A DNA stretch of 32,000 nucleotides from Candidatus Omnitrophota bacterium. Its GTDB lineage: Bacteria; Omnitrophota; Gorgyraeia; Duberdicusellales; 4484-171. The notes below the pieces were generated by a model. That model saw nothing but the letters and a program-made list of their open reading frames with translations, did no database searches and was not told the origin of the DNA. Positions 1 through 32,000 of this stretch are shown here, piece by piece; positions within the stretch are counted from its first letter, which is position 1; each line of letters starts with the position of its first letter. The DNA lies in contig JAIPHU010000011.1 in NCBI GenBank assembly GCA_021735045.1, positions 5,466 through 37,465 on the forward strand, in the 5' to 3' direction. The position numbers and the translations under genes were made by a program.

Positions 1-872
1 CACGTTATGGTTTAGTTGCTTTTGGCTCCAGTCTTGATCAAATTGGGCCAATTACAACCAATATAGAAGATTGCGCCCATCTGCTTAATGTTATATCTGG
101 TTTTGATAGTTCTGATTCTACTTCCGCTAAGCTAGAGCCTGGTGATTTCACAGAATCTCTAGGTAAAGATATAGCTAACTTAAAAATAGGTATACCTAAG
201 GAGTATTTTGACCAGGGCCTTGATCCGGAAGTTAAGAAAAAACTAGATCAAGCAATAGATTTTTTTAAGAAAAAGAAGGTAAAATTCAAAGAAATATCAT
301 TGCCTCATACCCAATATGCAGTGCCCACTTATTATATAATCTCTTCTTCCGAAGCAAGTTCTAATCTACAAAGATTTGATGGGATACGTTATGGAAAGCG
401 AGTTGAGGCGGATAACTTATTAAAAACTTATCAAAAAAGCCGGCATCAAGGCTTAGGTAATGAAGCCAAAAGACGAATTTTTTTAGGTACTTATAGTTTA
501 TCTAGTGGCTACTATGATGCCTACTATCTTAAAGCTTTAAAAGTAAGAAAATTAATAAAAAATGATTTTGATCAAGCTTTTCAGGAGTTAGATGCGATTA
601 TTACTCCTACTTCTCCTAGCCCTGCTTTTAAAATAGGCCAAAAAACAGAAGATCCTTTAAGTATGTATTTGTCTGATATTTATACTATTTCTTCTAATTT
701 GGCAGGAGTCCCTGCTATATCGTTGCCCTGTGGTTTTACAAAAAATAATTTACCGTTGGGGATGCAGCTAATAACAAAAGAGTTTGATGAAGCAACACTT
801 ATGAAGCTAGGATCTGCATTTCAGCAGGGTACAGATTTTCATAAAAAAATTCCGGAGTTAGGTAATGTTTGA
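1..872 (+). CDS. gatA: Glu-tRNA(Gln)/Asp-tRNA(Asn) amidotransferase subunit A, C-terminal part (5' end lies outside the window)
   Basis: The frame is open from base 3 (RYGLVAFGSSLDQIGP...) and runs into listed ORF 300..872. Stop TGA 870..872 overlaps the gatB ATG (865) by 8 nt. The gatA-gatB order is canonical. Confidence 0.9.
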   Translation, partial: RYGLVAFGSSLDQIGPITTNIEDCAHLLNVISGFDSSDSTSAKLEPGDFTESLGKDIANLKIGIPKEYFDQGLDPEVKKKLDQAIDFFKKKKVKFKEISLPHTQYAVPTYYIISSSEASSNLQRFDGIRYGKRVEADNLLKTYQKSRHQGLGNEAKRRIFLGTYSLSSGYYDAYYLKALKVRKLIKNDFDQAFQELDAIITPTSPSPAFKIGQKTEDPLSMYLSDIYTISSNLAGVPAISLPCGFTKNNLPLGMQLITKEFDEATLMKLGSAFQQGTDFHKKIPELGNV

Positions 873-2277
873 TACAGTAATTGGCCTTGAAGTTCATGTC
901 CAGCTGAATACTAAATCTAAAATTTTCTGTTCTTGCTCTACTCAGTTTGAAAGCCCGCCGAATACAAATATTTGTCCGGTTTGTTGTGGTTATCCGGGTG
1001 TTTTACCTGTGTTTAACCAAGAGGCTTTAAGGCTGGGCTTACGAGTTGGGATTGCTTTAAACTGTAAGATTAATAGCAGTATCTATTTTGAAAGAAAAAA
1101 TTATTTTTATCCCGACTTACCTAAAGATTATCAGATATCTCAATATAAAAGCCCTCTTGGCTATCAAGGTAGTTTGAAAATAGACGCTGGGAAAAAGATT
1201 GGGATAGAGCGAATCCATCTAGAAGAAGATGCAGGAAAACTGATACATAAAGGTAACTATTCTTTAGTTGATTTTAACCGCACTGGTATTCCACTTCTAG
1301 AGATAGTGTCTTTACCTCAGCTAACTAGTCCTAAGGAGGCCTTTGATTACCTTCAATCCCTGAAATTAATTTTACAATATATAGGGGTTTCATCTTGCGA
1401 TATGGAAAAGGGTTACTTGCGTTGTGATGCTAATATTTCTTTAAAGAAAAAAGATGCTAATATTTTTGGGACCAAAGTAGAGTTAAAAAATATGAATAGT
1501 TTCAAAGGGGTTAAAGCAGCCCTAGAGTATGAGATTAAAAGACAAACTAAGCAACTTAAAGACAAAAAAATAATTATTCAGGAGACAAGGCTTTGGGATT
1601 CAGACAAGTTAAAAACAATTGCTATGCGCAGTAAAGAAGAAGCTCACGATTACCGTTATTTTCCTGAACCAGACCTACCTGATTTTGCAGTACCAGCTGA
1701 GCTTATCAAACAAGAAAGAGAATCTTTAGAAGAATTGCCCAAAGCAAGAGTGGAACGTTTTATAAAACAATATCAACTTAGTAAAGAGGAAAGTTCTCTT
1801 CTTGTTGAGAATAAGCAATTAGCAGATTTTTTTGAAAAAGTTCTGGATTTTTTTAATGAACCTAAAAAAGTATATAAACTATTGTTCGGGCCCTTTTTAG
1901 AACAAGTTAAACTATTAGAAAGCGGTTTTAGTGGTATTAAAATTTCTGCCAAAGATTTTGCTAAAGTGGTAAAATATTTTAACCAAAAAAAGATAAATAA
2001 CCGCGGCGTTAAAAAAATTCTTGCTATAGCTGTACCGGAAAAAAAAGATATAGATAAAATAATCAAGGCTGAAGGGTTAATCCAGCTCTCAGATCAAAAG
2101 GGGCTAGAAGAGATAGCCGAAAAAATATTAGAAAATAATCCAAAAGCTATTAAAGAATATAAACAGGGTAAAACAAAAGCAATTCAATTTTTATTGGGGC
2201 AAGTCATGAAAGAAACAAGGGGTAGGGCAAATCCCCAGTTGGTTCGCAAAATTTTTGAAAGGAGGTTAAAGGAATGA
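865..2277 (+). CDS. gatB: Glu-tRNA(Gln)/Asp-tRNA(Asn) amidotransferase subunit B
   Basis: 470 aa. N-terminal VIGLEVHVQL, the CPVCxGxPG zinc-ribbon-like motif, EEDAGK, and a C-terminal GatB/YqeY tail (GQVMKETRGRANP). Confidence 0.95.
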   Translation: MFDTVIGLEVHVQLNTKSKIFCSCSTQFESPPNTNICPVCCGYPGVLPVFNQEALRLGLRVGIALNCKINSSIYFERKNYFYPDLPKDYQISQYKSPLGYQGSLKIDAGKKIGIERIHLEEDAGKLIHKGNYSLVDFNRTGIPLLEIVSLPQLTSPKEAFDYLQSLKLILQYIGVSSCDMEKGYLRCDANISLKKKDANIFGTKVELKNMNSFKGVKAALEYEIKRQTKQLKDKKIIIQETRLWDSDKLKTIAMRSKEEAHDYRYFPEPDLPDFAVPAELIKQERESLEELPKARVERFIKQYQLSKEESSLLVENKQLADFFEKVLDFFNEPKKVYKLLFGPFLEQVKLLESGFSGIKISAKDFAKVVKYFNQKKINNRGVKKILAIAVPEKKDIDKIIKAEGLIQLSDQKGLEEIAEKILENNPKAIKEYKQGKTKAIQFLLGQVMKETRGRANPQLVRKIFERRLKE

Positions 2278-3482
2278 GAAAAAGAGTTATTTTGTTTTTA
2301 TTGGTAGTTTTGGTAGTAAGTATTTTCGGTTATGGAGTAGGCCATTCTTTAGGGGAGGAAAAAGAAACCGCCTTAAAAAATTTAGATATTTTAGGCGAAG
2401 GTATAGCTACAATTGAAGATAAATATGTAGAAAAACAAAAATTAAAAGATATAATCTATGGAGCAATGAAAGGAGCCCTGGCTTCATTAGATTCTTATAG
2501 CCAATTCTTGACTCCTGATGATTATAAAAATTTAATAGTTGAGACTGAAGGTAAATTTGGTGGTTTAGGAATTGAGATTACAATTAGAGATAGTGTACTT
2601 ACCATAATATCTCCTATAGAAGATACACCAGCTTGGGAGGCAGGCATTGAACCTGGTGATATTATTGTTGAGATTGATGGGGAGTCTACTAAGGATATTA
2701 CTTTAAATGAAGCAGTTAAAAAATTAAGGGGGGAACCAGGAACAAAAGTTACCCTGACAGTTTTACATCCTAACCAACGTGAGGTTTCCGAAATTGAGAT
2801 AACTCGGGGAATAATTAAGATAGAAGATATTAAAAACAGTTCTATATTAGAGGATGATATTGGCTATGTTAAAATAGCTGAGTTTAGAGAATCTACCGCA
2901 AAGGATTTAGAGAGAGCATTGGCAGACTTAAAAAAGAAAAAATTAGCAGGGTTAATTTTAGATATGCGTAATAATCCTGGAGGGTTGCTTTCATCAGCGG
3001 TTGATGTTTCTAGCTTATTTTTAAAAAAGGGGTTAGAAATAGTCTCAATAGATTCAAGAAATCAAGAAAAGGTAGTTTATAAGTCGGATTCTTTTTCTCC
3101 GAAGCTTATAGAGATACCAGTTGTAGTTTTAATCAATAAAGGAAGCGCTTCTGGTTCAGAAATTGTAGCTGCAGCTCTTCGGGATAATAATCGTGCTGTA
3201 CTCATAGGAGAGACTACTTTTGGGAAGGGTTCGGTACAAACTATTATTCCTTTATCCGATGGTTCAGCTATGCGTCTTACGACTTCCCGTTACTATACGC
3301 CAGCCGGGATAAGTATTCATGAAAAAGGGATAAAACCAGATATAGTTGTTGTCAAAAAAGAAGTTACTGAAAAAGAAGATATATTTGAAAAACTAAAAAA
3401 AGAAAAGAATTTTGAATATAAAAAAGATTATCAACTAATCAGAGCTCTAGATTTGATGAAAGGCCTTCTTGTTTTACAATAA
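2274..3482 (+). CDS. S41 family C-terminal processing peptidase (CtpA/Prc-like) with PDZ domain
   Basis: N-terminal membrane anchor, PDZ region (GGLGIEI...GDIIVEIDG), S41 core motifs RNNPGGLL, GSASGSEI and TFGKGSVQ. ATGA overlap with the gatB stop. Confidence 0.88.
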   Translation: MRKRVILFLLVVLVVSIFGYGVGHSLGEEKETALKNLDILGEGIATIEDKYVEKQKLKDIIYGAMKGALASLDSYSQFLTPDDYKNLIVETEGKFGGLGIEITIRDSVLTIISPIEDTPAWEAGIEPGDIIVEIDGESTKDITLNEAVKKLRGEPGTKVTLTVLHPNQREVSEIEITRGIIKIEDIKNSSILEDDIGYVKIAEFRESTAKDLERALADLKKKKLAGLILDMRNNPGGLLSSAVDVSSLFLKKGLEIVSIDSRNQEKVVYKSDSFSPKLIEIPVVVLINKGSASGSEIVAAALRDNNRAVLIGETTFGKGSVQTIIPLSDGSAMRLTTSRYYTPAGISIHEKGIKPDIVVVKKEVTEKEDIFEKLKKEKNFEYKKDYQLIRALDLMKGLLVLQ

Positions 3483-3606
3483 TCAACGAATGTAGATAAT
3501 CATCAACGAATATACTAATCTGTACGAATATACCAATAGCATTCAAATATTCGTATATTTGTAATTGATTCGTACATTCGATGATTATCTTTCTACATTC
3601 GCTGAT
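3482..3606. repeat. Family A composite palindromic intergenic element, copy A1
   Basis: Terminal inverted repeats ATCAACGAATGTAGA (3482..3496) and TCTACATTCGCTGAT (3592..3606). Internally it holds tandem ACGAAT words on the left and ATTCGT words on the right. It contains the family 32-mer at 3502..3533. Confidence 0.8.
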
Positions 3607-3633
3607 GATAACCAGTTAATTAATGTAATTTAT

Positions 3634-4629
3634 ATGTATACTTTAGGAATAGAAACTTCTTGTGATGAGACATCTGTTGCTGTGCTAAAAAACTTAACAG
3701 TTTTATCCAATCTGACCATATCTTCTTTGAAGGCTCATAAAAAATACGGTGGAGTGGTACCTGAAATTGCCAACAGAGCCCATCTTAATAATATCGATAA
3801 AGTATTAAAGCTTGCTTTAGAAGAAGCAAAAGTTAAGATTGAGGCGATAGATTTAATAGCAGCAACTTATAAACCAGGGTTAATTGGCGCTTTACTGGTA
3901 GGCCTTAATTTTGCTAAGGCTTTATCAGTAACATTGAAGGTGCCTTTTATCGGAGTTAACCATCTTCATGCACATTTTTTTTCTCCTTTCTTAAACTATA
4001 AATATAAATTACGCTTTCCTTTTTTAGGCCTAGTAGTCTCCGGTGGACATACCAGCATCTATCAAATAGAGCAGATAGATAAAATAAAAATTATTGGCAG
4101 CACCCAAGATGATGCTTGTGGTGAAACTTTAGATAAAGTAGCCCTAAACTATGGATTAGGTTATCCAGGAGGTAAGGTAATAGATAAACTATTTGAGCCT
4201 AGGTATAAAAATGCATTTAAGTTTAAATGCGGCAAGAAAGGCCTAAATTTAAGTTTTAGCGGAATTAAAACTGCCTTAGCTTATAAAAAGAATGAACTTG
4301 AGAGTAAGAAGAAAAGATTGAGCCTTGATCTTAAAAAAAAGCTTTTGTCTTCTTTTCAATTTTCTTTGGTTGAAGCAATCGTAAAAACAATAGTAGAGGC
4401 TTCTAAAACAAAGGAGATTAAACGAGTTAGTTGTGGAGGAGGAGTTATAGCCAATAGTTTTTTAAGAGATCGATTAAAACAAGAACAAAAAAAAGAGTCT
4501 ATTAATTTTTTAATACCGCCTTTAGAATATACTCAAGATAATGGGGCAATGGTTGCAGGATTAGGTTTTTATTTGTATAATAAAAAGGGAGTAGCTAGTA
4601 GTTTAGCCTTAGCCGCAGGATCAAGCTGA
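3634..4629 (+). CDS. tsaD: tRNA N6-adenosine threonylcarbamoyltransferase TsaD
   Basis: GIETSCDETS, GVNHLHAH and VSGGHTS motifs. I place the start at ATG 3634 (MYTLGIETS...). The ORF-track extension 3565..3633 lies inside repeat element A1. Confidence 0.9.
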   Translation: MYTLGIETSCDETSVAVLKNLTVLSNLTISSLKAHKKYGGVVPEIANRAHLNNIDKVLKLALEEAKVKIEAIDLIAATYKPGLIGALLVGLNFAKALSVTLKVPFIGVNHLHAHFFSPFLNYKYKLRFPFLGLVVSGGHTSIYQIEQIDKIKIIGSTQDDACGETLDKVALNYGLGYPGGKVIDKLFEPRYKNAFKFKCGKKGLNLSFSGIKTALAYKKNELESKKKRLSLDLKKKLLSSFQFSLVEAIVKTIVEASKTKEIKRVSCGGGVIANSFLRDRLKQEQKKESINFLIPPLEYTQDNGAMVAGLGFYLYNKKGVASSLALAAGSS

Positions 4630-5057
4630 TGAATATTTTAACTACAGCATTTCGATTAATATTAGCTTTTATTTTAGGAAGTGTTATTGGCTATGAACGT
4701 GAGAGAAAAAAGCGCAGAGCCGGTTTGCGTACTCATATTTTAGTTTGTGTGGGCTCGGCTCTTATTATGTTGGTGTCTTTGTATGTATACCATCTTTACG
4801 GTGAAAGCGTAGCTATTGATCCGACCCGAATTGCAGCCGGAGTAGTTACCGGTATAGGATTTCTAGGAGCAGGGACTATTATTCGAAGCTCTGAAGGTGT
4901 AAAAGGGTTAACTACTGCAGCAAGCATTTGGCTAGCGTCTGCTATCGGATTGGCGGTTGGCTGCGGTTTTATTAGTGCAGCTTTGATAGCAACTTTTTTA
5001 GTTTATCTTATACTTTCTTTTTTAAAAAGAATAGAAAAAGAAAAAATTAAAAAATAA
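4629..5057 (+). CDS. MgtC/SapB family membrane protein
   Basis: 142 aa with several hydrophobic helices. The GYERERKKRRAGLRTHILV motif is typical of the MgtC family. Its ATG overlaps the tsaD stop by 1 nt. Confidence 0.8.
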   Translation: MNILTTAFRLILAFILGSVIGYERERKKRRAGLRTHILVCVGSALIMLVSLYVYHLYGESVAIDPTRIAAGVVTGIGFLGAGTIIRSSEGVKGLTTAASIWLASAIGLAVGCGFISAALIATFLVYLILSFLKRIEKEKIKK

Positions 5058-5084
5058 AAAAAGCATCTTTGATGAGTAAAGAAA

Positions 5085-5169
5085 ATCAACGAATTTACTA
5101 ATCTCTACGAATATACAAATTGTTTTATATTTATTCGTAAATTCGTAACAAATTCGTACATTCGTTGAT
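5085..5169. repeat. Family A element, copy A2
   Basis: ATCAACGAAT (5085..5094) is mirrored by ATTCGTTGAT (5160..5169). The 32-mer ATCAACGAATTTACTAATCTCTACGAATATAC lies at 5085..5116. The right arm is ATTCGTAA/ATTCGTAAC/ATTCGTAC tandem words. Confidence 0.8.
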
Positions 5170-5196
5170 GACAACCAATTAACAAGGAGGTTTAAT

Positions 5197-5679
5197 ATGG
5201 CAAGGAAAAAAGAAAAAATTCTCGATGTAGATGCGACCATGCAGGGGAGTTTGGTTTTTTCTGATCCGGTTAATTTAAGGATAAATGGAGAGTTTGATGG
5301 AAATTTGACTACTAAAGGAAGCTTAATTATCGGCGAAACTGCTTCTGTAAAAGCTCAGATTAAAGGAGAAAACGTAGTTATTTCTGGTAAAGTAAACGGT
5401 ACAATTAAAGCTGATAATGTTAAGTTATTTTCTACTTCTGAAGTTTATGGAGATATCCAAGCCGGTAAGATTTCTATAGAAGAAGGAGCAGTCTTTGATG
5501 GCAGATGCCAGATGTCAGACAATAAAGTTTCTTTAGCTGAAATTTCAGATTATTTGTCAGTAGAGAAAGACAAAATCATAGAATGGGTTGAAACTGACAA
5601 GATTCCAGTTGAAAAAGAAGGTAAAAAATTGTGGTTTGATCGCAGGAAGGTAGATCAGTGGATGGCCACCAAGACATGA
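5197..5679 (+). CDS. Bactofilin-domain protein with C-terminal excisionase-type helix-turn-helix
   Basis: Beta-helical bactofilin repeats (G.L.I.G...G.I....V.I.G.V.G.I) span about residues 15-105. The C-terminus LAEISDYLSVEKDKIIEWVETDKIPVEKEGKKLWFDRRKVDQWM looks like an HTH_17/excisionase fold. AAGGAGG RBS lies upstream of the ATG. Confidence 0.8.
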   Translation: MARKKEKILDVDATMQGSLVFSDPVNLRINGEFDGNLTTKGSLIIGETASVKAQIKGENVVISGKVNGTIKADNVKLFSTSEVYGDIQAGKISIEEGAVFDGRCQMSDNKVSLAEISDYLSVEKDKIIEWVETDKIPVEKEGKKLWFDRRKVDQWMATKT

Positions 5680-5708
5680 TAATAGCTAAAATGTAAATAT
5701 AAAATCAA

Positions 5709-5727
5709 TTCCCGACTCCAGTCGGAA
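5709..5727 (+). terminator. Weak hairpin downstream of the bactofilin gene
   Basis: CCGAC (5712..5716) pairs with GTCGG (5721..5725) over a 4-nt loop, with flanking TT/AA. It is followed by CTGTTTC, so there is no strong U-tract. Confidence 0.25.
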
Positions 5728-5782
5728 CTGTTTCAAACTATAACTAACTTCAAAAGTAAGAATAAACAAAAGGATTAAAAGT

Positions 5783-6088
5783 ATGAAGCCAAAATTAATG
5801 ACTACCAGAGAAGTTTCTCATGAATTAGGGTTGTCTGAAAAAGAAATAATTCAGTTAGCTCAAAATAACAATATTCCTCATTTCCGTATTGGAGGAGAAT
5901 TCTTACGGTTTAAAAAAGAAGACATAATAAAAATTAAACCGAAGATAAGAAAAAAGTATGGTTTAAGTGAAAATAGCCGCAGTTTGAAAAATAGGACAAA
6001 AGAATTTTTGTATTTTAATGATTTTTATATTGGGTCAGTTATTATAATAACTGCACTGTTATGGCTGATAGTAAAAGATTTTTTTTAA
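5783..6088 (+). CDS. Excisionase-type HTH protein with C-terminal transmembrane helix
   Basis: N-terminus MTTREVSHELGLSEKEIIQLAQNNNIPHFRIGGEFLRFKKEDI is HTH_17-like. The C-terminal hydrophobic stretch is FYIGSVIIITALLWLIV. Confidence 0.65.
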   Translation: MKPKLMTTREVSHELGLSEKEIIQLAQNNNIPHFRIGGEFLRFKKEDIIKIKPKIRKKYGLSENSRSLKNRTKEFLYFNDFYIGSVIIITALLWLIVKDFF

Positions 6089-6101
6089 GAGGGGGGAAAT
6101 A

Positions 6102-6422
6102 ATGGTAACCTTTGAGGATTTTAAAAAATTAGAACTAAAAATTGGGAAAATAATTAAGGTTGAAGAGCATCCTAATGCAGAAAAGTTGTATCTTTTGACT
6201 TTAGATTTAGGCCAAAAACAAATTCAACTGGTAGCAGGAATAAAACCTTTTTATAGTTTATCTGAACTAGAAGGTAAGCTTGTACCTGTTTTGGTAAATT
6301 TAGAACCGAAAAATATCCGTGGGGTTGATTCTCAAGGGATGCTTCTTGCCGCAGAATCTAAGGATGATGTTAGTATTTTGGTTTCGGATAAAGCCGTTGA
6401 ACCAGGAGCTACAATTAGATAA
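6102..6422 (+). CDS. tRNA-binding domain protein (CsaA / MetRS-beta / Trbp111-like OB fold)
   Basis: F.K.ELKIGKI..VE.HPNAEKLY...DLG....Q.V.GI pattern, then the NL.P...RGV.S.GMLLAA motif typical of the family. Confidence 0.8.
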   Translation: MVTFEDFKKLELKIGKIIKVEEHPNAEKLYLLTLDLGQKQIQLVAGIKPFYSLSELEGKLVPVLVNLEPKNIRGVDSQGMLLAAESKDDVSILVSDKAVEPGATIR

Positions 6423-6424
6423 AA

Positions 6425-6838
6425 ATGCTTAAAACTCATTATATTGAAAAAAAATTAAAGCCAGAATCAGATATGGTAGATATTACCCCTGATTTAGAAG
6501 AAATAGTTAAAAAAGAATCTTTAAAAGAGGCTTTATTATTTCTTTCTTCTATTGGCTCGACAGCAGCTATAACAACAGCTGAATTTGAGTCAGGCTTGAT
6601 TAAAGACCTAAAAGAAACCTTCGCTAAACTATTTCCTTTCAAAAAAGATTATTCTCATAATAATACTTGGGCAGATGATAATGCTCATTCCCATCTAAGA
6701 AGCTCTTTCCTAAAAACAAATTTTTTTGTTTCTATAACTAATGGGAAACTTGATCTAGGGACCTGGCAACAAGTGATTTTGATAAACTTTGATACAAAAA
6801 TAAGAAGCAGAAAAATTGCGGTTAAGGTTTTAAACTAA
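6425..6838 (+). CDS. YjbQ/UPF0047 family protein (secondary thiamine-phosphate synthase family)
   Basis: 137 aa. Family-typical HTTAAITT-like (STAAITTAEFE), NAHSHL and GTWQ.V motifs. Confidence 0.75.
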   Translation: MLKTHYIEKKLKPESDMVDITPDLEEIVKKESLKEALLFLSSIGSTAAITTAEFESGLIKDLKETFAKLFPFKKDYSHNNTWADDNAHSHLRSSFLKTNFFVSITNGKLDLGTWQQVILINFDTKIRSRKIAVKVLN

Positions 6839-6853
6839 ACAGAAAATTTGATT

Positions 6854-7432
6854 ATGGATTTAAACAAAAATATTAAAAACTGTCCCCTGATTTTTCTAGA
6901 TTTAGAAACTACTGGTTTATTGGTAGAAAGAAGTTCTATCTGTGAGGTCGCAGCTTTTTTAATTAAACAAGGCAAGATAGTAGATGAGTTCCACAGCTTA
7001 GTTCACCCTCATCAGAAAGTTCCTTATGCTGCGTTTTGCATACATAAAATTTCAGATAAAGATTTAATCGGTGCTCCTTATTTTGAAAATATTGCCGGTA
7101 ATTTAGTTAATTTTTTATCCCAAGGTATTCTTTGTGCTTATAATGTTGCTTTTGATCTAGGATTTATAAACTACCAACTAAAAAAAAATAATAGAGAATA
7201 TATAAACCCGCCCCTTATCGATGTATTAGCTATGGCAAAAAACATATTAAAGCTTAAAAGTTATAAGCTAGAGTCAGTAGCTAGGTTTTTTGGTTTAACT
7301 TCAAAGATACAGTTTCATCGGGCCAAAGATGACGCTTATGTAACCTATTTAATTTTTTCTAAATTAATTGAAATTATAGAAAAAAAAGAGCCGATGCAAG
7401 CTAAAGAGTTCATTAACCTATATGGTCTGTAA
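6854..7432 (+). CDS. DEDDh 3'-5' exonuclease (DnaQ / Pol III epsilon-like)
   Basis: Exo I (FLDLETTGL), Exo II (AYNVAFDLGF) and Exo III (HRAKDDAY) motifs. I start it at ATG 6854 rather than the TTG at 6848. Confidence 0.85.
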   Translation: MDLNKNIKNCPLIFLDLETTGLLVERSSICEVAAFLIKQGKIVDEFHSLVHPHQKVPYAAFCIHKISDKDLIGAPYFENIAGNLVNFLSQGILCAYNVAFDLGFINYQLKKNNREYINPPLIDVLAMAKNILKLKSYKLESVARFFGLTSKIQFHRAKDDAYVTYLIFSKLIEIIEKKEPMQAKEFINLYGL

Positions 7433-7530
7433 TCAGTGAATGTACAAAGATAATCAGCGAATATATAAATAAGAATAAATAAACATTCGTATATTCGTAA
7501 AGATTAGTAAATTCGTTGATAATGATTGAT
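7432..7530. repeat. Family A element, copy A3 (32-mer in opposite orientation)
   Basis: The reverse complement of 7489..7520 is ATCAACGAATTTACTAATCTTTACGAATATAC, matching 30-31 of 32 positions in A1 and A2. The left arm is ATCAGTGAATGTACA...ATCAGCGAAT. Confidence 0.8.
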
Positions 7531-7560
7531 TGCCAAATATTTCTATAAAGGGGAAGTTGC

Positions 7561-7589
7561 TTGATATTAATAAGAAAAAACAGTATAAT
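7561..7589 (+). promoter_or_regulatory. Candidate sigma70-type promoter for the Lrp/AsnC-aminotransferase unit
   Basis: TTGATA (7561..7566), 17-nt spacer, TATAAT (7584..7589). The roughly 88-nt leader contains hairpin GGAACAG/CTGTTCC (7631..7650). Confidence 0.5.
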
Positions 7590-7677
7590 TCAAATAAGGG
7601 TTAGAGGTTAAGAGCAAAGAAATTATGTAGGGAACAGGCCTGTCTGTTCCGTTAAGTATTGTGCAAGGAGGTTAAGA

Positions 7678-8160
7678 ATGGATCAAATTTTAGAGATTTT
7701 AGAGGATAATGCTAGATTATCTATAGAAGATTTAAAAAAATTAACTGGAAAGACTAAGAAACAAATCCAGTCAGCTATTAAAAAATATGAAAAAAAAGGG
7801 ATTATTGTTAAATATAAAACTCTAATTAATAAGGAAAAGGTAAAAGATTATCAAAAAGTCGTGGCTTTAATTGAAGTAGAGGTAAATCCTCAAAAAGATG
7901 TGGGTTTTGATCTGATCGCTCAAAGAATTTATAGGTTCTCAGAAGTAAAAAATTGTTTTCTTTTATCTGGGACTTATGATCTTTTAATTGAAGTAGTAGG
8001 CCCCGACATTAATACTGTAGCTAGTTTTGTCTCAGAGAAACTTTCTCCTTTAAGTTCAGTAAAAAGAACTGCTACCCATTTTATGTTGAAAAAATATAAG
8101 GAAGATGGAGTGGTTTTAGTGAAAAAAGATAAAAATAGAAGGTTACCGATAAGCTACTAA
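7678..8160 (+). CDS. Lrp/AsnC family transcriptional regulator
   Basis: N-terminal winged HTH (ILEILEDNARLSIEDLKKLTG) and a C-terminal RAM/AsnC domain (ALIEVEV...LLSGTYDLLIEV). AAGGAGG RBS. Confidence 0.85.
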   Translation: MDQILEILEDNARLSIEDLKKLTGKTKKQIQSAIKKYEKKGIIVKYKTLINKEKVKDYQKVVALIEVEVNPQKDVGFDLIAQRIYRFSEVKNCFLLSGTYDLLIEVVGPDINTVASFVSEKLSPLSSVKRTATHFMLKKYKEDGVVLVKKDKNRRLPISY

Positions 8161-8162
8161 TT

Positions 8163-8238
8163 AGCTCTTAGCTCATAGCTGATGGCTGATGGATTATAAA
8201 AAGAATAGCAATGAGCCATGAGCAATGAGCCATGAGCT
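8163..8238. repeat. Family C palindrome built of tandem heptamers (GCTCAT-type left arm / ATGAGC-type right arm)
   Basis: The left arm AGCTCTTAGCTCATAGCTGATGGCTGATGG is mirrored by the right arm GCAATGAGCCATGAGCAATGAGCCATGAGCT. By my alignment about 24 of 30 positions are complementary. Both arms have 7-nt periodicity. Confidence 0.75.
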
Positions 8239-8263
8239 GGTTCGATAATCACGGATTAGGAAA

Positions 8264-9421
8264 ATGAAAGAAATGATATCTAAGCATGTAGAAAAGATGG
8301 CTCCTTCAGGGATAAGGGAGTTTTTTGATTTAGTTTTAGGTATGCCCGATGTTATATCCTTAGGAGTGGGGGAACCGGACTTTATTACTCCTTGGAGGAT
8401 TAGGGAAAAAGCTATTACTGCTTTAGAAGAAGGAGTTACTTCATATACTTCAAATCAAGGCTTATTTCTGCTGAGGGATTCCATAGCTGACCACCTAAAA
8501 ACTCAGTACAGATTAAATTATAAGCCGGATAAAGAAATTTTGATTACCGTAGGAGTAAGTGAGGGCCTAGATTTATCACTCAGGGCTATTCTTGAACCTA
8601 AAGACAAAGTAATTGTAGTTGCCCCTTATTATGTTGCTTATCCGGCTTTGGTTGAATTAAATCATGGCAAAGTTTTATTGCTTGAAACTAAGCAAGAAGA
8701 TAACTTTAAGATTGATCCAAAAAAATTATCCCAACTTCTAAAACAAAATCCTAAAGCAATAATATTAAACTATCCTTCAAACCCTAGTGGAGCAACCTAT
8801 ACAGCCCCAGAGCTAAAAAAAATATGGAATCTTTTAGCTAAAAAAGAGCTTATCGTTATAAGCGATGAAACTTATGACCTACTTACTTATGGTCAAAAAC
8901 ATATTTGTTTTCCTAGTTTGGCTAAATCAGCAAAAGAAAAAACTATTCTTTTGAACGGTTTTTCTAAAGGACATGCTATGACTGGATTCCGGGTAGGGTT
9001 TGCTTGTGGGAGTTCTGAAATTATTCAAGCTATGACAAAGATACATTCTTATTCTGTAATGTGCGGGCCGGTTATATCTCAAGTTGCAGCTACCGAGGCT
9101 TTATTAGCAAAAAAAGAGGTTAAAACTATGAAAACCGAATATATGCGAAGAAGAGATTTTTTAGTAGAAGAGTTGGGTAGATTGGGTTTTTCGGTTTCAT
9201 TGCCTCAAGGAGCATTTTATTGTTTTGCTTCTTTAGAGAAATTTAAATTCAACTCTTTAGATTTTGCCAAAAAACTATTAGTTAAAGAAAAAGTAGCTGT
9301 TGTTCCCGGCTTAGCTTTTGGTAAAAATTATAAAAAATATATCCGCTTATCTTATGCCAACTCTTTAGATAATCTCAAAGAAGCTATTGTAAGGATAGAA
9401 AGATTTTTAAAAAGTTTATAA
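8264..9421 (+). CDS. Class I/II PLP-dependent aminotransferase (AspC/AlaT-like)
   Basis: LGVGEPDF, NYPSNPSG, SDETY, and FSKGHAMTGFRVG with the PLP lysine in SK. RLSYA near the C-terminus. Confidence 0.88.
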   Translation: MKEMISKHVEKMAPSGIREFFDLVLGMPDVISLGVGEPDFITPWRIREKAITALEEGVTSYTSNQGLFLLRDSIADHLKTQYRLNYKPDKEILITVGVSEGLDLSLRAILEPKDKVIVVAPYYVAYPALVELNHGKVLLLETKQEDNFKIDPKKLSQLLKQNPKAIILNYPSNPSGATYTAPELKKIWNLLAKKELIVISDETYDLLTYGQKHICFPSLAKSAKEKTILLNGFSKGHAMTGFRVGFACGSSEIIQAMTKIHSYSVMCGPVISQVAATEALLAKKEVKTMKTEYMRRRDFLVEELGRLGFSVSLPQGAFYCFASLEKFKFNSLDFAKKLLVKEKVAVVPGLAFGKNYKKYIRLSYANSLDNLKEAIVRIERFLKSL

Positions 9422-9467
9422 ATCCACCAGATATTTTCAGCTGGTTAAACCTAGTCTAAATCAAAAA

Positions 9468-11843
9468 ATGAATAAAAAGATATCTATAGTTGTGGCTATT
9501 CTATTTTTTCTTGGCTGTAGTGGTGTTATTGACCAAACCAACTTAGCCGGCATTAATTCTTTGGACCAACTAGAGAAAAAATATGATTATTTATCTAGGC
9601 AGTATCAGAAGAAATTAAGAAAAGATCCCAATAATAAAAAATTACGTCTAAAGCTAGCGAATTTTTACTATAAGTTTAGGGATTATCAAAAGATTGAGAA
9701 TATCCTTAGCAATATAGATAGCTATAAGGCAAGACGACTTTTAGCCAAGTCATTGGCTAAGCAAAAAAAATATGACCAAGCTATAGAAGTTTATCAAATA
9801 ATAAAAGATAAGTTAAAAGACCCAGAAGGGTTATTTTTGTATGGAGAAACCTTAGAACAAAAAAACTTATTTCCCAAAGCTTTAGAAATATATGCTAAGG
9901 TGGGAAAACCCTATGCCAGAGAAGCTAATAAAAAAATTAAGTCTATACAAAAAAAGATAGCTAATATCGTCCCTGAGGGTATCAAACAACTATCTAAACA
10001 AGCTGAAAGTTTTCTTGCTAAAACTAAAGATGAAGCAGCAGTAATACTTTCAGTAGATGAATCAATTGAAATTTTACCAAATCATACCTCTGTCTCTACC
10101 ATCTGTGTTGTTAAACAAGTTTTAAAAGAGAGGGGCAAGGAGTTAGCTGAAGTAAAAATTGGTTACGATTCAACTTATGAAAAGATAGAGCTTGAATATG
10201 CCAGAACAATAACTAAAGATAAAAAAGTAGTTTCTGTTGGAAAAGAAAATATTCGTGATGTAAGCAGATACCTTGATTTTCCGCTTTATAGTAACTCTAG
10301 GGCATTTATTATATCTATGCCGTCAGTTGGTATAGGGTCTTATCTAGAATACAAGGTTAAAATCTATTCTTCAAAACTCATAGCTAAAGATAACTTTAAT
10401 TTTATTTATCGGCTTAGAGAAAAATATCCGATATTTAAAGCTAACTTCAAACTCACCGTTCCTAAAGACAAAGAAGTTAATATTAAGTTTTTTAACCAAA
10501 ACCAAGCTAAAGATATTAGCCTGGAGCCACTTTTAGAAAGGGGCAGAAAAAAGAAAATATATAGCTGGAGCTTTAAACAGTTAAACTCAATAGTGCCTGA
10601 ATACAATATGCCGCCTTTTCCTTACATTAATCCTGCGATTTTGGTTTCTAGTTTTTCTTCTTGGCAAGAAATCTATAGCTGGTGGTTTTCTTTATACGCT
10701 GATAAACTGCAAACAACTTTAGAGATGGAAAGATTATTAAAAGATCTTATCAAAGATAAAAAAACCAATAAAGATAAAGCAAAAGCAATTTATGAATATG
10801 TAGCTAAAAATATCCGCTATGTAGCAGTTGAATATGGTGATAGCGGGTACCAACCACATTCAGCCAGTGAGGTATTTGTTAATAAATATGGTGATTGTAA
10901 AGACCAAGCTGTTCTTTTGGTGGCTTTGCTCCAAGAAGCTGGCTTGGATGCTTACCCTGTGCTTATTCCTACCCGAAGCAGTTACCCGATTAATAAAAAT
11001 TTTCCTTCCATTAATTTTAATCATGCTATAGCAGCTACCCGTATTGATGGTAACTTTATATTTATGGATCCTACTTCAAACACTACCCCTTTTGGCCAGA
11101 TTCCTTTGCCAGATCAAGATAGAGCAGTTCTTTTGTTTTTAAAAGAAGGCTATAAGGTCTTAAAGACTCCCTCTAGCAAAGATAATGGGATAGAATATTT
11201 AATGGATATCAATATTGATGAATCAGAAGATGCTGAAATAACACGGGAAGTATCTACCAAAGGTTATTATGCTTCAGGCTACAGGAGTTATCTAAAATAT
11301 ACTCATCCTTCTAGAATCAAAGAAGATATTAGCCAAAAAATGGTAGAGATATCTCCTTTTTCCCATCTTCTTAATTTAACTGTTAAAAATGAAAAAGATT
11401 TAGATAAACAGCCTTTATTAATCTATAGTTTTGTTGCTGATAATTTTTTAAGCCCTTCTGGGGCATTTCGCATCCTTGAGCCTTTGGATCAATTTAATTT
11501 TAAGGCTAGCCTCATCAGTAAAGAAGAAAGAAATTTTCCCATAGATTTTGGAGGAATATTTTCTAAAACGGCTCGAATCAAAGTTGTCTTGCCTCCCAAT
11601 ATAAAAGTAAAATATTTACCGGATTCTAAAAATTTTGAAAATAAGTGGTTTAGCTTAAATACCAACTATAAAAGTAAAGAACAAACTATTAATTTCTCTC
11701 AAATTTTTTCAGTAAAAAAGAGATTTGTTTCTAAAAAAGAATATCAAGATTTTAGAAAAAAGTTTAAAGAAATAATTTATTATCTAAAAGGACAAATAAT
11801 TTTAAAAACCGAAAAAACCAAGCGGGTAGATAATGACAGATAA
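9468..11843 (+). CDS. Lipoprotein with TPR-like N-terminal region, DUF3857-like region and transglutaminase-like cysteine protease core
   Basis: Lipobox FFLGC at the N-terminus. The transglutaminase triad context is YGDCKDQAVLLVALL (Cys), NHAIAA (His) and FMDPT (Asp). Confidence 0.8.
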   Translation: MNKKISIVVAILFFLGCSGVIDQTNLAGINSLDQLEKKYDYLSRQYQKKLRKDPNNKKLRLKLANFYYKFRDYQKIENILSNIDSYKARRLLAKSLAKQKKYDQAIEVYQIIKDKLKDPEGLFLYGETLEQKNLFPKALEIYAKVGKPYAREANKKIKSIQKKIANIVPEGIKQLSKQAESFLAKTKDEAAVILSVDESIEILPNHTSVSTICVVKQVLKERGKELAEVKIGYDSTYEKIELEYARTITKDKKVVSVGKENIRDVSRYLDFPLYSNSRAFIISMPSVGIGSYLEYKVKIYSSKLIAKDNFNFIYRLREKYPIFKANFKLTVPKDKEVNIKFFNQNQAKDISLEPLLERGRKKKIYSWSFKQLNSIVPEYNMPPFPYINPAILVSSFSSWQEIYSWWFSLYADKLQTTLEMERLLKDLIKDKKTNKDKAKAIYEYVAKNIRYVAVEYGDSGYQPHSASEVFVNKYGDCKDQAVLLVALLQEAGLDAYPVLIPTRSSYPINKNFPSINFNHAIAATRIDGNFIFMDPTSNTTPFGQIPLPDQDRAVLLFLKEGYKVLKTPSSKDNGIEYLMDINIDESEDAEITREVSTKGYYASGYRSYLKYTHPSRIKEDISQKMVEISPFSHLLNLTVKNEKDLDKQPLLIYSFVADNFLSPSGAFRILEPLDQFNFKASLISKEERNFPIDFGGIFSKTARIKVVLPPNIKVKYLPDSKNFENKWFSLNTNYKSKEQTINFSQIFSVKKRFVSKKEYQDFRKKFKEIIYYLKGQIILKTEKTKRVDNDR

Positions 11844-13824
11844 TAACCGAAGAAGGTATATAAGGCTTTCTACTGTTTTACCGGTAGAGTTTTTTATAGC
11901 CGATAAAAATGGGAAAAAGATTACGCCTTGGATTCAAGGGTTTACTCATGATATTGGTAGGGGTGGGATATGCCTTGTGGTTAATGATCTTTGGTGGGGG
12001 TTTTGGGATAAGTTTAACCGCACTCAGAACAAAATATTTCTCCGGATAAAACTTCCTTTTAAAAAAGAACCGTTATTTTTAGAGGCAGCTATTCGGTGGA
12101 AAGAATCAGAAGAATTGAAAAAGTTTAAACAGTACAGAGTTGGTTTAGAATTTATAAGCTCTAAAAAGAAAAAAGCTGCTCCAATATTCAGGTTTGCCAT
12201 ATTTAAAAAAGTCGCGCCGGTGGTAGTGGTATCAATTCTAACCGGTTTTATTTTATTTTCATCATTTTTGTTTTGGAAGACAAATCGCTTGGCTCAGGAA
12301 AATCGTCGTCTGGTAAGTGATCATATAGAGATATTGCAGAAGAACTCTTTTCTTGCCCAAAACTTAAAAGATAATAAACAAGCCCAAGAATTTCTTGCTA
12401 AAAGGAAGAACCAGCTAGGTGAAAAGATAACTAATTTAGAAGAAACTATTTCAAATTTAAAAAAAGAATATAAAGAACTTAAAGATATCCAGAAAAAAAA
12501 TCAACAACAATCCTTAGAGCTAATTGCCCTTGAGGAAAAATTAAATGAATATAATCAGCGGTTAGACTCTTTAAAAAGAGAAAATGAATTTTTAAAAAGT
12601 AAAATCAAAGAGAAAAAAAGATTAACTGCAGAAATCCAAGAAGAAGCCCAGGAGCTTAAGGGAATAAAACACAGAGTTACAGAAAAAGTAATAGCTGGGA
12701 TGCATGATTGGATTAGACACCGTCAAGATTTAGTAAAAGGGTTGATTTTAAGTTATGAAGGCGACAGTAGCCTAAGAGAAGTGTGTTTTACTTATGACCA
12801 GGCTTTAGCAGCTTTTGTTTTTCTAAACTATGGAGAAATAGATAGGGCTCAAAAGGTTTTGGATTTTTATCTTAATCAAATAAACCAGGGTAAAAAGATT
12901 TATAATGCTTATTTTACCGACGGTGGGGTTTTTGAATATGTTCTCCACAGTGGGCCCCAGGCCTGGATTGGCCTTGCCGCTTTAAACTATAGAGAGAAAA
13001 CAAAAAGTAAAAGGTATATTAAAGTTGCTAATGAAGTGGCGGATTTTCTTATTAGGATGCAAGATAAAGAAGGAGGTATTGTTGGAGGCCCAAAAGTGAG
13101 TTGGTACTCTACTGAACATAATTTAGATGCGTATGCTTTTTTTAGATTACTTTATAAACAAACCGGAAAGAGAGAGTATGAGAAGGTTGCTAACAAGGTC
13201 AAAAAGTGGATTTCTAAATATTCCTATACCCAATATAAAATACCCATAAATAGAGGTAAAGGGGATTCTACTATAGCCACAGATACCTATACCTGGTCAA
13301 TAACAGCATTAGGGCCGCAAACTTTATATTCAATGGGGATGGATCCAGAAGAGATTTTAAAGTTTGCAGAAAATAATTGTAAAGTTACTGTTAATTTTGA
13401 ATATGATAATAGAAAGGTAAAAGTTGAAGGGTTTGATTTTGCTAAGGCTAAACATGCAGCTCGCGGCGGAGTTATCTCTGGTGAATGGACTTCTCAGATG
13501 ATTTTAGCTTATGAAGTGATGGCTGATTATTTTAAGCAGAAAGATACAAAGAAATATAAAGAGTATTTGGCTAAAGCTTATTTTTATTCTAATCAATTAC
13601 AGAAGATGATAATAACTTCTCCTTCTCGGGCCGGAAGGATAGAACCCTGTCTTCCTTATGCATCTAGCCCTTATGTTAATACCGGTCATGGCTGGCGAAC
13701 TCCACGGGGAAGCAGAACAGGTTCTTTAGCCTCAACTGCTTATTTTTTGATAGCTTACAATGGATATAATCCTCTCAGAGGAGAATTTTTAGATGTATCG
13801 CTTAAAATCAAAGATGAAAAATAA
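11833..13824 (+). CDS. PilZ domain / TM / coiled-coil / C-terminal alpha-alpha-toroid-like domain protein
   Basis: N-terminal RRRYIRLS ... DIGRGGICL resembles the PilZ RxxxR and DxSxxG motifs. One hydrophobic helix (VVVVSILTGFILFSSFLFW) is followed by a long heptad-rich K/E/L segment. The C-terminal region has repeated aromatic/acidic helices (FTYDQALAAFVFL, WYSTEHNLDAYAFF). It overlaps the upstream gene by 11 nt. Confidence 0.65.
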   Translation: MTDNNRRRYIRLSTVLPVEFFIADKNGKKITPWIQGFTHDIGRGGICLVVNDLWWGFWDKFNRTQNKIFLRIKLPFKKEPLFLEAAIRWKESEELKKFKQYRVGLEFISSKKKKAAPIFRFAIFKKVAPVVVVSILTGFILFSSFLFWKTNRLAQENRRLVSDHIEILQKNSFLAQNLKDNKQAQEFLAKRKNQLGEKITNLEETISNLKKEYKELKDIQKKNQQQSLELIALEEKLNEYNQRLDSLKRENEFLKSKIKEKKRLTAEIQEEAQELKGIKHRVTEKVIAGMHDWIRHRQDLVKGLILSYEGDSSLREVCFTYDQALAAFVFLNYGEIDRAQKVLDFYLNQINQGKKIYNAYFTDGGVFEYVLHSGPQAWIGLAALNYREKTKSKRYIKVANEVADFLIRMQDKEGGIVGGPKVSWYSTEHNLDAYAFFRLLYKQTGKREYEKVANKVKKWISKYSYTQYKIPINRGKGDSTIATDTYTWSITALGPQTLYSMGMDPEEILKFAENNCKVTVNFEYDNRKVKVEGFDFAKAKHAARGGVISGEWTSQMILAYEVMADYFKQKDTKKYKEYLAKAYFYSNQLQKMIITSPSRAGRIEPCLPYASSPYVNTGHGWRTPRGSRTGSLASTAYFLIAYNGYNPLRGEFLDVSLKIKDEK

Positions 13825-14728
13825 GCAATTTAAATCGGGATTTATAACAATTTTAGGTAGGCCCAACGTTGGCAAATCAACTTTGCTTAATGCTGTTTTA
13901 GGCCAAAAAATTAGTATTGTTTCACCTATTCCCCAAACTACTCGTTTTCAACTAAAAGGAATATTAAATCAAAAAAACTCACAGATTGTATTTGTAGATA
14001 CTCCGGGAATTCATCTGTTTAAAGAAAAGTTTGCCTATCATCTTAATAAAGTTTCTCTAGCTTCGCTAGCTGAAATAGATTTAATTTTATATGTAGTAGA
14101 TGTAAGTAGGCCGCCGGGCCAAGAAGAAAAGAAGATAATAGATATAGTAGCTCGGCAAAAAAGTAAAGTAGTTATGGTCTTAAACAAAAGCGATCTAGGT
14201 AGAAAGTATTTAAATGATTATATTGAGCTGTGGCAGGAAAAAATAGAAAATATACAAGTTCAGGATCCTTTGATTTACTATATTCCTGTTTCTGCTAAGA
14301 TAGGGAAAAATATTGAAAAACTAAAAGATGTTTTATTAGAACTAACCCCTAGAGGGCATCCCTTTTATGATAAAGATAGTTCAACTGACCTTCCTGATAA
14401 ATATCGTGCTGCGGATATAATCAGAGAAAAATTATTTTTAAAAACTAAACAAGAAATTCCTCATGCAGTTGCAGTTGAAGTAAAAGAAATTCAAGCCAAG
14501 GAAAGAAGTGTTTATATCTTAGCTCATATCTATATTCAAAGGAGTTCACAGAAAAAAATTATTATTGGCAAAGACGGAGGGTTACTTAAAGAGGTTGGCA
14601 TAGAAGCTAGGCGAGACTTAGAAAATATCTATAACAAAAAAACTTATTTAGACTTATGGGTGAAAACAGAAAAAGATTGGCAAAATAACCGCAGGATTTT
14701 ACAGGATTTAGGTTACTGGATAAATTAG
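13814..14728 (+). CDS. era: GTPase Era
   Basis: G1 GRPNVGKST, G3 DTPG, G4 NKSD and a C-terminal KH domain. I start it at ATG 13814 (MKNKQFKSGF...), overlapping the upstream stop by 11 nt. Confidence 0.92.
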   Translation: MKNKQFKSGFITILGRPNVGKSTLLNAVLGQKISIVSPIPQTTRFQLKGILNQKNSQIVFVDTPGIHLFKEKFAYHLNKVSLASLAEIDLILYVVDVSRPPGQEEKKIIDIVARQKSKVVMVLNKSDLGRKYLNDYIELWQEKIENIQVQDPLIYYIPVSAKIGKNIEKLKDVLLELTPRGHPFYDKDSSTDLPDKYRAADIIREKLFLKTKQEIPHAVAVEVKEIQAKERSVYILAHIYIQRSSQKKIIIGKDGGLLKEVGIEARRDLENIYNKKTYLDLWVKTEKDWQNNRRILQDLGYWIN

Positions 14729-14756
14729 GGGGTCAGGTCTCCACTCTTGACAAAAA

Positions 14757-14777
14757 CCCGCAGACGTCCTACTTTCG
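14757..14777. repeat. 21-nt direct repeat CCCGCAGACGTCCTACTTTCG, copy 1 (upstream of nitroreductase)
   Basis: Identical 21-mer at 15350..15370. This copy overlaps a candidate promoter, TTGACA (14747..14752), 17 nt, TACTTT (14770..14775). Confidence 0.8.
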
Positions 14778-14837
14778 CCAAATATAGGACATTTGTTTTT
14801 GCTTATTTAGATACATCCTACAATGAGGAGGTTAGTA

Positions 14838-15338
14838 ATGGGAAAAACTGATATATTAAAATTAATGAAAAATAGGCGTTCTATTAGAAAATTTCAAGAC
14901 AAAGAGATCTCTGTACAAGCTATAAAAGAATCATTAGAAGCAGCTCGTTGGGCGCCTTCAGGCCTCAACAATCAACCTTGGAAATTTATGATATTAGAGC
15001 AAGATAAAAAAGATTCCTTAGCTAAATATACAAAATTTGGCCAAGTGATAAAACAAGCTAATAAATTAATCATAGTTTTCCTTAATAAAGAAAAACTATA
15101 CAGTTATAAAAAAGACTTAATGGCGATTGGTGCTGCTATTCAAAATATTCTTATCTATCTTCAAAGCCAGAATGTAGGGAGTTGTTGGTTGGGTGAGATT
15201 ATAAACCAAGCAGAGCAAGTTCAGAACAAGCTGCAGGTACCGCCAGAGTTAGAATTTGTGGCGGCTATTGCAGCGGGGGTACCTCAAGAAGAAGTAAAAA
15301 TCACAGAACGTAGATCCCTGGAAGACCTAATCCTTTAA
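14838..15338 (+). CDS. Nitroreductase family protein (FMN-dependent)
   Basis: RRSIRKF, AARWAPSGLNNQPW and the AIQN...GSCW pattern. The GGAGG at 14828..14832 sits 5 nt before ATG 14838, so I prefer 14838 over 14823 as the start. Confidence 0.82.
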   Translation: MGKTDILKLMKNRRSIRKFQDKEISVQAIKESLEAARWAPSGLNNQPWKFMILEQDKKDSLAKYTKFGQVIKQANKLIIVFLNKEKLYSYKKDLMAIGAAIQNILIYLQSQNVGSCWLGEIINQAEQVQNKLQVPPELEFVAAIAAGVPQEEVKITERRSLEDLIL

Positions 15339-15349
15339 AAAACCAAATT

Positions 15350-15413
15350 CCCGCAGACGTCCTACTTTCGGTAAAAGTAGACGTCCTATATTTGCCAGAT
15401 ATAGGACGTCTGC
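15350..15413. repeat. 21-nt direct repeat copy 2 plus adjacent hairpins sharing the AGACGTCCTA word
   Basis: The 21-mer lies at 15350..15370. A small hairpin pairs CTACTTT (15362..15368) with AAAGTAG (15374..15380). A perfect 13-bp inverted repeat pairs AGACGTCCTATAT (15379..15391) with ATATAGGACGTCT (15399..15411), separated by 7 nt. Confidence 0.8.
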
Positions 15414-15460
15414 AAAGGTACACCCTATAAAAGAAATAGTTTAAAGATTAGAAAAATATC

Positions 15461-15488
15461 TTGACGCAAAAAAGAAAACTAGTAAAAT
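15461..15488 (+). promoter_or_regulatory. Candidate sigma70-type promoter of the PKS operon
   Basis: TTGACG (15461..15466), 16-nt spacer, TAAAAT (15483..15488), about 25 nt upstream of ATG 15514. Confidence 0.5.
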
Positions 15489-15498
15489 TTTACTAGTT
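15477..15498. promoter_or_regulatory. Perfect 22-bp palindrome AACTAGTAAAATTTTACTAGTT overlapping the -10 element (operator-like)
   Basis: I checked self-complementarity base by base. It spans the -10 hexamer and the predicted transcription start. Confidence 0.55.
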
Positions 15499-15513
15499 AA
15501 AAAAAGTAAAAAT

Positions 15514-17031
15514 ATGCAAATAGCCAAATTATTAGCCCAAAAAAGCAAAAAATACCCTAAAAAAGCAGCTTTTATCTGTAAAGATCTGCCTGTATCATTT
15601 GCTCAGTTGAAAGATAAAAGTTTTAGTATTGCTAACTATCTTTTAGAGTTGGGGCCAATAAAAAGTAAAAAAGTTGCAGTCTATCTGCCTAATTTGCCCG
15701 ATACGGTTTTTAGTATCTTTGGAGTTTTGTCTGCGGGAGGGGTATTGGTTCCCCTTGACTATATGTTGACAGAAATTGAAATCATAAATTTCATCAATCA
15801 TTCTCAAGCTCAGGTTTTGATTATTCAGCCTAAAAAAGAAGTTAGCCTAGATTGGGTTAAACAACAGTGCCCGGGTTTAAAAAAAATAGTTATTTCTGGG
15901 TCAGAGTCTAAAGAATTTACTTCTATTTCAGATATCTTTACCAAGAGTTTTCTAGATTTTCCTCAAAGCTCAGTTAAAGACCAGGATGATGCTGCGATAT
16001 TTTATACTTCAGGTTCAACCGGTCACCCCAAAGGAGTGGCCTTAACCTATCAACACCTGATAAACCCTATTGAGGTTATTGATAACTATTTAACTGTTAG
16101 TTGCAAAGATGTATTTTTGTGCGGGGGGATACCTTTTTCTCATATTGGCGGTTTAGACTTTATTCTATTTATGCTTTACTTTGGCTTTACCCTTATTTTG
16201 ATGGAAAGATTCCAGCCGTTAGATTTCTTAAGAAATATTCAAAAACATAAAGTAACTTTATTTTGCGTGGTGCCGGCTATGTTTATGGCTATACTTTTTC
16301 TAAAAGGGGCAAAAAAGTTCGACTTGTCTTTTCTGAAATATGCTGTGGTTTTTGGAGCGCCTTCTTCACCGGCGGTATTAAAGAGGTTTCATAAACTTTG
16401 CCCTAATGCTCAGTTACGCAATGGTTGGGGCATGACCGAGACATCTGCACCTAACAGTTATTCGCCGGCAGATCAAAATAAACTTTCTAGCATCGGCCGT
16501 TTTGATTTTAATCTGGAAGCAAAAATTGTTGATAACCAAGGTAGTCAGGTACCTCAAGGCAACAAAGGTGAGTTGTGGGTTAGAGGCAAAGGCGTTATGA
16601 AAGGTTACTATCGGGAACCAAAGTTAACCAAGCAGGTATTGACTGAAGACAGATGGCTAAAAACCGGAGATATAGCTAAAAAAGATAAAGAAGGTTTTTT
16701 TTATATAGTTGGGAGAAAAAAAGAGATGATTAAAGTAGCTGGAGAAATTGTATTTTCTCCGGAGGTAGAAAACGTTATTCAAAAATTTCCGGGGGTAGTT
16801 GAGGTAGCCGTTGTTGGCAAAAAGGATAAACTAAGAGGAGAGGTTCCCAAAGCCTTTTTAGTAGTGGATAAATCAGATCAGTTTGATAACCAGAAGTTTA
16901 GGGATTTTTTAAAACAGCACCTAGCTCACTTTAAGATCCCTCAGAGTTTTGAATTTTGCGAAAAACTGCCTAAAAATAGAACTGGAAAGATAGATAAATT
17001 GAAGTTAACAAAAACTATAAAGATATCTTAA
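15514..17031 (+). CDS. AMP-dependent acyl-CoA/acyl-ACP ligase (adenylate-forming superfamily)
   Basis: YTSGSTGHPKGV, GWGMTET, TGD, GRKKEMIKVAGE and PKNRTGKIDK core motifs. Confidence 0.9.
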   Translation: MQIAKLLAQKSKKYPKKAAFICKDLPVSFAQLKDKSFSIANYLLELGPIKSKKVAVYLPNLPDTVFSIFGVLSAGGVLVPLDYMLTEIEIINFINHSQAQVLIIQPKKEVSLDWVKQQCPGLKKIVISGSESKEFTSISDIFTKSFLDFPQSSVKDQDDAAIFYTSGSTGHPKGVALTYQHLINPIEVIDNYLTVSCKDVFLCGGIPFSHIGGLDFILFMLYFGFTLILMERFQPLDFLRNIQKHKVTLFCVVPAMFMAILFLKGAKKFDLSFLKYAVVFGAPSSPAVLKRFHKLCPNAQLRNGWGMTETSAPNSYSPADQNKLSSIGRFDFNLEAKIVDNQGSQVPQGNKGELWVRGKGVMKGYYREPKLTKQVLTEDRWLKTGDIAKKDKEGFFYIVGRKKEMIKVAGEIVFSPEVENVIQKFPGVVEVAVVGKKDKLRGEVPKAFLVVDKSDQFDNQKFRDFLKQHLAHFKIPQSFEFCEKLPKNRTGKIDKLKLTKTIKIS

Positions 17032-17052
17032 AGCGAGGAGGATAAATTAATT

Positions 17053-17787
17053 ATGATGCAACGTGATGTTCATATGAGCCCAGAGGATCTGCTAGATTCT
17101 CTCCAATTTAGAAAAGGAGATTTTGGTAAAATTGCTTTGGTCAGCGGACAAAAACAAAGAGCTCAGCTATGCTTAAAACATTTGGAAAATCCGGTTAAAA
17201 ATTTTACTTTTTTAGGTTATACTTTTTGGACTGGAAATTATAAAAATAAAAAAGTTACAGTCGGTAACGGAGGGTTTTATGCTCCAGATTCTGCTTTTAT
17301 TACAGAGTTGCTTGCTGTGGGTGGGGTTGATACCCTGATTCGATTAGGTTCTTGCGGAGCTTTAAGAGAAGATATCGGGGTAGGAGATTATATTTTGGTA
17401 GATCAAGCTATCCGGGGTGATGGTGCTACTAAATATTACGTAGATGATGATTTTATCCCAAAAGCAGATAAAACTATTAGCTCAGCTATCAAAGAAATAG
17501 CCTCAGAAAGCTGTCCGGTTCATCAGGGTTCAGTTTGGACTACGGATGCCCTTTTTAAAGAAACAAAAGGCATCGTTAACTCTTATATAGAAAAAGGGGC
17601 TATCGGAGTCGATATGGTAACTTCTCCATTTTTGACTTTAGCTAATCTTTATCAGAAAAAAACAGCAGCTATACTTTCAGTTTCTGATAATTTAATTACC
17701 GGAGAACTGGGGTTTAATAACTATAAATTTTTTGAAAGTCAGTTAAAGATGATAGAAGTAGCATTTAAAACAGTTGATAGTTTATAA
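17053..17787 (+). CDS. PNP_UDP_1 family nucleoside phosphorylase (DeoD/Udp-like)
   Basis: IRLGSCGAL phosphate/ribose loop, a GVDMVTS (EME-like) segment, and a length of about 245 aa. Substrate cannot be assigned by eye. Confidence 0.7.
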   Translation: MMQRDVHMSPEDLLDSLQFRKGDFGKIALVSGQKQRAQLCLKHLENPVKNFTFLGYTFWTGNYKNKKVTVGNGGFYAPDSAFITELLAVGGVDTLIRLGSCGALREDIGVGDYILVDQAIRGDGATKYYVDDDFIPKADKTISSAIKEIASESCPVHQGSVWTTDALFKETKGIVNSYIEKGAIGVDMVTSPFLTLANLYQKKTAAILSVSDNLITGELGFNNYKFFESQLKMIEVAFKTVDSL

Positions 17788-17796
17788 GGAGAGCAG

Positions 17797-18066
17797 ATGG
17801 AAATAAAATGGGATAGTTCAGCTAAGGAAAAGTTTGATAAAGTTATTCAATCTTTACCTCAGTTTCATAGGACAATTGCAGAAAAGTTGGTGCATCAAAA
17901 AGCAGAAGATTTAGCTAGTTGCCGTAAGTCACCGTTGGTAGAAGACCAAGATTTAATTCAGGCTTTCTTTCAGGAAGTTCCACCTGCTTTCTGTGAAATG
18001 ATGAAAAGATTGTTTGATCATCTTAATATTGACTATTCAAAATATATTGAGGAGCAGGATAAATAA
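17797..18066 (+). CDS. Small hypothetical protein, possibly PCP_red (protochlorophyllide reductase C-terminal)-like domain
   Basis: IKWDSSAKEKFDKVIQSLPQFHRTIAEKLVHQKAEDLA resembles the W..eA...l.kiP.F.R pattern of that domain, recalled from memory. GGAG RBS. Tightly coupled to its neighbours. Confidence 0.45.
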   Translation: MEIKWDSSAKEKFDKVIQSLPQFHRTIAEKLVHQKAEDLASCRKSPLVEDQDLIQAFFQEVPPAFCEMMKRLFDHLNIDYSKYIEEQDK

Positions 18067-19073
18067 TGAAGATAGCAGTTTTAGGTTGTGGAGCAATCGG
18101 CGGGTTGTTTTTAGCTCATCTTTCTAAAGAGTCAAAAAATGTTTTTGGAGTAGTTAGAGACTATCAGCTGGATTCTTTAGAAAATGAAGGCCTGATAATT
18201 AAGCAAGAAAATAAGGAAGAAAACGTGAAAGTTAAAGTTTGTACTAGGTTAACAGAGCCCCTAGATTTAGCTATTTTCACCACCAAAACTAATAATTTGG
18301 AAGAAATAATACAAGAAAATATTGATTATCTAAAAGATGCGGTGGTGGTATCGGCTCAAAATGGATTGAGAGCAGATAATATTTTAGCTAAGTTTTTTCC
18401 AACTGAAAAAATTATAACTACTATTGTAATGTTTGGAGCAACTTTTTATCCGCCTAACAGAGTTGTTTCTAACTTCTCTGGGAATCTTATTATGGGAAAT
18501 ATTTTTGGGAAAAAAGTAGTTGACCAAGAAAAGATAAGACAAATTTTAACTAAGTCATTTAATGTAGAAGTTTTAAACAATATAAAAGGAGCTAAATACC
18601 TTAAGCTGTTTATAAATCTTAATAACTGTATTCCGGCTATATTAGGAAAATCAATGCAGGAATCTTTTAGCAGCTTAGAAGTTGCTAAGTTAGCTATTAA
18701 GTTAAACCAAGAAGCTTACCGGCTTATCAGGCAAGTGGGTATCGATTTAGAAAGTTTACCTAATTACCCTAAGGAGAGAATTGAAAGTTTAACTTCAATG
18801 CCGCTTCAAGAAGCTGCTTCTCTTTTTTCAAAAATAATGACCGGTTTAAGTAAAGAACCTTTATATGGCTCTATATTACAAAGTATAAAGAGAGATAAAC
18901 TTTCTGAGATTGACTATATAAATGGTGAAATTGTTAAAGTAGCAGAAAATAATGGTCAACAGGTACCTTTAAATAAAAAGGTAGTTAGCTTAGTCCACCG
19001 TGTTGAGCGAGAAGGGTTTTTATCAGAAAATGAACTCTTATCAGAAATTAAAGGAGTAGAAAATGAAAAATAA
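18066..19073 (+). CDS. Ketopantoate reductase (ApbA/PanE) family NAD(P)-dependent oxidoreductase
   Basis: N-terminal Rossmann motif KIAVLGCGAIGG. The C-terminal ApbA_C-like region carries S.L.D....ESEIDYINGEIV. TAATG overlap with the upstream gene. Confidence 0.75.
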   Translation: MKIAVLGCGAIGGLFLAHLSKESKNVFGVVRDYQLDSLENEGLIIKQENKEENVKVKVCTRLTEPLDLAIFTTKTNNLEEIIQENIDYLKDAVVVSAQNGLRADNILAKFFPTEKIITTIVMFGATFYPPNRVVSNFSGNLIMGNIFGKKVVDQEKIRQILTKSFNVEVLNNIKGAKYLKLFINLNNCIPAILGKSMQESFSSLEVAKLAIKLNQEAYRLIRQVGIDLESLPNYPKERIESLTSMPLQEAASLFSKIMTGLSKEPLYGSILQSIKRDKLSEIDYINGEIVKVAENNGQQVPLNKKVVSLVHRVEREGFLSENELLSEIKGVENEK

Positions 19074-19707
19074 AAATGAAGATTACTTATCAGCTAATTG
19101 TGCTGATATTAAAACTCCCTTTCCAAAACTAAAAGTAACTTGTACTGGGGTTTTTGGTGAGTGTTACCATGGTTATGAAGTGGGTGATGAACTAATTTTA
19201 GGAGATTTTACCCATCCTCCTAAGCATTTTTGCCTTGGGTTGGTTCATTCACTTTTTCCACCTGCCTACGCTTTAAGTTTTGGGGCTAGGTTTCCTTTTA
19301 TGGAGAATCAAAAATCGTTAAAAGTTACTTGTCCTGATGGCGGAAAAGCTGAATTTTTGGTTGAGCTGTTAGATAAAAAAGATAAAGTTCAATTTATTCC
19401 CCAAGACCCTAACCATAAAGGGCCTAATCCGAAAAAAATGGAAGTAGAAGTAGTTAAGGCAAAAGGAAAATGTGCCTATAAATATAAAGTTGGTGACAAA
19501 TGGGACATAGAAGGGCTTAAATGTATCCCCGGGTTTTGTGGAGCAGCTTGGCATACACTTTTTCCGGCGGTTTTTGCCTTAAACTTTGGAGCAAAATTTC
19601 ATTTTATGCAAGACCCTAACTCTATAGATACAGTTACTTGCCCTGATGGCGGCAACATTGTATTTAAGGTAAGAAGAAAAGAAAAAGACGCGAAAGAACG
19701 CGAATAA
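19063..19707 (+). CDS. Tandem-duplicated TIGR04076-family protein (function unknown)
   Basis: Two internal copies of the pattern C..Y.VGD.......P..FC......LFP...AL.FGA.F.FM......V.CPDGG...F.V (residues about 25-105 and 130-210). The last 7 codons (KDAKERE) lie in repeat B1. Confidence 0.6.
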   Translation: MKNKNEDYLSANCADIKTPFPKLKVTCTGVFGECYHGYEVGDELILGDFTHPPKHFCLGLVHSLFPPAYALSFGARFPFMENQKSLKVTCPDGGKAEFLVELLDKKDKVQFIPQDPNHKGPNPKKMEVEVVKAKGKCAYKYKVGDKWDIEGLKCIPGFCGAAWHTLFPAVFALNFGAKFHFMQDPNSIDTVTCPDGGNIVFKVRRKEKDAKERE

Positions 19708-19773
19708 AAAAGATGCGAAAGAGCGCGAATACAATTAGTGTTTATTAGTTAAAAATTAGCGTTTATTCGCGTT
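19684..19773. repeat. Family B intercistronic palindromic element, copy B1
   Basis: Starts with the 22-mer AAAGACGCGAAAGAACGCGAAT (19684..19705). AACGCGAATAAA (19697..19708) is perfectly complementary to TTTATTCGCGTT (19762..19773). The right arm holds tandem AATTAG(T/C)GTTTATT units. Confidence 0.85.
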
Positions 19774-19789
19774 ATAAAGGAAGGTAGAA

Positions 19790-21037
19790 ATGAAAAGAGT
19801 AGTTATAACAGGTGTTGGTGTAATATCAGCTGCAGGCGAAGAAAAGAATGAATTTTATAATAATCTAATTGAAGGTAAGCCGTGCATAGAAAAGGTAGAA
19901 AATTTTGACGTCAGTTTATTTAATTCAAAAGTCGCTTCTCAAGATCTAGATTTTGATCCTAAAAACTTTGGCATAGAAGATGCTTATCGTATGGATCGTT
20001 ATGTTCAGTTTGGCCTTGCTTCTGCAAAACAGGCGGTCAAAGATGCAAAACTAGATTTCTCAGATCTAGATTTAAGAAAATCAGGAGTTATCTTGGCAAA
20101 CGCTATTTGTGGAACCCGGTTTATGGAAGAAGAGTTTCTTCTGGTAACCGATTGGGGCAAAAATCCAATTGATCCCAGAAAGGGAAGGCCTTATCTTTAT
20201 GATGCTGCGATGTTTAATACGCCAAGTGCTGAAATTTCTGCTTTTTTTGGCACCCAGGGGATAAATACAACAATTTCTACTGGTTGTACCGCCGGTACTG
20301 ATTCTTTAGGCTTTGCTTATGAATTAATTAAAGATGGCAGGCAGGATTTAGTTATATCCGGAGCCAGTGAGGCCCCGATTACTCCGGTTACCTTCGGTGC
20401 CTTTGATGTAGTTAATGTTTTAGCTAAAGAGAATGATCAGCCTCATAGATCAAGCCGTCCCTTTGACAATAAACGTAATGGTTTTGTTATTTCTGAAGGA
20501 GCCGGAATCTTAATCATGGAAGAACTCGAGCATGCTAAAAAAAGAGGAGCTCATATCTACGCAGAAGTTAAAGGTTTTGGTACTACTTGTAATGCTTATC
20601 ATATGACTGATCTACCCCCAGATGGGCGCCCGATGGCACTTTCTATGGAACAGGCTTTGTCTGAGGCAGGTATTGATAAAAAAGAAGTAGGTTATATTAA
20701 TGCCCATGGGTCTTCGACTCGCCAAAATGACATTTTTGAAACTGATGCTTACAAAAAAGTTTTTGATAAACTTGCTTATGATATTCCGATCAGCTCAATT
20801 AAATCTATGGTTGGCCATCCTTTGGCAGCTGCAAATGCGGTTGAAAGTGTTTTGTGCTGTATGGTTTTTGAAAAAGGTTACCTTCCTCCTACAATTAATC
20901 AAGAAGAAAAAGACCCAAAGTGTGATCTAAACTATATTCCTAATAAAAAAATGAAACTAATGCCAGAATACATATTAAAGACAAGTAGTGGATTCTCAGG
21001 TATTCATTCAGCTATTGTGTTTAAAAAATGGAAATAG
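19790..21037 (+). CDS. Type II polyketide synthase ketosynthase alpha subunit
   Basis: Cys166 in TISTGCTAGTDS (codon 20285..20287). Catalytic His residues lie in NAYHMTD and INAHGSSTRQND. SIKSMVGH is present. The TRQND motif resembles what I recall for act-type KS-alpha rather than FabF (HGTSTPxGD). Confidence 0.88.
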   Translation: MKRVVITGVGVISAAGEEKNEFYNNLIEGKPCIEKVENFDVSLFNSKVASQDLDFDPKNFGIEDAYRMDRYVQFGLASAKQAVKDAKLDFSDLDLRKSGVILANAICGTRFMEEEFLLVTDWGKNPIDPRKGRPYLYDAAMFNTPSAEISAFFGTQGINTTISTGCTAGTDSLGFAYELIKDGRQDLVISGASEAPITPVTFGAFDVVNVLAKENDQPHRSSRPFDNKRNGFVISEGAGILIMEELEHAKKRGAHIYAEVKGFGTTCNAYHMTDLPPDGRPMALSMEQALSEAGIDKKEVGYINAHGSSTRQNDIFETDAYKKVFDKLAYDIPISSIKSMVGHPLAAANAVESVLCCMVFEKGYLPPTINQEEKDPKCDLNYIPNKKMKLMPEYILKTSSGFSGIHSAIVFKKWK

Positions 21038-21040
21038 ATA

Positions 21041-21126
21041 AAAGACGCGAAAGAACGCGAATATGATACAAATGAACGCGAACATAATTAGTGTTTTTTC
21101 GTTAAAAATTAGCGTTTATTCGCGTT
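21041..21126. repeat. Family B element, copy B2
   Basis: The identical 22-mer lies at 21041..21062. The right arm AATTAGTGTTTTTTCGTTAAAAATTAGCGTTTATTCGCGTT lies at 21086..21126. Confidence 0.85.
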
Positions 21127-21146
21127 ATAAATAAGGAGTTTTATAA

Positions 21147-22385
21147 ATGAAAGAGAAAGTTGCCATAACAGGTTTAGGGGTTGTTTCTCCTTGTGGCCTA
21201 AAGAAAGAAACTTTTTGGGCTAATTTAAAAAAAGAAGAATCATTTATAGAAGAAATCAAAAGGTTTGATTCAAAAAATTATCCTTCACATATTGCTGGTC
21301 AGGTGAGTCAACTTGATTATTATACCCATCTTTCTAAAAGGTTAACAAAAAAAATTGATATTTTTTCCCATATGGCACTTGTCTCTTCAGAAGAGGCGAT
21401 AGTAGATTCAAAAATGAACCTAGATGATATCGACAAAGAAAGAGTTGGAGTATTTATGGGCAATGCCTTAGGCGGATGGTTGTTTGCTGAAACTGAATTA
21501 AGGGATATGTATATTGAAGGCAGAGACGGTATCTCTCCTTATATGGCATCAGCTTGGTTTCCGGCTGCACCTCAAGGCCAGATTACAATTTACTATGGAT
21601 TTAAAGGATATAGTAAAACCACAGTTTCTGATAAGGCATCATCTGCTTTGGCTTTATGGTATGGGGCAAAAACAATTAAAGAAAAAAAGAATGACTATGT
21701 ATTAGCCGGAGGAATGGAGGCACCGATTACCCCCTATGCCTTGTTATCTGCTAATTGCCGGGGTGATTTGTCAAAAAATAATAGCCGTCCCCAAGAAGCT
21801 TATAAGCCTTATGATTTGTATCGAGACGGGCTGGTATTAGCAGAAGGTTCGGGTACAGTTGTCTTAGAAAGTCAAAATCAAGCAAGAAAAAGAAAAGCTC
21901 CGATTTATGGTTATATAGAAGGTATCGGTTTTTCTTCGGATGGGTATCATTATGCAAGGTACCGGCCTACCCCAGAAAATCTAGAGTATGCTATAAAAGA
22001 ATGCTTAAAAGATGCTGGTTGGCAAAAAGAGGATGTTGATTATATCTGCTTAGATGCAGAGTCTACTGAAATGGGAGATTACCTTGAAACCCAAGCTTTA
22101 AAGAATGTATTTGGAGAAAAAATTAAAAACATAGCTTTAAGTGCGCCTAAAAGCATGTATGGAAATCTATTGGGAGCTCAAACCGCATTAGACTTAATTA
22201 CTACTTTATTTTCGATGCAAAACTGTATTGTGCTTCCTACTATAAACTATTCGATGCAAGACCCATACTGTGACCTAGACTATACACCTAATAAGTCAGT
22301 GGAAAAAGAGATAGATAAGGCACTGATTATTTCCAGAGGCAGGGGAGGAATAAATATAGTATTAGCAATAGAAAAAGCGGAGTGA
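21147..22385 (+). CDS. Type II PKS ketosynthase beta subunit / chain-length-factor-like, lacking the catalytic Cys
   Basis: Paralogous to the upstream KS (MEAPITP, LVLAEGSG, PKSMYGN). The Cys position aligns with K163 in TVSDKASS (codon 21633..21635). The second His is replaced (ICLDAESTE versus INAHGSST). Confidence 0.85.
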   Translation: MKEKVAITGLGVVSPCGLKKETFWANLKKEESFIEEIKRFDSKNYPSHIAGQVSQLDYYTHLSKRLTKKIDIFSHMALVSSEEAIVDSKMNLDDIDKERVGVFMGNALGGWLFAETELRDMYIEGRDGISPYMASAWFPAAPQGQITIYYGFKGYSKTTVSDKASSALALWYGAKTIKEKKNDYVLAGGMEAPITPYALLSANCRGDLSKNNSRPQEAYKPYDLYRDGLVLAEGSGTVVLESQNQARKRKAPIYGYIEGIGFSSDGYHYARYRPTPENLEYAIKECLKDAGWQKEDVDYICLDAESTEMGDYLETQALKNVFGEKIKNIALSAPKSMYGNLLGAQTALDLITTLFSMQNCIVLPTINYSMQDPYCDLDYTPNKSVEKEIDKALIISRGRGGINIVLAIEKAE

Positions 22386-22480
22386 GCAAAGCGAACGGAG
22401 TTCTGAGCGATCAAGCGGTGAGCGCAGTCCTGAGCTTGTCGAAGGACGAAGTCGAACCACGCAGGGAGTCGAAGGAGATA
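22383..22480. repeat. GC-rich non-palindromic word-repeat island between KS-beta and ACP
   Basis: About 56% G+C by hand count over 22381..22480, within AT-rich surroundings. TGAGC occurs at 22383, 22404, 22419 and 22431. GTCGAA occurs at 22438, 22451 and 22468 (GTCGAAGGA twice). Confidence 0.6.
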
Positions 22481-22504
22481 AAAAATAAATTATAAGGAGG
22501 CAAA

Positions 22505-22744
22505 ATGGATTTAAAAGAAGAAGTAATAAAAGTAATTGCAGAAACCCTAGAAGTAGGCAAAGAAGAAGTTGTTGATGGAAAGAATTTATATGAATCAATT
22601 GGTGTTGATTCAACAGAAATGGTAGAAGTTTGTGTGGCTTTAGGAAAACATTTCGACACAAAAATCCAAGCCAGTGAAGTTAACAAAGATTCAACTCCCG
22701 AGGATATAGTAAGAATAGTTAAACAAAAAAAAGAAAATAATTGA
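22505..22744 (+). CDS. Acyl carrier protein
   Basis: 79 aa, acidic, with the phosphopantetheine serine motif GVDSTEMVE. AAGGAGG RBS. Confidence 0.88.
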   Translation: MDLKEEVIKVIAETLEVGKEEVVDGKNLYESIGVDSTEMVEVCVALGKHFDTKIQASEVNKDSTPEDIVRIVKQKKENN

Positions 22745-22749
22745 TAACT

Positions 22750-23556
22750 ATGAATTTAATAGATTTAAGTTTACCAATCGACGATCAAGCCTTCGAGGTT
22801 CATCCTTTAAGGATAGAACGCACTTCACATAAAGAAGGTATAGCAAAGATAAATAAGGTAATAATGTCTCGAACTCCTGAAGGCAAAAAAAATTATCAAG
22901 CTGGTGAAAGGATAATAAAAAAAGAACAATTGCCAGGAGGAGAATTTTTGTCACTGGAGATGGTTTATTCGTCAGTCCATAGCGGAACTCATATGGATTA
23001 TTCTTTTCATTATGGCAGCAGCTCCGAAGGCAGGCCTTCTAAAACTGCTGATGAAATTCCTTTAGAGTTATGTTACAAAGACGGGGTAAAATTAGACTTA
23101 ACTCATAAGAAAAAAGAAGAAGTAATTAGCGCCGAGGATATAAAGAAAGGTTTAGAAAAAATAAATTACACTTTAAAGCCCTTAGACATAGTTTTGCTTT
23201 ATACCGGATCTGACAAACTATTTGGCAAACCGGAATATTTTTCTGATTATCCAGGCCTGGATATATCAGCAATAGATTATCTACTTGATTGCGGTATAAA
23301 AGTATTTGGAGTTGATACTATGGGAATTGATAGGCCCTATAAATTTATGATCAAAGATTTTTTAGAAAAAGGGGATCCTAAATTTTTGTGGCCGGCTCAT
23401 TTTCATGGAAGAACCAGAGAATTTATTCATATTGAAAGGCTTGCTAATTTAGAAAATTTACCTGATTATGGATTTAAACTTATTTGTTTTCCAGTTAGAA
23501 TCAGAAAAACTGGTGCTGCTTGGTCAAGGGCCGTTGGAGTAATTGGTGACAAGTAA
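22750..23556 (+). CDS. Cyclase family protein (PF04199 / kynurenine-formamidase-like fold)
   Basis: HSGTHMDYSFH metal-binding motif and a later GVDTMGID segment. I start it at ATG 22750. The TTG at 22741 overlaps the ACP stop. Confidence 0.78.
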   Translation: MNLIDLSLPIDDQAFEVHPLRIERTSHKEGIAKINKVIMSRTPEGKKNYQAGERIIKKEQLPGGEFLSLEMVYSSVHSGTHMDYSFHYGSSSEGRPSKTADEIPLELCYKDGVKLDLTHKKKEEVISAEDIKKGLEKINYTLKPLDIVLLYTGSDKLFGKPEYFSDYPGLDISAIDYLLDCGIKVFGVDTMGIDRPYKFMIKDFLEKGDPKFLWPAHFHGRTREFIHIERLANLENLPDYGFKLICFPVRIRKTGAAWSRAVGVIGDK

Positions 23557-23582
23557 TTAATTAAACAAAAAGGAGGTTTACT

Positions 23583-24014
23583 ATGGCACATACTGTAAAT
23601 TCAATTGTAATTGATGCACCTTACGATAAGGTTTTTGAAATCAGTAATGATATTTCTCGTTGGAAGGATTTGTTTGACGAATATACCGAATCTGAAGTTT
23701 TAGAAAAAGAAGCAAATAAGATTATTTTTCAGCTTACTCATCAAAATGGCAATAGTTGGAAGTCATACCGGCTTTTGTTTAAAGAAAATAAATTTGCTTA
23801 TGCAGAAAAGCTAGATCCAAAGTTTCCTTTTGAATATATGAAGATAATCTGGCTTTACCGCCAACTTCCAAACGGGGTTGAGATGACATGGATTCAAGAT
23901 TTTACTATGGATAAAAATGCTAAGTTTGATGATCCAAAAGCTGAAGAGATTATAAATCAACACTCGCAGAAGAACTTAAAGAATTTTAAACAACAAATAG
24001 AAAATGAAAAATAA
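23583..24014 (+). CDS. SRPBCC-fold polyketide aromatase/cyclase (TcmN/WhiE-VI-like)
   Basis: 143 aa. I.APYDKVFEISNDISRWKDLF ... W.SYRLLF ... PFEYMKIIW ... GVEMTWIQDFTMD matches the ARO/CYC pattern as I recall it. AAGGAGG RBS. Confidence 0.72.
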   Translation: MAHTVNSIVIDAPYDKVFEISNDISRWKDLFDEYTESEVLEKEANKIIFQLTHQNGNSWKSYRLLFKENKFAYAEKLDPKFPFEYMKIIWLYRQLPNGVEMTWIQDFTMDKNAKFDDPKAEEIINQHSQKNLKNFKQQIENEK

Positions 24015-24017
24015 AAA

Positions 24018-25169
24018 ATGTTAAAAACACACAGACGCACTTTTTTCTTTTTAGCTAGCTTGGCTTTTATCCTTTCTTTTAGTGTACAAGCTACAGCAGC
24101 GCTTCTGCCTACTTTAGCAGAATATTTCAATCAAAGTCCGGTTGCAACAGGTAAGTTAATTTGGATTTATATGCTTCCCTACGGACTATGTGCTTTAATT
24201 TGGAGTCCGTTAAGCAGGCAGTTTTCGAATAAAAGGATTCTGCTTTCTTGTCTGGCGCTTTTTTCTCTGTCTGCTTTGGCAGTGACTTTTTCTTTTAATC
24301 TATTAGCTGCTTTTTTAGGCCGGTTGGGTATGGGTATATTTGGCTCGGCACTGGTACCTTTAAGTTTAATTACGATTGGTAAAGAGTGTAATAGTAAAGA
24401 GCGTCCTAAACATGTTGGTTTATTTTTTTCAGTTGGTTTTAGTTCAGGGCTCATAGGAGTTTTTTTAAGTGGGATTTTACCTTGGAGGTTTATCTACGGA
24501 ATTCCTGCCTGTCTAGGGATAGTAGCTTTATTTTTTGGCATAAGGTATCTAGATAGCTATGATTATCGGGGTAAGTTTAAAATTAGCTACCTGGCTACGT
24601 TTAAAGACAAAAGTGCCTTAAAACTATTTTCTTTTATCTTTGTTTTAAGTTTTTTCTACCATAGTATTCATCAATGGTTAGGGGTCTACTTAGCTCAAGA
24701 ATATTCTTTTAGTCAATTTTTAGTAAGTTTAACTTTAACTATTTCAGCAATAGCTGCAATTTTTTCTGAAAGTATTGGCGGTTTTTTATCAGCTCGGTTT
24801 GGTTCCTCTAATATTGCTTCATTAGGGCTTTTGAGTATGGTTTTATTTTTATTTTTTACTTTAATTGTCGGATTGCCTCAGGCAATATTTTTTCTTATTA
24901 TTTTTTGGGGTATGGGTTGGGCTTTTAACCATGTCGGTTTATCGTCATATTTAACTGGGCTTCCCGATAAATATTTGCGTGATGCATCCAGTCTAAATAG
25001 CTCTTTAAGGTTTATCTCTGGAGGCTTAGGGACTTATTTTGGCGGAAAGATTATCTCTAAGATAGGGTTTTCGATCCATTTTATAACTGTAGGAGTTTTA
25101 CTTTTGGTAGTAGCAGTTTTAATTAAAAAAACTTTAATAGTTAATAACGCGAATGAACGCGAATTATAG
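24018..25169 (+). CDS. MFS transporter
   Basis: About 12 hydrophobic segments. A GRLGMGIFG-type loop motif follows TM2-3. The last codons (NANEREL) lie in repeat B3. Confidence 0.8.
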   Translation: MLKTHRRTFFFLASLAFILSFSVQATAALLPTLAEYFNQSPVATGKLIWIYMLPYGLCALIWSPLSRQFSNKRILLSCLALFSLSALAVTFSFNLLAAFLGRLGMGIFGSALVPLSLITIGKECNSKERPKHVGLFFSVGFSSGLIGVFLSGILPWRFIYGIPACLGIVALFFGIRYLDSYDYRGKFKISYLATFKDKSALKLFSFIFVLSFFYHSIHQWLGVYLAQEYSFSQFLVSLTLTISAIAAIFSESIGGFLSARFGSSNIASLGLLSMVLFLFFTLIVGLPQAIFFLIIFWGMGWAFNHVGLSSYLTGLPDKYLRDASSLNSSLRFISGGLGTYFGGKIISKIGFSIHFITVGVLLLVVAVLIKKTLIVNNANEREL

Positions 25170-25231
25170 ACGCGAATGAACGCTAATATTATTAGCGTTT
25201 ATTTGTTATAAATTAGTGTTTTTTCGCGTTT
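25146..25231. repeat. Family B element, copy B3 (variant)
   Basis: AACGCGAATGAACGCGAAT...GACGCGAATGAACGCTAAT | ATTAGCGTTTATTTG...AATTAGTGTTTTTTCGCGTT. The central palindrome is AACGCTAATATTATTAGCGTT. Confidence 0.8.
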
Positions 25232-25247
25232 AAAAGAGGAGGTTAAG

Positions 25248-26030
25248 ATGGGTAATTTAGAAGATAAAGTTGCAATTGTAACTGGTGCTACAGGAGGTAT
25301 TGGTAAAGATATAGTTAAAGGACTAGTTGATAAAAAAATAAAACTTATATTGGCTGGGCGCAATCAAGAAAAATTAAAATCCTTAGAAGAAGAATTTTCG
25401 AAAATTTCTGAAATTATTACAGTTAGCTGTGATGTTACCAAAAGAAAGGATTTAGAAAATTTAATTAATAAAGCCAAAGAAAAATTTGGCAAGATTGATT
25501 TTTTAATTAATGGGGCTGGAGTATCAAGCCAGCATCCTTTTTGGAATCAGCCTATAGAAGATATAGAAAAAATTATCTGGACCAACTATTATAGTTATGT
25601 AATGTTATCAAGAATGGTTGTGCCAATTATGAAAGAAAATAATTTTGGCCATATTGTAAATATTACATCTGGATCTGTGATGGTAGATCCGCCGCCAAGA
25701 AATTTTATTGTTTACACTTCTTTAAAGGTGGCATTACGCAGCTTTGCTAAGGGTCTTTTTTGGGAGATGCGTGATTTTGGGATAAAGGTTACATCCATTT
25801 TTCCTGGGGTAACCCGGACTCCTTTAACCGGTAAGTTAAAGAATATAGCTGAAAATAGGCTTATAGAACCAAAAGCAGTAGCTGATACAGTAGTGTTTGC
25901 CTTGGCTCAGCCATTAAATGTTTGCCCCATTGAACTTGCTGTAATAAATCAACAAACACCTTGGACAAAACCGGTTATTCCGTTTAAACAAGATCACCCG
26001 AAAGACGCGAAAGAACGCGAATGTAATTAG
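25248..26030 (+). CDS. Short-chain dehydrogenase/reductase (probable polyketide ketoreductase)
   Basis: TGATGGIG cofactor motif, NGAG, and the catalytic YTSLK (YxxxK). The C-terminal PKDAKERECN is encoded by repeat B4. Confidence 0.85.
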   Translation: MGNLEDKVAIVTGATGGIGKDIVKGLVDKKIKLILAGRNQEKLKSLEEEFSKISEIITVSCDVTKRKDLENLINKAKEKFGKIDFLINGAGVSSQHPFWNQPIEDIEKIIWTNYYSYVMLSRMVVPIMKENNFGHIVNITSGSVMVDPPPRNFIVYTSLKVALRSFAKGLFWEMRDFGIKVTSIFPGVTRTPLTGKLKNIAENRLIEPKAVADTVVFALAQPLNVCPIELAVINQQTPWTKPVIPFKQDHPKDAKERECN

Positions 26031-26087
26031 TGTTTTTTCGTTAAAAATTAGCGTTTATTTGTTATAAATTAGCGTTTATTCGCGTTT
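26001..26087. repeat. Family B element, copy B4
   Basis: The identical 22-mer lies at 26001..26022. AACGCGAAT (26014..26022) is complementary to ATTCGCGTT (26078..26086). There are three right-arm AATTAG(T/C)GTTT units. Confidence 0.85.
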
Positions 26088-26105
26088 AAACAAAGGAGGT
26101 AGAAA

Positions 26106-27566
26106 ATGAAAGTATTATTTGTAACCCCTAAAACTGGAGCTTGGGCAACTCATGGAAAGCATCTAGGCCCTAACCAACTTTATGCCCAGTGGGCAGCATT
26201 TATCAGAGAGAAAGGCTTTAAAGATTTAGAAGTACTTGATTGCCGGGCCCACCAGATAGAGATGGATGAGATGCTTGAGGTGATAAAAGAAAAAAATCCA
26301 GAAGTAGTAGTAATTGGGGATATGCTTCATTCCTATGGAGGATTTGGAATTATTCACTATTTTTTAAAAACAGCCGAAGGGATAAAAAAGATTTTACCTA
26401 ATACTAAAATAATCTTTGGAGGGCTTTGGTTTTCATCGATGCCTAAATATTCTTTGGAAAAATATCCTTTTATTGACTATGTAGTTATGGCTGAAGAAGA
26501 AGCGTTTTTTGATTTGCTATCTTCTCTAGAAAAAAACGAAGATGTAACTGAGATAGCTGGGGTTGCTTCTCGAAAAGACACAAAAGTGATACTTGGCCCA
26601 CACAGAATGCTTCAGAAAGATTTAGATTCTTTGCCGTTGCCAGCTTATGATTTATTTCCCATGGAAAAGTATGTCGGCCATACTTATTGGAAGCCATTTG
26701 TTGAAATGGTAACATCGCGTGGTTGTCCTTCTGCTTGTACTTTTTGTTATGAGTGGGATCAATATGATCCAAGGCATCCGGAAGATTTCTTAAGTTGGAG
26801 GGCTAAATCACCCGAGAGAGTGATTGAAGAGCTAGAACTTCTTCATCATCAATATGGAGTAAAAGTTGTTGTAATCCAAGATGATAACTTTAACGTTAGT
26901 CCAAAAAGAGTCGAAAAGTTTTGCAAAATGAAACTCGAGAAAAAAAATCCCATAAAGTGGGTTTCACTAGGCAGAGCGGTTGATTGGACTAACTGTGAAC
27001 AGATTTTACCACTGATGAAAGAATCAGGGTTATTTATGGGTGTCTTTGGAATAGAGGTAACTACCAAAGAAGAACTAAAACAAATAGCCAAAGGTATTAC
27101 TATCGAACAAATAAAGAAAACAATTGATATTCTACGAAGCCAGGATATAGCTATTGTTGCTGATATTATGATGGGATTTGATGAAGATACAGAAGCTAAA
27201 ATTAAAAGTAGGTATGAATTTACTGACGAGGTAGATCCGGATATTCTTTGGATAGGATATGTAACACCGGCTCCTAATTCACCTATCTGGAGGCAAAGAG
27301 TTAAGCGGGGCGAGCTAAATCCTGACGATATTGATTTCCTAAAATGGGATTTTCTTCATCCGGTGATGCCAACTAAACATTTATCTGTAGAAGATTACGG
27401 AAGATTGGGTTCATGGTGTATGCGTGAATTTTATTCAAAGCCAGGTAGGATTCAAAGAATAATGACCAGTAACTTTGACCAACTTGCTAAACTTTGTTTC
27501 CAAGATGTTATGAAGGGTGTAACAAAATGGGAAGAAGGGGCAGTAAAAGGCGAAAAACACGTATGA
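26106..27566 (+). CDS. B12-binding-domain radical SAM enzyme (class B)
   Basis: N-terminal Rossmann-like B12-binding region (KVLFVTP...VVVIGD). CxxxCxxC cluster motif in SRGCPSACTFCYEW. AAGGAGG RBS. Confidence 0.85.
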   Translation: MKVLFVTPKTGAWATHGKHLGPNQLYAQWAAFIREKGFKDLEVLDCRAHQIEMDEMLEVIKEKNPEVVVIGDMLHSYGGFGIIHYFLKTAEGIKKILPNTKIIFGGLWFSSMPKYSLEKYPFIDYVVMAEEEAFFDLLSSLEKNEDVTEIAGVASRKDTKVILGPHRMLQKDLDSLPLPAYDLFPMEKYVGHTYWKPFVEMVTSRGCPSACTFCYEWDQYDPRHPEDFLSWRAKSPERVIEELELLHHQYGVKVVVIQDDNFNVSPKRVEKFCKMKLEKKNPIKWVSLGRAVDWTNCEQILPLMKESGLFMGVFGIEVTTKEELKQIAKGITIEQIKKTIDILRSQDIAIVADIMMGFDEDTEAKIKSRYEFTDEVDPDILWIGYVTPAPNSPIWRQRVKRGELNPDDIDFLKWDFLHPVMPTKHLSVEDYGRLGSWCMREFYSKPGRIQRIMTSNFDQLAKLCFQDVMKGVTKWEEGAVKGEKHV

Positions 27567-28447
27567 TAAACGATGCACACACTCACTTTATTCCCAAAGA
27601 GATATCTGACCAGACTTCTTTTTATAAAGGAGTCTGGGCCGATAAAGAAAAGCTATTTTCTTATCTTGAGCAAAACAAAATTGAAAAAGCATTACTTACC
27701 TATCCCTCTACAGACGCTCATCTTCAACTAGGGCAAAAGAAGGTCTGTCAAATTTATAATAAAGCTCAAGAGGAGTTGATTCAGGAAAATCCGAAAATAG
27801 TTGCTGCCGGCCTTCTTAATTTAGAGCCGATAGAACAAATACCTGAACAAATCAAAAGTTTATCCGAAAGAGGCTTTAAGGCCTTAAACCTTTCTTCAAG
27901 TTATCAAGGTAGATTTTTAGTAAAAGAGTTGGTGCCGTTGTTTAGAGCAGCTCAAGATTATCAACTGCCAATATTTGTTCATCCTCAGACAATCAATCCG
28001 ATTGGCTTTGAGCGGGTAAAAGACCCTCTTCTTATGCCGGTCCTAGAGTATGGTTTTGATTCTTCTATGTTTATGGGCTTGCTTATGACCGAGGAGATAT
28101 TGCAGGAGTTTAAAGTTGATTTTATATTTTCTTCCTTAGGCGGAATAATTCCCTTTTTAAAAAATAGGTTAGATCGTGTTTATAAGATGTTGAAGCAAAG
28201 GCAGATAGTTAAAGACCTAGGAGATTCACCTTCAAACATTTTAAAAAAAGTTTACGTTGATACATCAGGGGCAACTTTAGAAAATATAAAAATGGCTCTT
28301 GATTTTTTTGGCCCGGAGCATATCCTTTGGGGATCAGACTATCCGGTTAATCCATCAGTAACTAAAAATTTAGAAAAGTTAGATAAGTTAGGAGAGTTAA
28401 AAAATAAAATTGTTTATCAAAATTTTAAACAGTTGTTTAAACTATGA
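27563..28447 (+). CDS. Amidohydrolase_2 (ACMSD / aromatic-acid decarboxylase-type) metal-dependent hydrolase
   Basis: N-terminal DAHTHF metal motif, VHP in mid-protein, C-terminal LWGSDYP. I start it at ATG 27563, which forms an ATGA overlap with the radical SAM stop. The 27494 extension is basic junk in the overlapping frame. Confidence 0.75.
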   Translation: MINDAHTHFIPKEISDQTSFYKGVWADKEKLFSYLEQNKIEKALLTYPSTDAHLQLGQKKVCQIYNKAQEELIQENPKIVAAGLLNLEPIEQIPEQIKSLSERGFKALNLSSSYQGRFLVKELVPLFRAAQDYQLPIFVHPQTINPIGFERVKDPLLMPVLEYGFDSSMFMGLLMTEEILQEFKVDFIFSSLGGIIPFLKNRLDRVYKMLKQRQIVKDLGDSPSNILKKVYVDTSGATLENIKMALDFFGPEHILWGSDYPVNPSVTKNLEKLDKLGELKNKIVYQNFKQLFKL

Positions 28448-29388
28448 GTAAGTTAAAGTTTTCACCTTTATTTTGGCCGATTAAGTTAAAAAAAGATTAT
28501 ATTTTAGTTTTAGACGAAACTAAACTGCCTAAAAAAACTAGCTATCTTAAAGTTAAAAATTATCGGCAGGCAGTTTCACTAATAAAAAATATGAAAACCA
28601 GGGCTATCGGTCAAGTTTTGTTGGTATTATATACTTTTTTGATTGTTTATCGCAGGTATAAAGGTAAGAAGGTATTAAATTCTAAAATAACTCAAGTAGC
28701 TAAGGGTTTTAATTCAGCAAGGCCTACTTTATCTTTTAAATATCTAACGGATATGGTCCTAGCTCAGCAAGCAGCTGGCCTTTCTTTAGATAAAAAGATT
28801 TTAGAATTTTTAGAGACCTTAAAAGAAAAACGCATCTATCAGGCTAAGGAAACTAGCAAATTGATTAAAGCCGGAGATACTATCTTAACCCATTGTAATT
28901 TAAGCGGGCTTATCCCCTTAGTCGGTTCTTTTTGCCGCAGCCAAGATAAAACTATTAGTTTTTTTGTAACAGAAACCAGGCCTTATCTGCAGGGGGTTCG
29001 TTTGACTGCTTGGGAGTTATCTCGGGAAGGTTTTGATACAACAGTTATCTGCGATAATATGGTAGCCCAAGTTATGGCAGAAGGCAAGATCAATAAAATA
29101 GTTGTTGGTGCCGATAACTTAGCTAAAAATGGGGATATTGCCAATAAGATCGGAACTTATCAGATAGCTTTGTTGGCTAGGTACTTCAAGCTTCCTTTTT
29201 ATGTGGTTTGCCCGCCTGAATCTAGGGCTAAAGAAGGTAAAGATATTAAAATTGAGGTCAGGCCGGATAAAGAGTTGTTTAAAATTGGAGCTGAAACTGT
29301 TGCTCCTTTGGGAATAAAAGGATATTATCCGGCTTTTGATATTACGCCAAATAGTTTAATTACCAAACATATCTATATGGGGGTCTAA
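28444..29388 (+). CDS. eIF-2B alpha/beta/delta family sugar-phosphate isomerase (MtnA / 5-deoxyribose-1-phosphate isomerase-like)
   Basis: LVLDETKLP, THCNLSG (Cys), TETRPYLQGVRLTAWEL, VVGADNLAKNGDIANKIGTY (Asp) and PFYVVCP. These correspond to MtnA core motifs, including the catalytic Cys and Asp contexts as I recall them. Confidence 0.78.
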   Translation: MSKLKFSPLFWPIKLKKDYILVLDETKLPKKTSYLKVKNYRQAVSLIKNMKTRAIGQVLLVLYTFLIVYRRYKGKKVLNSKITQVAKGFNSARPTLSFKYLTDMVLAQQAAGLSLDKKILEFLETLKEKRIYQAKETSKLIKAGDTILTHCNLSGLIPLVGSFCRSQDKTISFFVTETRPYLQGVRLTAWELSREGFDTTVICDNMVAQVMAEGKINKIVVGADNLAKNGDIANKIGTYQIALLARYFKLPFYVVCPPESRAKEGKDIKIEVRPDKELFKIGAETVAPLGIKGYYPAFDITPNSLITKHIYMGV

Positions 29389-29389
29389 G

Positions 29390-30418
29390 ATGTTTAATCA
29401 AGAGAAAAAATCAAGAAAAAAAATTATTAATATCGGCAAACGCCTTTATCAGCGGAATCTTGCGGTTGCCAGTTCAGGAAATATTAGTCTGAAACTACCT
29501 GATCAAAAGGTTCTTATTACCGGAGCTCAAACTCAATTAGCTGATCTGCAACCTTCTGATATTGTTAAAGTAGATATTACAAGCAATAAAACAGAAGGTC
29601 AAACTGCTCCTTCGTCAGAGCTTCCTTTACATAGTCTAGTCTATAAAAACTTTGAATCAAAAGTAGTTTTACACTGCCACCCGCCTTTGATTAACGGCTA
29701 CTTTGCAGTTAACCAAAAGCTGAAGGCGTTAAGTTTTGAAACTAGATTTTATTTAGGTGACGTTCCGGTGGTAAAACAAGATACTCCTACAGTTACAAAT
29801 CCAGATGAAGTTATAGAGGCCTTAAAGTTGTCCAATATTGTGGTCTTAAAAAATCATGGGGTGATTGCCATAGCTGATGATTTTTTAAAAGCGCTAGCTT
29901 TGGTAGAAACATTAGAGGAAGCAGTTAAAACTGCTGTTGTGGCTAAAATTTTTAAAAATGAAAAAGACCAAGATCTTAATCCAGAAACTAAAAGCAAACA
30001 AAAAAAGCAAAACACCAAAGAATACCCTATGTTTTCTAAAGGCCATATTGAAGCAATTGTGGATTTAGTCAACCAAGATGATTTTATTGCAGAAAAAGGC
30101 AAAGAACTTGACTTAACGGTTAAGTTAGCGATTAAACTTTCTGGAGAAGATAAAGCTTATAAATTTATTTGGGACCAAGGCAAAATTAAAGAACTTCAGT
30201 TTGATGCAGAAGCCCCTTTTGTAATCACTGCCTCAGCTGATATTTGGCGAGAGGTTTTTTTAGGCCAGCTTGATCCATTTGTAGCAGTTACCCAAGGCAA
30301 GATGAGCTTAGATGGTCAACTAGGACAATTGTCTAGGTGGTATGTTCCCTTTTCTAGATTATTTGAAATATTTAAACAGGTAAAATTTAAGGAGCCGGAA
30401 CAAGATGCAAGAATATAG
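29390..30418 (+). CDS. Class II aldolase/adducin-domain protein fused to a C-terminal SCP2 sterol-carrier-like domain
   Basis: Aldolase part: SSGNIS, PSSELPLH, VLHCHPP and LKNHGVIAI (Glu plus 3 His zinc ligand pattern). After a K/Q-rich linker comes an SCP2-like region ...VFLGQLDPFVAVTQGKMSLDGQLGQL. Confidence 0.75.
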   Translation: MFNQEKKSRKKIINIGKRLYQRNLAVASSGNISLKLPDQKVLITGAQTQLADLQPSDIVKVDITSNKTEGQTAPSSELPLHSLVYKNFESKVVLHCHPPLINGYFAVNQKLKALSFETRFYLGDVPVVKQDTPTVTNPDEVIEALKLSNIVVLKNHGVIAIADDFLKALALVETLEEAVKTAVVAKIFKNEKDQDLNPETKSKQKKQNTKEYPMFSKGHIEAIVDLVNQDDFIAEKGKELDLTVKLAIKLSGEDKAYKFIWDQGKIKELQFDAEAPFVITASADIWREVFLGQLDPFVAVTQGKMSLDGQLGQLSRWYVPFSRLFEIFKQVKFKEPEQDARI

Positions 30419-31898
30419 TTCTTTTATAAACGGTGAGTTTAAAAAAGGCAAAGAAAAAAAAGAAATAATTAATCCTTCCAACGGAGAGGTTATAACTTCT
30501 GTTTTTCTAGCTTCCCCAGAGGATATAGATTATGCAGTTAAGTCAGCCCGTTTAGCTTTTGAGAAAGGGCCTTGGCCTGAGTTTAGCCTAGCTCAGAGAA
30601 AAGATATACTGATAAAGTTGTCTAAAGCTATACTTGCTAAAGCAAAAGAGTTGGCTGAGTTAGAAAGCCTTAATGCTGGTAAACCGATAAAGGAAACAAC
30701 CTTTATGGATATTCCATCTAGTGCAGCCAGTTTTAGGTATTTTGCCAGCAACTTAGAAAATTTTTTCCAAACAGAAGAGATAAACATTAATAGCCAGATT
30801 GCTCAAGCTAAAGGAGAGTTAATTCGGGAACCACGTGGTGTGGTGGCTTTAATTTCTCCTTGGAACTATCCGCTTTTAATTGCTTCCTGGAAGTTAGCTC
30901 AAAGCCTAGCCGCTGGTAATACTGTTATTTTGAAACCGTCTACTTTAACTCCTTTAACTGTCTTAGAGCTAGCAAAAATAGCTAGTAAAGTTGGCCTGCC
31001 CAAAGGCGTATTAAATGTATTGGTTGCTAAAGGAGAAGAAACCGGCAAGGTTTTATGCACTCATAAGAATGTCGATATGATCTCTTTTACCGGTTCTAAT
31101 CCGATTGGCAAAAAGATTATTGAATCTTCAGCAAAAAATATCAAAAAAACTATCATGGAACTAGGTGGAAAATCAGCCAGCCTTGTTTTAGAAGATGCCG
31201 ATATAGATTCGGCAGTAAATGGTTGCCTTTGTTCGGTATTTTTAAACCAGGGCCAGATGTGTACAGCAACTTCTCGGATTATCATTGATGAAAAGATCTA
31301 TCGCCAGTTTGTAGAAAAATTAAAAGAACGTACCGAAAAAATTAAATTAGGAGCTCCTTTGGATTTCCAAACTCAGATCGGCCCGCTTATATCTAAAGCT
31401 CAAAGAGATAAAGTTGTTTCTTTTATGAATAAAGCCAAACAGGAGGGATTAAATATAATCAGCGGAGGAAAGATTCCTGAGGATAAAGATCTAGAAGGAG
31501 GCTTTTTCTTTGAACCTACATTGGTTGAAGCAGTATCACCTGATTCAACTCTTTGGCAAGAAGAGATTTTTGGGCCAGTTGCAACTTTAACTAAAGCCGC
31601 ATCGACAGAAGAAGCAATCTCTTTTGCTAATAGTTCTGAATTTGGCCTTGCAGCTTCTGTTTGGAGCAAAGACAAAGAAAAAGCTGCAAGAATAGCTAAA
31701 AAGATTTCGGCTGGAGCTATTTGGATAAATACCTATGGCATGTTTTTTGATCAACTTCCTTTTGGAGGATTTAAAAAAAGCGGTTTTGGCAAAGAACTAG
31801 GCAAAGCTGGCTTTTTTGAATATACCCGCCTCAAAAATATCATCACCGACCAAAGCAAAGAAGCAAAGCCATTAGTTAGTTATTGGTATGGCTTCTAG
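30405..31898 (+). CDS. NAD(P)-dependent aldehyde dehydrogenase
   Basis: SPWNYPL, KPS..TPL, FTGS, MELGGKSA (Glu), NQGQMCTA (Cys) and EEIFGPV motifs. Overlaps the upstream stop by 14 nt. Confidence 0.92.
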   Translation: MQEYSSFINGEFKKGKEKKEIINPSNGEVITSVFLASPEDIDYAVKSARLAFEKGPWPEFSLAQRKDILIKLSKAILAKAKELAELESLNAGKPIKETTFMDIPSSAASFRYFASNLENFFQTEEININSQIAQAKGELIREPRGVVALISPWNYPLLIASWKLAQSLAAGNTVILKPSTLTPLTVLELAKIASKVGLPKGVLNVLVAKGEETGKVLCTHKNVDMISFTGSNPIGKKIIESSAKNIKKTIMELGGKSASLVLEDADIDSAVNGCLCSVFLNQGQMCTATSRIIIDEKIYRQFVEKLKERTEKIKLGAPLDFQTQIGPLISKAQRDKVVSFMNKAKQEGLNIISGGKIPEDKDLEGGFFFEPTLVEAVSPDSTLWQEEIFGPVATLTKAASTEEAISFANSSEFGLAASVWSKDKEKAARIAKKISAGAIWINTYGMFFDQLPFGGFKKSGFGKELGKAGFFEYTRLKNIITDQSKEAKPLVSYWYGF

Positions 31899-31903
31899 CC
31901 ACT

Positions 31904-31938
31904 ATGCAACAAAACAGGTTCAAACAAAAATGTTGCAT
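31904..31938 (+). terminator. Hairpin downstream of the aldehyde dehydrogenase (possible operon end)
   Basis: ATGCAACA (31904..31911) pairs with TGTTGCAT (31931..31938) over a 19-nt A-rich loop. No U-tract follows. Confidence 0.25.
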
Positions 31939-31962
31939 AACGAATATTGATTATGGAATGTG

Positions 31963-32000
31963 TATATAATTTTAGTTTAAAAGAACTACAAAAAAAGCTG
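31963..32000 (+). CDS. Possible start of the next gene (truncated by window end)
   Basis: ATG 31963 opens MECVYNFSLKELQKKL..., which runs to the window edge. Only 12 codons are visible and there is no clear RBS. Confidence 0.2.

Follow-up and report, generated by a model that had tools for sequence, protein, structure and literature searches.

A conserved type II polyketide operon of Omnitrophota with a dedicated module for predicted nucleoside-to-acyl conversion

Introduction

Among characterised systems, the cluster of the clostrubin producers lies nearest to the operon described here. The two have only the polyketide synthase (PKS) core in common, at 29–47% identity, and no close characterised match was found. 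Known products of the nearest characterised relatives are antibiotic pigments (PMC7693217). The PKS cluster of Clostridium beijerinckii contains homologues of the PF04199 cyclase, the SRPBCC protein, the Amidohydro_2 protein and the TIGR04076 protein of our locus, and one of its TIGR04076 domains is fused to an acyl carrier protein (ACP). A Ktedonobacter-type locus shares the Lys/Arg type of chain-length factor (CLF) and has no visible priming module. Since CLFs of this type occur without such a module, the missing canonical Gln is weak evidence for the need of a starter. Here we describe an operon of an Omnitrophota bacterium in which a core of this kind is linked to five genes that may supply it with an acyl group.

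Results

The 32,000-nucleotide stretch of DNA analysed here (the window) carries 17 open reading frames (ORFs) on the + strand between 15514 and 31898, all of them present, with intergenic gaps of at most 119 nt and six overlaps; all features given below lie on the same strand. This layout was recognised in the original prediction, made from the sequence alone, and its family list agrees with the Pfam and NCBIfam assignments. Its guess of a non-actinobacterial, uncultivated host was also right: the DNA, with a G+C content of 0.29–0.39 across the window, belongs to a Candidatus Omnitrophota bacterium. The proposed promoter fared less well. A sigma-70-like match (TTGACG-16-TAAAAT, 10/12 matches; 15461..15488) does exist inside the 175-nt gap 5′ of the first gene, but it carries little weight, since this AT-rich region contains no more such matches than chance predicts (47 found versus 51.6 expected). 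Domain search of every window ORF of at least 70 aa revealed no Acyl_transf_1 or ACPS domain, in line with the earlier remark that neither an MCAT nor a PPTase is visible.

The same 16–17 families recur in Omnitrophota loci as KS-alpha identity drops from 91% to 61%, and the full gene set was found in at least 159 species-level genomes and in hundreds of metagenome contigs, with four distinct gene orders among the Omnitrophota loci. The accessory set, originally called unfamiliar, is now seen to be kept together as one set throughout the phylum. Judged from these sequences, the 17 genes are one real operon, conserved across Omnitrophota, an uncultured phylum of nanobacteria. A nitroreductase-family FMN protein (FbiB C-terminal/BluB-like; 14823..15338) is encoded directly 5′ of the cluster in many window-type loci, and a homologue sits inside the cluster of metagenome locus L129, between the Amidohydro_2 and phosphorylase genes; it is a possible 18th member.

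The first ketosynthase, KS1 (19790..21037), was assigned as a KS-alpha from its ranking against solved structures, its placement in the tree and its Cys/His/His residues. Its orthologues (n = 80) keep the motifs STGCTAGTD, CNAYH and NAHGSS with little or no variation. Among solved structures, KS1 scores highest against AntD (366 bits) and the actinorhodin KS-alpha (345 bits), with every FabF at 323 bits or below, and its alignment lacks the 5-residue gap required for FabFs; it also passes the generic FabF-subfamily model NF005589. The second, KS2 (21147..22385), is a KS-beta/CLF of the Lys/Arg type, with Lys at the Cys position. All 73 orthologues show D-(K/R)-A-S there (73/73), and the second His is gone. 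Outside the phylum, its nearest relatives are the CLFs of C. beijerinckii and C. puniceum (41%), Ktedonobacter (38%) and Archangium. Its best solved relatives are FabFs, because ancestral CLFs are lacking among solved structures.

In a neighbour-joining tree with bootstrap, which contained no aryl-polyene KSs or actinobacterial CLFs, KS1 joined a KS-alpha clade with AntD, the actinorhodin KS-alpha and the C. beijerinckii KS (bootstrap 84–86%), KS2 formed one clade with the CLFs named above (bootstrap 100%) and the FabFs fell outside both, so that the pair did not nest among FabFs. The ACP (79 aa; 22505..22744) belongs to the PP-binding family and carries the DS motif in GVDSTEM. Thus, both the pairing of a KS-alpha with intact Cys/His/His and a paralogous KS-beta without the Cys, and the 79-aa ACP, had been correctly called from the start. 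By family and tree placement, the KS1/KS2/ACP core is a genuine type II PKS of the ‘ancestral’, non-actinobacterial kind.

Both cyclases stood up to comparison. The PF04199 metal-dependent cyclase (22741..23556), with its HSGTHMDYSFH motif, shares 44% identity with the C. beijerinckii protein and 41% with the Ktedonobacter-type one, both of which are encoded next to a KS/CLF pair. The monodomain SRPBCC protein (Polyketide_cyc; 23583..24014) has the TcmN aromatase/cyclase as its best solved relative (2rez, E = 1.9e-25), with WhiE also matched (3tvr, E = 1e-22). The reading of the operon as an aromatic type II PKS rests on these two cyclases, on the KS clades and on the domain assignments, which revealed neither a dehydratase nor an enoyl reductase in the operon. 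An MFS transporter (24018..25169) is a variable member, missing in 10/32 metagenome loci, where the gene for the SDR oxidoreductase directly follows that for the SRPBCC protein. The SDR (25248..26030; TGxxxGxG and YxxxK motifs) is a candidate ketoreductase. The Amidohydrolase_2 protein (27563..28447), of the LigW/ACMSD-like non-oxidative decarboxylase family, has a homologue in the C. beijerinckii cluster (29% identity). Its ORF can be called from TTG 27494; orthologues are 292–296 aa long and ATG 27563 gives an ATGA overlap with the stop codon of the preceding gene, making ATG 27563 the most likely true start.

That preceding gene encodes a BchE-like B12-binding radical SAM (rSAM) enzyme (26106..27566) with B12-binding and Radical_SAM domains and CX3CX2C at residues 207–214. 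BchE is its best model match (TIGR02026, 206 bits, under the cut-off of 481) and the methylase TokK its best solved relative, and it also matches the HpnJ model. In the commonest architecture, its gene lies between those for KS-beta and the ACP. An 89-aa ORF (17797..18066), left unnamed by the original prediction, encodes a helical protein assigned through its orthologues, which match DUF2621 in 24/24 and PCP_red in 17/24 cases. In L039, L041 and L047 it is naturally fused to the C terminus of the rSAM enzyme as a single ORF. From these matches and fusions, the 89-aa protein is the predicted partner of the rSAM enzyme. An ApbA/PanE-like NAD(P)H oxidoreductase of the ketopantoate-reductase family (18066..19073; TIGR00745, 158 bits, cut-off 141) is followed by a tandem TIGR04076 protein (19063..19707; 99.4 bits, cut-off 33), and the two are fused in at least 13 related loci. 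The TIGR04076 protein keeps a Cys/His set in each repeat (C34, H51, C57, C90, C137, C159, H164 and C193 invariant; H62 and C154 at least 90% conserved). Its AF2 model (pLDDT 82, pTM 0.79) had no match among solved structures, and in one Omnitrophota clade it is swapped for a PNPOx-like protein.

The remaining five genes encode a nucleoside phosphorylase, an isomerase, an aldolase, an aldehyde dehydrogenase (ALDH) and a ligase. The phosphorylase (PNP_UDP_1, hexameric DeoD-like type; 17053..17787) has the Bacillus subtilis DeoD PNP and the S. solfataricus 5′-methylthioadenosine phosphorylase (1jds) as best solved relatives; its weak matches to the HpnG and futalosine hydrolase models are far under the cut-offs. 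The MtnA-like (IF-2B) aldose-1-phosphate/ketose-1-phosphate isomerase (28444..29388; NF004326, 232 bits) contains THCN and GAD..ANKIGT. A class II aldolase is fused to an SCP2 lipid-binding domain (29390..30418). Its orthologues match Aldolase_II in 19/19 and SCP2 in 16/19 cases, E77, H95, H97 and H156 are invariant, and among solved structures it is related to FucA-type aldolases such as 6btd. Phosphorylase, MtnA and aldolase belong to the families that make up the DHAP shunt in its phosphorylase form (PMC10986504), and this trio suffices simply to dispose of 5′-deoxyadenosine; the operon's rSAM enzyme would be reason enough for it without a link to priming. The NAD(P)+-dependent ALDH (Aldedh; 30405..31898) is of the non-acylating type, with catalytic Cys and Glu present. 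The AMP-forming ligase (15514..17031) is of the FadD/4CL/MenE type with intact core motifs, and its top solved relatives include 4-coumarate and feruloyl-CoA ligases, a few bits above fatty-acyl ligases. The Photorhabdus ant cluster has a CoA-ligase homologue with a non-priming role.

A metagenome search with aldolase-SCP2 alone as the query returned 436 relatives. Among the best 80 of these, PKS core genes were present in 29/29 loci that had 8 kb or more of upstream sequence, MtnA lay directly upstream of the aldolase in 50/50 loci, ALDH directly downstream in 38/39, and the ligase after ALDH in 28/38. The most frequent order, PNP-MtnA-aldolase-ALDH-ligase, matches the succession of reactions proposed below. 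In other orders the ligase adjoins the phosphorylase, and in every architecture seen it is beside either the phosphorylase or ALDH; in one complete genome locus, L005, ligase and phosphorylase are not beside the PKS. Together, linkage and order show that the five genes are one dedicated module.

Discussion

As a whole, the operon is best explained, if tentatively, by an aromatic-polyketide pathway operating under anoxic conditions and fed by the nucleoside module. KS-alpha, the Lys/Arg-type CLF and the ACP would assemble malonyl units into an unreduced poly-beta-keto chain, chemistry suggested by their families, which the TcmN-type aromatase/cyclase and the PF04199 cyclase would fold. The LigW-like Amidohydro_2 protein probably removes a carboxylate. 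Tailoring would be oxygen-independent, by the B12-rSAM enzyme with its PCP_red-like partner, by the PanE-like reductase with the Cys/His-rich TIGR04076 protein, which probably act on ACP-bound material, and by the SDR.

We infer that a 5′-deoxyadenosine-type nucleoside, probably from the operon's own B12-rSAM enzyme, is converted into an acyl-adenylate that is fed to the PKS. The phosphorylase would take adenine off a 5′-substituted 5′-deoxyadenosine, the simplest candidate being the 5′-deoxyadenosine that this rSAM enzyme releases. The isomerase would then form a ketose-1-phosphate, aldolase-SCP2 would split it into DHAP and an aldehyde, X-CH2-CHO, and ALDH would oxidise the latter to X-CH2-COOH. 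Last, the ligase would adenylate the acid and hand it to either CoA or the ACP; its most likely use is to prime the PKS. Candidates for X are H, CH3S and hydrophobic groups of larger size. With X = H the acid is acetate, unusual for a FadD/4CL-type ligase, and a small substrate leaves the SCP2 domain unexplained; for a larger X, no operon gene is known to produce a nucleoside of that kind.

A somewhat unlikely alternative is that phosphorylase, isomerase, aldolase and ALDH serve only to remove inhibitory 5′-deoxyadenosine, perhaps also MTA, that the B12-rSAM enzyme of the operon produces, and that nothing from SAM enters the polyketide. Adenine, DHAP and acetate would pass to central metabolism, and the ligase would make acetyl-CoA or have an unrelated AntG-like role. 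Three of the enzymes do fit the known DHAP shunt families, rSAM enzymes are inhibited by 5′-deoxyadenosine (PMC8102628), and Omnitrophota genomes of 1.27–1.82 Mb might hold a single salvage route, placed beside a heavy rSAM user. However, housekeeping salvage would serve all rSAM enzymes of a cell and need not stay in this operon through four rearrangements, with PKS linkage in all 29 of the above aldolase-SCP2 loci (best 80 of 436). Moreover, the conserved SCP2 fusion would have no role on 5-deoxyribulose-1-phosphate, nor would a FadD/4CL-type ligase, colinear after ALDH, on acetate.

Any mechanism considered here could serve a product other than a secreted antibiotic, namely a redox-active cofactor or a quinone-like compound of the membrane that is used throughout the lineage, a proposal we regard as doubtful. 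The combination of SCP2 domain, decarboxylase, rSAM enzyme and nitroreductase/PNPOx-type flavoproteins resembles anaerobic quinone pathways. The operon is kept in streamlined genomes (1.27–1.82 Mb) of at least 159 species, the exporter is absent in 10/32 loci, and Seymour et al. found the canonical quinone pathways of Omnitrophota incomplete, with the source of the aromatic head group unknown (PMC10066038). Against this, the operon has no prenyltransferase, most loci do carry the MFS transporter, and the nearest characterised relatives are makers of antibiotic pigments (PMC7693217).

It is improbable that the module itself tailors the product, the rSAM enzyme attaching the 5′-deoxyadenosyl radical to a hydrophobic intermediate such as the polyketide, the phosphorylase removing adenine, isomerase and aldolase trimming the ribose to -CH2-CHO, ALDH yielding -CH2-COOH and the ligase activating it for ring closure or transfer. 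There are precedents, as HpnH adenosylates diploptene, MqnE acts in the futalosine pathway and HpnG/MqnB remove adenine. The conserved SCP2 domain suggests a hydrophobic substrate, and the matches of the phosphorylase to HpnG and futalosine hydrolase, of the rSAM enzyme to HpnJ and of the ligase to aryl-acid ligases, as well as the position of the rSAM gene between those for KS-beta and the ACP in the most frequent architecture, are in keeping with such a route. Yet the known adenosylating rSAM enzymes are outside the B12-binding class, this one resembles BchE and TokK most, the matches to HpnG and futalosine hydrolase are far under cut-offs and the aryl-acid ligases lead by a few bits. Finally, a fatty-acid, ladderane-like or aryl-polyene synthase is very improbable: KS1 passes NF005589, KS2 ranks FabFs first and antiSMASH-type surveys report ‘ladderane’ clusters in Omnitrophota MAGs (PMC9902471), but KS1 scores KS-alphas over FabFs, the KS2 ranking reflects the absence of ancestral CLFs from solved structures, both KSs fall in clades with validated aromatic systems in a tree without aryl-polyene KSs and actinobacterial CLFs, and the operon has a TcmN-type aromatase/cyclase, a PF04199 cyclase and no dehydratase or enoyl reductase.

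If the preferred reading, a nucleoside module feeding an aromatic PKS, is right, Omnitrophota would pair such a PKS with five enzymes that convert a by-product of SAM chemistry to an acid in activated form, an arrangement that has not been described for any polyketide pathway.

The operon and its host

The operon predicted between 15514 and 31898 is present as 17 consecutive ORFs on the forward strand, spanning 16.4 kb, with six overlaps and no gap longer than 119 nt, and Pfam and NCBIfam searches confirmed every family name assigned in the original prediction. The one ORF left unnamed there (s89, 89 aa, 17797–18066) encodes a DUF2621/PCP_red-like protein, and the Amidohydro_2 gene probably starts at 27563. 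As described earlier, the Cys/His/His triad is intact in the KS-alpha (KS1, 19790–21037) and the active-site Cys is missing from its paralogue, the KS-beta or chain-length factor (CLF; KS2, 21147–22385), which has Lys there and has also lost the second His. The HSGTHMDYSFH motif of the PF04199 cyclase is likewise present, and ORFs of at least 70 aa in the window contain no malonyl transferase (MCAT) or PPTase domain, as had been stated. The promoter proposed at 15461 fared less well: a consensus match exists there, but matches of that sort occur at chance frequency in this DNA. A promoter and terminator scan returned matches at chance level only, and an Rfam scan of the window found no riboswitch or other RNA.

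The G+C content of 0.29–0.39 per kb across the window agrees with the AT-rich genome noted before, and the expected non-actinobacterial, uncultivated lineage can now be named: the labels of the KS1 relatives and the synteny of the housekeeping genes assign the window to an Omnitrophota bacterium. With each GTDB species represented by one genome, a scan yielded 159 KS1 relatives. The best 80 of these, with 61–91% KS1 identity, are MAGs labelled Candidatus Omnitrophota or TPA assemblies labelled 'uncultured Planctomycetia/Planctomycetales', and three complete chromosomes (1.27–1.82 Mb) are among them. Upstream of the operon, gatB, tsaD, era and other housekeeping genes are syntenic with several related loci.

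The upstream region also encodes a bactofilin whose C-terminus carries an HTH_17 domain and, after it, a small HTH_17 protein (5197–6088); fusion of a cytoskeletal polymer domain to a DNA-binding domain is unusual. Just upstream of era (9468–13824) lie the genes for two large proteins, both syntenic in related Omnitrophota loci: one of 791 aa with TPR, DUF3857, transglutaminase-core and DUF3858 domains, and one of 663 aa in which an N-terminal PilZ domain is the sole recognised part. All family-assigned ORFs in the window (1–32000) are on the forward strand and GC skew is positive in 32 of 32 one-kb windows, consistent with one long leading-strand stretch.

Polyketide synthase core

The earlier reading of the core as a type II aromatic polyketide synthase (PKS) is supported by the structural ranking of KS1, the KS/CLF tree and the cyclases, and we consider it very probable that the core is a genuine system of this kind. 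Among solved structures, KS1 matched AntD (366 bits, 47% identity) and the actinorhodin KS-alpha (345 bits) ahead of every FabF (at most 323 bits); it aligned gap-free with both KS-alphas and needed a five-residue gap to align with FabFs. The KS1 triad is invariant across 80 orthologues, and the KS2 Cys position is fixed as Lys or Arg in 73 of 73. Judged by this residue conservation, both active sites are under selection.

KS2 itself looks FabF-like when compared with solved structures, the actinorhodin CLF scoring only 184 bits and falling below the FabFs, but this ranking is an artefact of sampling. When 1.84 billion cluster representatives were searched exhaustively and the hits looked up by name, its nearest relatives outside the phylum proved to be a protein common to Clostridium beijerinckii and C. 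puniceum (the two clostrubin producers), the KS-beta of Ktedonobacter racemifer and a protein from Archangium. Each of these has D-R/K-A-S in place of the KS-alpha T-G-C, with Arg at the Cys position in the clostridial, Ktedonobacter and Archangium CLFs. In canonical actinobacterial CLFs, a Gln at this position serves decarboxylative priming. That Gln is absent from KS2 and its orthologues, which is a trait of an ancestral CLF subgroup and no ground to exclude a type II PKS. In a neighbour-joining tree (unrooted bootstrap; actinobacterial CLFs and aryl-polyene KSs left out), KS1 grouped with AntD, the actinorhodin KS-alpha and the clostridial and Ktedonobacter KS-alphas (84–86% support), and KS2 with the CLF partners from C. 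beijerinckii/C. puniceum, Ktedonobacter and Archangium (100% support). The pair is not nested in FabF: the FabFs lie outside both the KS-alpha and the CLF clade.

The remaining core proteins agree with this picture. The ACP matches PP-binding (E 7e-9), and the DS of its GVDSTEM is the phosphopantetheine-attachment Ser motif. Neither cyclase fails as a PKS cyclase, since the SRPBCC protein matches the TcmN ARO/CYC (E 2e-25) and WhiE (E 1e-22) among solved structures, and the PF04199 protein is 44% identical to a C. beijerinckii cyclase that adjoins KS/CLF. There are no dehydratase or enoyl reductase genes in the operon, an absence that would lend indirect support to an aromatic product. A FabF/FAS or ladderane-type synthase is rejected on the basis of the PDB ranking, the tree placement and the TcmN-type cyclase. 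The cyclase/KS/CLF set of the window is the 'ancestral' non-actinomycete type II PKS architecture described by Ishida et al. (PMC7693217).

Relation to characterised clusters

The operon has no close characterised match: the nearest system, the clostrubin producers' type II PKS, shares only the core, at 29–47% identity. The ant, den and pcy clusters come next. The C. beijerinckii/C. puniceum cluster compared here would be the clr cluster, judging from the organisms rather than from gene names. It shares with the window a KS-alpha (45–47% identity), a CLF (41%, with the same D-R/K-A-S for Cys), a PF04199 cyclase (44%), a TcmN-type SRPBCC protein (43%), an Amidohydro_2 protein (29%), TIGR04076 domains and an ACP, and its host is a strict anaerobe. 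By contrast, KSIII, two PPTases, CMD, DUF362, DUF169, two FrsA-like hydrolases and an ABC transporter are found only in the clostridial cluster, which lacks the B12-binding radical SAM enzyme (rSAM), the PCP_red-like protein, the ketopantoate-reductase-like enzyme (PanE), the SDR and the entire phosphorylase–isomerase–aldolase–ALDH–ligase module.

The Photorhabdus anthraquinone PKS (ant) resembles the window in combining KS–CLF–ACP with two cyclases, one of them TcmN-type (PMC7693217), and its AntD is the best solved relative of KS1. The window differs in its monodomain ARO/CYC, encoded after the PF04199 cyclase, in having neither a PPTase nor an AntI-type hydrolase, and in a wholly different accessory set. 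A ketoreductase and a homologue of CoA ligases also belong to the ant cluster. The rSAM/PCP_red pair, the PanE-like reductase and the nucleoside module are absent from the ant, den and pcy clusters and from the PKS of the clostrubin producers. In our literature search, only the McBride catalogue of KS–CLF pairs, which includes Omnitrophota without analysis (PMC10132072), tied the phylum to type II PKSs; the main genomic surveys of Omnitrophota, two large studies, do not mention polyketides.

Conservation and gene order across Omnitrophota

Searches (tblastn) with all window proteins found the same families around KS1 in all 80 genome loci, detection being bounded only by contig ends and a 10-kb flank. 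At least four gene orders were seen: (i) the window order; (ii) AMPlig–PNP–MtnA–(IF-2B fragment)–aldolase–ALDH–x–rSAM–s89–PanE–(PNPOx-like, replacing TIGR04076)–KS1–KS2–ACP–Cyc–SRPBCC–MFS–SDR–(PC4-like)–Amidohydro_2, where AMPlig is the AMP-ligase, PNP the phosphorylase and Cyc the PF04199 cyclase; (iii) an order with a class IV aminotransferase and divergent MtnA/aldolase copies after Amidohydro_2; and (iv) s89–PanE–TIGR04076–KS1–KS2–rSAM–ACP–Cyc–SRPBCC–(MFS)–SDR–Amidohydro_2–PNP–MtnA–aldolase–ALDH–AMPlig. Because gene content is kept through these rearrangements and down to 61% KS1 identity, the pattern favours functional coupling over inherited synteny. The accessory set, noted earlier as unfamiliar from characterised type II clusters, is conserved as a unit across the phylum.

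Order (iii) is represented by L005 (18314–19126) and the similar loci L021–23, L034, L037, L040, L041, L047 and L053; the MtnA/aldolase copies beside the class IV aminotransferase have just 34–42% identity to those of the window. In the divergent clade represented by L068 (9574–9984, 3205–3699, 6259–6798, 16101–16334), a PNPOx-like flavoprotein replaces TIGR04076, a 164-aa IF-2B fragment follows MtnA, and a PC4-like 77-aa protein and a 179-aa protein with no family match are encoded. In the complete genome CP070684.1, which belongs with the order (iii) loci, the PKS neighbourhood has no ligase, phosphorylase, s89 or PanE genes. Dedicated export is not universal, since 10 of 32 metagenome loci have no MFS transporter. 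A 12.8-kb contig labelled 'Methanosarcinales archaeon' (L009, JAIWAR010000044.1) carries an Omnitrophota cluster with a KS1 80% identical to that of the window and, over ~9.8 kb, has 77–78% nucleotide identity to Omnitrophota MAG loci whose G+C is similar. This contig is probably mis-binned, which bears on a published suggestion that archaea of the Methanoperedenaceae carry type II PKS genes (PMC10132072).

A proposed nucleoside-to-acyl module linked to the synthase

The phosphorylase, MtnA-like isomerase, aldolase–SCP2 fusion, ALDH and AMP-ligase form a module that is linked to the PKS genes and has a recurring gene order. For a KS-independent test of this linkage, JGI metagenomes were searched with an aldolase–SCP2 alignment, which gave 436 relatives, and the best 80 were examined. 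Among these 80, PKS core genes were present in every one of the 29 loci whose upstream sequence reached at least 8 kb, and cluster genes in 44 of 45 with at least 4 kb. MtnA lay upstream of the aldolase in 50/50 loci and the full PNP–MtnA–aldolase series was present in 40/50; ALDH followed the aldolase in 38/39 and the AMP-ligase followed ALDH in 28/38. The sole locus among the 80 with more than 4 kb upstream and no PKS-cluster gene there (L092, Ga0208279_1000252) has MtnA and aldolase only. In order (iv), the five module genes are colinear with the presumed reaction order; in orders (i) and (ii), the ligase adjoins the phosphorylase.

The first three enzymes belong to the families of the phosphorylase-variant DHAP shunt, whose products from 5′-deoxyadenosine or MTA are adenine, DHAP and either acetaldehyde or 2-methylthioacetaldehyde (PMC10986504), and they stand in the order of its MtnP–MtnA–Ald2 set, with conserved catalytic residues. 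The phosphorylase is of the PNP_UDP_1, DeoD type, with an archaeal MTA phosphorylase as its second-best solved relative, and it is not an MtnP equivalog. The isomerase falls below the cut-offs of NF004326 (232 versus 271 bits) and TIGR00512 (220 versus 279 bits), passes the broader TIGR00524 (191 versus 186 bits), and keeps the THCN and GAD motifs (Cys, Asp). In the aldolase (Aldolase_II, E 3e-35; solved relatives of the FucA type), the Zn-binding His triad and Glu are invariant, and its atypical SCP2 domain is kept in 16 of 19 orthologues. Unlike the DHAP shunt, the window has a DeoD-type phosphorylase instead of MtnP, an SCP2 domain on the aldolase, and an ALDH and AMP-ligase appended colinearly, and its module sits inside a PKS operon rather than standing free. 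Our literature search found no link between the DHAP shunt and polyketides.

The ALDH is of the non-acylating, irreversible type, which sets the direction of the module from nucleoside to acid and makes the reverse, the building of a nucleoside, unlikely. A role for the aldolase as an MtnB dehydratase is less likely, as aldolase models outscore MtnB models and ALDH lies directly downstream. We infer that the module converts 5′-X-5′-deoxyadenosine, X being the 5′ substituent of the incoming nucleoside, into X–CH2–COOH, which the ligase would then activate. If X were H, the nucleoside would come from the rSAM enzyme of the operon itself and the acid would be acetate; a larger or hydrophobic X fits the SCP2 domain and the FadD/4CL-type ligase better. 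The nucleoside could be the plain by-product, a C5′-methylated or alkylated derivative, or a radical adenosyl adduct. Taken further, the five-enzyme line might turn the 5′-deoxyadenosine-type product of the rSAM enzyme into an acyl primer or side chain for the PKS, with SAM ribose carbons entering the polyketide, a possibility that we put forward tentatively and regard as less likely than not.

Pairing of a radical SAM enzyme with a PNP_UDP_1-family enzyme has precedents in HpnH/HpnG (hopanoid side chain) and MqnE/MqnB (futalosine pathway), in which adenosylation followed by deadenylation gives a hydrophobic or aromatic product that retains SAM ribose carbons. The window shares this pairing; however, its rSAM enzyme is B12-binding, trimming of its sugar would fall to an isomerase and an aldolase, neither of which is known from those pathways, and its matches to the HpnG, futalosine hydrolase and HpnJ models are far under the family cut-offs.

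Tailoring enzymes and gene fusions

Both an N-terminal B12-binding domain (PF02310) and PF04055 match the rSAM enzyme, and CX3CX2C lies at residues 207–214; by domains and motif it is a class B (B12-binding) radical SAM enzyme. Its best NCBIfam match is BchE, the anaerobic Mg-protoporphyrin monomethyl ester cyclase, at a score below the equivalog cut-off (TIGR02026, 206 versus 481 bits). The s89 protein of the window scores just under the cut-off for DUF2621 (26.8 versus 27.7 bits) and further below that for PCP_red (14.9 versus 32.5 bits), the domain found in protochlorophyllide reductase subunit B; at E <0.1, its orthologues match DUF2621 in 24 of 24 cases and PCP_red in 17 of 24. In three related loci (L039, L041 and L047), rSAM and s89 form a single ORF, and the PCP_red-like protein may be a substrate-handling partner of the BchE-like enzyme. 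The BchE and PCP_red families act on large planar substrates in an oxygen-independent manner. The window differs from those systems in that it has no chlorophyll genes, its host is not a phototroph and the PCP_red scores are under the gathering threshold.

The TIGR04076 protein (99.4 bits, cut-off 33) consists of two repeats, each of which retains a Cys/His set, and its AF2 model is confident (pLDDT 82) with no solved counterpart. PanE and TIGR04076 form a single ORF in at least 13 loci, and in order (ii) a PNPOx-like flavoprotein occupies the TIGR04076 position. These arrangements suggest that TIGR04076 is a redox or metal domain acting with the PanE-like reductase on ACP-bound material. A homologue search returned, among the matches listed (120), only close Omnitrophota orthologues. 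In C. beijerinckii (L082, GCA_013296325.1), a TIGR04076–ACP fusion follows the CLF and a free TIGR04076 lies 4 kb downstream (11260–11787 and 15656–15946, respectively). TIGR04076 looks like a recurrent component of type II PKSs of anaerobes. The Amidohydro_2 protein, which has a clostridial counterpart, is closest to the decarboxylases LigW and ACMSD. PDB sequence searches turned up no specific functional relative for the ligase, the rSAM enzyme or the PF04199 cyclase.

Discussion

Beyond the actinomycetes, type II PKSs are rare and little understood. To the original prediction, the present analysis adds phylum-wide conservation, a dedicated colinear module with a proposed nucleoside-to-acyl function, and three partner assignments drawn from gene fusions. 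Here a type II PKS is conserved throughout an entire uncultured phylum, whose members are ultra-small, possibly host-dependent bacteria with genomes of 1.3–1.8 Mb. Its anaerobic tailoring toolkit, comprising the B12-rSAM enzyme with the PCP_red-like protein and PanE with TIGR04076, could replace oxygenases, and TIGR04076, an uncharacterised family, gains a first functional context as a PKS component in Clostridium and Omnitrophota. The operon is compact enough at this length for synthesis and heterologous expression and offers a testable case of a SAM by-product pathway wired into secondary metabolism. If true, ribose incorporation would be a new supply route for PKS building blocks, and an rSAM tailoring step would be stoichiometrically coupled to chain initiation in a phylum without cultured members.

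Follow-up and report, generated by a model that had tools for sequence, protein, structure and literature searches.

Four intercistronic palindromic elements in an Omnitrophota type II PKS-like operon are probably MITE-like derivatives of a gene cassette

A Candidatus Omnitrophota genome carries a type II PKS-like operon in which four palindromic elements lie between cistrons. Comparison of their sequences with those of relatives indicates that the four probably derive, as MITE-like elements without an ORF, from a palindromic gene cassette of which we found no description in the searchable literature or in Rfam. Among the explanations offered in an earlier sequence-only reading of this DNA, that of MITE-like insertions capturing gene 3′ ends is the best supported: in relatives there are sites that are empty and retain the native gene ends, and there are also an ORF-bearing parent and an intermediate of its deletion.

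Four elements in one operon

The window (the whole stretch of DNA analysed, 32 kb) contains four copies, all in this one operon, and all four of those listed by the sequence-only reading are present (Table 1). The gene identities given for the operon were likewise confirmed throughout: tandem TIGR04076, KS-alpha/KS-beta, ACP, cyclases, MFS, SDR and B12-radical SAM. The likely operon promoter and its palindrome are kept in relatives, and all four copies lie downstream of them.

The sequence AACGCGAA occurs 10 times in the window against 0.31 expected, each time (10/10) within the four elements. The 22-mer AAAGACGCGAAAGAACGCGAAT, described as the identical opening of three copies, does match exactly at 19684, 21041 and 26001, and it has degenerate matches at 19709, 25143 and 25166 (expected, 0). 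The four repeats are real, with chance excluded by a wide margin. They are built of 21–25-nt units, two forward and two reverse in copies 1–3 and one forward and three reverse in copy 4. Paralogous copies within the operon have exact 26–36-mers in common, a 36-mer being common to copies 2 and 4, and the longest perfect complementary runs are 8–12 nt, slightly short of the perfect outer stems of 9–12 bp reported earlier. Copy 2 begins 3 nt past the KS-alpha stop (21035–21037). From the 3′ end of the element it is 4–8 nt to the SD core and 16–20 nt to the ATG, and the previously proposed spacing of 10–20 nt to the RBS must be corrected to these values. In the element-less relative L130 the KS-alpha SD lies within the TIGR04076 coding end.

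In all the Omnitrophota loci of this clade that were compared, the words of this repeat family (family B) are confined to the PKS operon. The description "operon-specific" thus holds for the window and the loci of close relatives, but not for the sequence type, which is found in more than 20 phyla. For a freely transposing MITE such confinement would be out of the ordinary, and it agrees better with local copying or gene conversion. A GC-rich insert at 22386–22480 has no counterpart among the relatives' loci searched.

Table 1. Positions of the elements, their units and neighbouring expression signals in the window
Feature	Position	Strand	Location or remarks
Copy 1	19684..19773	+	TIGR04076 gene / KS-alpha junction
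Copy 1 units	forward 19684–19705, 19709–19730; two reverse, about 19733–19773	+	
Copy 2	21041..21126	+	KS-alpha / KS-beta junction; 2 + 2 units
Copy 3	25143..25231	+	MFS / SDR junction
Copy 3 units	forward 25143–25164, 25166–25187; then two reverse	+	
Copy 4	26001..26087	+	SDR / radical SAM junction
Copy 4 units	one forward, 26001–26022; three reverse	+	
KS-alpha SD (AAGGAAGG) and ATG	19778..19792	+	directly 3′ of copy 1; unpaired in predicted fold
Likely operon promoter, TTGACG-16-TAAAAT	15461..15497	+	overlaps perfect 20-bp palindrome ACTAGTAAAATTTTACTAGT

Occupied and empty junctions in relatives

The same junctions are found filled, empty or altered in related loci. At the KS-alpha/KS-beta junction L121–L123 have an empty spacer of 19 nt, and the window and L127 have an element. 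At the SDR/radical SAM junction a cassette is present in L127 and L164–L167, the site is empty in L130, L129, L121 and L123, and it is decayed in L122 and the window. Copy 3 is orthologous to copies in L121 and L123, which have 2 + 2 and 3 + 2 units; at this MFS/SDR junction 1 + 1, 2 + 2 or 3 + 2 units are found across strains that are 98.8–100% identical in KS-alpha, and the difference between L121 and L122 is essentially limited to the hairpin cassettes. Copies are gained or lost, and their unit numbers altered, between strains whose flanking genes are 99–100% identical; element presence, unit number and even word family vary between strains with 95–100% identical flanks, and unrelated hairpins of other word families can occupy the same site. 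L129 and L130 have compact orthologous operons with overlapping genes and no hairpins, and the gene order in L129 is the same. The spacers between Omnitrophota cistrons are a fast-evolving compartment, in which hairpins are gained, lost and swapped among near-identical strains.

Comparison of filled with empty junctions gave no consistent target-site duplication, the flanks being A/T-rich and ambiguous. Gene-by-gene identities disagree (the AMP-ligase gene is an example), which indicates recombination, and an account by simple gain/loss parsimony was abandoned.

A GxxExxY gene cassette at the SDR/radical SAM junction

In L127 and L164–L167 this junction holds a TIGR04256 gene between B-type arms. 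The TIGR04256 HMM scores 136.2 bits at L127:16170–16574 (curated cut-off, 35), and both the ATG and the TAG of the loop gene are in arm words. L122 has, at the same place, ATGGAA and about 56 nt of the loop-ORF 3′ end, coding for ...IDIRRRIYEKAANKN and a stop. The window has arms only and encodes no GxxExxY member, and no loop ORF was seen at the junctions of copies 1–3 in any locus compared. Identity at third codon positions between L127 and L164, the one lineage pair compared, is 84% for the ORF and 61%, 54% and 57% for SDR, radical SAM and MFS, respectively, which suggests a loop gene younger than its flanks and horizontal spread into the same site. ORF and arms are passed on or transferred as one, and the ORF starts within arm words in each of three independent Omnitrophota cassettes, which represent three word variants.

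The structure model of the GxxExxY protein (pLDDT 91.6) has invariant PD...ExK residues. A fold search with it gave generic PD-(D/E)XK matches, of which the best was Cas4 (TM 0.55), and a sequence search of the PDB gave no match. The family has no known function, and it is patchily distributed and horizontally transferred (PMC3424549). We found no description of a link between GxxExxY and word-array hairpins in the searchable literature or Rfam.

Word arrays across phyla

A search for arrays of the ~10-nt CGCGAAT word, which are usually followed by their complement, gave 132 matches from more than 20 phyla. In these matches the positions left free by the search pattern are mostly 71–93% conserved (upstream word CCGCGAAT), and for 50 of the 132 an inverted partner lies no more than 400 nt away. 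The arms covary: double-sided changes number 104, and shuffles give 36.6 ± 5. Most hairpins with loops of 370–630 nt hold a GxxExxY-type ORF, and 13 of 14 PDDEXK_3-like ORF matches in word loci are within 74 nt of the motif; as judged from these loci, word hairpins and GxxExxY genes are tightly associated in several phyla. A metagenome scan with an AT-rich 19-mer found 30 loci, mostly of high-GC soil organisms, and among them no additional contig from the source genome.

Gene ends and reading-frame phase

The upstream ORFs end, as originally described, in ...KDAKERE (TIGR04076), ...NANEREL (MFS) and ...PKDAKERECN (SDR); KS-alpha stops ahead of copy 2, and its frame, if continued, reads IKDAKERE. 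In copy 1 the TAA stop of the upstream gene (19705–19707) is the GAA-TAA of the repeat word, the MFS end is at 25169 within the left arm of copy 3, and the SDR end is at 26030 in copy 4. The sequence-only reading had put the probability of this common phase at 1 in 27, a calculation that is invalid since the ORFs end at a stop codon built into the repeat word. The phase of the tails is fixed by the T(A/G)A of the word, at which the ORFs terminate, so that the phase lock is a tautology. This built-in stop is mutated in copies 3 and 4 and intact in relatives, a comparison by which it does explain the phase, those two copies included. Selection for the shortest tail was rejected as the cause, as the frame used in copies 3 and 4 is not the shortest one. 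Across word arrays generally, 223 of 372 frames terminate within the arm, mostly with xRE before the stop; 28 of 40 long upstream ORFs terminate within the arm, and xRE tails arise in many phyla on ORFs that run into such arrays.

RNA folding and alternative explanations

The elements might instead be host-selected mRNA elements that set PKS cistron stoichiometry, as 3′ stabilisers, RNase III sites or devices of translational coupling, with their likeness to mobile DNA secondary; we consider this unlikely, although several properties agree with it. The four hairpins are on one predicted transcript and have no terminator signature (terminator-like sites coincide with 0/4 copies, and after the stems the sequence reads ATAAAGG or TAAAAGAGG); intrinsic terminators were rejected, as were internal promoters. 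The sense-strand RNA folds are strong (–24.7 to –37.2 kcal/mol; z-scores –2.3 to –6.0), they leave the SD unpaired, and the stop codon is in or beside the stem; in E. coli, REP elements this near to a stop codon influence translation and the fate of the mRNA. However, z-scores against composition-preserving shuffles are alike for both strands. In family B the sense strand has the better ΔG in 12/12 copies and 46 G-U pairs versus 8, which could reflect RNA selection rather than mere tolerance, but these copies have a common ancestry and are non-independent, so that the bias may have been inherited once; the other word hairpins in the same operons have no strand bias. Rfam covariance models found 0 matches in the window at gathering score and only a chance-level miRNA match (E = 0.84). 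Also against host-selected mRNA elements are the compact hairpin-free operons of L129 and L130, the variability of the elements between nearly identical flanks, the ability of unrelated hairpins to stand in at the same site, and the presence of the same words across more than 20 phyla, where they lie in unrelated settings and flank a nuclease gene.

Palindromic build, extragenic location and variable copy number would also suit classical REP/BIME elements or MITEs moved in trans by a RAYT or IS transposase, the GxxExxY genes then being loop passengers. GxxExxY has no known nuclease activity, and no ORF is visible in the other-word hairpins at these sites, both of which favour that idea. We nevertheless think it improbable: a GTAG-type REP head is absent, filled and empty sites give no consistent target-site duplication, no RAYT or transposase is present among the PKS-operon and adjacent genes scanned in the window, and the tight GxxExxY association in several phyla, the ORF starts within arm words and the joint inheritance or transfer of ORF and arms all argue against a passenger role. 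The suggestion that the element gives the operon proteins a functional shared charged C-terminal tag (KDAKERE/NANERE) is effectively refuted. Three unrelated proteins do have similar charged ends in the same phase, but in SDR orthologues an HP-x-K end is the rule (about three quarters of 120 clusters), and DAKERE is found in only one of the clusters listed. Where the element is missing, the MFS and TIGR04076 orthologues end in unrelated native tails, KS-alpha terminates ahead of its copy, and any ORF that enters such an array can acquire an xRE tail. A check for KDAKERE tails in orthologues without the repeat found native, often overlapping, gene ends where the element is absent in L129, L130 and L127. 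By these comparisons the shared tails are a by-product of element position, not a functional tag.

Proposed origin of the elements

In the cassette from which the four elements probably derive, the arms are arrays of ~10-nt xxxCGCGAAT words with their complement downstream, here in an AT-rich 21–25-nt double-word form, and the loop of a putatively autonomous copy holds a small GxxExxY PD-(D/E)XK nuclease gene that takes its ATG and stop from the innermost words. The relatives compared indicate that such a cassette at the SDR/radical SAM junction spread between lineages into the same site, that internal deletion then gave the bare hairpin that is copy 4, and that unit number grows and shrinks like that of tandem repeats. 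Arm sequence was presumably copied or gene-converted to the three other operon junctions, and the GxxExxY nuclease is the presumed agent of the homing-like spread. Because the ancestral genes abut or overlap, the next SD would lie in or beside the upstream gene end, and an insertion that spares the SD would therefore cost the upstream gene its last codons. The truncated ORF would enter the left arm and stop at a word T(A/G)A, and so gain a ...(K/N)ERE-type tail in fixed phase. From the predicted fold, imperfect hairpins of 25–35 bp are expected on the polycistronic mRNA and would bring the upstream stop codon and the next SD close together; this proximity is probably why the elements are tolerated, and mRNA stability or processing by RNase III may be influenced by it.

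We also raise, tentatively and as rather less than likely, the wider idea that word hairpins and GxxExxY genes make up a pan-prokaryotic class of operon-parasitic homing cassettes, previously undescribed as far as we found. The ~10-nt period (10 = 1 mod 3), with the boundary ATG and T(A/G)A, would stop an upstream ORF in any frame, and ribosomes may pass to the nuclease gene, which often starts in the arm (MNANERE.../MTANK... N-termini). The PD-(D/E)XK nuclease would recognise the arms or the empty junction, which would lead to same-site spread between lineages, and ORF-less hairpins, the four copies here among them, would be MITEs that seed neighbouring junctions by local copying. If true, this would explain the "xRMNANERE"- and "IRVHSRPFA"-type spurious peptides in many phyla and would give the large GxxExxY family a function.

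The cassettes tie the large, uncharacterised GxxExxY/PDDEXK_3 family to a concrete genetic element. For annotation, widespread intergenic hairpins yield artefactual C-terminal tails and spurious ORFs, and neither charged "ERE" tails nor "MNANERE" extensions at N-termini should be taken for protein features. Word hairpins may conceivably also break metagenome assemblies.

Comparison with known systems

Integron attC sites were rejected, as the element ends are ...GAACGCG and CGCGTT(A/T)TAAA, not RYYYAAC and GTTRRRY, and no integrase was found among the window ORFs scanned against Pfam; operators were rejected on sequence and context. Enterobacterial REP/BIME elements are, like the elements here, intercistronic palindromes near stop codons in operons, and are known to affect mRNA stability and translation. 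The units here are tandem CGCGAAT words with neither a GTAG-type head nor a RAYT among the genes scanned, and relatives have both an ORF-bearing parent and an intermediate of its deletion; moreover, REPs are species-specific, whereas these words are cross-phylum. Rickettsia palindromic elements (RPE) are also palindromic repeats within coding sequence that add peptide segments, but they are in-frame within ORFs and read through, whereas the element here cuts the ORF short and adds to it no more than a short tail and the stop codon.

MITEs such as the Neisseria Correia/NEMIS elements are similarly short, palindromic and non-autonomous, lie at gene ends or between cistrons, are polymorphic between strains and form long mRNA hairpins (here predicted). 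Correia elements are reported to be RNase III substrates. Each copy here has the inverted ends of a MITE, forward units followed by their complements, and there are ORF-bearing relatives (L127, L164–L167) and a deletion intermediate (L122). The arms, however, are tandem ~10-nt word arrays rather than unique TIRs, there is no clear target-site duplication, and the words are common to more than 20 phyla. The parent ORF encodes no known transposase but a TIGR04256 PD-(D/E)XK GxxExxY protein, which in fold comes nearest to Cas4/RecB-like nucleases.

Homing endonuclease genes and ORF-bearing 23S rRNA intervening sequences resemble the cassettes in having a small nuclease-fold ORF in a hairpin-forming insertion, patchy single-site occupancy, an ORF younger than its flanks and decay to ORF-less remnants. 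At the SDR/radical SAM junction the same site is occupied in diverged lineages and empty in sisters, and in the one lineage pair compared the element is less diverged than its flanks. The host site differs, being an intercistronic junction and not an intron, intein or rRNA helix, and nothing in known homing systems corresponds to the word-array arms. TIGR04256 would here be a putative homing nuclease, by its fold and PD...ExK residues, and the ORF in the loop of the related cassettes clearly belongs to TIGR04256/PF13366 (GxxExxY, PDDEXK_3).

The family B elements in the operon

The window (34% G+C), placed in Candidatus Omnitrophota by its KS-alpha homologs, has, from roughly 15.5 kb on, a type II PKS-like operon whose co-directional genes are, in order, AMP-ligase, phosphorylase-family protein, DUF2621, ApbA, tandem TIGR04076, KS-alpha, KS-beta, ACP, two cyclases, MFS, SDR, B12-radical SAM (rSAM), amidohydrolase and further genes. 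Four palindromic elements (family B) lie exactly where the sequence-only reading had placed them, each built of 21–25-nt units followed by their complements. AACGCGAA occurs 10 times in the window, always within these elements (0.31 expected), and the 22-mer said to be shared by three copies has three exact matches, along with three degenerate copies (0 expected). The elements do closely precede the strong ribosome binding sites, but they end 4–8 nt before the Shine-Dalgarno (SD) core, not 10–20 nt, and 16–20 nt before the downstream ATG.

Exact 26–36-mers are common to the window copies, and the MFS/SDR copy of comparison locus L122 looks converted to the copy 1 type; both observations favor a local process, copying or gene conversion, which would explain the copies' operon-specific appearance. 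B words (about 10 nt, CGCGAAT-type) are indeed confined to PKS-operon junctions in the window and its close relatives, other intergenic regions having hairpins of other words, but as a sequence type they are not operon-specific: the same words occur in many phyla, and in L111, another Omnitrophota MAG, two GspE-like ATPase genes are separated by a B-type array.

Coordinates of features in the window and in comparison loci (L-numbers)
Feature	Position	Location	Composition
B copy 1	19684–19773	TIGR04076/KS-alpha	2+2 units (forward+reverse)
B copy 2	21041–21126	KS-alpha/KS-beta	2+2
B copy 3	25143–25231	MFS/SDR	2+2
B copy 4	26001–26087	SDR/rSAM	1+3
Candidate promoter and overlapping palindrome	15461–15497	upstream of AMP-ligase gene	TTGACG-16-TAAAAT; perfect 20-bp palindrome ACTAGTAAAATTTTACTAGT
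GC-rich insert	22386–22480	KS-beta/ACP	about 100 nt, non-palindromic (…CTGAGCTTGTCGAAGGACGAAGTCGAA…)
Second regional family	3483–3606, 5085–5169, 7433–7526		ACGAAT(A/G)TAC words and complements
AGCTCATAGCTGATGG-word hairpin	8161–8245	between AsnC-type regulator and aminotransferase genes	complement CCATGAGC...
GCAGACGTCCTA-type hairpins	14751–14800, 15344–15413	both sides of nitroreductase gene (14823–15338)	
L121 hairpin	16047–16146	SDR/rSAM	GGATTAAGG words
L122 remnant	16018–16154	SDR/rSAM	B-type
L132 hairpins	5348–20798	almost every orthologous-operon junction	CACAGAT, GGTTACGAA, CAGCTGA, TATCACG, other words
L132 nested hairpin	6872–7100		
L168 region with GxxExxY gene	344–2485	diversity-generating retroelement locus	CGCTAAT arms

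A GxxExxY gene inside related hairpins

In the orthologous operon of L127, a 134-aa ORF sits exactly at the copy 4 site and scores 136 bits (cut-off 35) against TIGR04256, the GxxExxY (PDDEXK_3) family of small PD-(D/E)XK nuclease-fold proteins. Its ATG is that of the last left-arm word (CGCGA-ATG-G) and its TAG belongs to the right arm's first word (AAT-TAG-CG). L164–L167 have a gene 87% identical to it at the same junction. The L122 hairpin there lacks the ORF and keeps ATGGAA plus about 56 nt of the GxxExxY 3′ end, coding ...IDIRRRIYEKAANKN-stop; it is an internal-deletion intermediate. Window copy 4 has arms only. Many of 120 Omnitrophota GxxExxY homologs have MTANK, MNANK or MDTNN at the N terminus and RISVNSRE or IRVNSR at the C terminus, both being in-frame translations of arm words. 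Independent intercistronic cassettes of like architecture have ACACGAAT arms (L169) or CGCTAAT arms (L168); the L168 gene has an Lcl_C-domain gene on one side and bAvd and reverse transcriptase on the other.

The best-supported reading is that the four copies are MITE-like, ORF-less derivatives of a GxxExxY-bearing palindromic cassette with homing-like spread. Among the options of the sequence-only reading the MITE-like one fits best, given the ORF-bearing relatives and the L122 deletion intermediate at the copy 4 junction.

Spread and turnover

The GxxExxY ORFs of L127 and L164 are 90.9% identical (84% at third codon positions), whereas third-position identity in the flanking genes is 61% (SDR), 54% (rSAM) and 57% (MFS). 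Their respective sisters (L130; L121/L123) have the site without the cassette and with the native SDR end HPDK-stop. An ORF less diverged than its flanks, together with the empty site in sister lineages, suggests recent horizontal transfer to this same site, on the basis of one lineage pair.

L121 and L122, whose KS-alpha proteins are identical, share 94–99% identity outside hairpin-bearing spacers but only 70% in the SDR/rSAM spacer and 62% in the one between rSAM and amidohydrolase. Their SDR/rSAM hairpins are unrelated (GGATTAAGG words in L121, the B remnant in L122), with flanks 96–98% identical up to the boundary. The KS-alpha/KS-beta junction, 19 nt and empty in L121–L123, holds an element in the window and in L127, and MFS/SDR units number 1+1, 2+2 or 3+2 among strains 98.8–100% identical in KS-alpha. 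No consistent target-site duplication was found on comparing filled and empty junctions.

An 18-nt degenerate left-arm pattern, scanned against one genome per species, found at least 120 loci; the matches listed include Verrucomicrobiota, Planctomycetota, Acidobacteriota, Chloroflexota, Gammaproteobacteria, Spirochaetota, Bacteroidota, Elusimicrobiota, Saccharimonadales, Methanothrix and others. The ten unsearched bases upstream, CCGCGAATGA, are conserved (up to 71–93% per position, 50–93% overall), so these cross-phylum matches are not due to chance. An inverted partner (at least 20/28 bases complementary, within 400 nt) accompanies 50 of the 132 matches listed. The two arms covary across 40 such hairpins, with 104 double-sided changes against 36.6 ± 5 when shuffled and far fewer in slid controls, a count somewhat inflated by the choice of partner arms by complementarity. 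The family consensus is AACCGCGAAT-GNACGCGAAT-GAACGCGAAT ... ATTCGCGTTC-ATTCGCGTCC-ATTCGCGGTT, repeating every 10 nt. Of 14 PDDEXK_3-like ORF matches in the cross-phylum loci, 13 lie ≤74 nt from the motif; most hairpins with 370–630-nt loops contain such an ORF, into which the arm's NANERE frame often runs.

Protein tails, reading phase and RNA structure

The tails KDAKERE-stop, NANEREL-stop and KDAKERECN-stop are all present, as is the IKDAKERE frame after the KS-alpha stop. A shared C-terminal tag is contradicted by relatives without the element, which carry unrelated native tails (MFS SKSVEWEGKNG, TIGR04076 DIQKEGEQCAE, SDR HPDK); about three quarters of 120 SDR ortholog clusters end HP-x-K, and DAKERE occurs in one cluster listed. 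In such relatives neighboring genes abut or overlap (TIGR04076 with KS-alpha by 13 nt in L129 and L130; MFS with SDR in L127 and L129), so the SD of the downstream gene falls at or within the end of the upstream one, and an insertion sparing it would remove the last upstream codons. Nor does a 1-in-27 chance of phase conservation have any force. Word GAACGCGAAT followed by G/A-A supplies one stop per word, so an ORF ending in the array is necessarily in phase GAA-CGC-GAA-T(A/G)A, and KS-alpha stops before copy 2, making its phase irrelevant. With the 10-nt period, three canonical words are enough to stop all three frames. Of 372 frames counted across phyla, 223 terminate in the arm, most of them reading xRE-stop; of 40 real, long ORFs upstream, 28 likewise end there. 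Relatives have GAA-TAA or GAA-TGA at the canonical stop; in copies 3 and 4 this position reads TTA or TGT, and their ORFs extend 1–2 codons more. In the best-supported reading, tails and phase lock are by-products. Some SDR orthologs (P0253, P0263, P0338) end in longer tails, among them EEVESRER, KEAESRVE and REVESRE, which may come from other word hairpins at the SDR/rSAM junction.

A regulatory function at the RNA level is a possibility, secondary to the MITE-like reading. The predicted sense-RNA hairpins of the four copies (−24.7 to −37.2 kcal/mol) leave the SD unpaired; none of the copies overlaps a promoter-like or terminator-like site, and a good candidate promoter lies ahead of the operon (15461–15488). 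The best hint of RNA-level constraint is strand bias: the sense strand folds better in 12/12 family B copies, with G-U pairs at 46/324 against 8/287 antisense (G+T content 0.51), and 25 other-word hairpins have no such bias; the copies share ancestry, however, and relative to shuffles the two strands have similar z-scores. The stop codon and next SD would lie at the base of one stem, a predicted geometry that may be why insertions were tolerated in formerly coupled gene pairs.

Other features of the region

The promoter-like site and palindrome, a candidate operator for the operon, are kept in L121, L127 and L130. The GC-rich insert (fold z-score +1.0) had no match in the comparison loci; relatives lack it, their KS-beta and ACP genes overlapping in L121 and lying 32 nt apart in L127. 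The ACGAAT(A/G)TAC family, with three copies within 4 kb, has an xCGAAT core like family B and the L169 cassette arms, and the hairpin at 8161–8245 belongs to a word family other than B. The nitroreductase-flanking hairpins are absent in all relatives examined, and L127 has a mere remnant at this position, so the gene itself is variable. In L132, a more distant Omnitrophota genome, the junction hairpins are of different word families, and nearby junctions repeat the same family.

Comparison with known elements

No description of this element class was found in Rfam or the searchable literature. The GxxExxY protein is confidently predicted (pLDDT 91.6) to adopt a PD-(D/E)XK fold in which the PD...ExK residues are invariant, its closest solved fold being Cas4 (TM 0.55). 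PMC3424549 lists PDDEXK_3 as lacking an assigned function and as horizontally transferred multiple times.

Follow-up and report, generated by a model that had tools for sequence, protein, structure and literature searches.

The analysed window is a stretch of 32,000 nucleotides from an Omnitrophota MAG contig, and all genes described below lie on its + strand, between positions 15514 and 31898, with intergenic gaps of at most 119 nt throughout. An AMP-ligase gene and a phosphorylase gene, which adjoin in the window with 21 nt between them, are followed by a set of type II polyketide synthase (PKS) genes and then by a run of five genes from a radical SAM (rSAM) enzyme to an aldehyde dehydrogenase (ALDH). 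The five genes were found where the initial annotation had placed them, on the + strand and with all the motifs and overlapping junctions it described. Their translational coupling was borne out as well: the rSAM/amidohydrolase and amidohydrolase/isomerase junctions are both ATGA overlaps of 4 nt, the isomerase and aldolase genes are separated by a 1-nt spacer, and the aldolase and ALDH genes overlap by 14 nt with an AAGGAG site. A possible promoter of the cluster, TTGACG-16-TAAAAT (15461..15488, + strand, 10/12 match), lies within the 175-nt gap 5' of the AMP-ligase gene, as the best site from a scan that overall was not enriched over shuffles. Terminator-like sites were not enriched either (13 seen vs 14.0 expected). 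The gene arrangement was found again in 80 species-representative genomes, far beyond chance.

The type II PKS and its tailoring enzymes

The PKS set opens with an 89-aa DUF2621/PCP_red-like protein (17797..18066; PF11084 26.8 bits, cutoff 27.7; PF08369 14.9 bits), which is conserved in both architectures 5' of the genes for PanE, the TIGR04076 protein and KSα. The PanE/ApbA-family NAD(P)H ketoreductase (18066..19073; PF02558 and PF08546; TIGR00745 158 bits, cutoff 141) is conserved across relatives, and the tandem TIGR04076-domain protein (19063..19707; 99.4 bits in two stretches) is always encoded directly 5' of KSα, with 60-81% identity in the metagenome loci and 70% in locus L106. According to its Pfam and PDB matches, KSα (19790..21037) is an active type II PKS ketosynthase: AntD (6SMO, 366 bits) and the actinorhodin KSα (1TQY_A, 345 bits) scored best and FabF lower (323), and Cys166, His306 and His343 are unchanged in 24/24 sequences. 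Its partner KSβ (21147..22385) is catalytically dead when aligned to FabF 3O04. The active-site Cys position holds Lys in the window and Arg or Lys among the 35 sequences including the window (22 and 13, respectively), in place of the Gln of a chain-length factor, and both active-site His are lost, one to Asp and the other to Asn, in 35/35. Thus KSβ would be unable to prime by malonyl decarboxylation. Profile searches of the cluster turned up neither a KSIII nor an acyltransferase, and nothing else in it was recognised as a priming enzyme. The sole ACP of the cluster (22505..22744; PF00550 36.3 bits) carries a GVDS motif with Ser36 unchanged in 57/57. It is followed by a PF04199 'cyclase' family protein (22750..23556; 99.3 bits), an SRPBCC polyketide cyclase/aromatase-like protein (23583..24014; PF03364 and PF10604), an MFS transporter (24018..25169; PF07690 116 bits), present in only 36 of the 80 loci, several of which are partial, and an SDR ketoreductase (25248..26030; PF00106 161 bits, KR domain 52 bits). 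These features point to an aromatic, type II PKS that is probably unable to start its own chains.

The first two of the five genes encode a cobalamin-binding (class B) rSAM enzyme (26106..27566; PF04055 72.8 bits, PF02310 41.8 bits) and an Amidohydro_2 protein (27563..28447; PF04909 53.1 bits). The best NCBIfam match of the B12-rSAM enzyme is BchE (206 bits, cutoff 481) and its best PDB match the methyltransferase TokK (51 bits), with CysS also matched, and its CxxxCxxC motif is unchanged in 54/54 sequences. Adjacency to this gene, which the initial annotation had pointed out, does not define the module: in the majority architecture the gene sits between KSβ and ACP, and deep relatives carry the module with no B12-rSAM gene in the 16–20 kb of sequence covered. 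On sequence grounds, it is a PKS set member and a predicted 5'-deoxyadenosine producer. The Amidohydro_2 gene starts at ATG 27563, not at TTG 27494 of the mechanical ORF, in line with the public gene call of 294 aa. Its product is aromatic-acid-decarboxylase-like, with the 5-carboxyvanillate decarboxylase LigW (52 bits), ACMSD and IDCase as best PDB matches, and the metal ligands H6, H8, H140 and D259 are kept in 67-68/68 sequences. None of the stand-alone modules described below contains it, and it looks like a PKS tailoring enzyme. Both proteins, therefore, belong to the PKS tailoring set and stand outside the sugar module.

Enzymes of the sugar and acid-activation module

The protein encoded at 17053..17787, correctly noted before as a PNP_UDP_1 phosphorylase (PF01048 119.1 bits), is a hexameric DeoD-type purine nucleoside phosphorylase (PNP; DeoD model 108 bits, cutoff 232) and not MtnP, with 4D8V DeoD (91 bits) and the Sulfolobus MTA phosphorylase 1JDS (85 bits) as best PDB matches. 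Its phosphate site and Asp204 are kept in 62-63/63 sequences, while the ribose-binding Glu181 is replaced by Val in 63/63, which leaves its sugar specificity uncertain. In addition, the position of His4, which contacts the 5'-OH in E. coli DeoD, is Met (54) or Ser (8) in 62/63 sequences, and the hydrophobic 5'-pocket hints at a preference for a lipophilic 5' substituent X.

The next enzyme is an IF-2B/MtnA-family sugar-1-phosphate aldose-ketose isomerase (28444..29388; PF01008 182.4 bits). It exceeded the cutoff of TIGR00524 (191 bits against 185.85) and gave 220 and 232 bits with the MtnA equivalogs (cutoffs 279 and 271), against 108 bits with the ribose-1,5-bisphosphate (R15P) isomerase model and 53-64 bits with eIF2B; an R15P isomerase and an eIF2B paralog were both rejected on these scores, which uphold the earlier assignment to the MtnA type. 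MtnA structures also headed the PDB matches (1T9K 167 bits, 2YRF/2YVK 152 bits), and the THCN Cys and GADN Asp contexts already pointed out are kept, with Cys151 and Asp224 unchanged in 77/77 orthologues.

The class II aldolase gene (29390..30418; PF00596 122.1 bits) encodes two domains, the second of which the initial annotation had missed. Residues 1-190 (29390..29959) form a FucA/DrdA-type, metal-dependent aldolase domain, for which Foldseek returned FucA (2FK5, 4C24) and DrdA (6BTD, 6BTG) with TM of about 0.8 and rmsd of 2.0 Å. The full Glu/His3 zinc pattern reported for it holds (Glu77, His95, His97 and His156 in 81/81 orthologues), N31 and S76 are kept in 81/81 and S75 in 79/81, and the position of FucA Tyr113 is Phe in 80/81. 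The domain accordingly groups with FucA/DrdA; an MtnB dehydratase was rejected (61 bits, cutoff 137), and an epimerase was ruled out by the model scores and the FucA/DrdA match. A disordered linker (residues 190-208) joins it to an SCP2 lipid-binding domain at residues about 209-335 (30014..30418; PF02036 22.2 bits, cutoff 21.3), whose AF2 model (pLDDT 88, pTM 0.81) matched Thermus thermophilus SCP2 2CX7 (TM 0.79/0.82, rmsd 2.0 Å) and further UbiJ-SCP2 6H6O, eukaryotic SCP2 and alkylsulfatase SCP2 domains. The fusion is kept down to about 30% identity. In FucA the C-terminal tail covers the aldehyde subsite, and here the SCP2 domain takes the place of that tail; structures of FucA tail and Tyr113/Tyr209 mutants were among the aldolase Foldseek matches. 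Such a fusion would hardly be expected if 5-deoxy- or methylthio-ribulose-1-phosphate were the sole substrate.

The last gene of the run encodes a non-acylating NAD(P)+ ALDH (30405..31898; PF00171 553.5 bits) with Cys286, Glu252 and Asn154 unchanged in 72/72 sequences. The AMP-ligase (15514..17031; Pfam 283.9 and 69.6 bits), which had been recognized as such, is of the FadD/4CL/luciferase type. The long-chain fatty-acid-CoA ligase model PRK06187 was its best NCBIfam match (408 bits, cutoff 476), MenE models scored 241-286 bits, and 4CL, luciferase, feruloyl-CoA synthetase and FadD13 were the best PDB matches. The P-loop Lys and A10 Lys are unchanged, and Gly306 stands at the Trp-gate position of acetyl-CoA synthetase in 52/52 sequences. 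Judged by these residues and matches, the ligase is an aryl/fatty-type enzyme with a predicted open pocket, not an acetate-type one.

Distribution of the module

The module core consists of PNP, the MtnA-family isomerase, the aldolase-SCP2 protein and the AMP-ligase, usually with ALDH. These genes are contiguous in most related genomes, where the majority order is Amidohydro_2-PNP-isomerase-aldolase-ALDH with the ligase downstream, and the window holds a rearranged version. PNP is directly 5' of the isomerase in 51/66 loci and ALDH comes after the aldolase in 74/80. In 37/48 loci the ligase gene is found 3' of ALDH (gap at most 101 nt in 21 of those); it is contiguous with the module in relatives and accompanies PNP, isomerase and aldolase-SCP2 even at 35-41% aldolase identity, and is thus a module member. 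The earlier proposal that ALDH and AMP-ligase yield an activated acid gains strong support from their standing in line with the other three genes in most genomes. A type II PKS is linked to the module in 49/49 close loci, those with at least 7 kb of upstream flank, so the suggested co-occurrence with KS genes was recovered there; its absence, named beforehand as evidence against the proposal, was seen in three deep-branching loci of two lineages (L103, L104 and L105), which carry the module without a PKS or B12-rSAM gene within 6-10 kb upstream and 3-10 kb downstream of it (16–20 kb total sequence). These loci show that the module does not require a PKS beside it, and its ligase might do no more than finish a salvage route ending in acyl-CoA. 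On the other hand, two diverged module versions are each joined to PKS-type genes, L102 carrying KS, SRPBCC and PanE genes, with the B12-rSAM gene directly 5' of PNP, and L106 carrying PKS accessory genes, and in L105 an Sfp-type PPTase gene is directly 3' of the ligase gene. The most conserved neighbour is the housekeeping rSAM gene rlmN (38/48 loci, plus L103 and L107), which fits by-product salvage. The module-PKS linkage in Omnitrophota appears to be undescribed.

Proposed pathway and alternative explanations

The best explanation of these data is that PNP, isomerase, aldolase-SCP2, ALDH and AMP-ligase are one conserved pathway unit. The DHAP-shunt-like module of the initial annotation thus stands as regards phosphorylase, MtnA-type isomerase and FucA/DrdA-type aldolase, but its boundaries shift, with the ligase and SCP2 domain inside and the rSAM enzyme and amidohydrolase outside. 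Our leading reading, held tentatively and at somewhat less than even confidence, is a DHAP-shunt-type pathway with two further steps, oxidation and activation, whose end product, an activated acid, serves to prime the PKS. Its chemistry is deduced computationally throughout, from enzyme families and intact catalytic residues. PNP would split a 5'-substituted 5'-deoxy purine nucleoside with Pi into base and sugar-1-phosphate, the isomerase would convert the latter into the ketose-1-phosphate, and the aldolase would cleave this to DHAP and an aldehyde X-CH2-CHO made up of the former ribose carbons C4' and C5' together with X, the 5' substituent; ALDH would then give X-CH2-COOH, and the ligase would adenylate it and hand it to CoA or a carrier protein. 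In PKS-linked Omnitrophota, the module most likely supplies the starter acyl group, since KSβ cannot prime by malonyl decarboxylation and neither a KSIII nor an acyltransferase is encoded in the cluster. If true, a modified adenosine is cut down to a two-carbon-extended acid and activated in an uncultivated phylum. The earlier statement that no precedent is described was too strong, because the fluoroacetate pathway, in which 5'-FDA is turned into fluoroacetaldehyde and then into fluoroacetate, likewise proceeds by phosphorylase, isomerase, aldolase and ALDH chemistry (PMC6079011; PMC3999930) and matches the module step for step, except that there is no halogenase here. The default substrate is 5'-deoxyadenosine (X = H), which all rSAM enzymes make, among them the clustered B12-rSAM enzyme and the adjacent RlmN, with MTA (X = CH3S) as the obvious alternative. 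However, X = H would give acetate, an odd primer to make by such a route, and a lipophilic X is hinted at by the SCP2 domain, by a ligase of the aryl/fatty type and by the hydrophobic 5'-pocket of PNP; no candidate for an enzyme making such a nucleoside was identified. The DeoD type of PNP with its Val at Glu181, the Phe at the FucA Tyr113 position, the stand-alone modules and the rlmN adjacency also weigh against this reading.

Less probable, but still a serious possibility, is plain salvage, in which 5'-deoxyadenosine and/or MTA would be converted into adenine, DHAP and acetate or methylthioacetate and then acyl-CoA, the module would adjoin rSAM genes (rlmN, B12-rSAM) as protection from product inhibition, and the PKS would be a mere neighbour with another primer. 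The stand-alone modules and the rlmN adjacency agree with this, as do the streamlined genomes of Omnitrophota (PMC10066038), the inhibition of rSAM enzymes by 5'-dA and the clusters of phosphorylase, MtnA-like isomerase and FucA-like aldolase established as 5-deoxyribose/DHAP-shunt systems (PMC6079011). Against it, the long-conserved SCP2 domain would have nothing to do if the products were C2 or methylthio-C2, the ligase is not of the acetate type, the PPTase gene adjoins it in L105, all 49 close loci are joined to a PKS with a KSβ that is not self-priming, and both diverged module versions are attached to PKS-type genes. Furthermore, ALDH plus an ATP-dependent ligase spends ATP that an acylating dehydrogenase would not, a pairing that seems wasteful for acetaldehyde disposal and normal for biosynthetic activation.

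We consider it improbable that the SAM ribose donates two carbons. In that scheme, a lipophilic acceptor, either an olefinic lipid or an intermediate of the polyketide, would receive the 5'-deoxyadenosyl radical from an rSAM enzyme in the manner of HpnH and MqnE, and the module would then strip off adenine and ribose C1'-C3' (as DHAP), so that the acceptor would be lengthened by -CH2-CHO, which would become -CH2-COOH and finally an activated acyl group. Precedents exist in MqnE and in the HpnH/HpnG route to adenosylhopane, where a PNP homologue takes off the adenine (PMC13459092). The likeness of the SCP2 fold to UbiJ, sterol carrier proteins and alkylsulfatase alkyl-binding domains, in place of the FucA tail, would suit a lipophilic acceptor, as would the replacement of PNP His4 and the ligase matches to the long-chain model, 4CL and FadD13, and the gene order in L102 is colinear with such a pathway. 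However, the sole clustered rSAM enzyme is of class B, with the C-methyltransferases TokK and CysS and BchE as closest relatives, and we know of no class B enzyme that adenosylates; neither the HpnH nor the MqnE model was matched and HpnG gave just 31 bits (cutoff 187), no rSAM gene adjoins the stand-alone modules, and no acceptor-forming genes were identified. Ordinary catabolism of adenosine or inosine through ribose-1-phosphate and ribulose-1-phosphate to DHAP and glycolaldehyde, then glycolate and a glycolyl unit, would suit a DeoD-type PNP, the weak likeness of the aldolase to a haloarchaeal ribulose-1-phosphate aldolase model (64.8 bits, cutoff 300) and ALDHs of this type, which oxidise glycolaldehyde and lactaldehyde, but it is very improbable, as neither the His that contacts the 5'-OH nor the ribose-binding Glu181 is kept in PNP, the scores of the isomerase put it in the MtnA type, which is one for 5-deoxy or 5-thio sugars, and the SCP2 domain and ligase type would be left unexplained.

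Gene content and boundaries of the cluster

The window, with a GC content of about 34%, contains 31 ORFs of at least 100 aa, all of which lie on the + strand. The genes named in the initial annotation are present and belong to the families that it gave, namely a B12-binding radical SAM (rSAM) gene (26106-27566; PF02310 41.8 bits, PF04055 72.8 bits), an Amidohydro_2 gene whose true start is the ATG at 27563 (the public gene call has 294 aa), an IF-2B/MtnA-like isomerase gene (28444-29388), a class II aldolase gene (29390-30418), an ALDH gene (30405-31898) and, further upstream, the genes for a PNP_UDP_1 phosphorylase (PNP, 17053-17787) and an AMP-ligase (15514-17031). The translational coupling proposed there is borne out by tight junctions: ATGA overlaps are found at rSAM/amidohydrolase and amidohydrolase/isomerase, the spacer between isomerase and aldolase is 1 nt, and the aldolase and ALDH genes overlap by 14 nt with an AAGGAG site. 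A C-terminal SCP2 domain in the aldolase had been overlooked.

The cluster spans from the AMP-ligase gene (15514) to the ALDH gene (31898) and possibly starts at a nitroreductase-family gene (14823-15338), which is located between era (13793-14728) and the cluster, 175 nt 5' of the AMP-ligase gene, and has a homologue at the equivalent position in the related locus L091. The rest of the cluster encodes an 89-aa DUF2621/PCP_red-like protein, a PanE-like reductase, a tandem TIGR04076 protein, KSα, KSβ, an ACP, a PF04199 cyclase, an SRPBCC cyclase, an MFS transporter and an SDR, and beyond the 3' end of the window are rlmN and a DedA/VTT gene. The remainder of the window is made up of housekeeping genes. 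Neither Rfam matches nor tRNAs were found in the window, and promoter and terminator scans of it gave no enrichment over shuffled sequences. Two large overlapping genes (9468-13824) lie 5' of era, the first for a 791-aa TPR-DUF3857-transglutaminase-DUF3858 protein and the second for a 663-aa protein with an N-terminal PilZ as its sole recognisable domain. In addition, a fusion of bactofilin with an HTH_17 DNA-binding domain (160 aa), followed by a separate 101-aa HTH_17 protein, is encoded at 5197-6088. A sharp dip in AT skew at 24001-25000 (-0.264 versus about +0.05 elsewhere) coincides with the MFS transporter gene, probably because of T-rich codons for hydrophobic residues.

Conservation in related loci and the invariant core

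The aldolase sequence has an exact match on contig JAIPHE010000009.1 of the MAG GCA_021735365.1, and its named close homologues are all from Candidatus Omnitrophota. The aldolase-SCP2 fusion is encoded in at least 174 species-representative genomes, and the best 80 of these 174 loci, all from Omnitrophota MAGs (some with an automatic Planctomycetia/-ales label), were surveyed by tblastn. PKS genes are present in 49 of the 49 loci with at least 7 kb upstream. PNP is immediately 5' of the isomerase in 51 of 66 loci and Amidohydro_2 takes this position in 15 of 66, the ligase gene lies 3' of ALDH in 37 of 48, and rlmN is found downstream in 38 of 48. Two main gene orders can be distinguished. In type A, to which the window belongs, the order is AMP-ligase, PNP, the 89-aa protein, PanE, the TIGR04076 protein, KSα, KSβ, ACP, cyclases, MFS, SDR, rSAM, Amidohydro_2, isomerase, aldolase, ALDH and rlmN. 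In type B, the majority, it is the 89-aa protein, PanE, the TIGR04076 protein, KSα, KSβ, rSAM, ACP, cyclases, sometimes MFS, SDR, sometimes a CBM_11-like protein, a 130-aa unknown, Amidohydro_2, PNP, isomerase, aldolase, ALDH, zero to four inserted genes, AMP-ligase and rlmN. A third order occurs in locus L100 (1-14353), which runs from the 3' end of ALDH through rSAM, the 89-aa protein, an extra 155-aa ORF, PanE, the TIGR04076 protein, KSα, KSβ, a 224-aa ThiF-like ORF, cyclases, MFS, SDR and Amidohydro_2 to a second, divergent B12-rSAM paralogue (41% identical). The order thus varies, the gene set is constant, and the ligase gene always accompanies a gene of the module. The adjacency of rSAM and isomerase-aldolase genes, on which the initial annotation built, cannot be taken as a general rule, since it is confined to the minority type A (15/66) and the rSAM gene elsewhere lies between KSβ and ACP.

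The ~130-aa protein of type B has no family match and is encoded directly 5' of Amidohydro_2 in 9 of 9 loci examined; it is not found in the window, nor is the ~203-aa CBM_11-like protein (85 bits) that type B often carries (both at 6405-7417 in L022, with equivalents in L016-L085). Some type B loci have variable insertions between ALDH (or aldolase) and the ligase gene (L017 12488-15783, L028, L034, L076; L067 11006-12841). One set consists of a PlsC-type acyltransferase, a formyltransferase/ACT protein, a DUF748 protein and a 217-aa unknown, and the insertion in L067 and L076 encodes a DeoC/LacD-family aldolase and a zinc alcohol dehydrogenase.

Across loci L007-L086 the median identities are 80% for KSα, 69% for rSAM, 68% for the cyclase, 62% for the isomerase and 61% for the aldolase, compared with 46% for RlmN; those of PNP (44%), ligase (46%) and Amidohydro_2 (41%) are not above RlmN. 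Conservation of several cluster enzymes above the flanking housekeeping rlmN is unusual for a secondary-metabolite cluster. The cluster is a conserved trait of an uncultivated phylum and not a sporadic antibiotic cluster, and its wide occurrence, its recurrent chromosomal position next to rlmN and the high conservation of its enzymes suggest an important metabolite in a phylum without cultured members.

An exhaustive profile-free search added about 25 more clusters of full-length aldolase-SCP2 fusions at 29-41% identity, in which E77, H95, H97 and H156 as well as G30, N31 and S33 (the DHAP phosphate-site motif) are still invariant. The taxonomy of these distant lineages is our reading of their synteny. 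In locus L102 the genes are arranged as ligase, B12-rSAM, PNP, isomerase, a small IF-2B ORF, aldolase-SCP2 and ALDH, with an SRPBCC protein, a PanE-like gene and a KS further downstream, and in L106 as SRPBCC, SDR, Amidohydro_2, PanE, TIGR04076, isomerase, small IF-2B ORF, aldolase-SCP2 and ALDH. Locus L103 has molybdenum-cofactor genes upstream of ligase, PNP, isomerase, small IF-2B ORF, aldolase-SCP2, ALDH and rlmN, and no PKS or B12-rSAM gene is found in this locus. In L104 and L105 the order is MarR, a CCG/Fer4_8 protein, PNP, a 506-510-aa isomerase, aldolase-SCP2 and ligase, with no ALDH and no PKS gene, and in L105 an Sfp-type PPTase gene comes next after the ligase gene. The absence of PKS genes from L103-L105 applies to the 6-10 kb upstream and 3-10 kb downstream of the module. 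The co-occurrence with KS genes presumed in the initial annotation therefore holds among the close loci but not in the flanks of these three, which also rule out the PKS as an obligatory partner. The distant proteins are orthologous to those of the window (PNP 43-46% identical, isomerase 36-47%, ligase 31-49%), and a V-D-M-V motif of PNP is retained in all distant loci. Taken together, these contexts leave PNP, isomerase, aldolase-SCP2 and AMP-ligase as the invariant core, to which ALDH is usually added; the PKS and B12-rSAM genes are its frequent, non-obligatory partners, and the SCP2 domain dates back as far as the module.

The extra IF-2B-like ORF of the divergent modules (156-181 aa; L102 9519-9989, L103 9534-10007, L106 5819-6364) lies between isomerase and aldolase and is not found in the lineage of the window; in L104 (8472-9992) and L105 (8157-9689) it is apparently fused to the isomerase, giving 506-510 aa. 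Moreover, an aldehyde:ferredoxin oxidoreductase and a ferredoxin are encoded beside the module in L102 (13914-16219), a molybdenum hydroxylase fragment accompanies the molybdenum-cofactor biosynthesis genes in L103 (1-6176), and the CCG/Fer4_8 iron-sulfur protein gene is directly 5' of PNP in L104 (6492-7712) and L105 (6168-7391), where the ALDH gene is absent.

Assignment of the module and PKS enzymes

The classes of the isomerase and the aldolase were assigned from curated-model scores and structure matches. The isomerase scores 191 bits with TIGR00524 (MtnA-related subfamily), above the cutoff of 185.85, and falls below both MtnA equivalog models (220 bits, cutoff 279; 232 bits, cutoff 271). 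Its best solved relatives are MtnA structures (PDB matches of 152-167 bits), and the catalytic Cys151 and Asp224 are kept in all 77 orthologues. A ribose-1,5-bisphosphate isomerase is rejected by its model (108 bits, cutoff 314), and so is an eIF2B/aIF2B-like pseudo-enzyme, against which the initial annotation had weighed its MtnA-like assignment (53-64 bits, cutoffs 249-339), with both the Cys and the Asp retained.

The aldolase domain is far below all NCBIfam equivalog cutoffs. Its metal site, the Glu/His3 set of FucA (E77/H95/H97/H156), is invariant in 81 of 81 sequences, and in the DHAP phosphate site N31 and S76 are kept in 81/81 and S75 in 79/81. The AlphaFold model (pLDDT 80) superimposes on FucA and on DrdA (6BTD/6BTG), the 5-deoxyribulose-1-P aldolase of B. 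thuringiensis, with TM of about 0.8 and rmsd 2.0 Å. An MtnB dehydratase is rejected by TIGR03328 (61 bits, cutoff 137) and NF006672 (62.9 bits, cutoff 226), and the FucA-type PSSE Glu, which we take to be absent from MtnB, is kept in 81/81. AraD (L-ribulose-5-P 4-epimerase) is likewise rejected (TIGR00760 32.9 bits, cutoff 389), and in structure comparisons of the aldolase domain the AraD structures rank beneath every aldolase. The initial assignment to the aldolases rather than to MtnB or an epimerase therefore stands on model scores, active-site residues and fold. The position of FucA Tyr113 holds Phe in 80/81 and precedes an invariant Glu.

The SCP2 domain takes the place of the C-terminal tail of FucA. 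It is recognised by PF02036 (22.2 bits, above the cutoff of 21.3), and modelled alone (pLDDT 88, pTM 0.81) it matches the T. thermophilus SCP2 protein 2CX7 in Foldseek with TM 0.79/0.82 and rmsd 2.0 Å. UbiJ-SCP2 of ubiquinone biosynthesis, eukaryotic sterol carrier proteins and the alkyl-binding domains of alkylsulfatases are matched as well, and each of the 38 matches at E ≤0.001 is either an SCP2-fold protein or an alkylsulfatase-type enzyme that contains SCP2. The SCP2-fused aldolase is an old, unstudied enzyme family and poses a concrete biochemical puzzle.

PNP is of the hexameric DeoD type (DeoD model 108 bits, cutoff 232), without a match to the MtnP model for the window protein, and its second-best PDB relative is the hexameric MTA phosphorylase of Sulfolobus, 1JDS. 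The phosphate site and Asp204 are conserved. Glu181 is Val in 63/63 and His4 is Met or Ser, two positions that, going by E. coli DeoD, we take to bind the ribose and to contact the 5'-OH, respectively. No sugar kinase of the MtnK/DrdK entry type is encoded in the cluster. The ALDH has the hydrolytic Cys/Glu/Asn set in all 72 sequences. The AMP-ligase resembles 4-coumarate, feruloyl, luciferin and fatty-acid ligases, and a Gly stands in for the Trp gate by which acetyl-CoA synthetases close their acetate pocket. The SAM_HAT/DUF62 family is absent from every window ORF and from the called genes of the related loci, and a hidden fluorinase or chlorinase is rejected on its absence from the window.

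Among the PKS proteins, KSα has its nearest matches in two aromatic type II ketosynthases, AntD and actinorhodin KSα, and keeps the C166/H306/H343 triad in 24/24; the phosphopantetheine Ser36 of the ACP is kept in 57/57. KSβ (21147-22385) scores higher with FabF (279 bits) than with the actinorhodin CLF (184 bits). For decarboxylative priming, canonical chain-length factors carry Gln in place of the KS Cys; KSβ of the window has Lys there (among 35 sequences, 22 have Arg and 13 have Lys), and both catalytic His are replaced by Asp and Asn in 35/35. Decarboxylative self-priming is therefore unlikely, given the function of the CLF. Neither a KSIII nor an acyltransferase is encoded in the cluster, and the ACP is single.

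The nearest relatives of the rSAM protein are two cobalamin-dependent methyltransferases, TokK and CysS, together with BchE, and its B12-binding domain and CxxxCxxC core (C207/C211/C214 in 54/54) place it in class B. It has no match to the HpnH or MqnE models at E ≤1e-5; the HpnG model gave 31 bits (cutoff 187) and MqnB no match. The nearest solved relatives of the amidohydrolase are the aromatic decarboxylases LigW, ACMSD and IDCase, and its gene is missing from the stand-alone modules, which rejects a nucleoside deaminase and a place in the sugar module. Both rSAM and Amidohydro_2 go with the PKS genes. The tandem TIGR04076 gene (19063-19707) is always directly 5' of KSα, and its product is 60-81% identical in the metagenome loci and 70% in L106, where the aldolase is only 35% identical. 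The 89-aa protein (17797-18066) reaches 26.8 bits with DUF2621, just under the cutoff of 27.7, and shows weak similarity to PCP_red, a domain of protochlorophyllide reductase subunit B; BchE, the top similarity of the rSAM protein, is another family of the chlorophyll pathway.

Proposed pathway and comparison with known systems

All the evidence is computational, and the steps proposed here rest on family membership, invariant catalytic residues and colinearity. PNP would convert a 5'-deoxy purine nucleoside with a 5' substituent X (H in 5'-deoxyadenosine, CH3S in MTA) and phosphate into the base and a sugar-1-phosphate, the isomerase would turn this into a ketose-1-phosphate, the aldolase would split the latter into DHAP and X-CH2-CHO, the ALDH would oxidise the aldehyde to X-CH2-COOH, and the ligase would yield an acyl-adenylate or thioester. 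We infer that the activated acid may prime the PKS, because KSβ is unlikely to self-prime, the cluster has one ACP and lacks a KSIII and an acyltransferase, the PPTase gene comes next after the ligase gene in L105, and a hydrolytic ALDH followed by an ATP-dependent ligase suits biosynthesis and would be wasteful for acetaldehyde disposal. The observation in the initial annotation is confirmed, and its interpretation, either recycling of the rSAM by-product or supply of a starter unit, is partly supported. If the module does prime the PKS, it would be the first case of chemistry of the DHAP-shunt/fluoroacetate type making a polyketide starter, and would connect polyketide assembly directly with the metabolism of nucleosides or SAM by-products. 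5'-Deoxyadenosine is the default substrate, since the clustered class B rSAM enzyme and the adjoining RlmN, like their families in general, would both release it, and MTA is the other ready candidate.

The main rival explanation is plain salvage of this by-product beside rSAM genes, which is supported by the stand-alone modules and the synteny with rlmN; we consider it less likely than priming, and it leaves the SCP2 domain, the type of ligase and the PPTase without explanation. That X may be lipophilic is suggested by the SCP2 domain, by the type of ligase and by the hydrophobic residue at His4 of PNP; such a substituent would need a radical adenosylation like that of HpnH or MqnE (PMC13459092). 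Much less probable as a whole is that the module forms the back end of a new use of SAM as a two-carbon donor, in which a lipophilic acceptor would take up the 5'-deoxyadenosyl radical, the adenine and ribose C1'-C3' (as DHAP) would be removed by PNP, isomerase and SCP2-fused aldolase, and the remaining acceptor-CH2-CHO would be oxidised, adenylated and used to prime the type II PKS. The product would then be an aromatic lipid or quinone-like metabolite that is inherited vertically in Omnitrophota and is close to essential. The canonical ubiquinone pathway of Omnitrophota is reported to be incomplete and without a known origin of its aromatic head group (PMC10066038), which is a lead for the product and not evidence.

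In the literature searched, no description was found of the module, of the SCP2 fusion or of a link between a type II PKS and the DHAP shunt, and the KS-CLF pairs of Omnitrophica have a catalogue mention only (PMC10132072). The enzymes of the DHAP shunt and of 5-deoxyribose disposal are MtnP or MtnN+MtnK, MtnA and Ald2, and DrdK, DrdI and DrdA (PMC6079011, PMC12632272), and phosphorylase-type clusters have been described for the shunt (PMC6079011). The module shares with it an MtnA-family isomerase with the Cys/Asp pair, a FucA-like class II aldolase that would give DHAP and an aldehyde, and probably the phosphorolytic entry. It differs in that the phosphorylase is a hexameric DeoD-type enzyme and not MtnP, with the replacements at Glu181 (Val) and His4 (Met/Ser), the isomerase is under the MtnA equivalog cutoffs, and the aldolase is fused to SCP2 with Phe at FucA Tyr113. 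Furthermore, the ALDH (usually) and the AMP-ligase (always) are integral to the module, which most genomes combine with a type II PKS.

The fluoroacetate/4-fluorothreonine pathway of Streptomyces cattleya and Nocardia brasiliensis comprises FlA, FlB, the 5-FDRP isomerase, an aldolase and fluoroacetaldehyde dehydrogenase (PMC3999930), and its analogy to the shunt has been noted (PMC6079011). Its aldolase and ALDH genes lie apart from its other genes (PMC3999930), unlike those of the module. As in this pathway, the module would lead from a 5'-X-5'-deoxyadenosine through phosphorylase, isomerase, class II aldolase and ALDH to X-CH2-COOH in a setting of secondary metabolism, and the families of this four-enzyme sequence are all present with intact catalytic residues and colinear in 51 of 66 loci. 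The module has no SAM-dependent halogenase, and the fluorometabolite pathway has no ligase, PKS or SCP2 domain; FlB is of the MTAP type. The chloroethylmalonyl-CoA pathway of salinosporamide A, reported by Eustaquio et al. in 2009 to use the SalL chlorinase, the SalT PNP and downstream enzymes, would share with the module the phosphorolysis of a SAM-derived 5'-modified 5'-deoxyadenosine and the passing of its ribose carbons to a dedicated PKS building block. It reportedly differs in starting with a chlorinase, in using a phosphatase, a dehydrogenase and a dihydroxy-acid dehydratase instead of isomerase and aldolase, and in supplying a type I PKS with a C4 extender unit.

Removal of the purine by a PNP-family enzyme from a nucleoside with a C-linked lipophilic 5' substituent, as might take place in the module, is found in HpnH/HpnG (adenosylhopane to ribosylhopane) and MqnE/MqnB (aminofutalosine) (PMC13459092). 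A further likeness would be that ribose carbons are kept in a lipid or quinone product. In those systems, unlike the module, the ribose is kept or recut by MqnC/MqnD without isomerase and aldolase, and the window has no rSAM of the HpnH/MqnE type. Ligase-primed type II PKSs are represented by EncN, the benzoate:ACP ligase of enterocin, and AntG of the Photorhabdus anthraquinone cluster. As in these, a stand-alone AMP-ligase is encoded in a type II PKS cluster without KSIII or acyltransferase; in contrast to them, the acid apparently comes from a dedicated nucleoside-cleaving module and KSβ has Arg or Lys instead of Gln.
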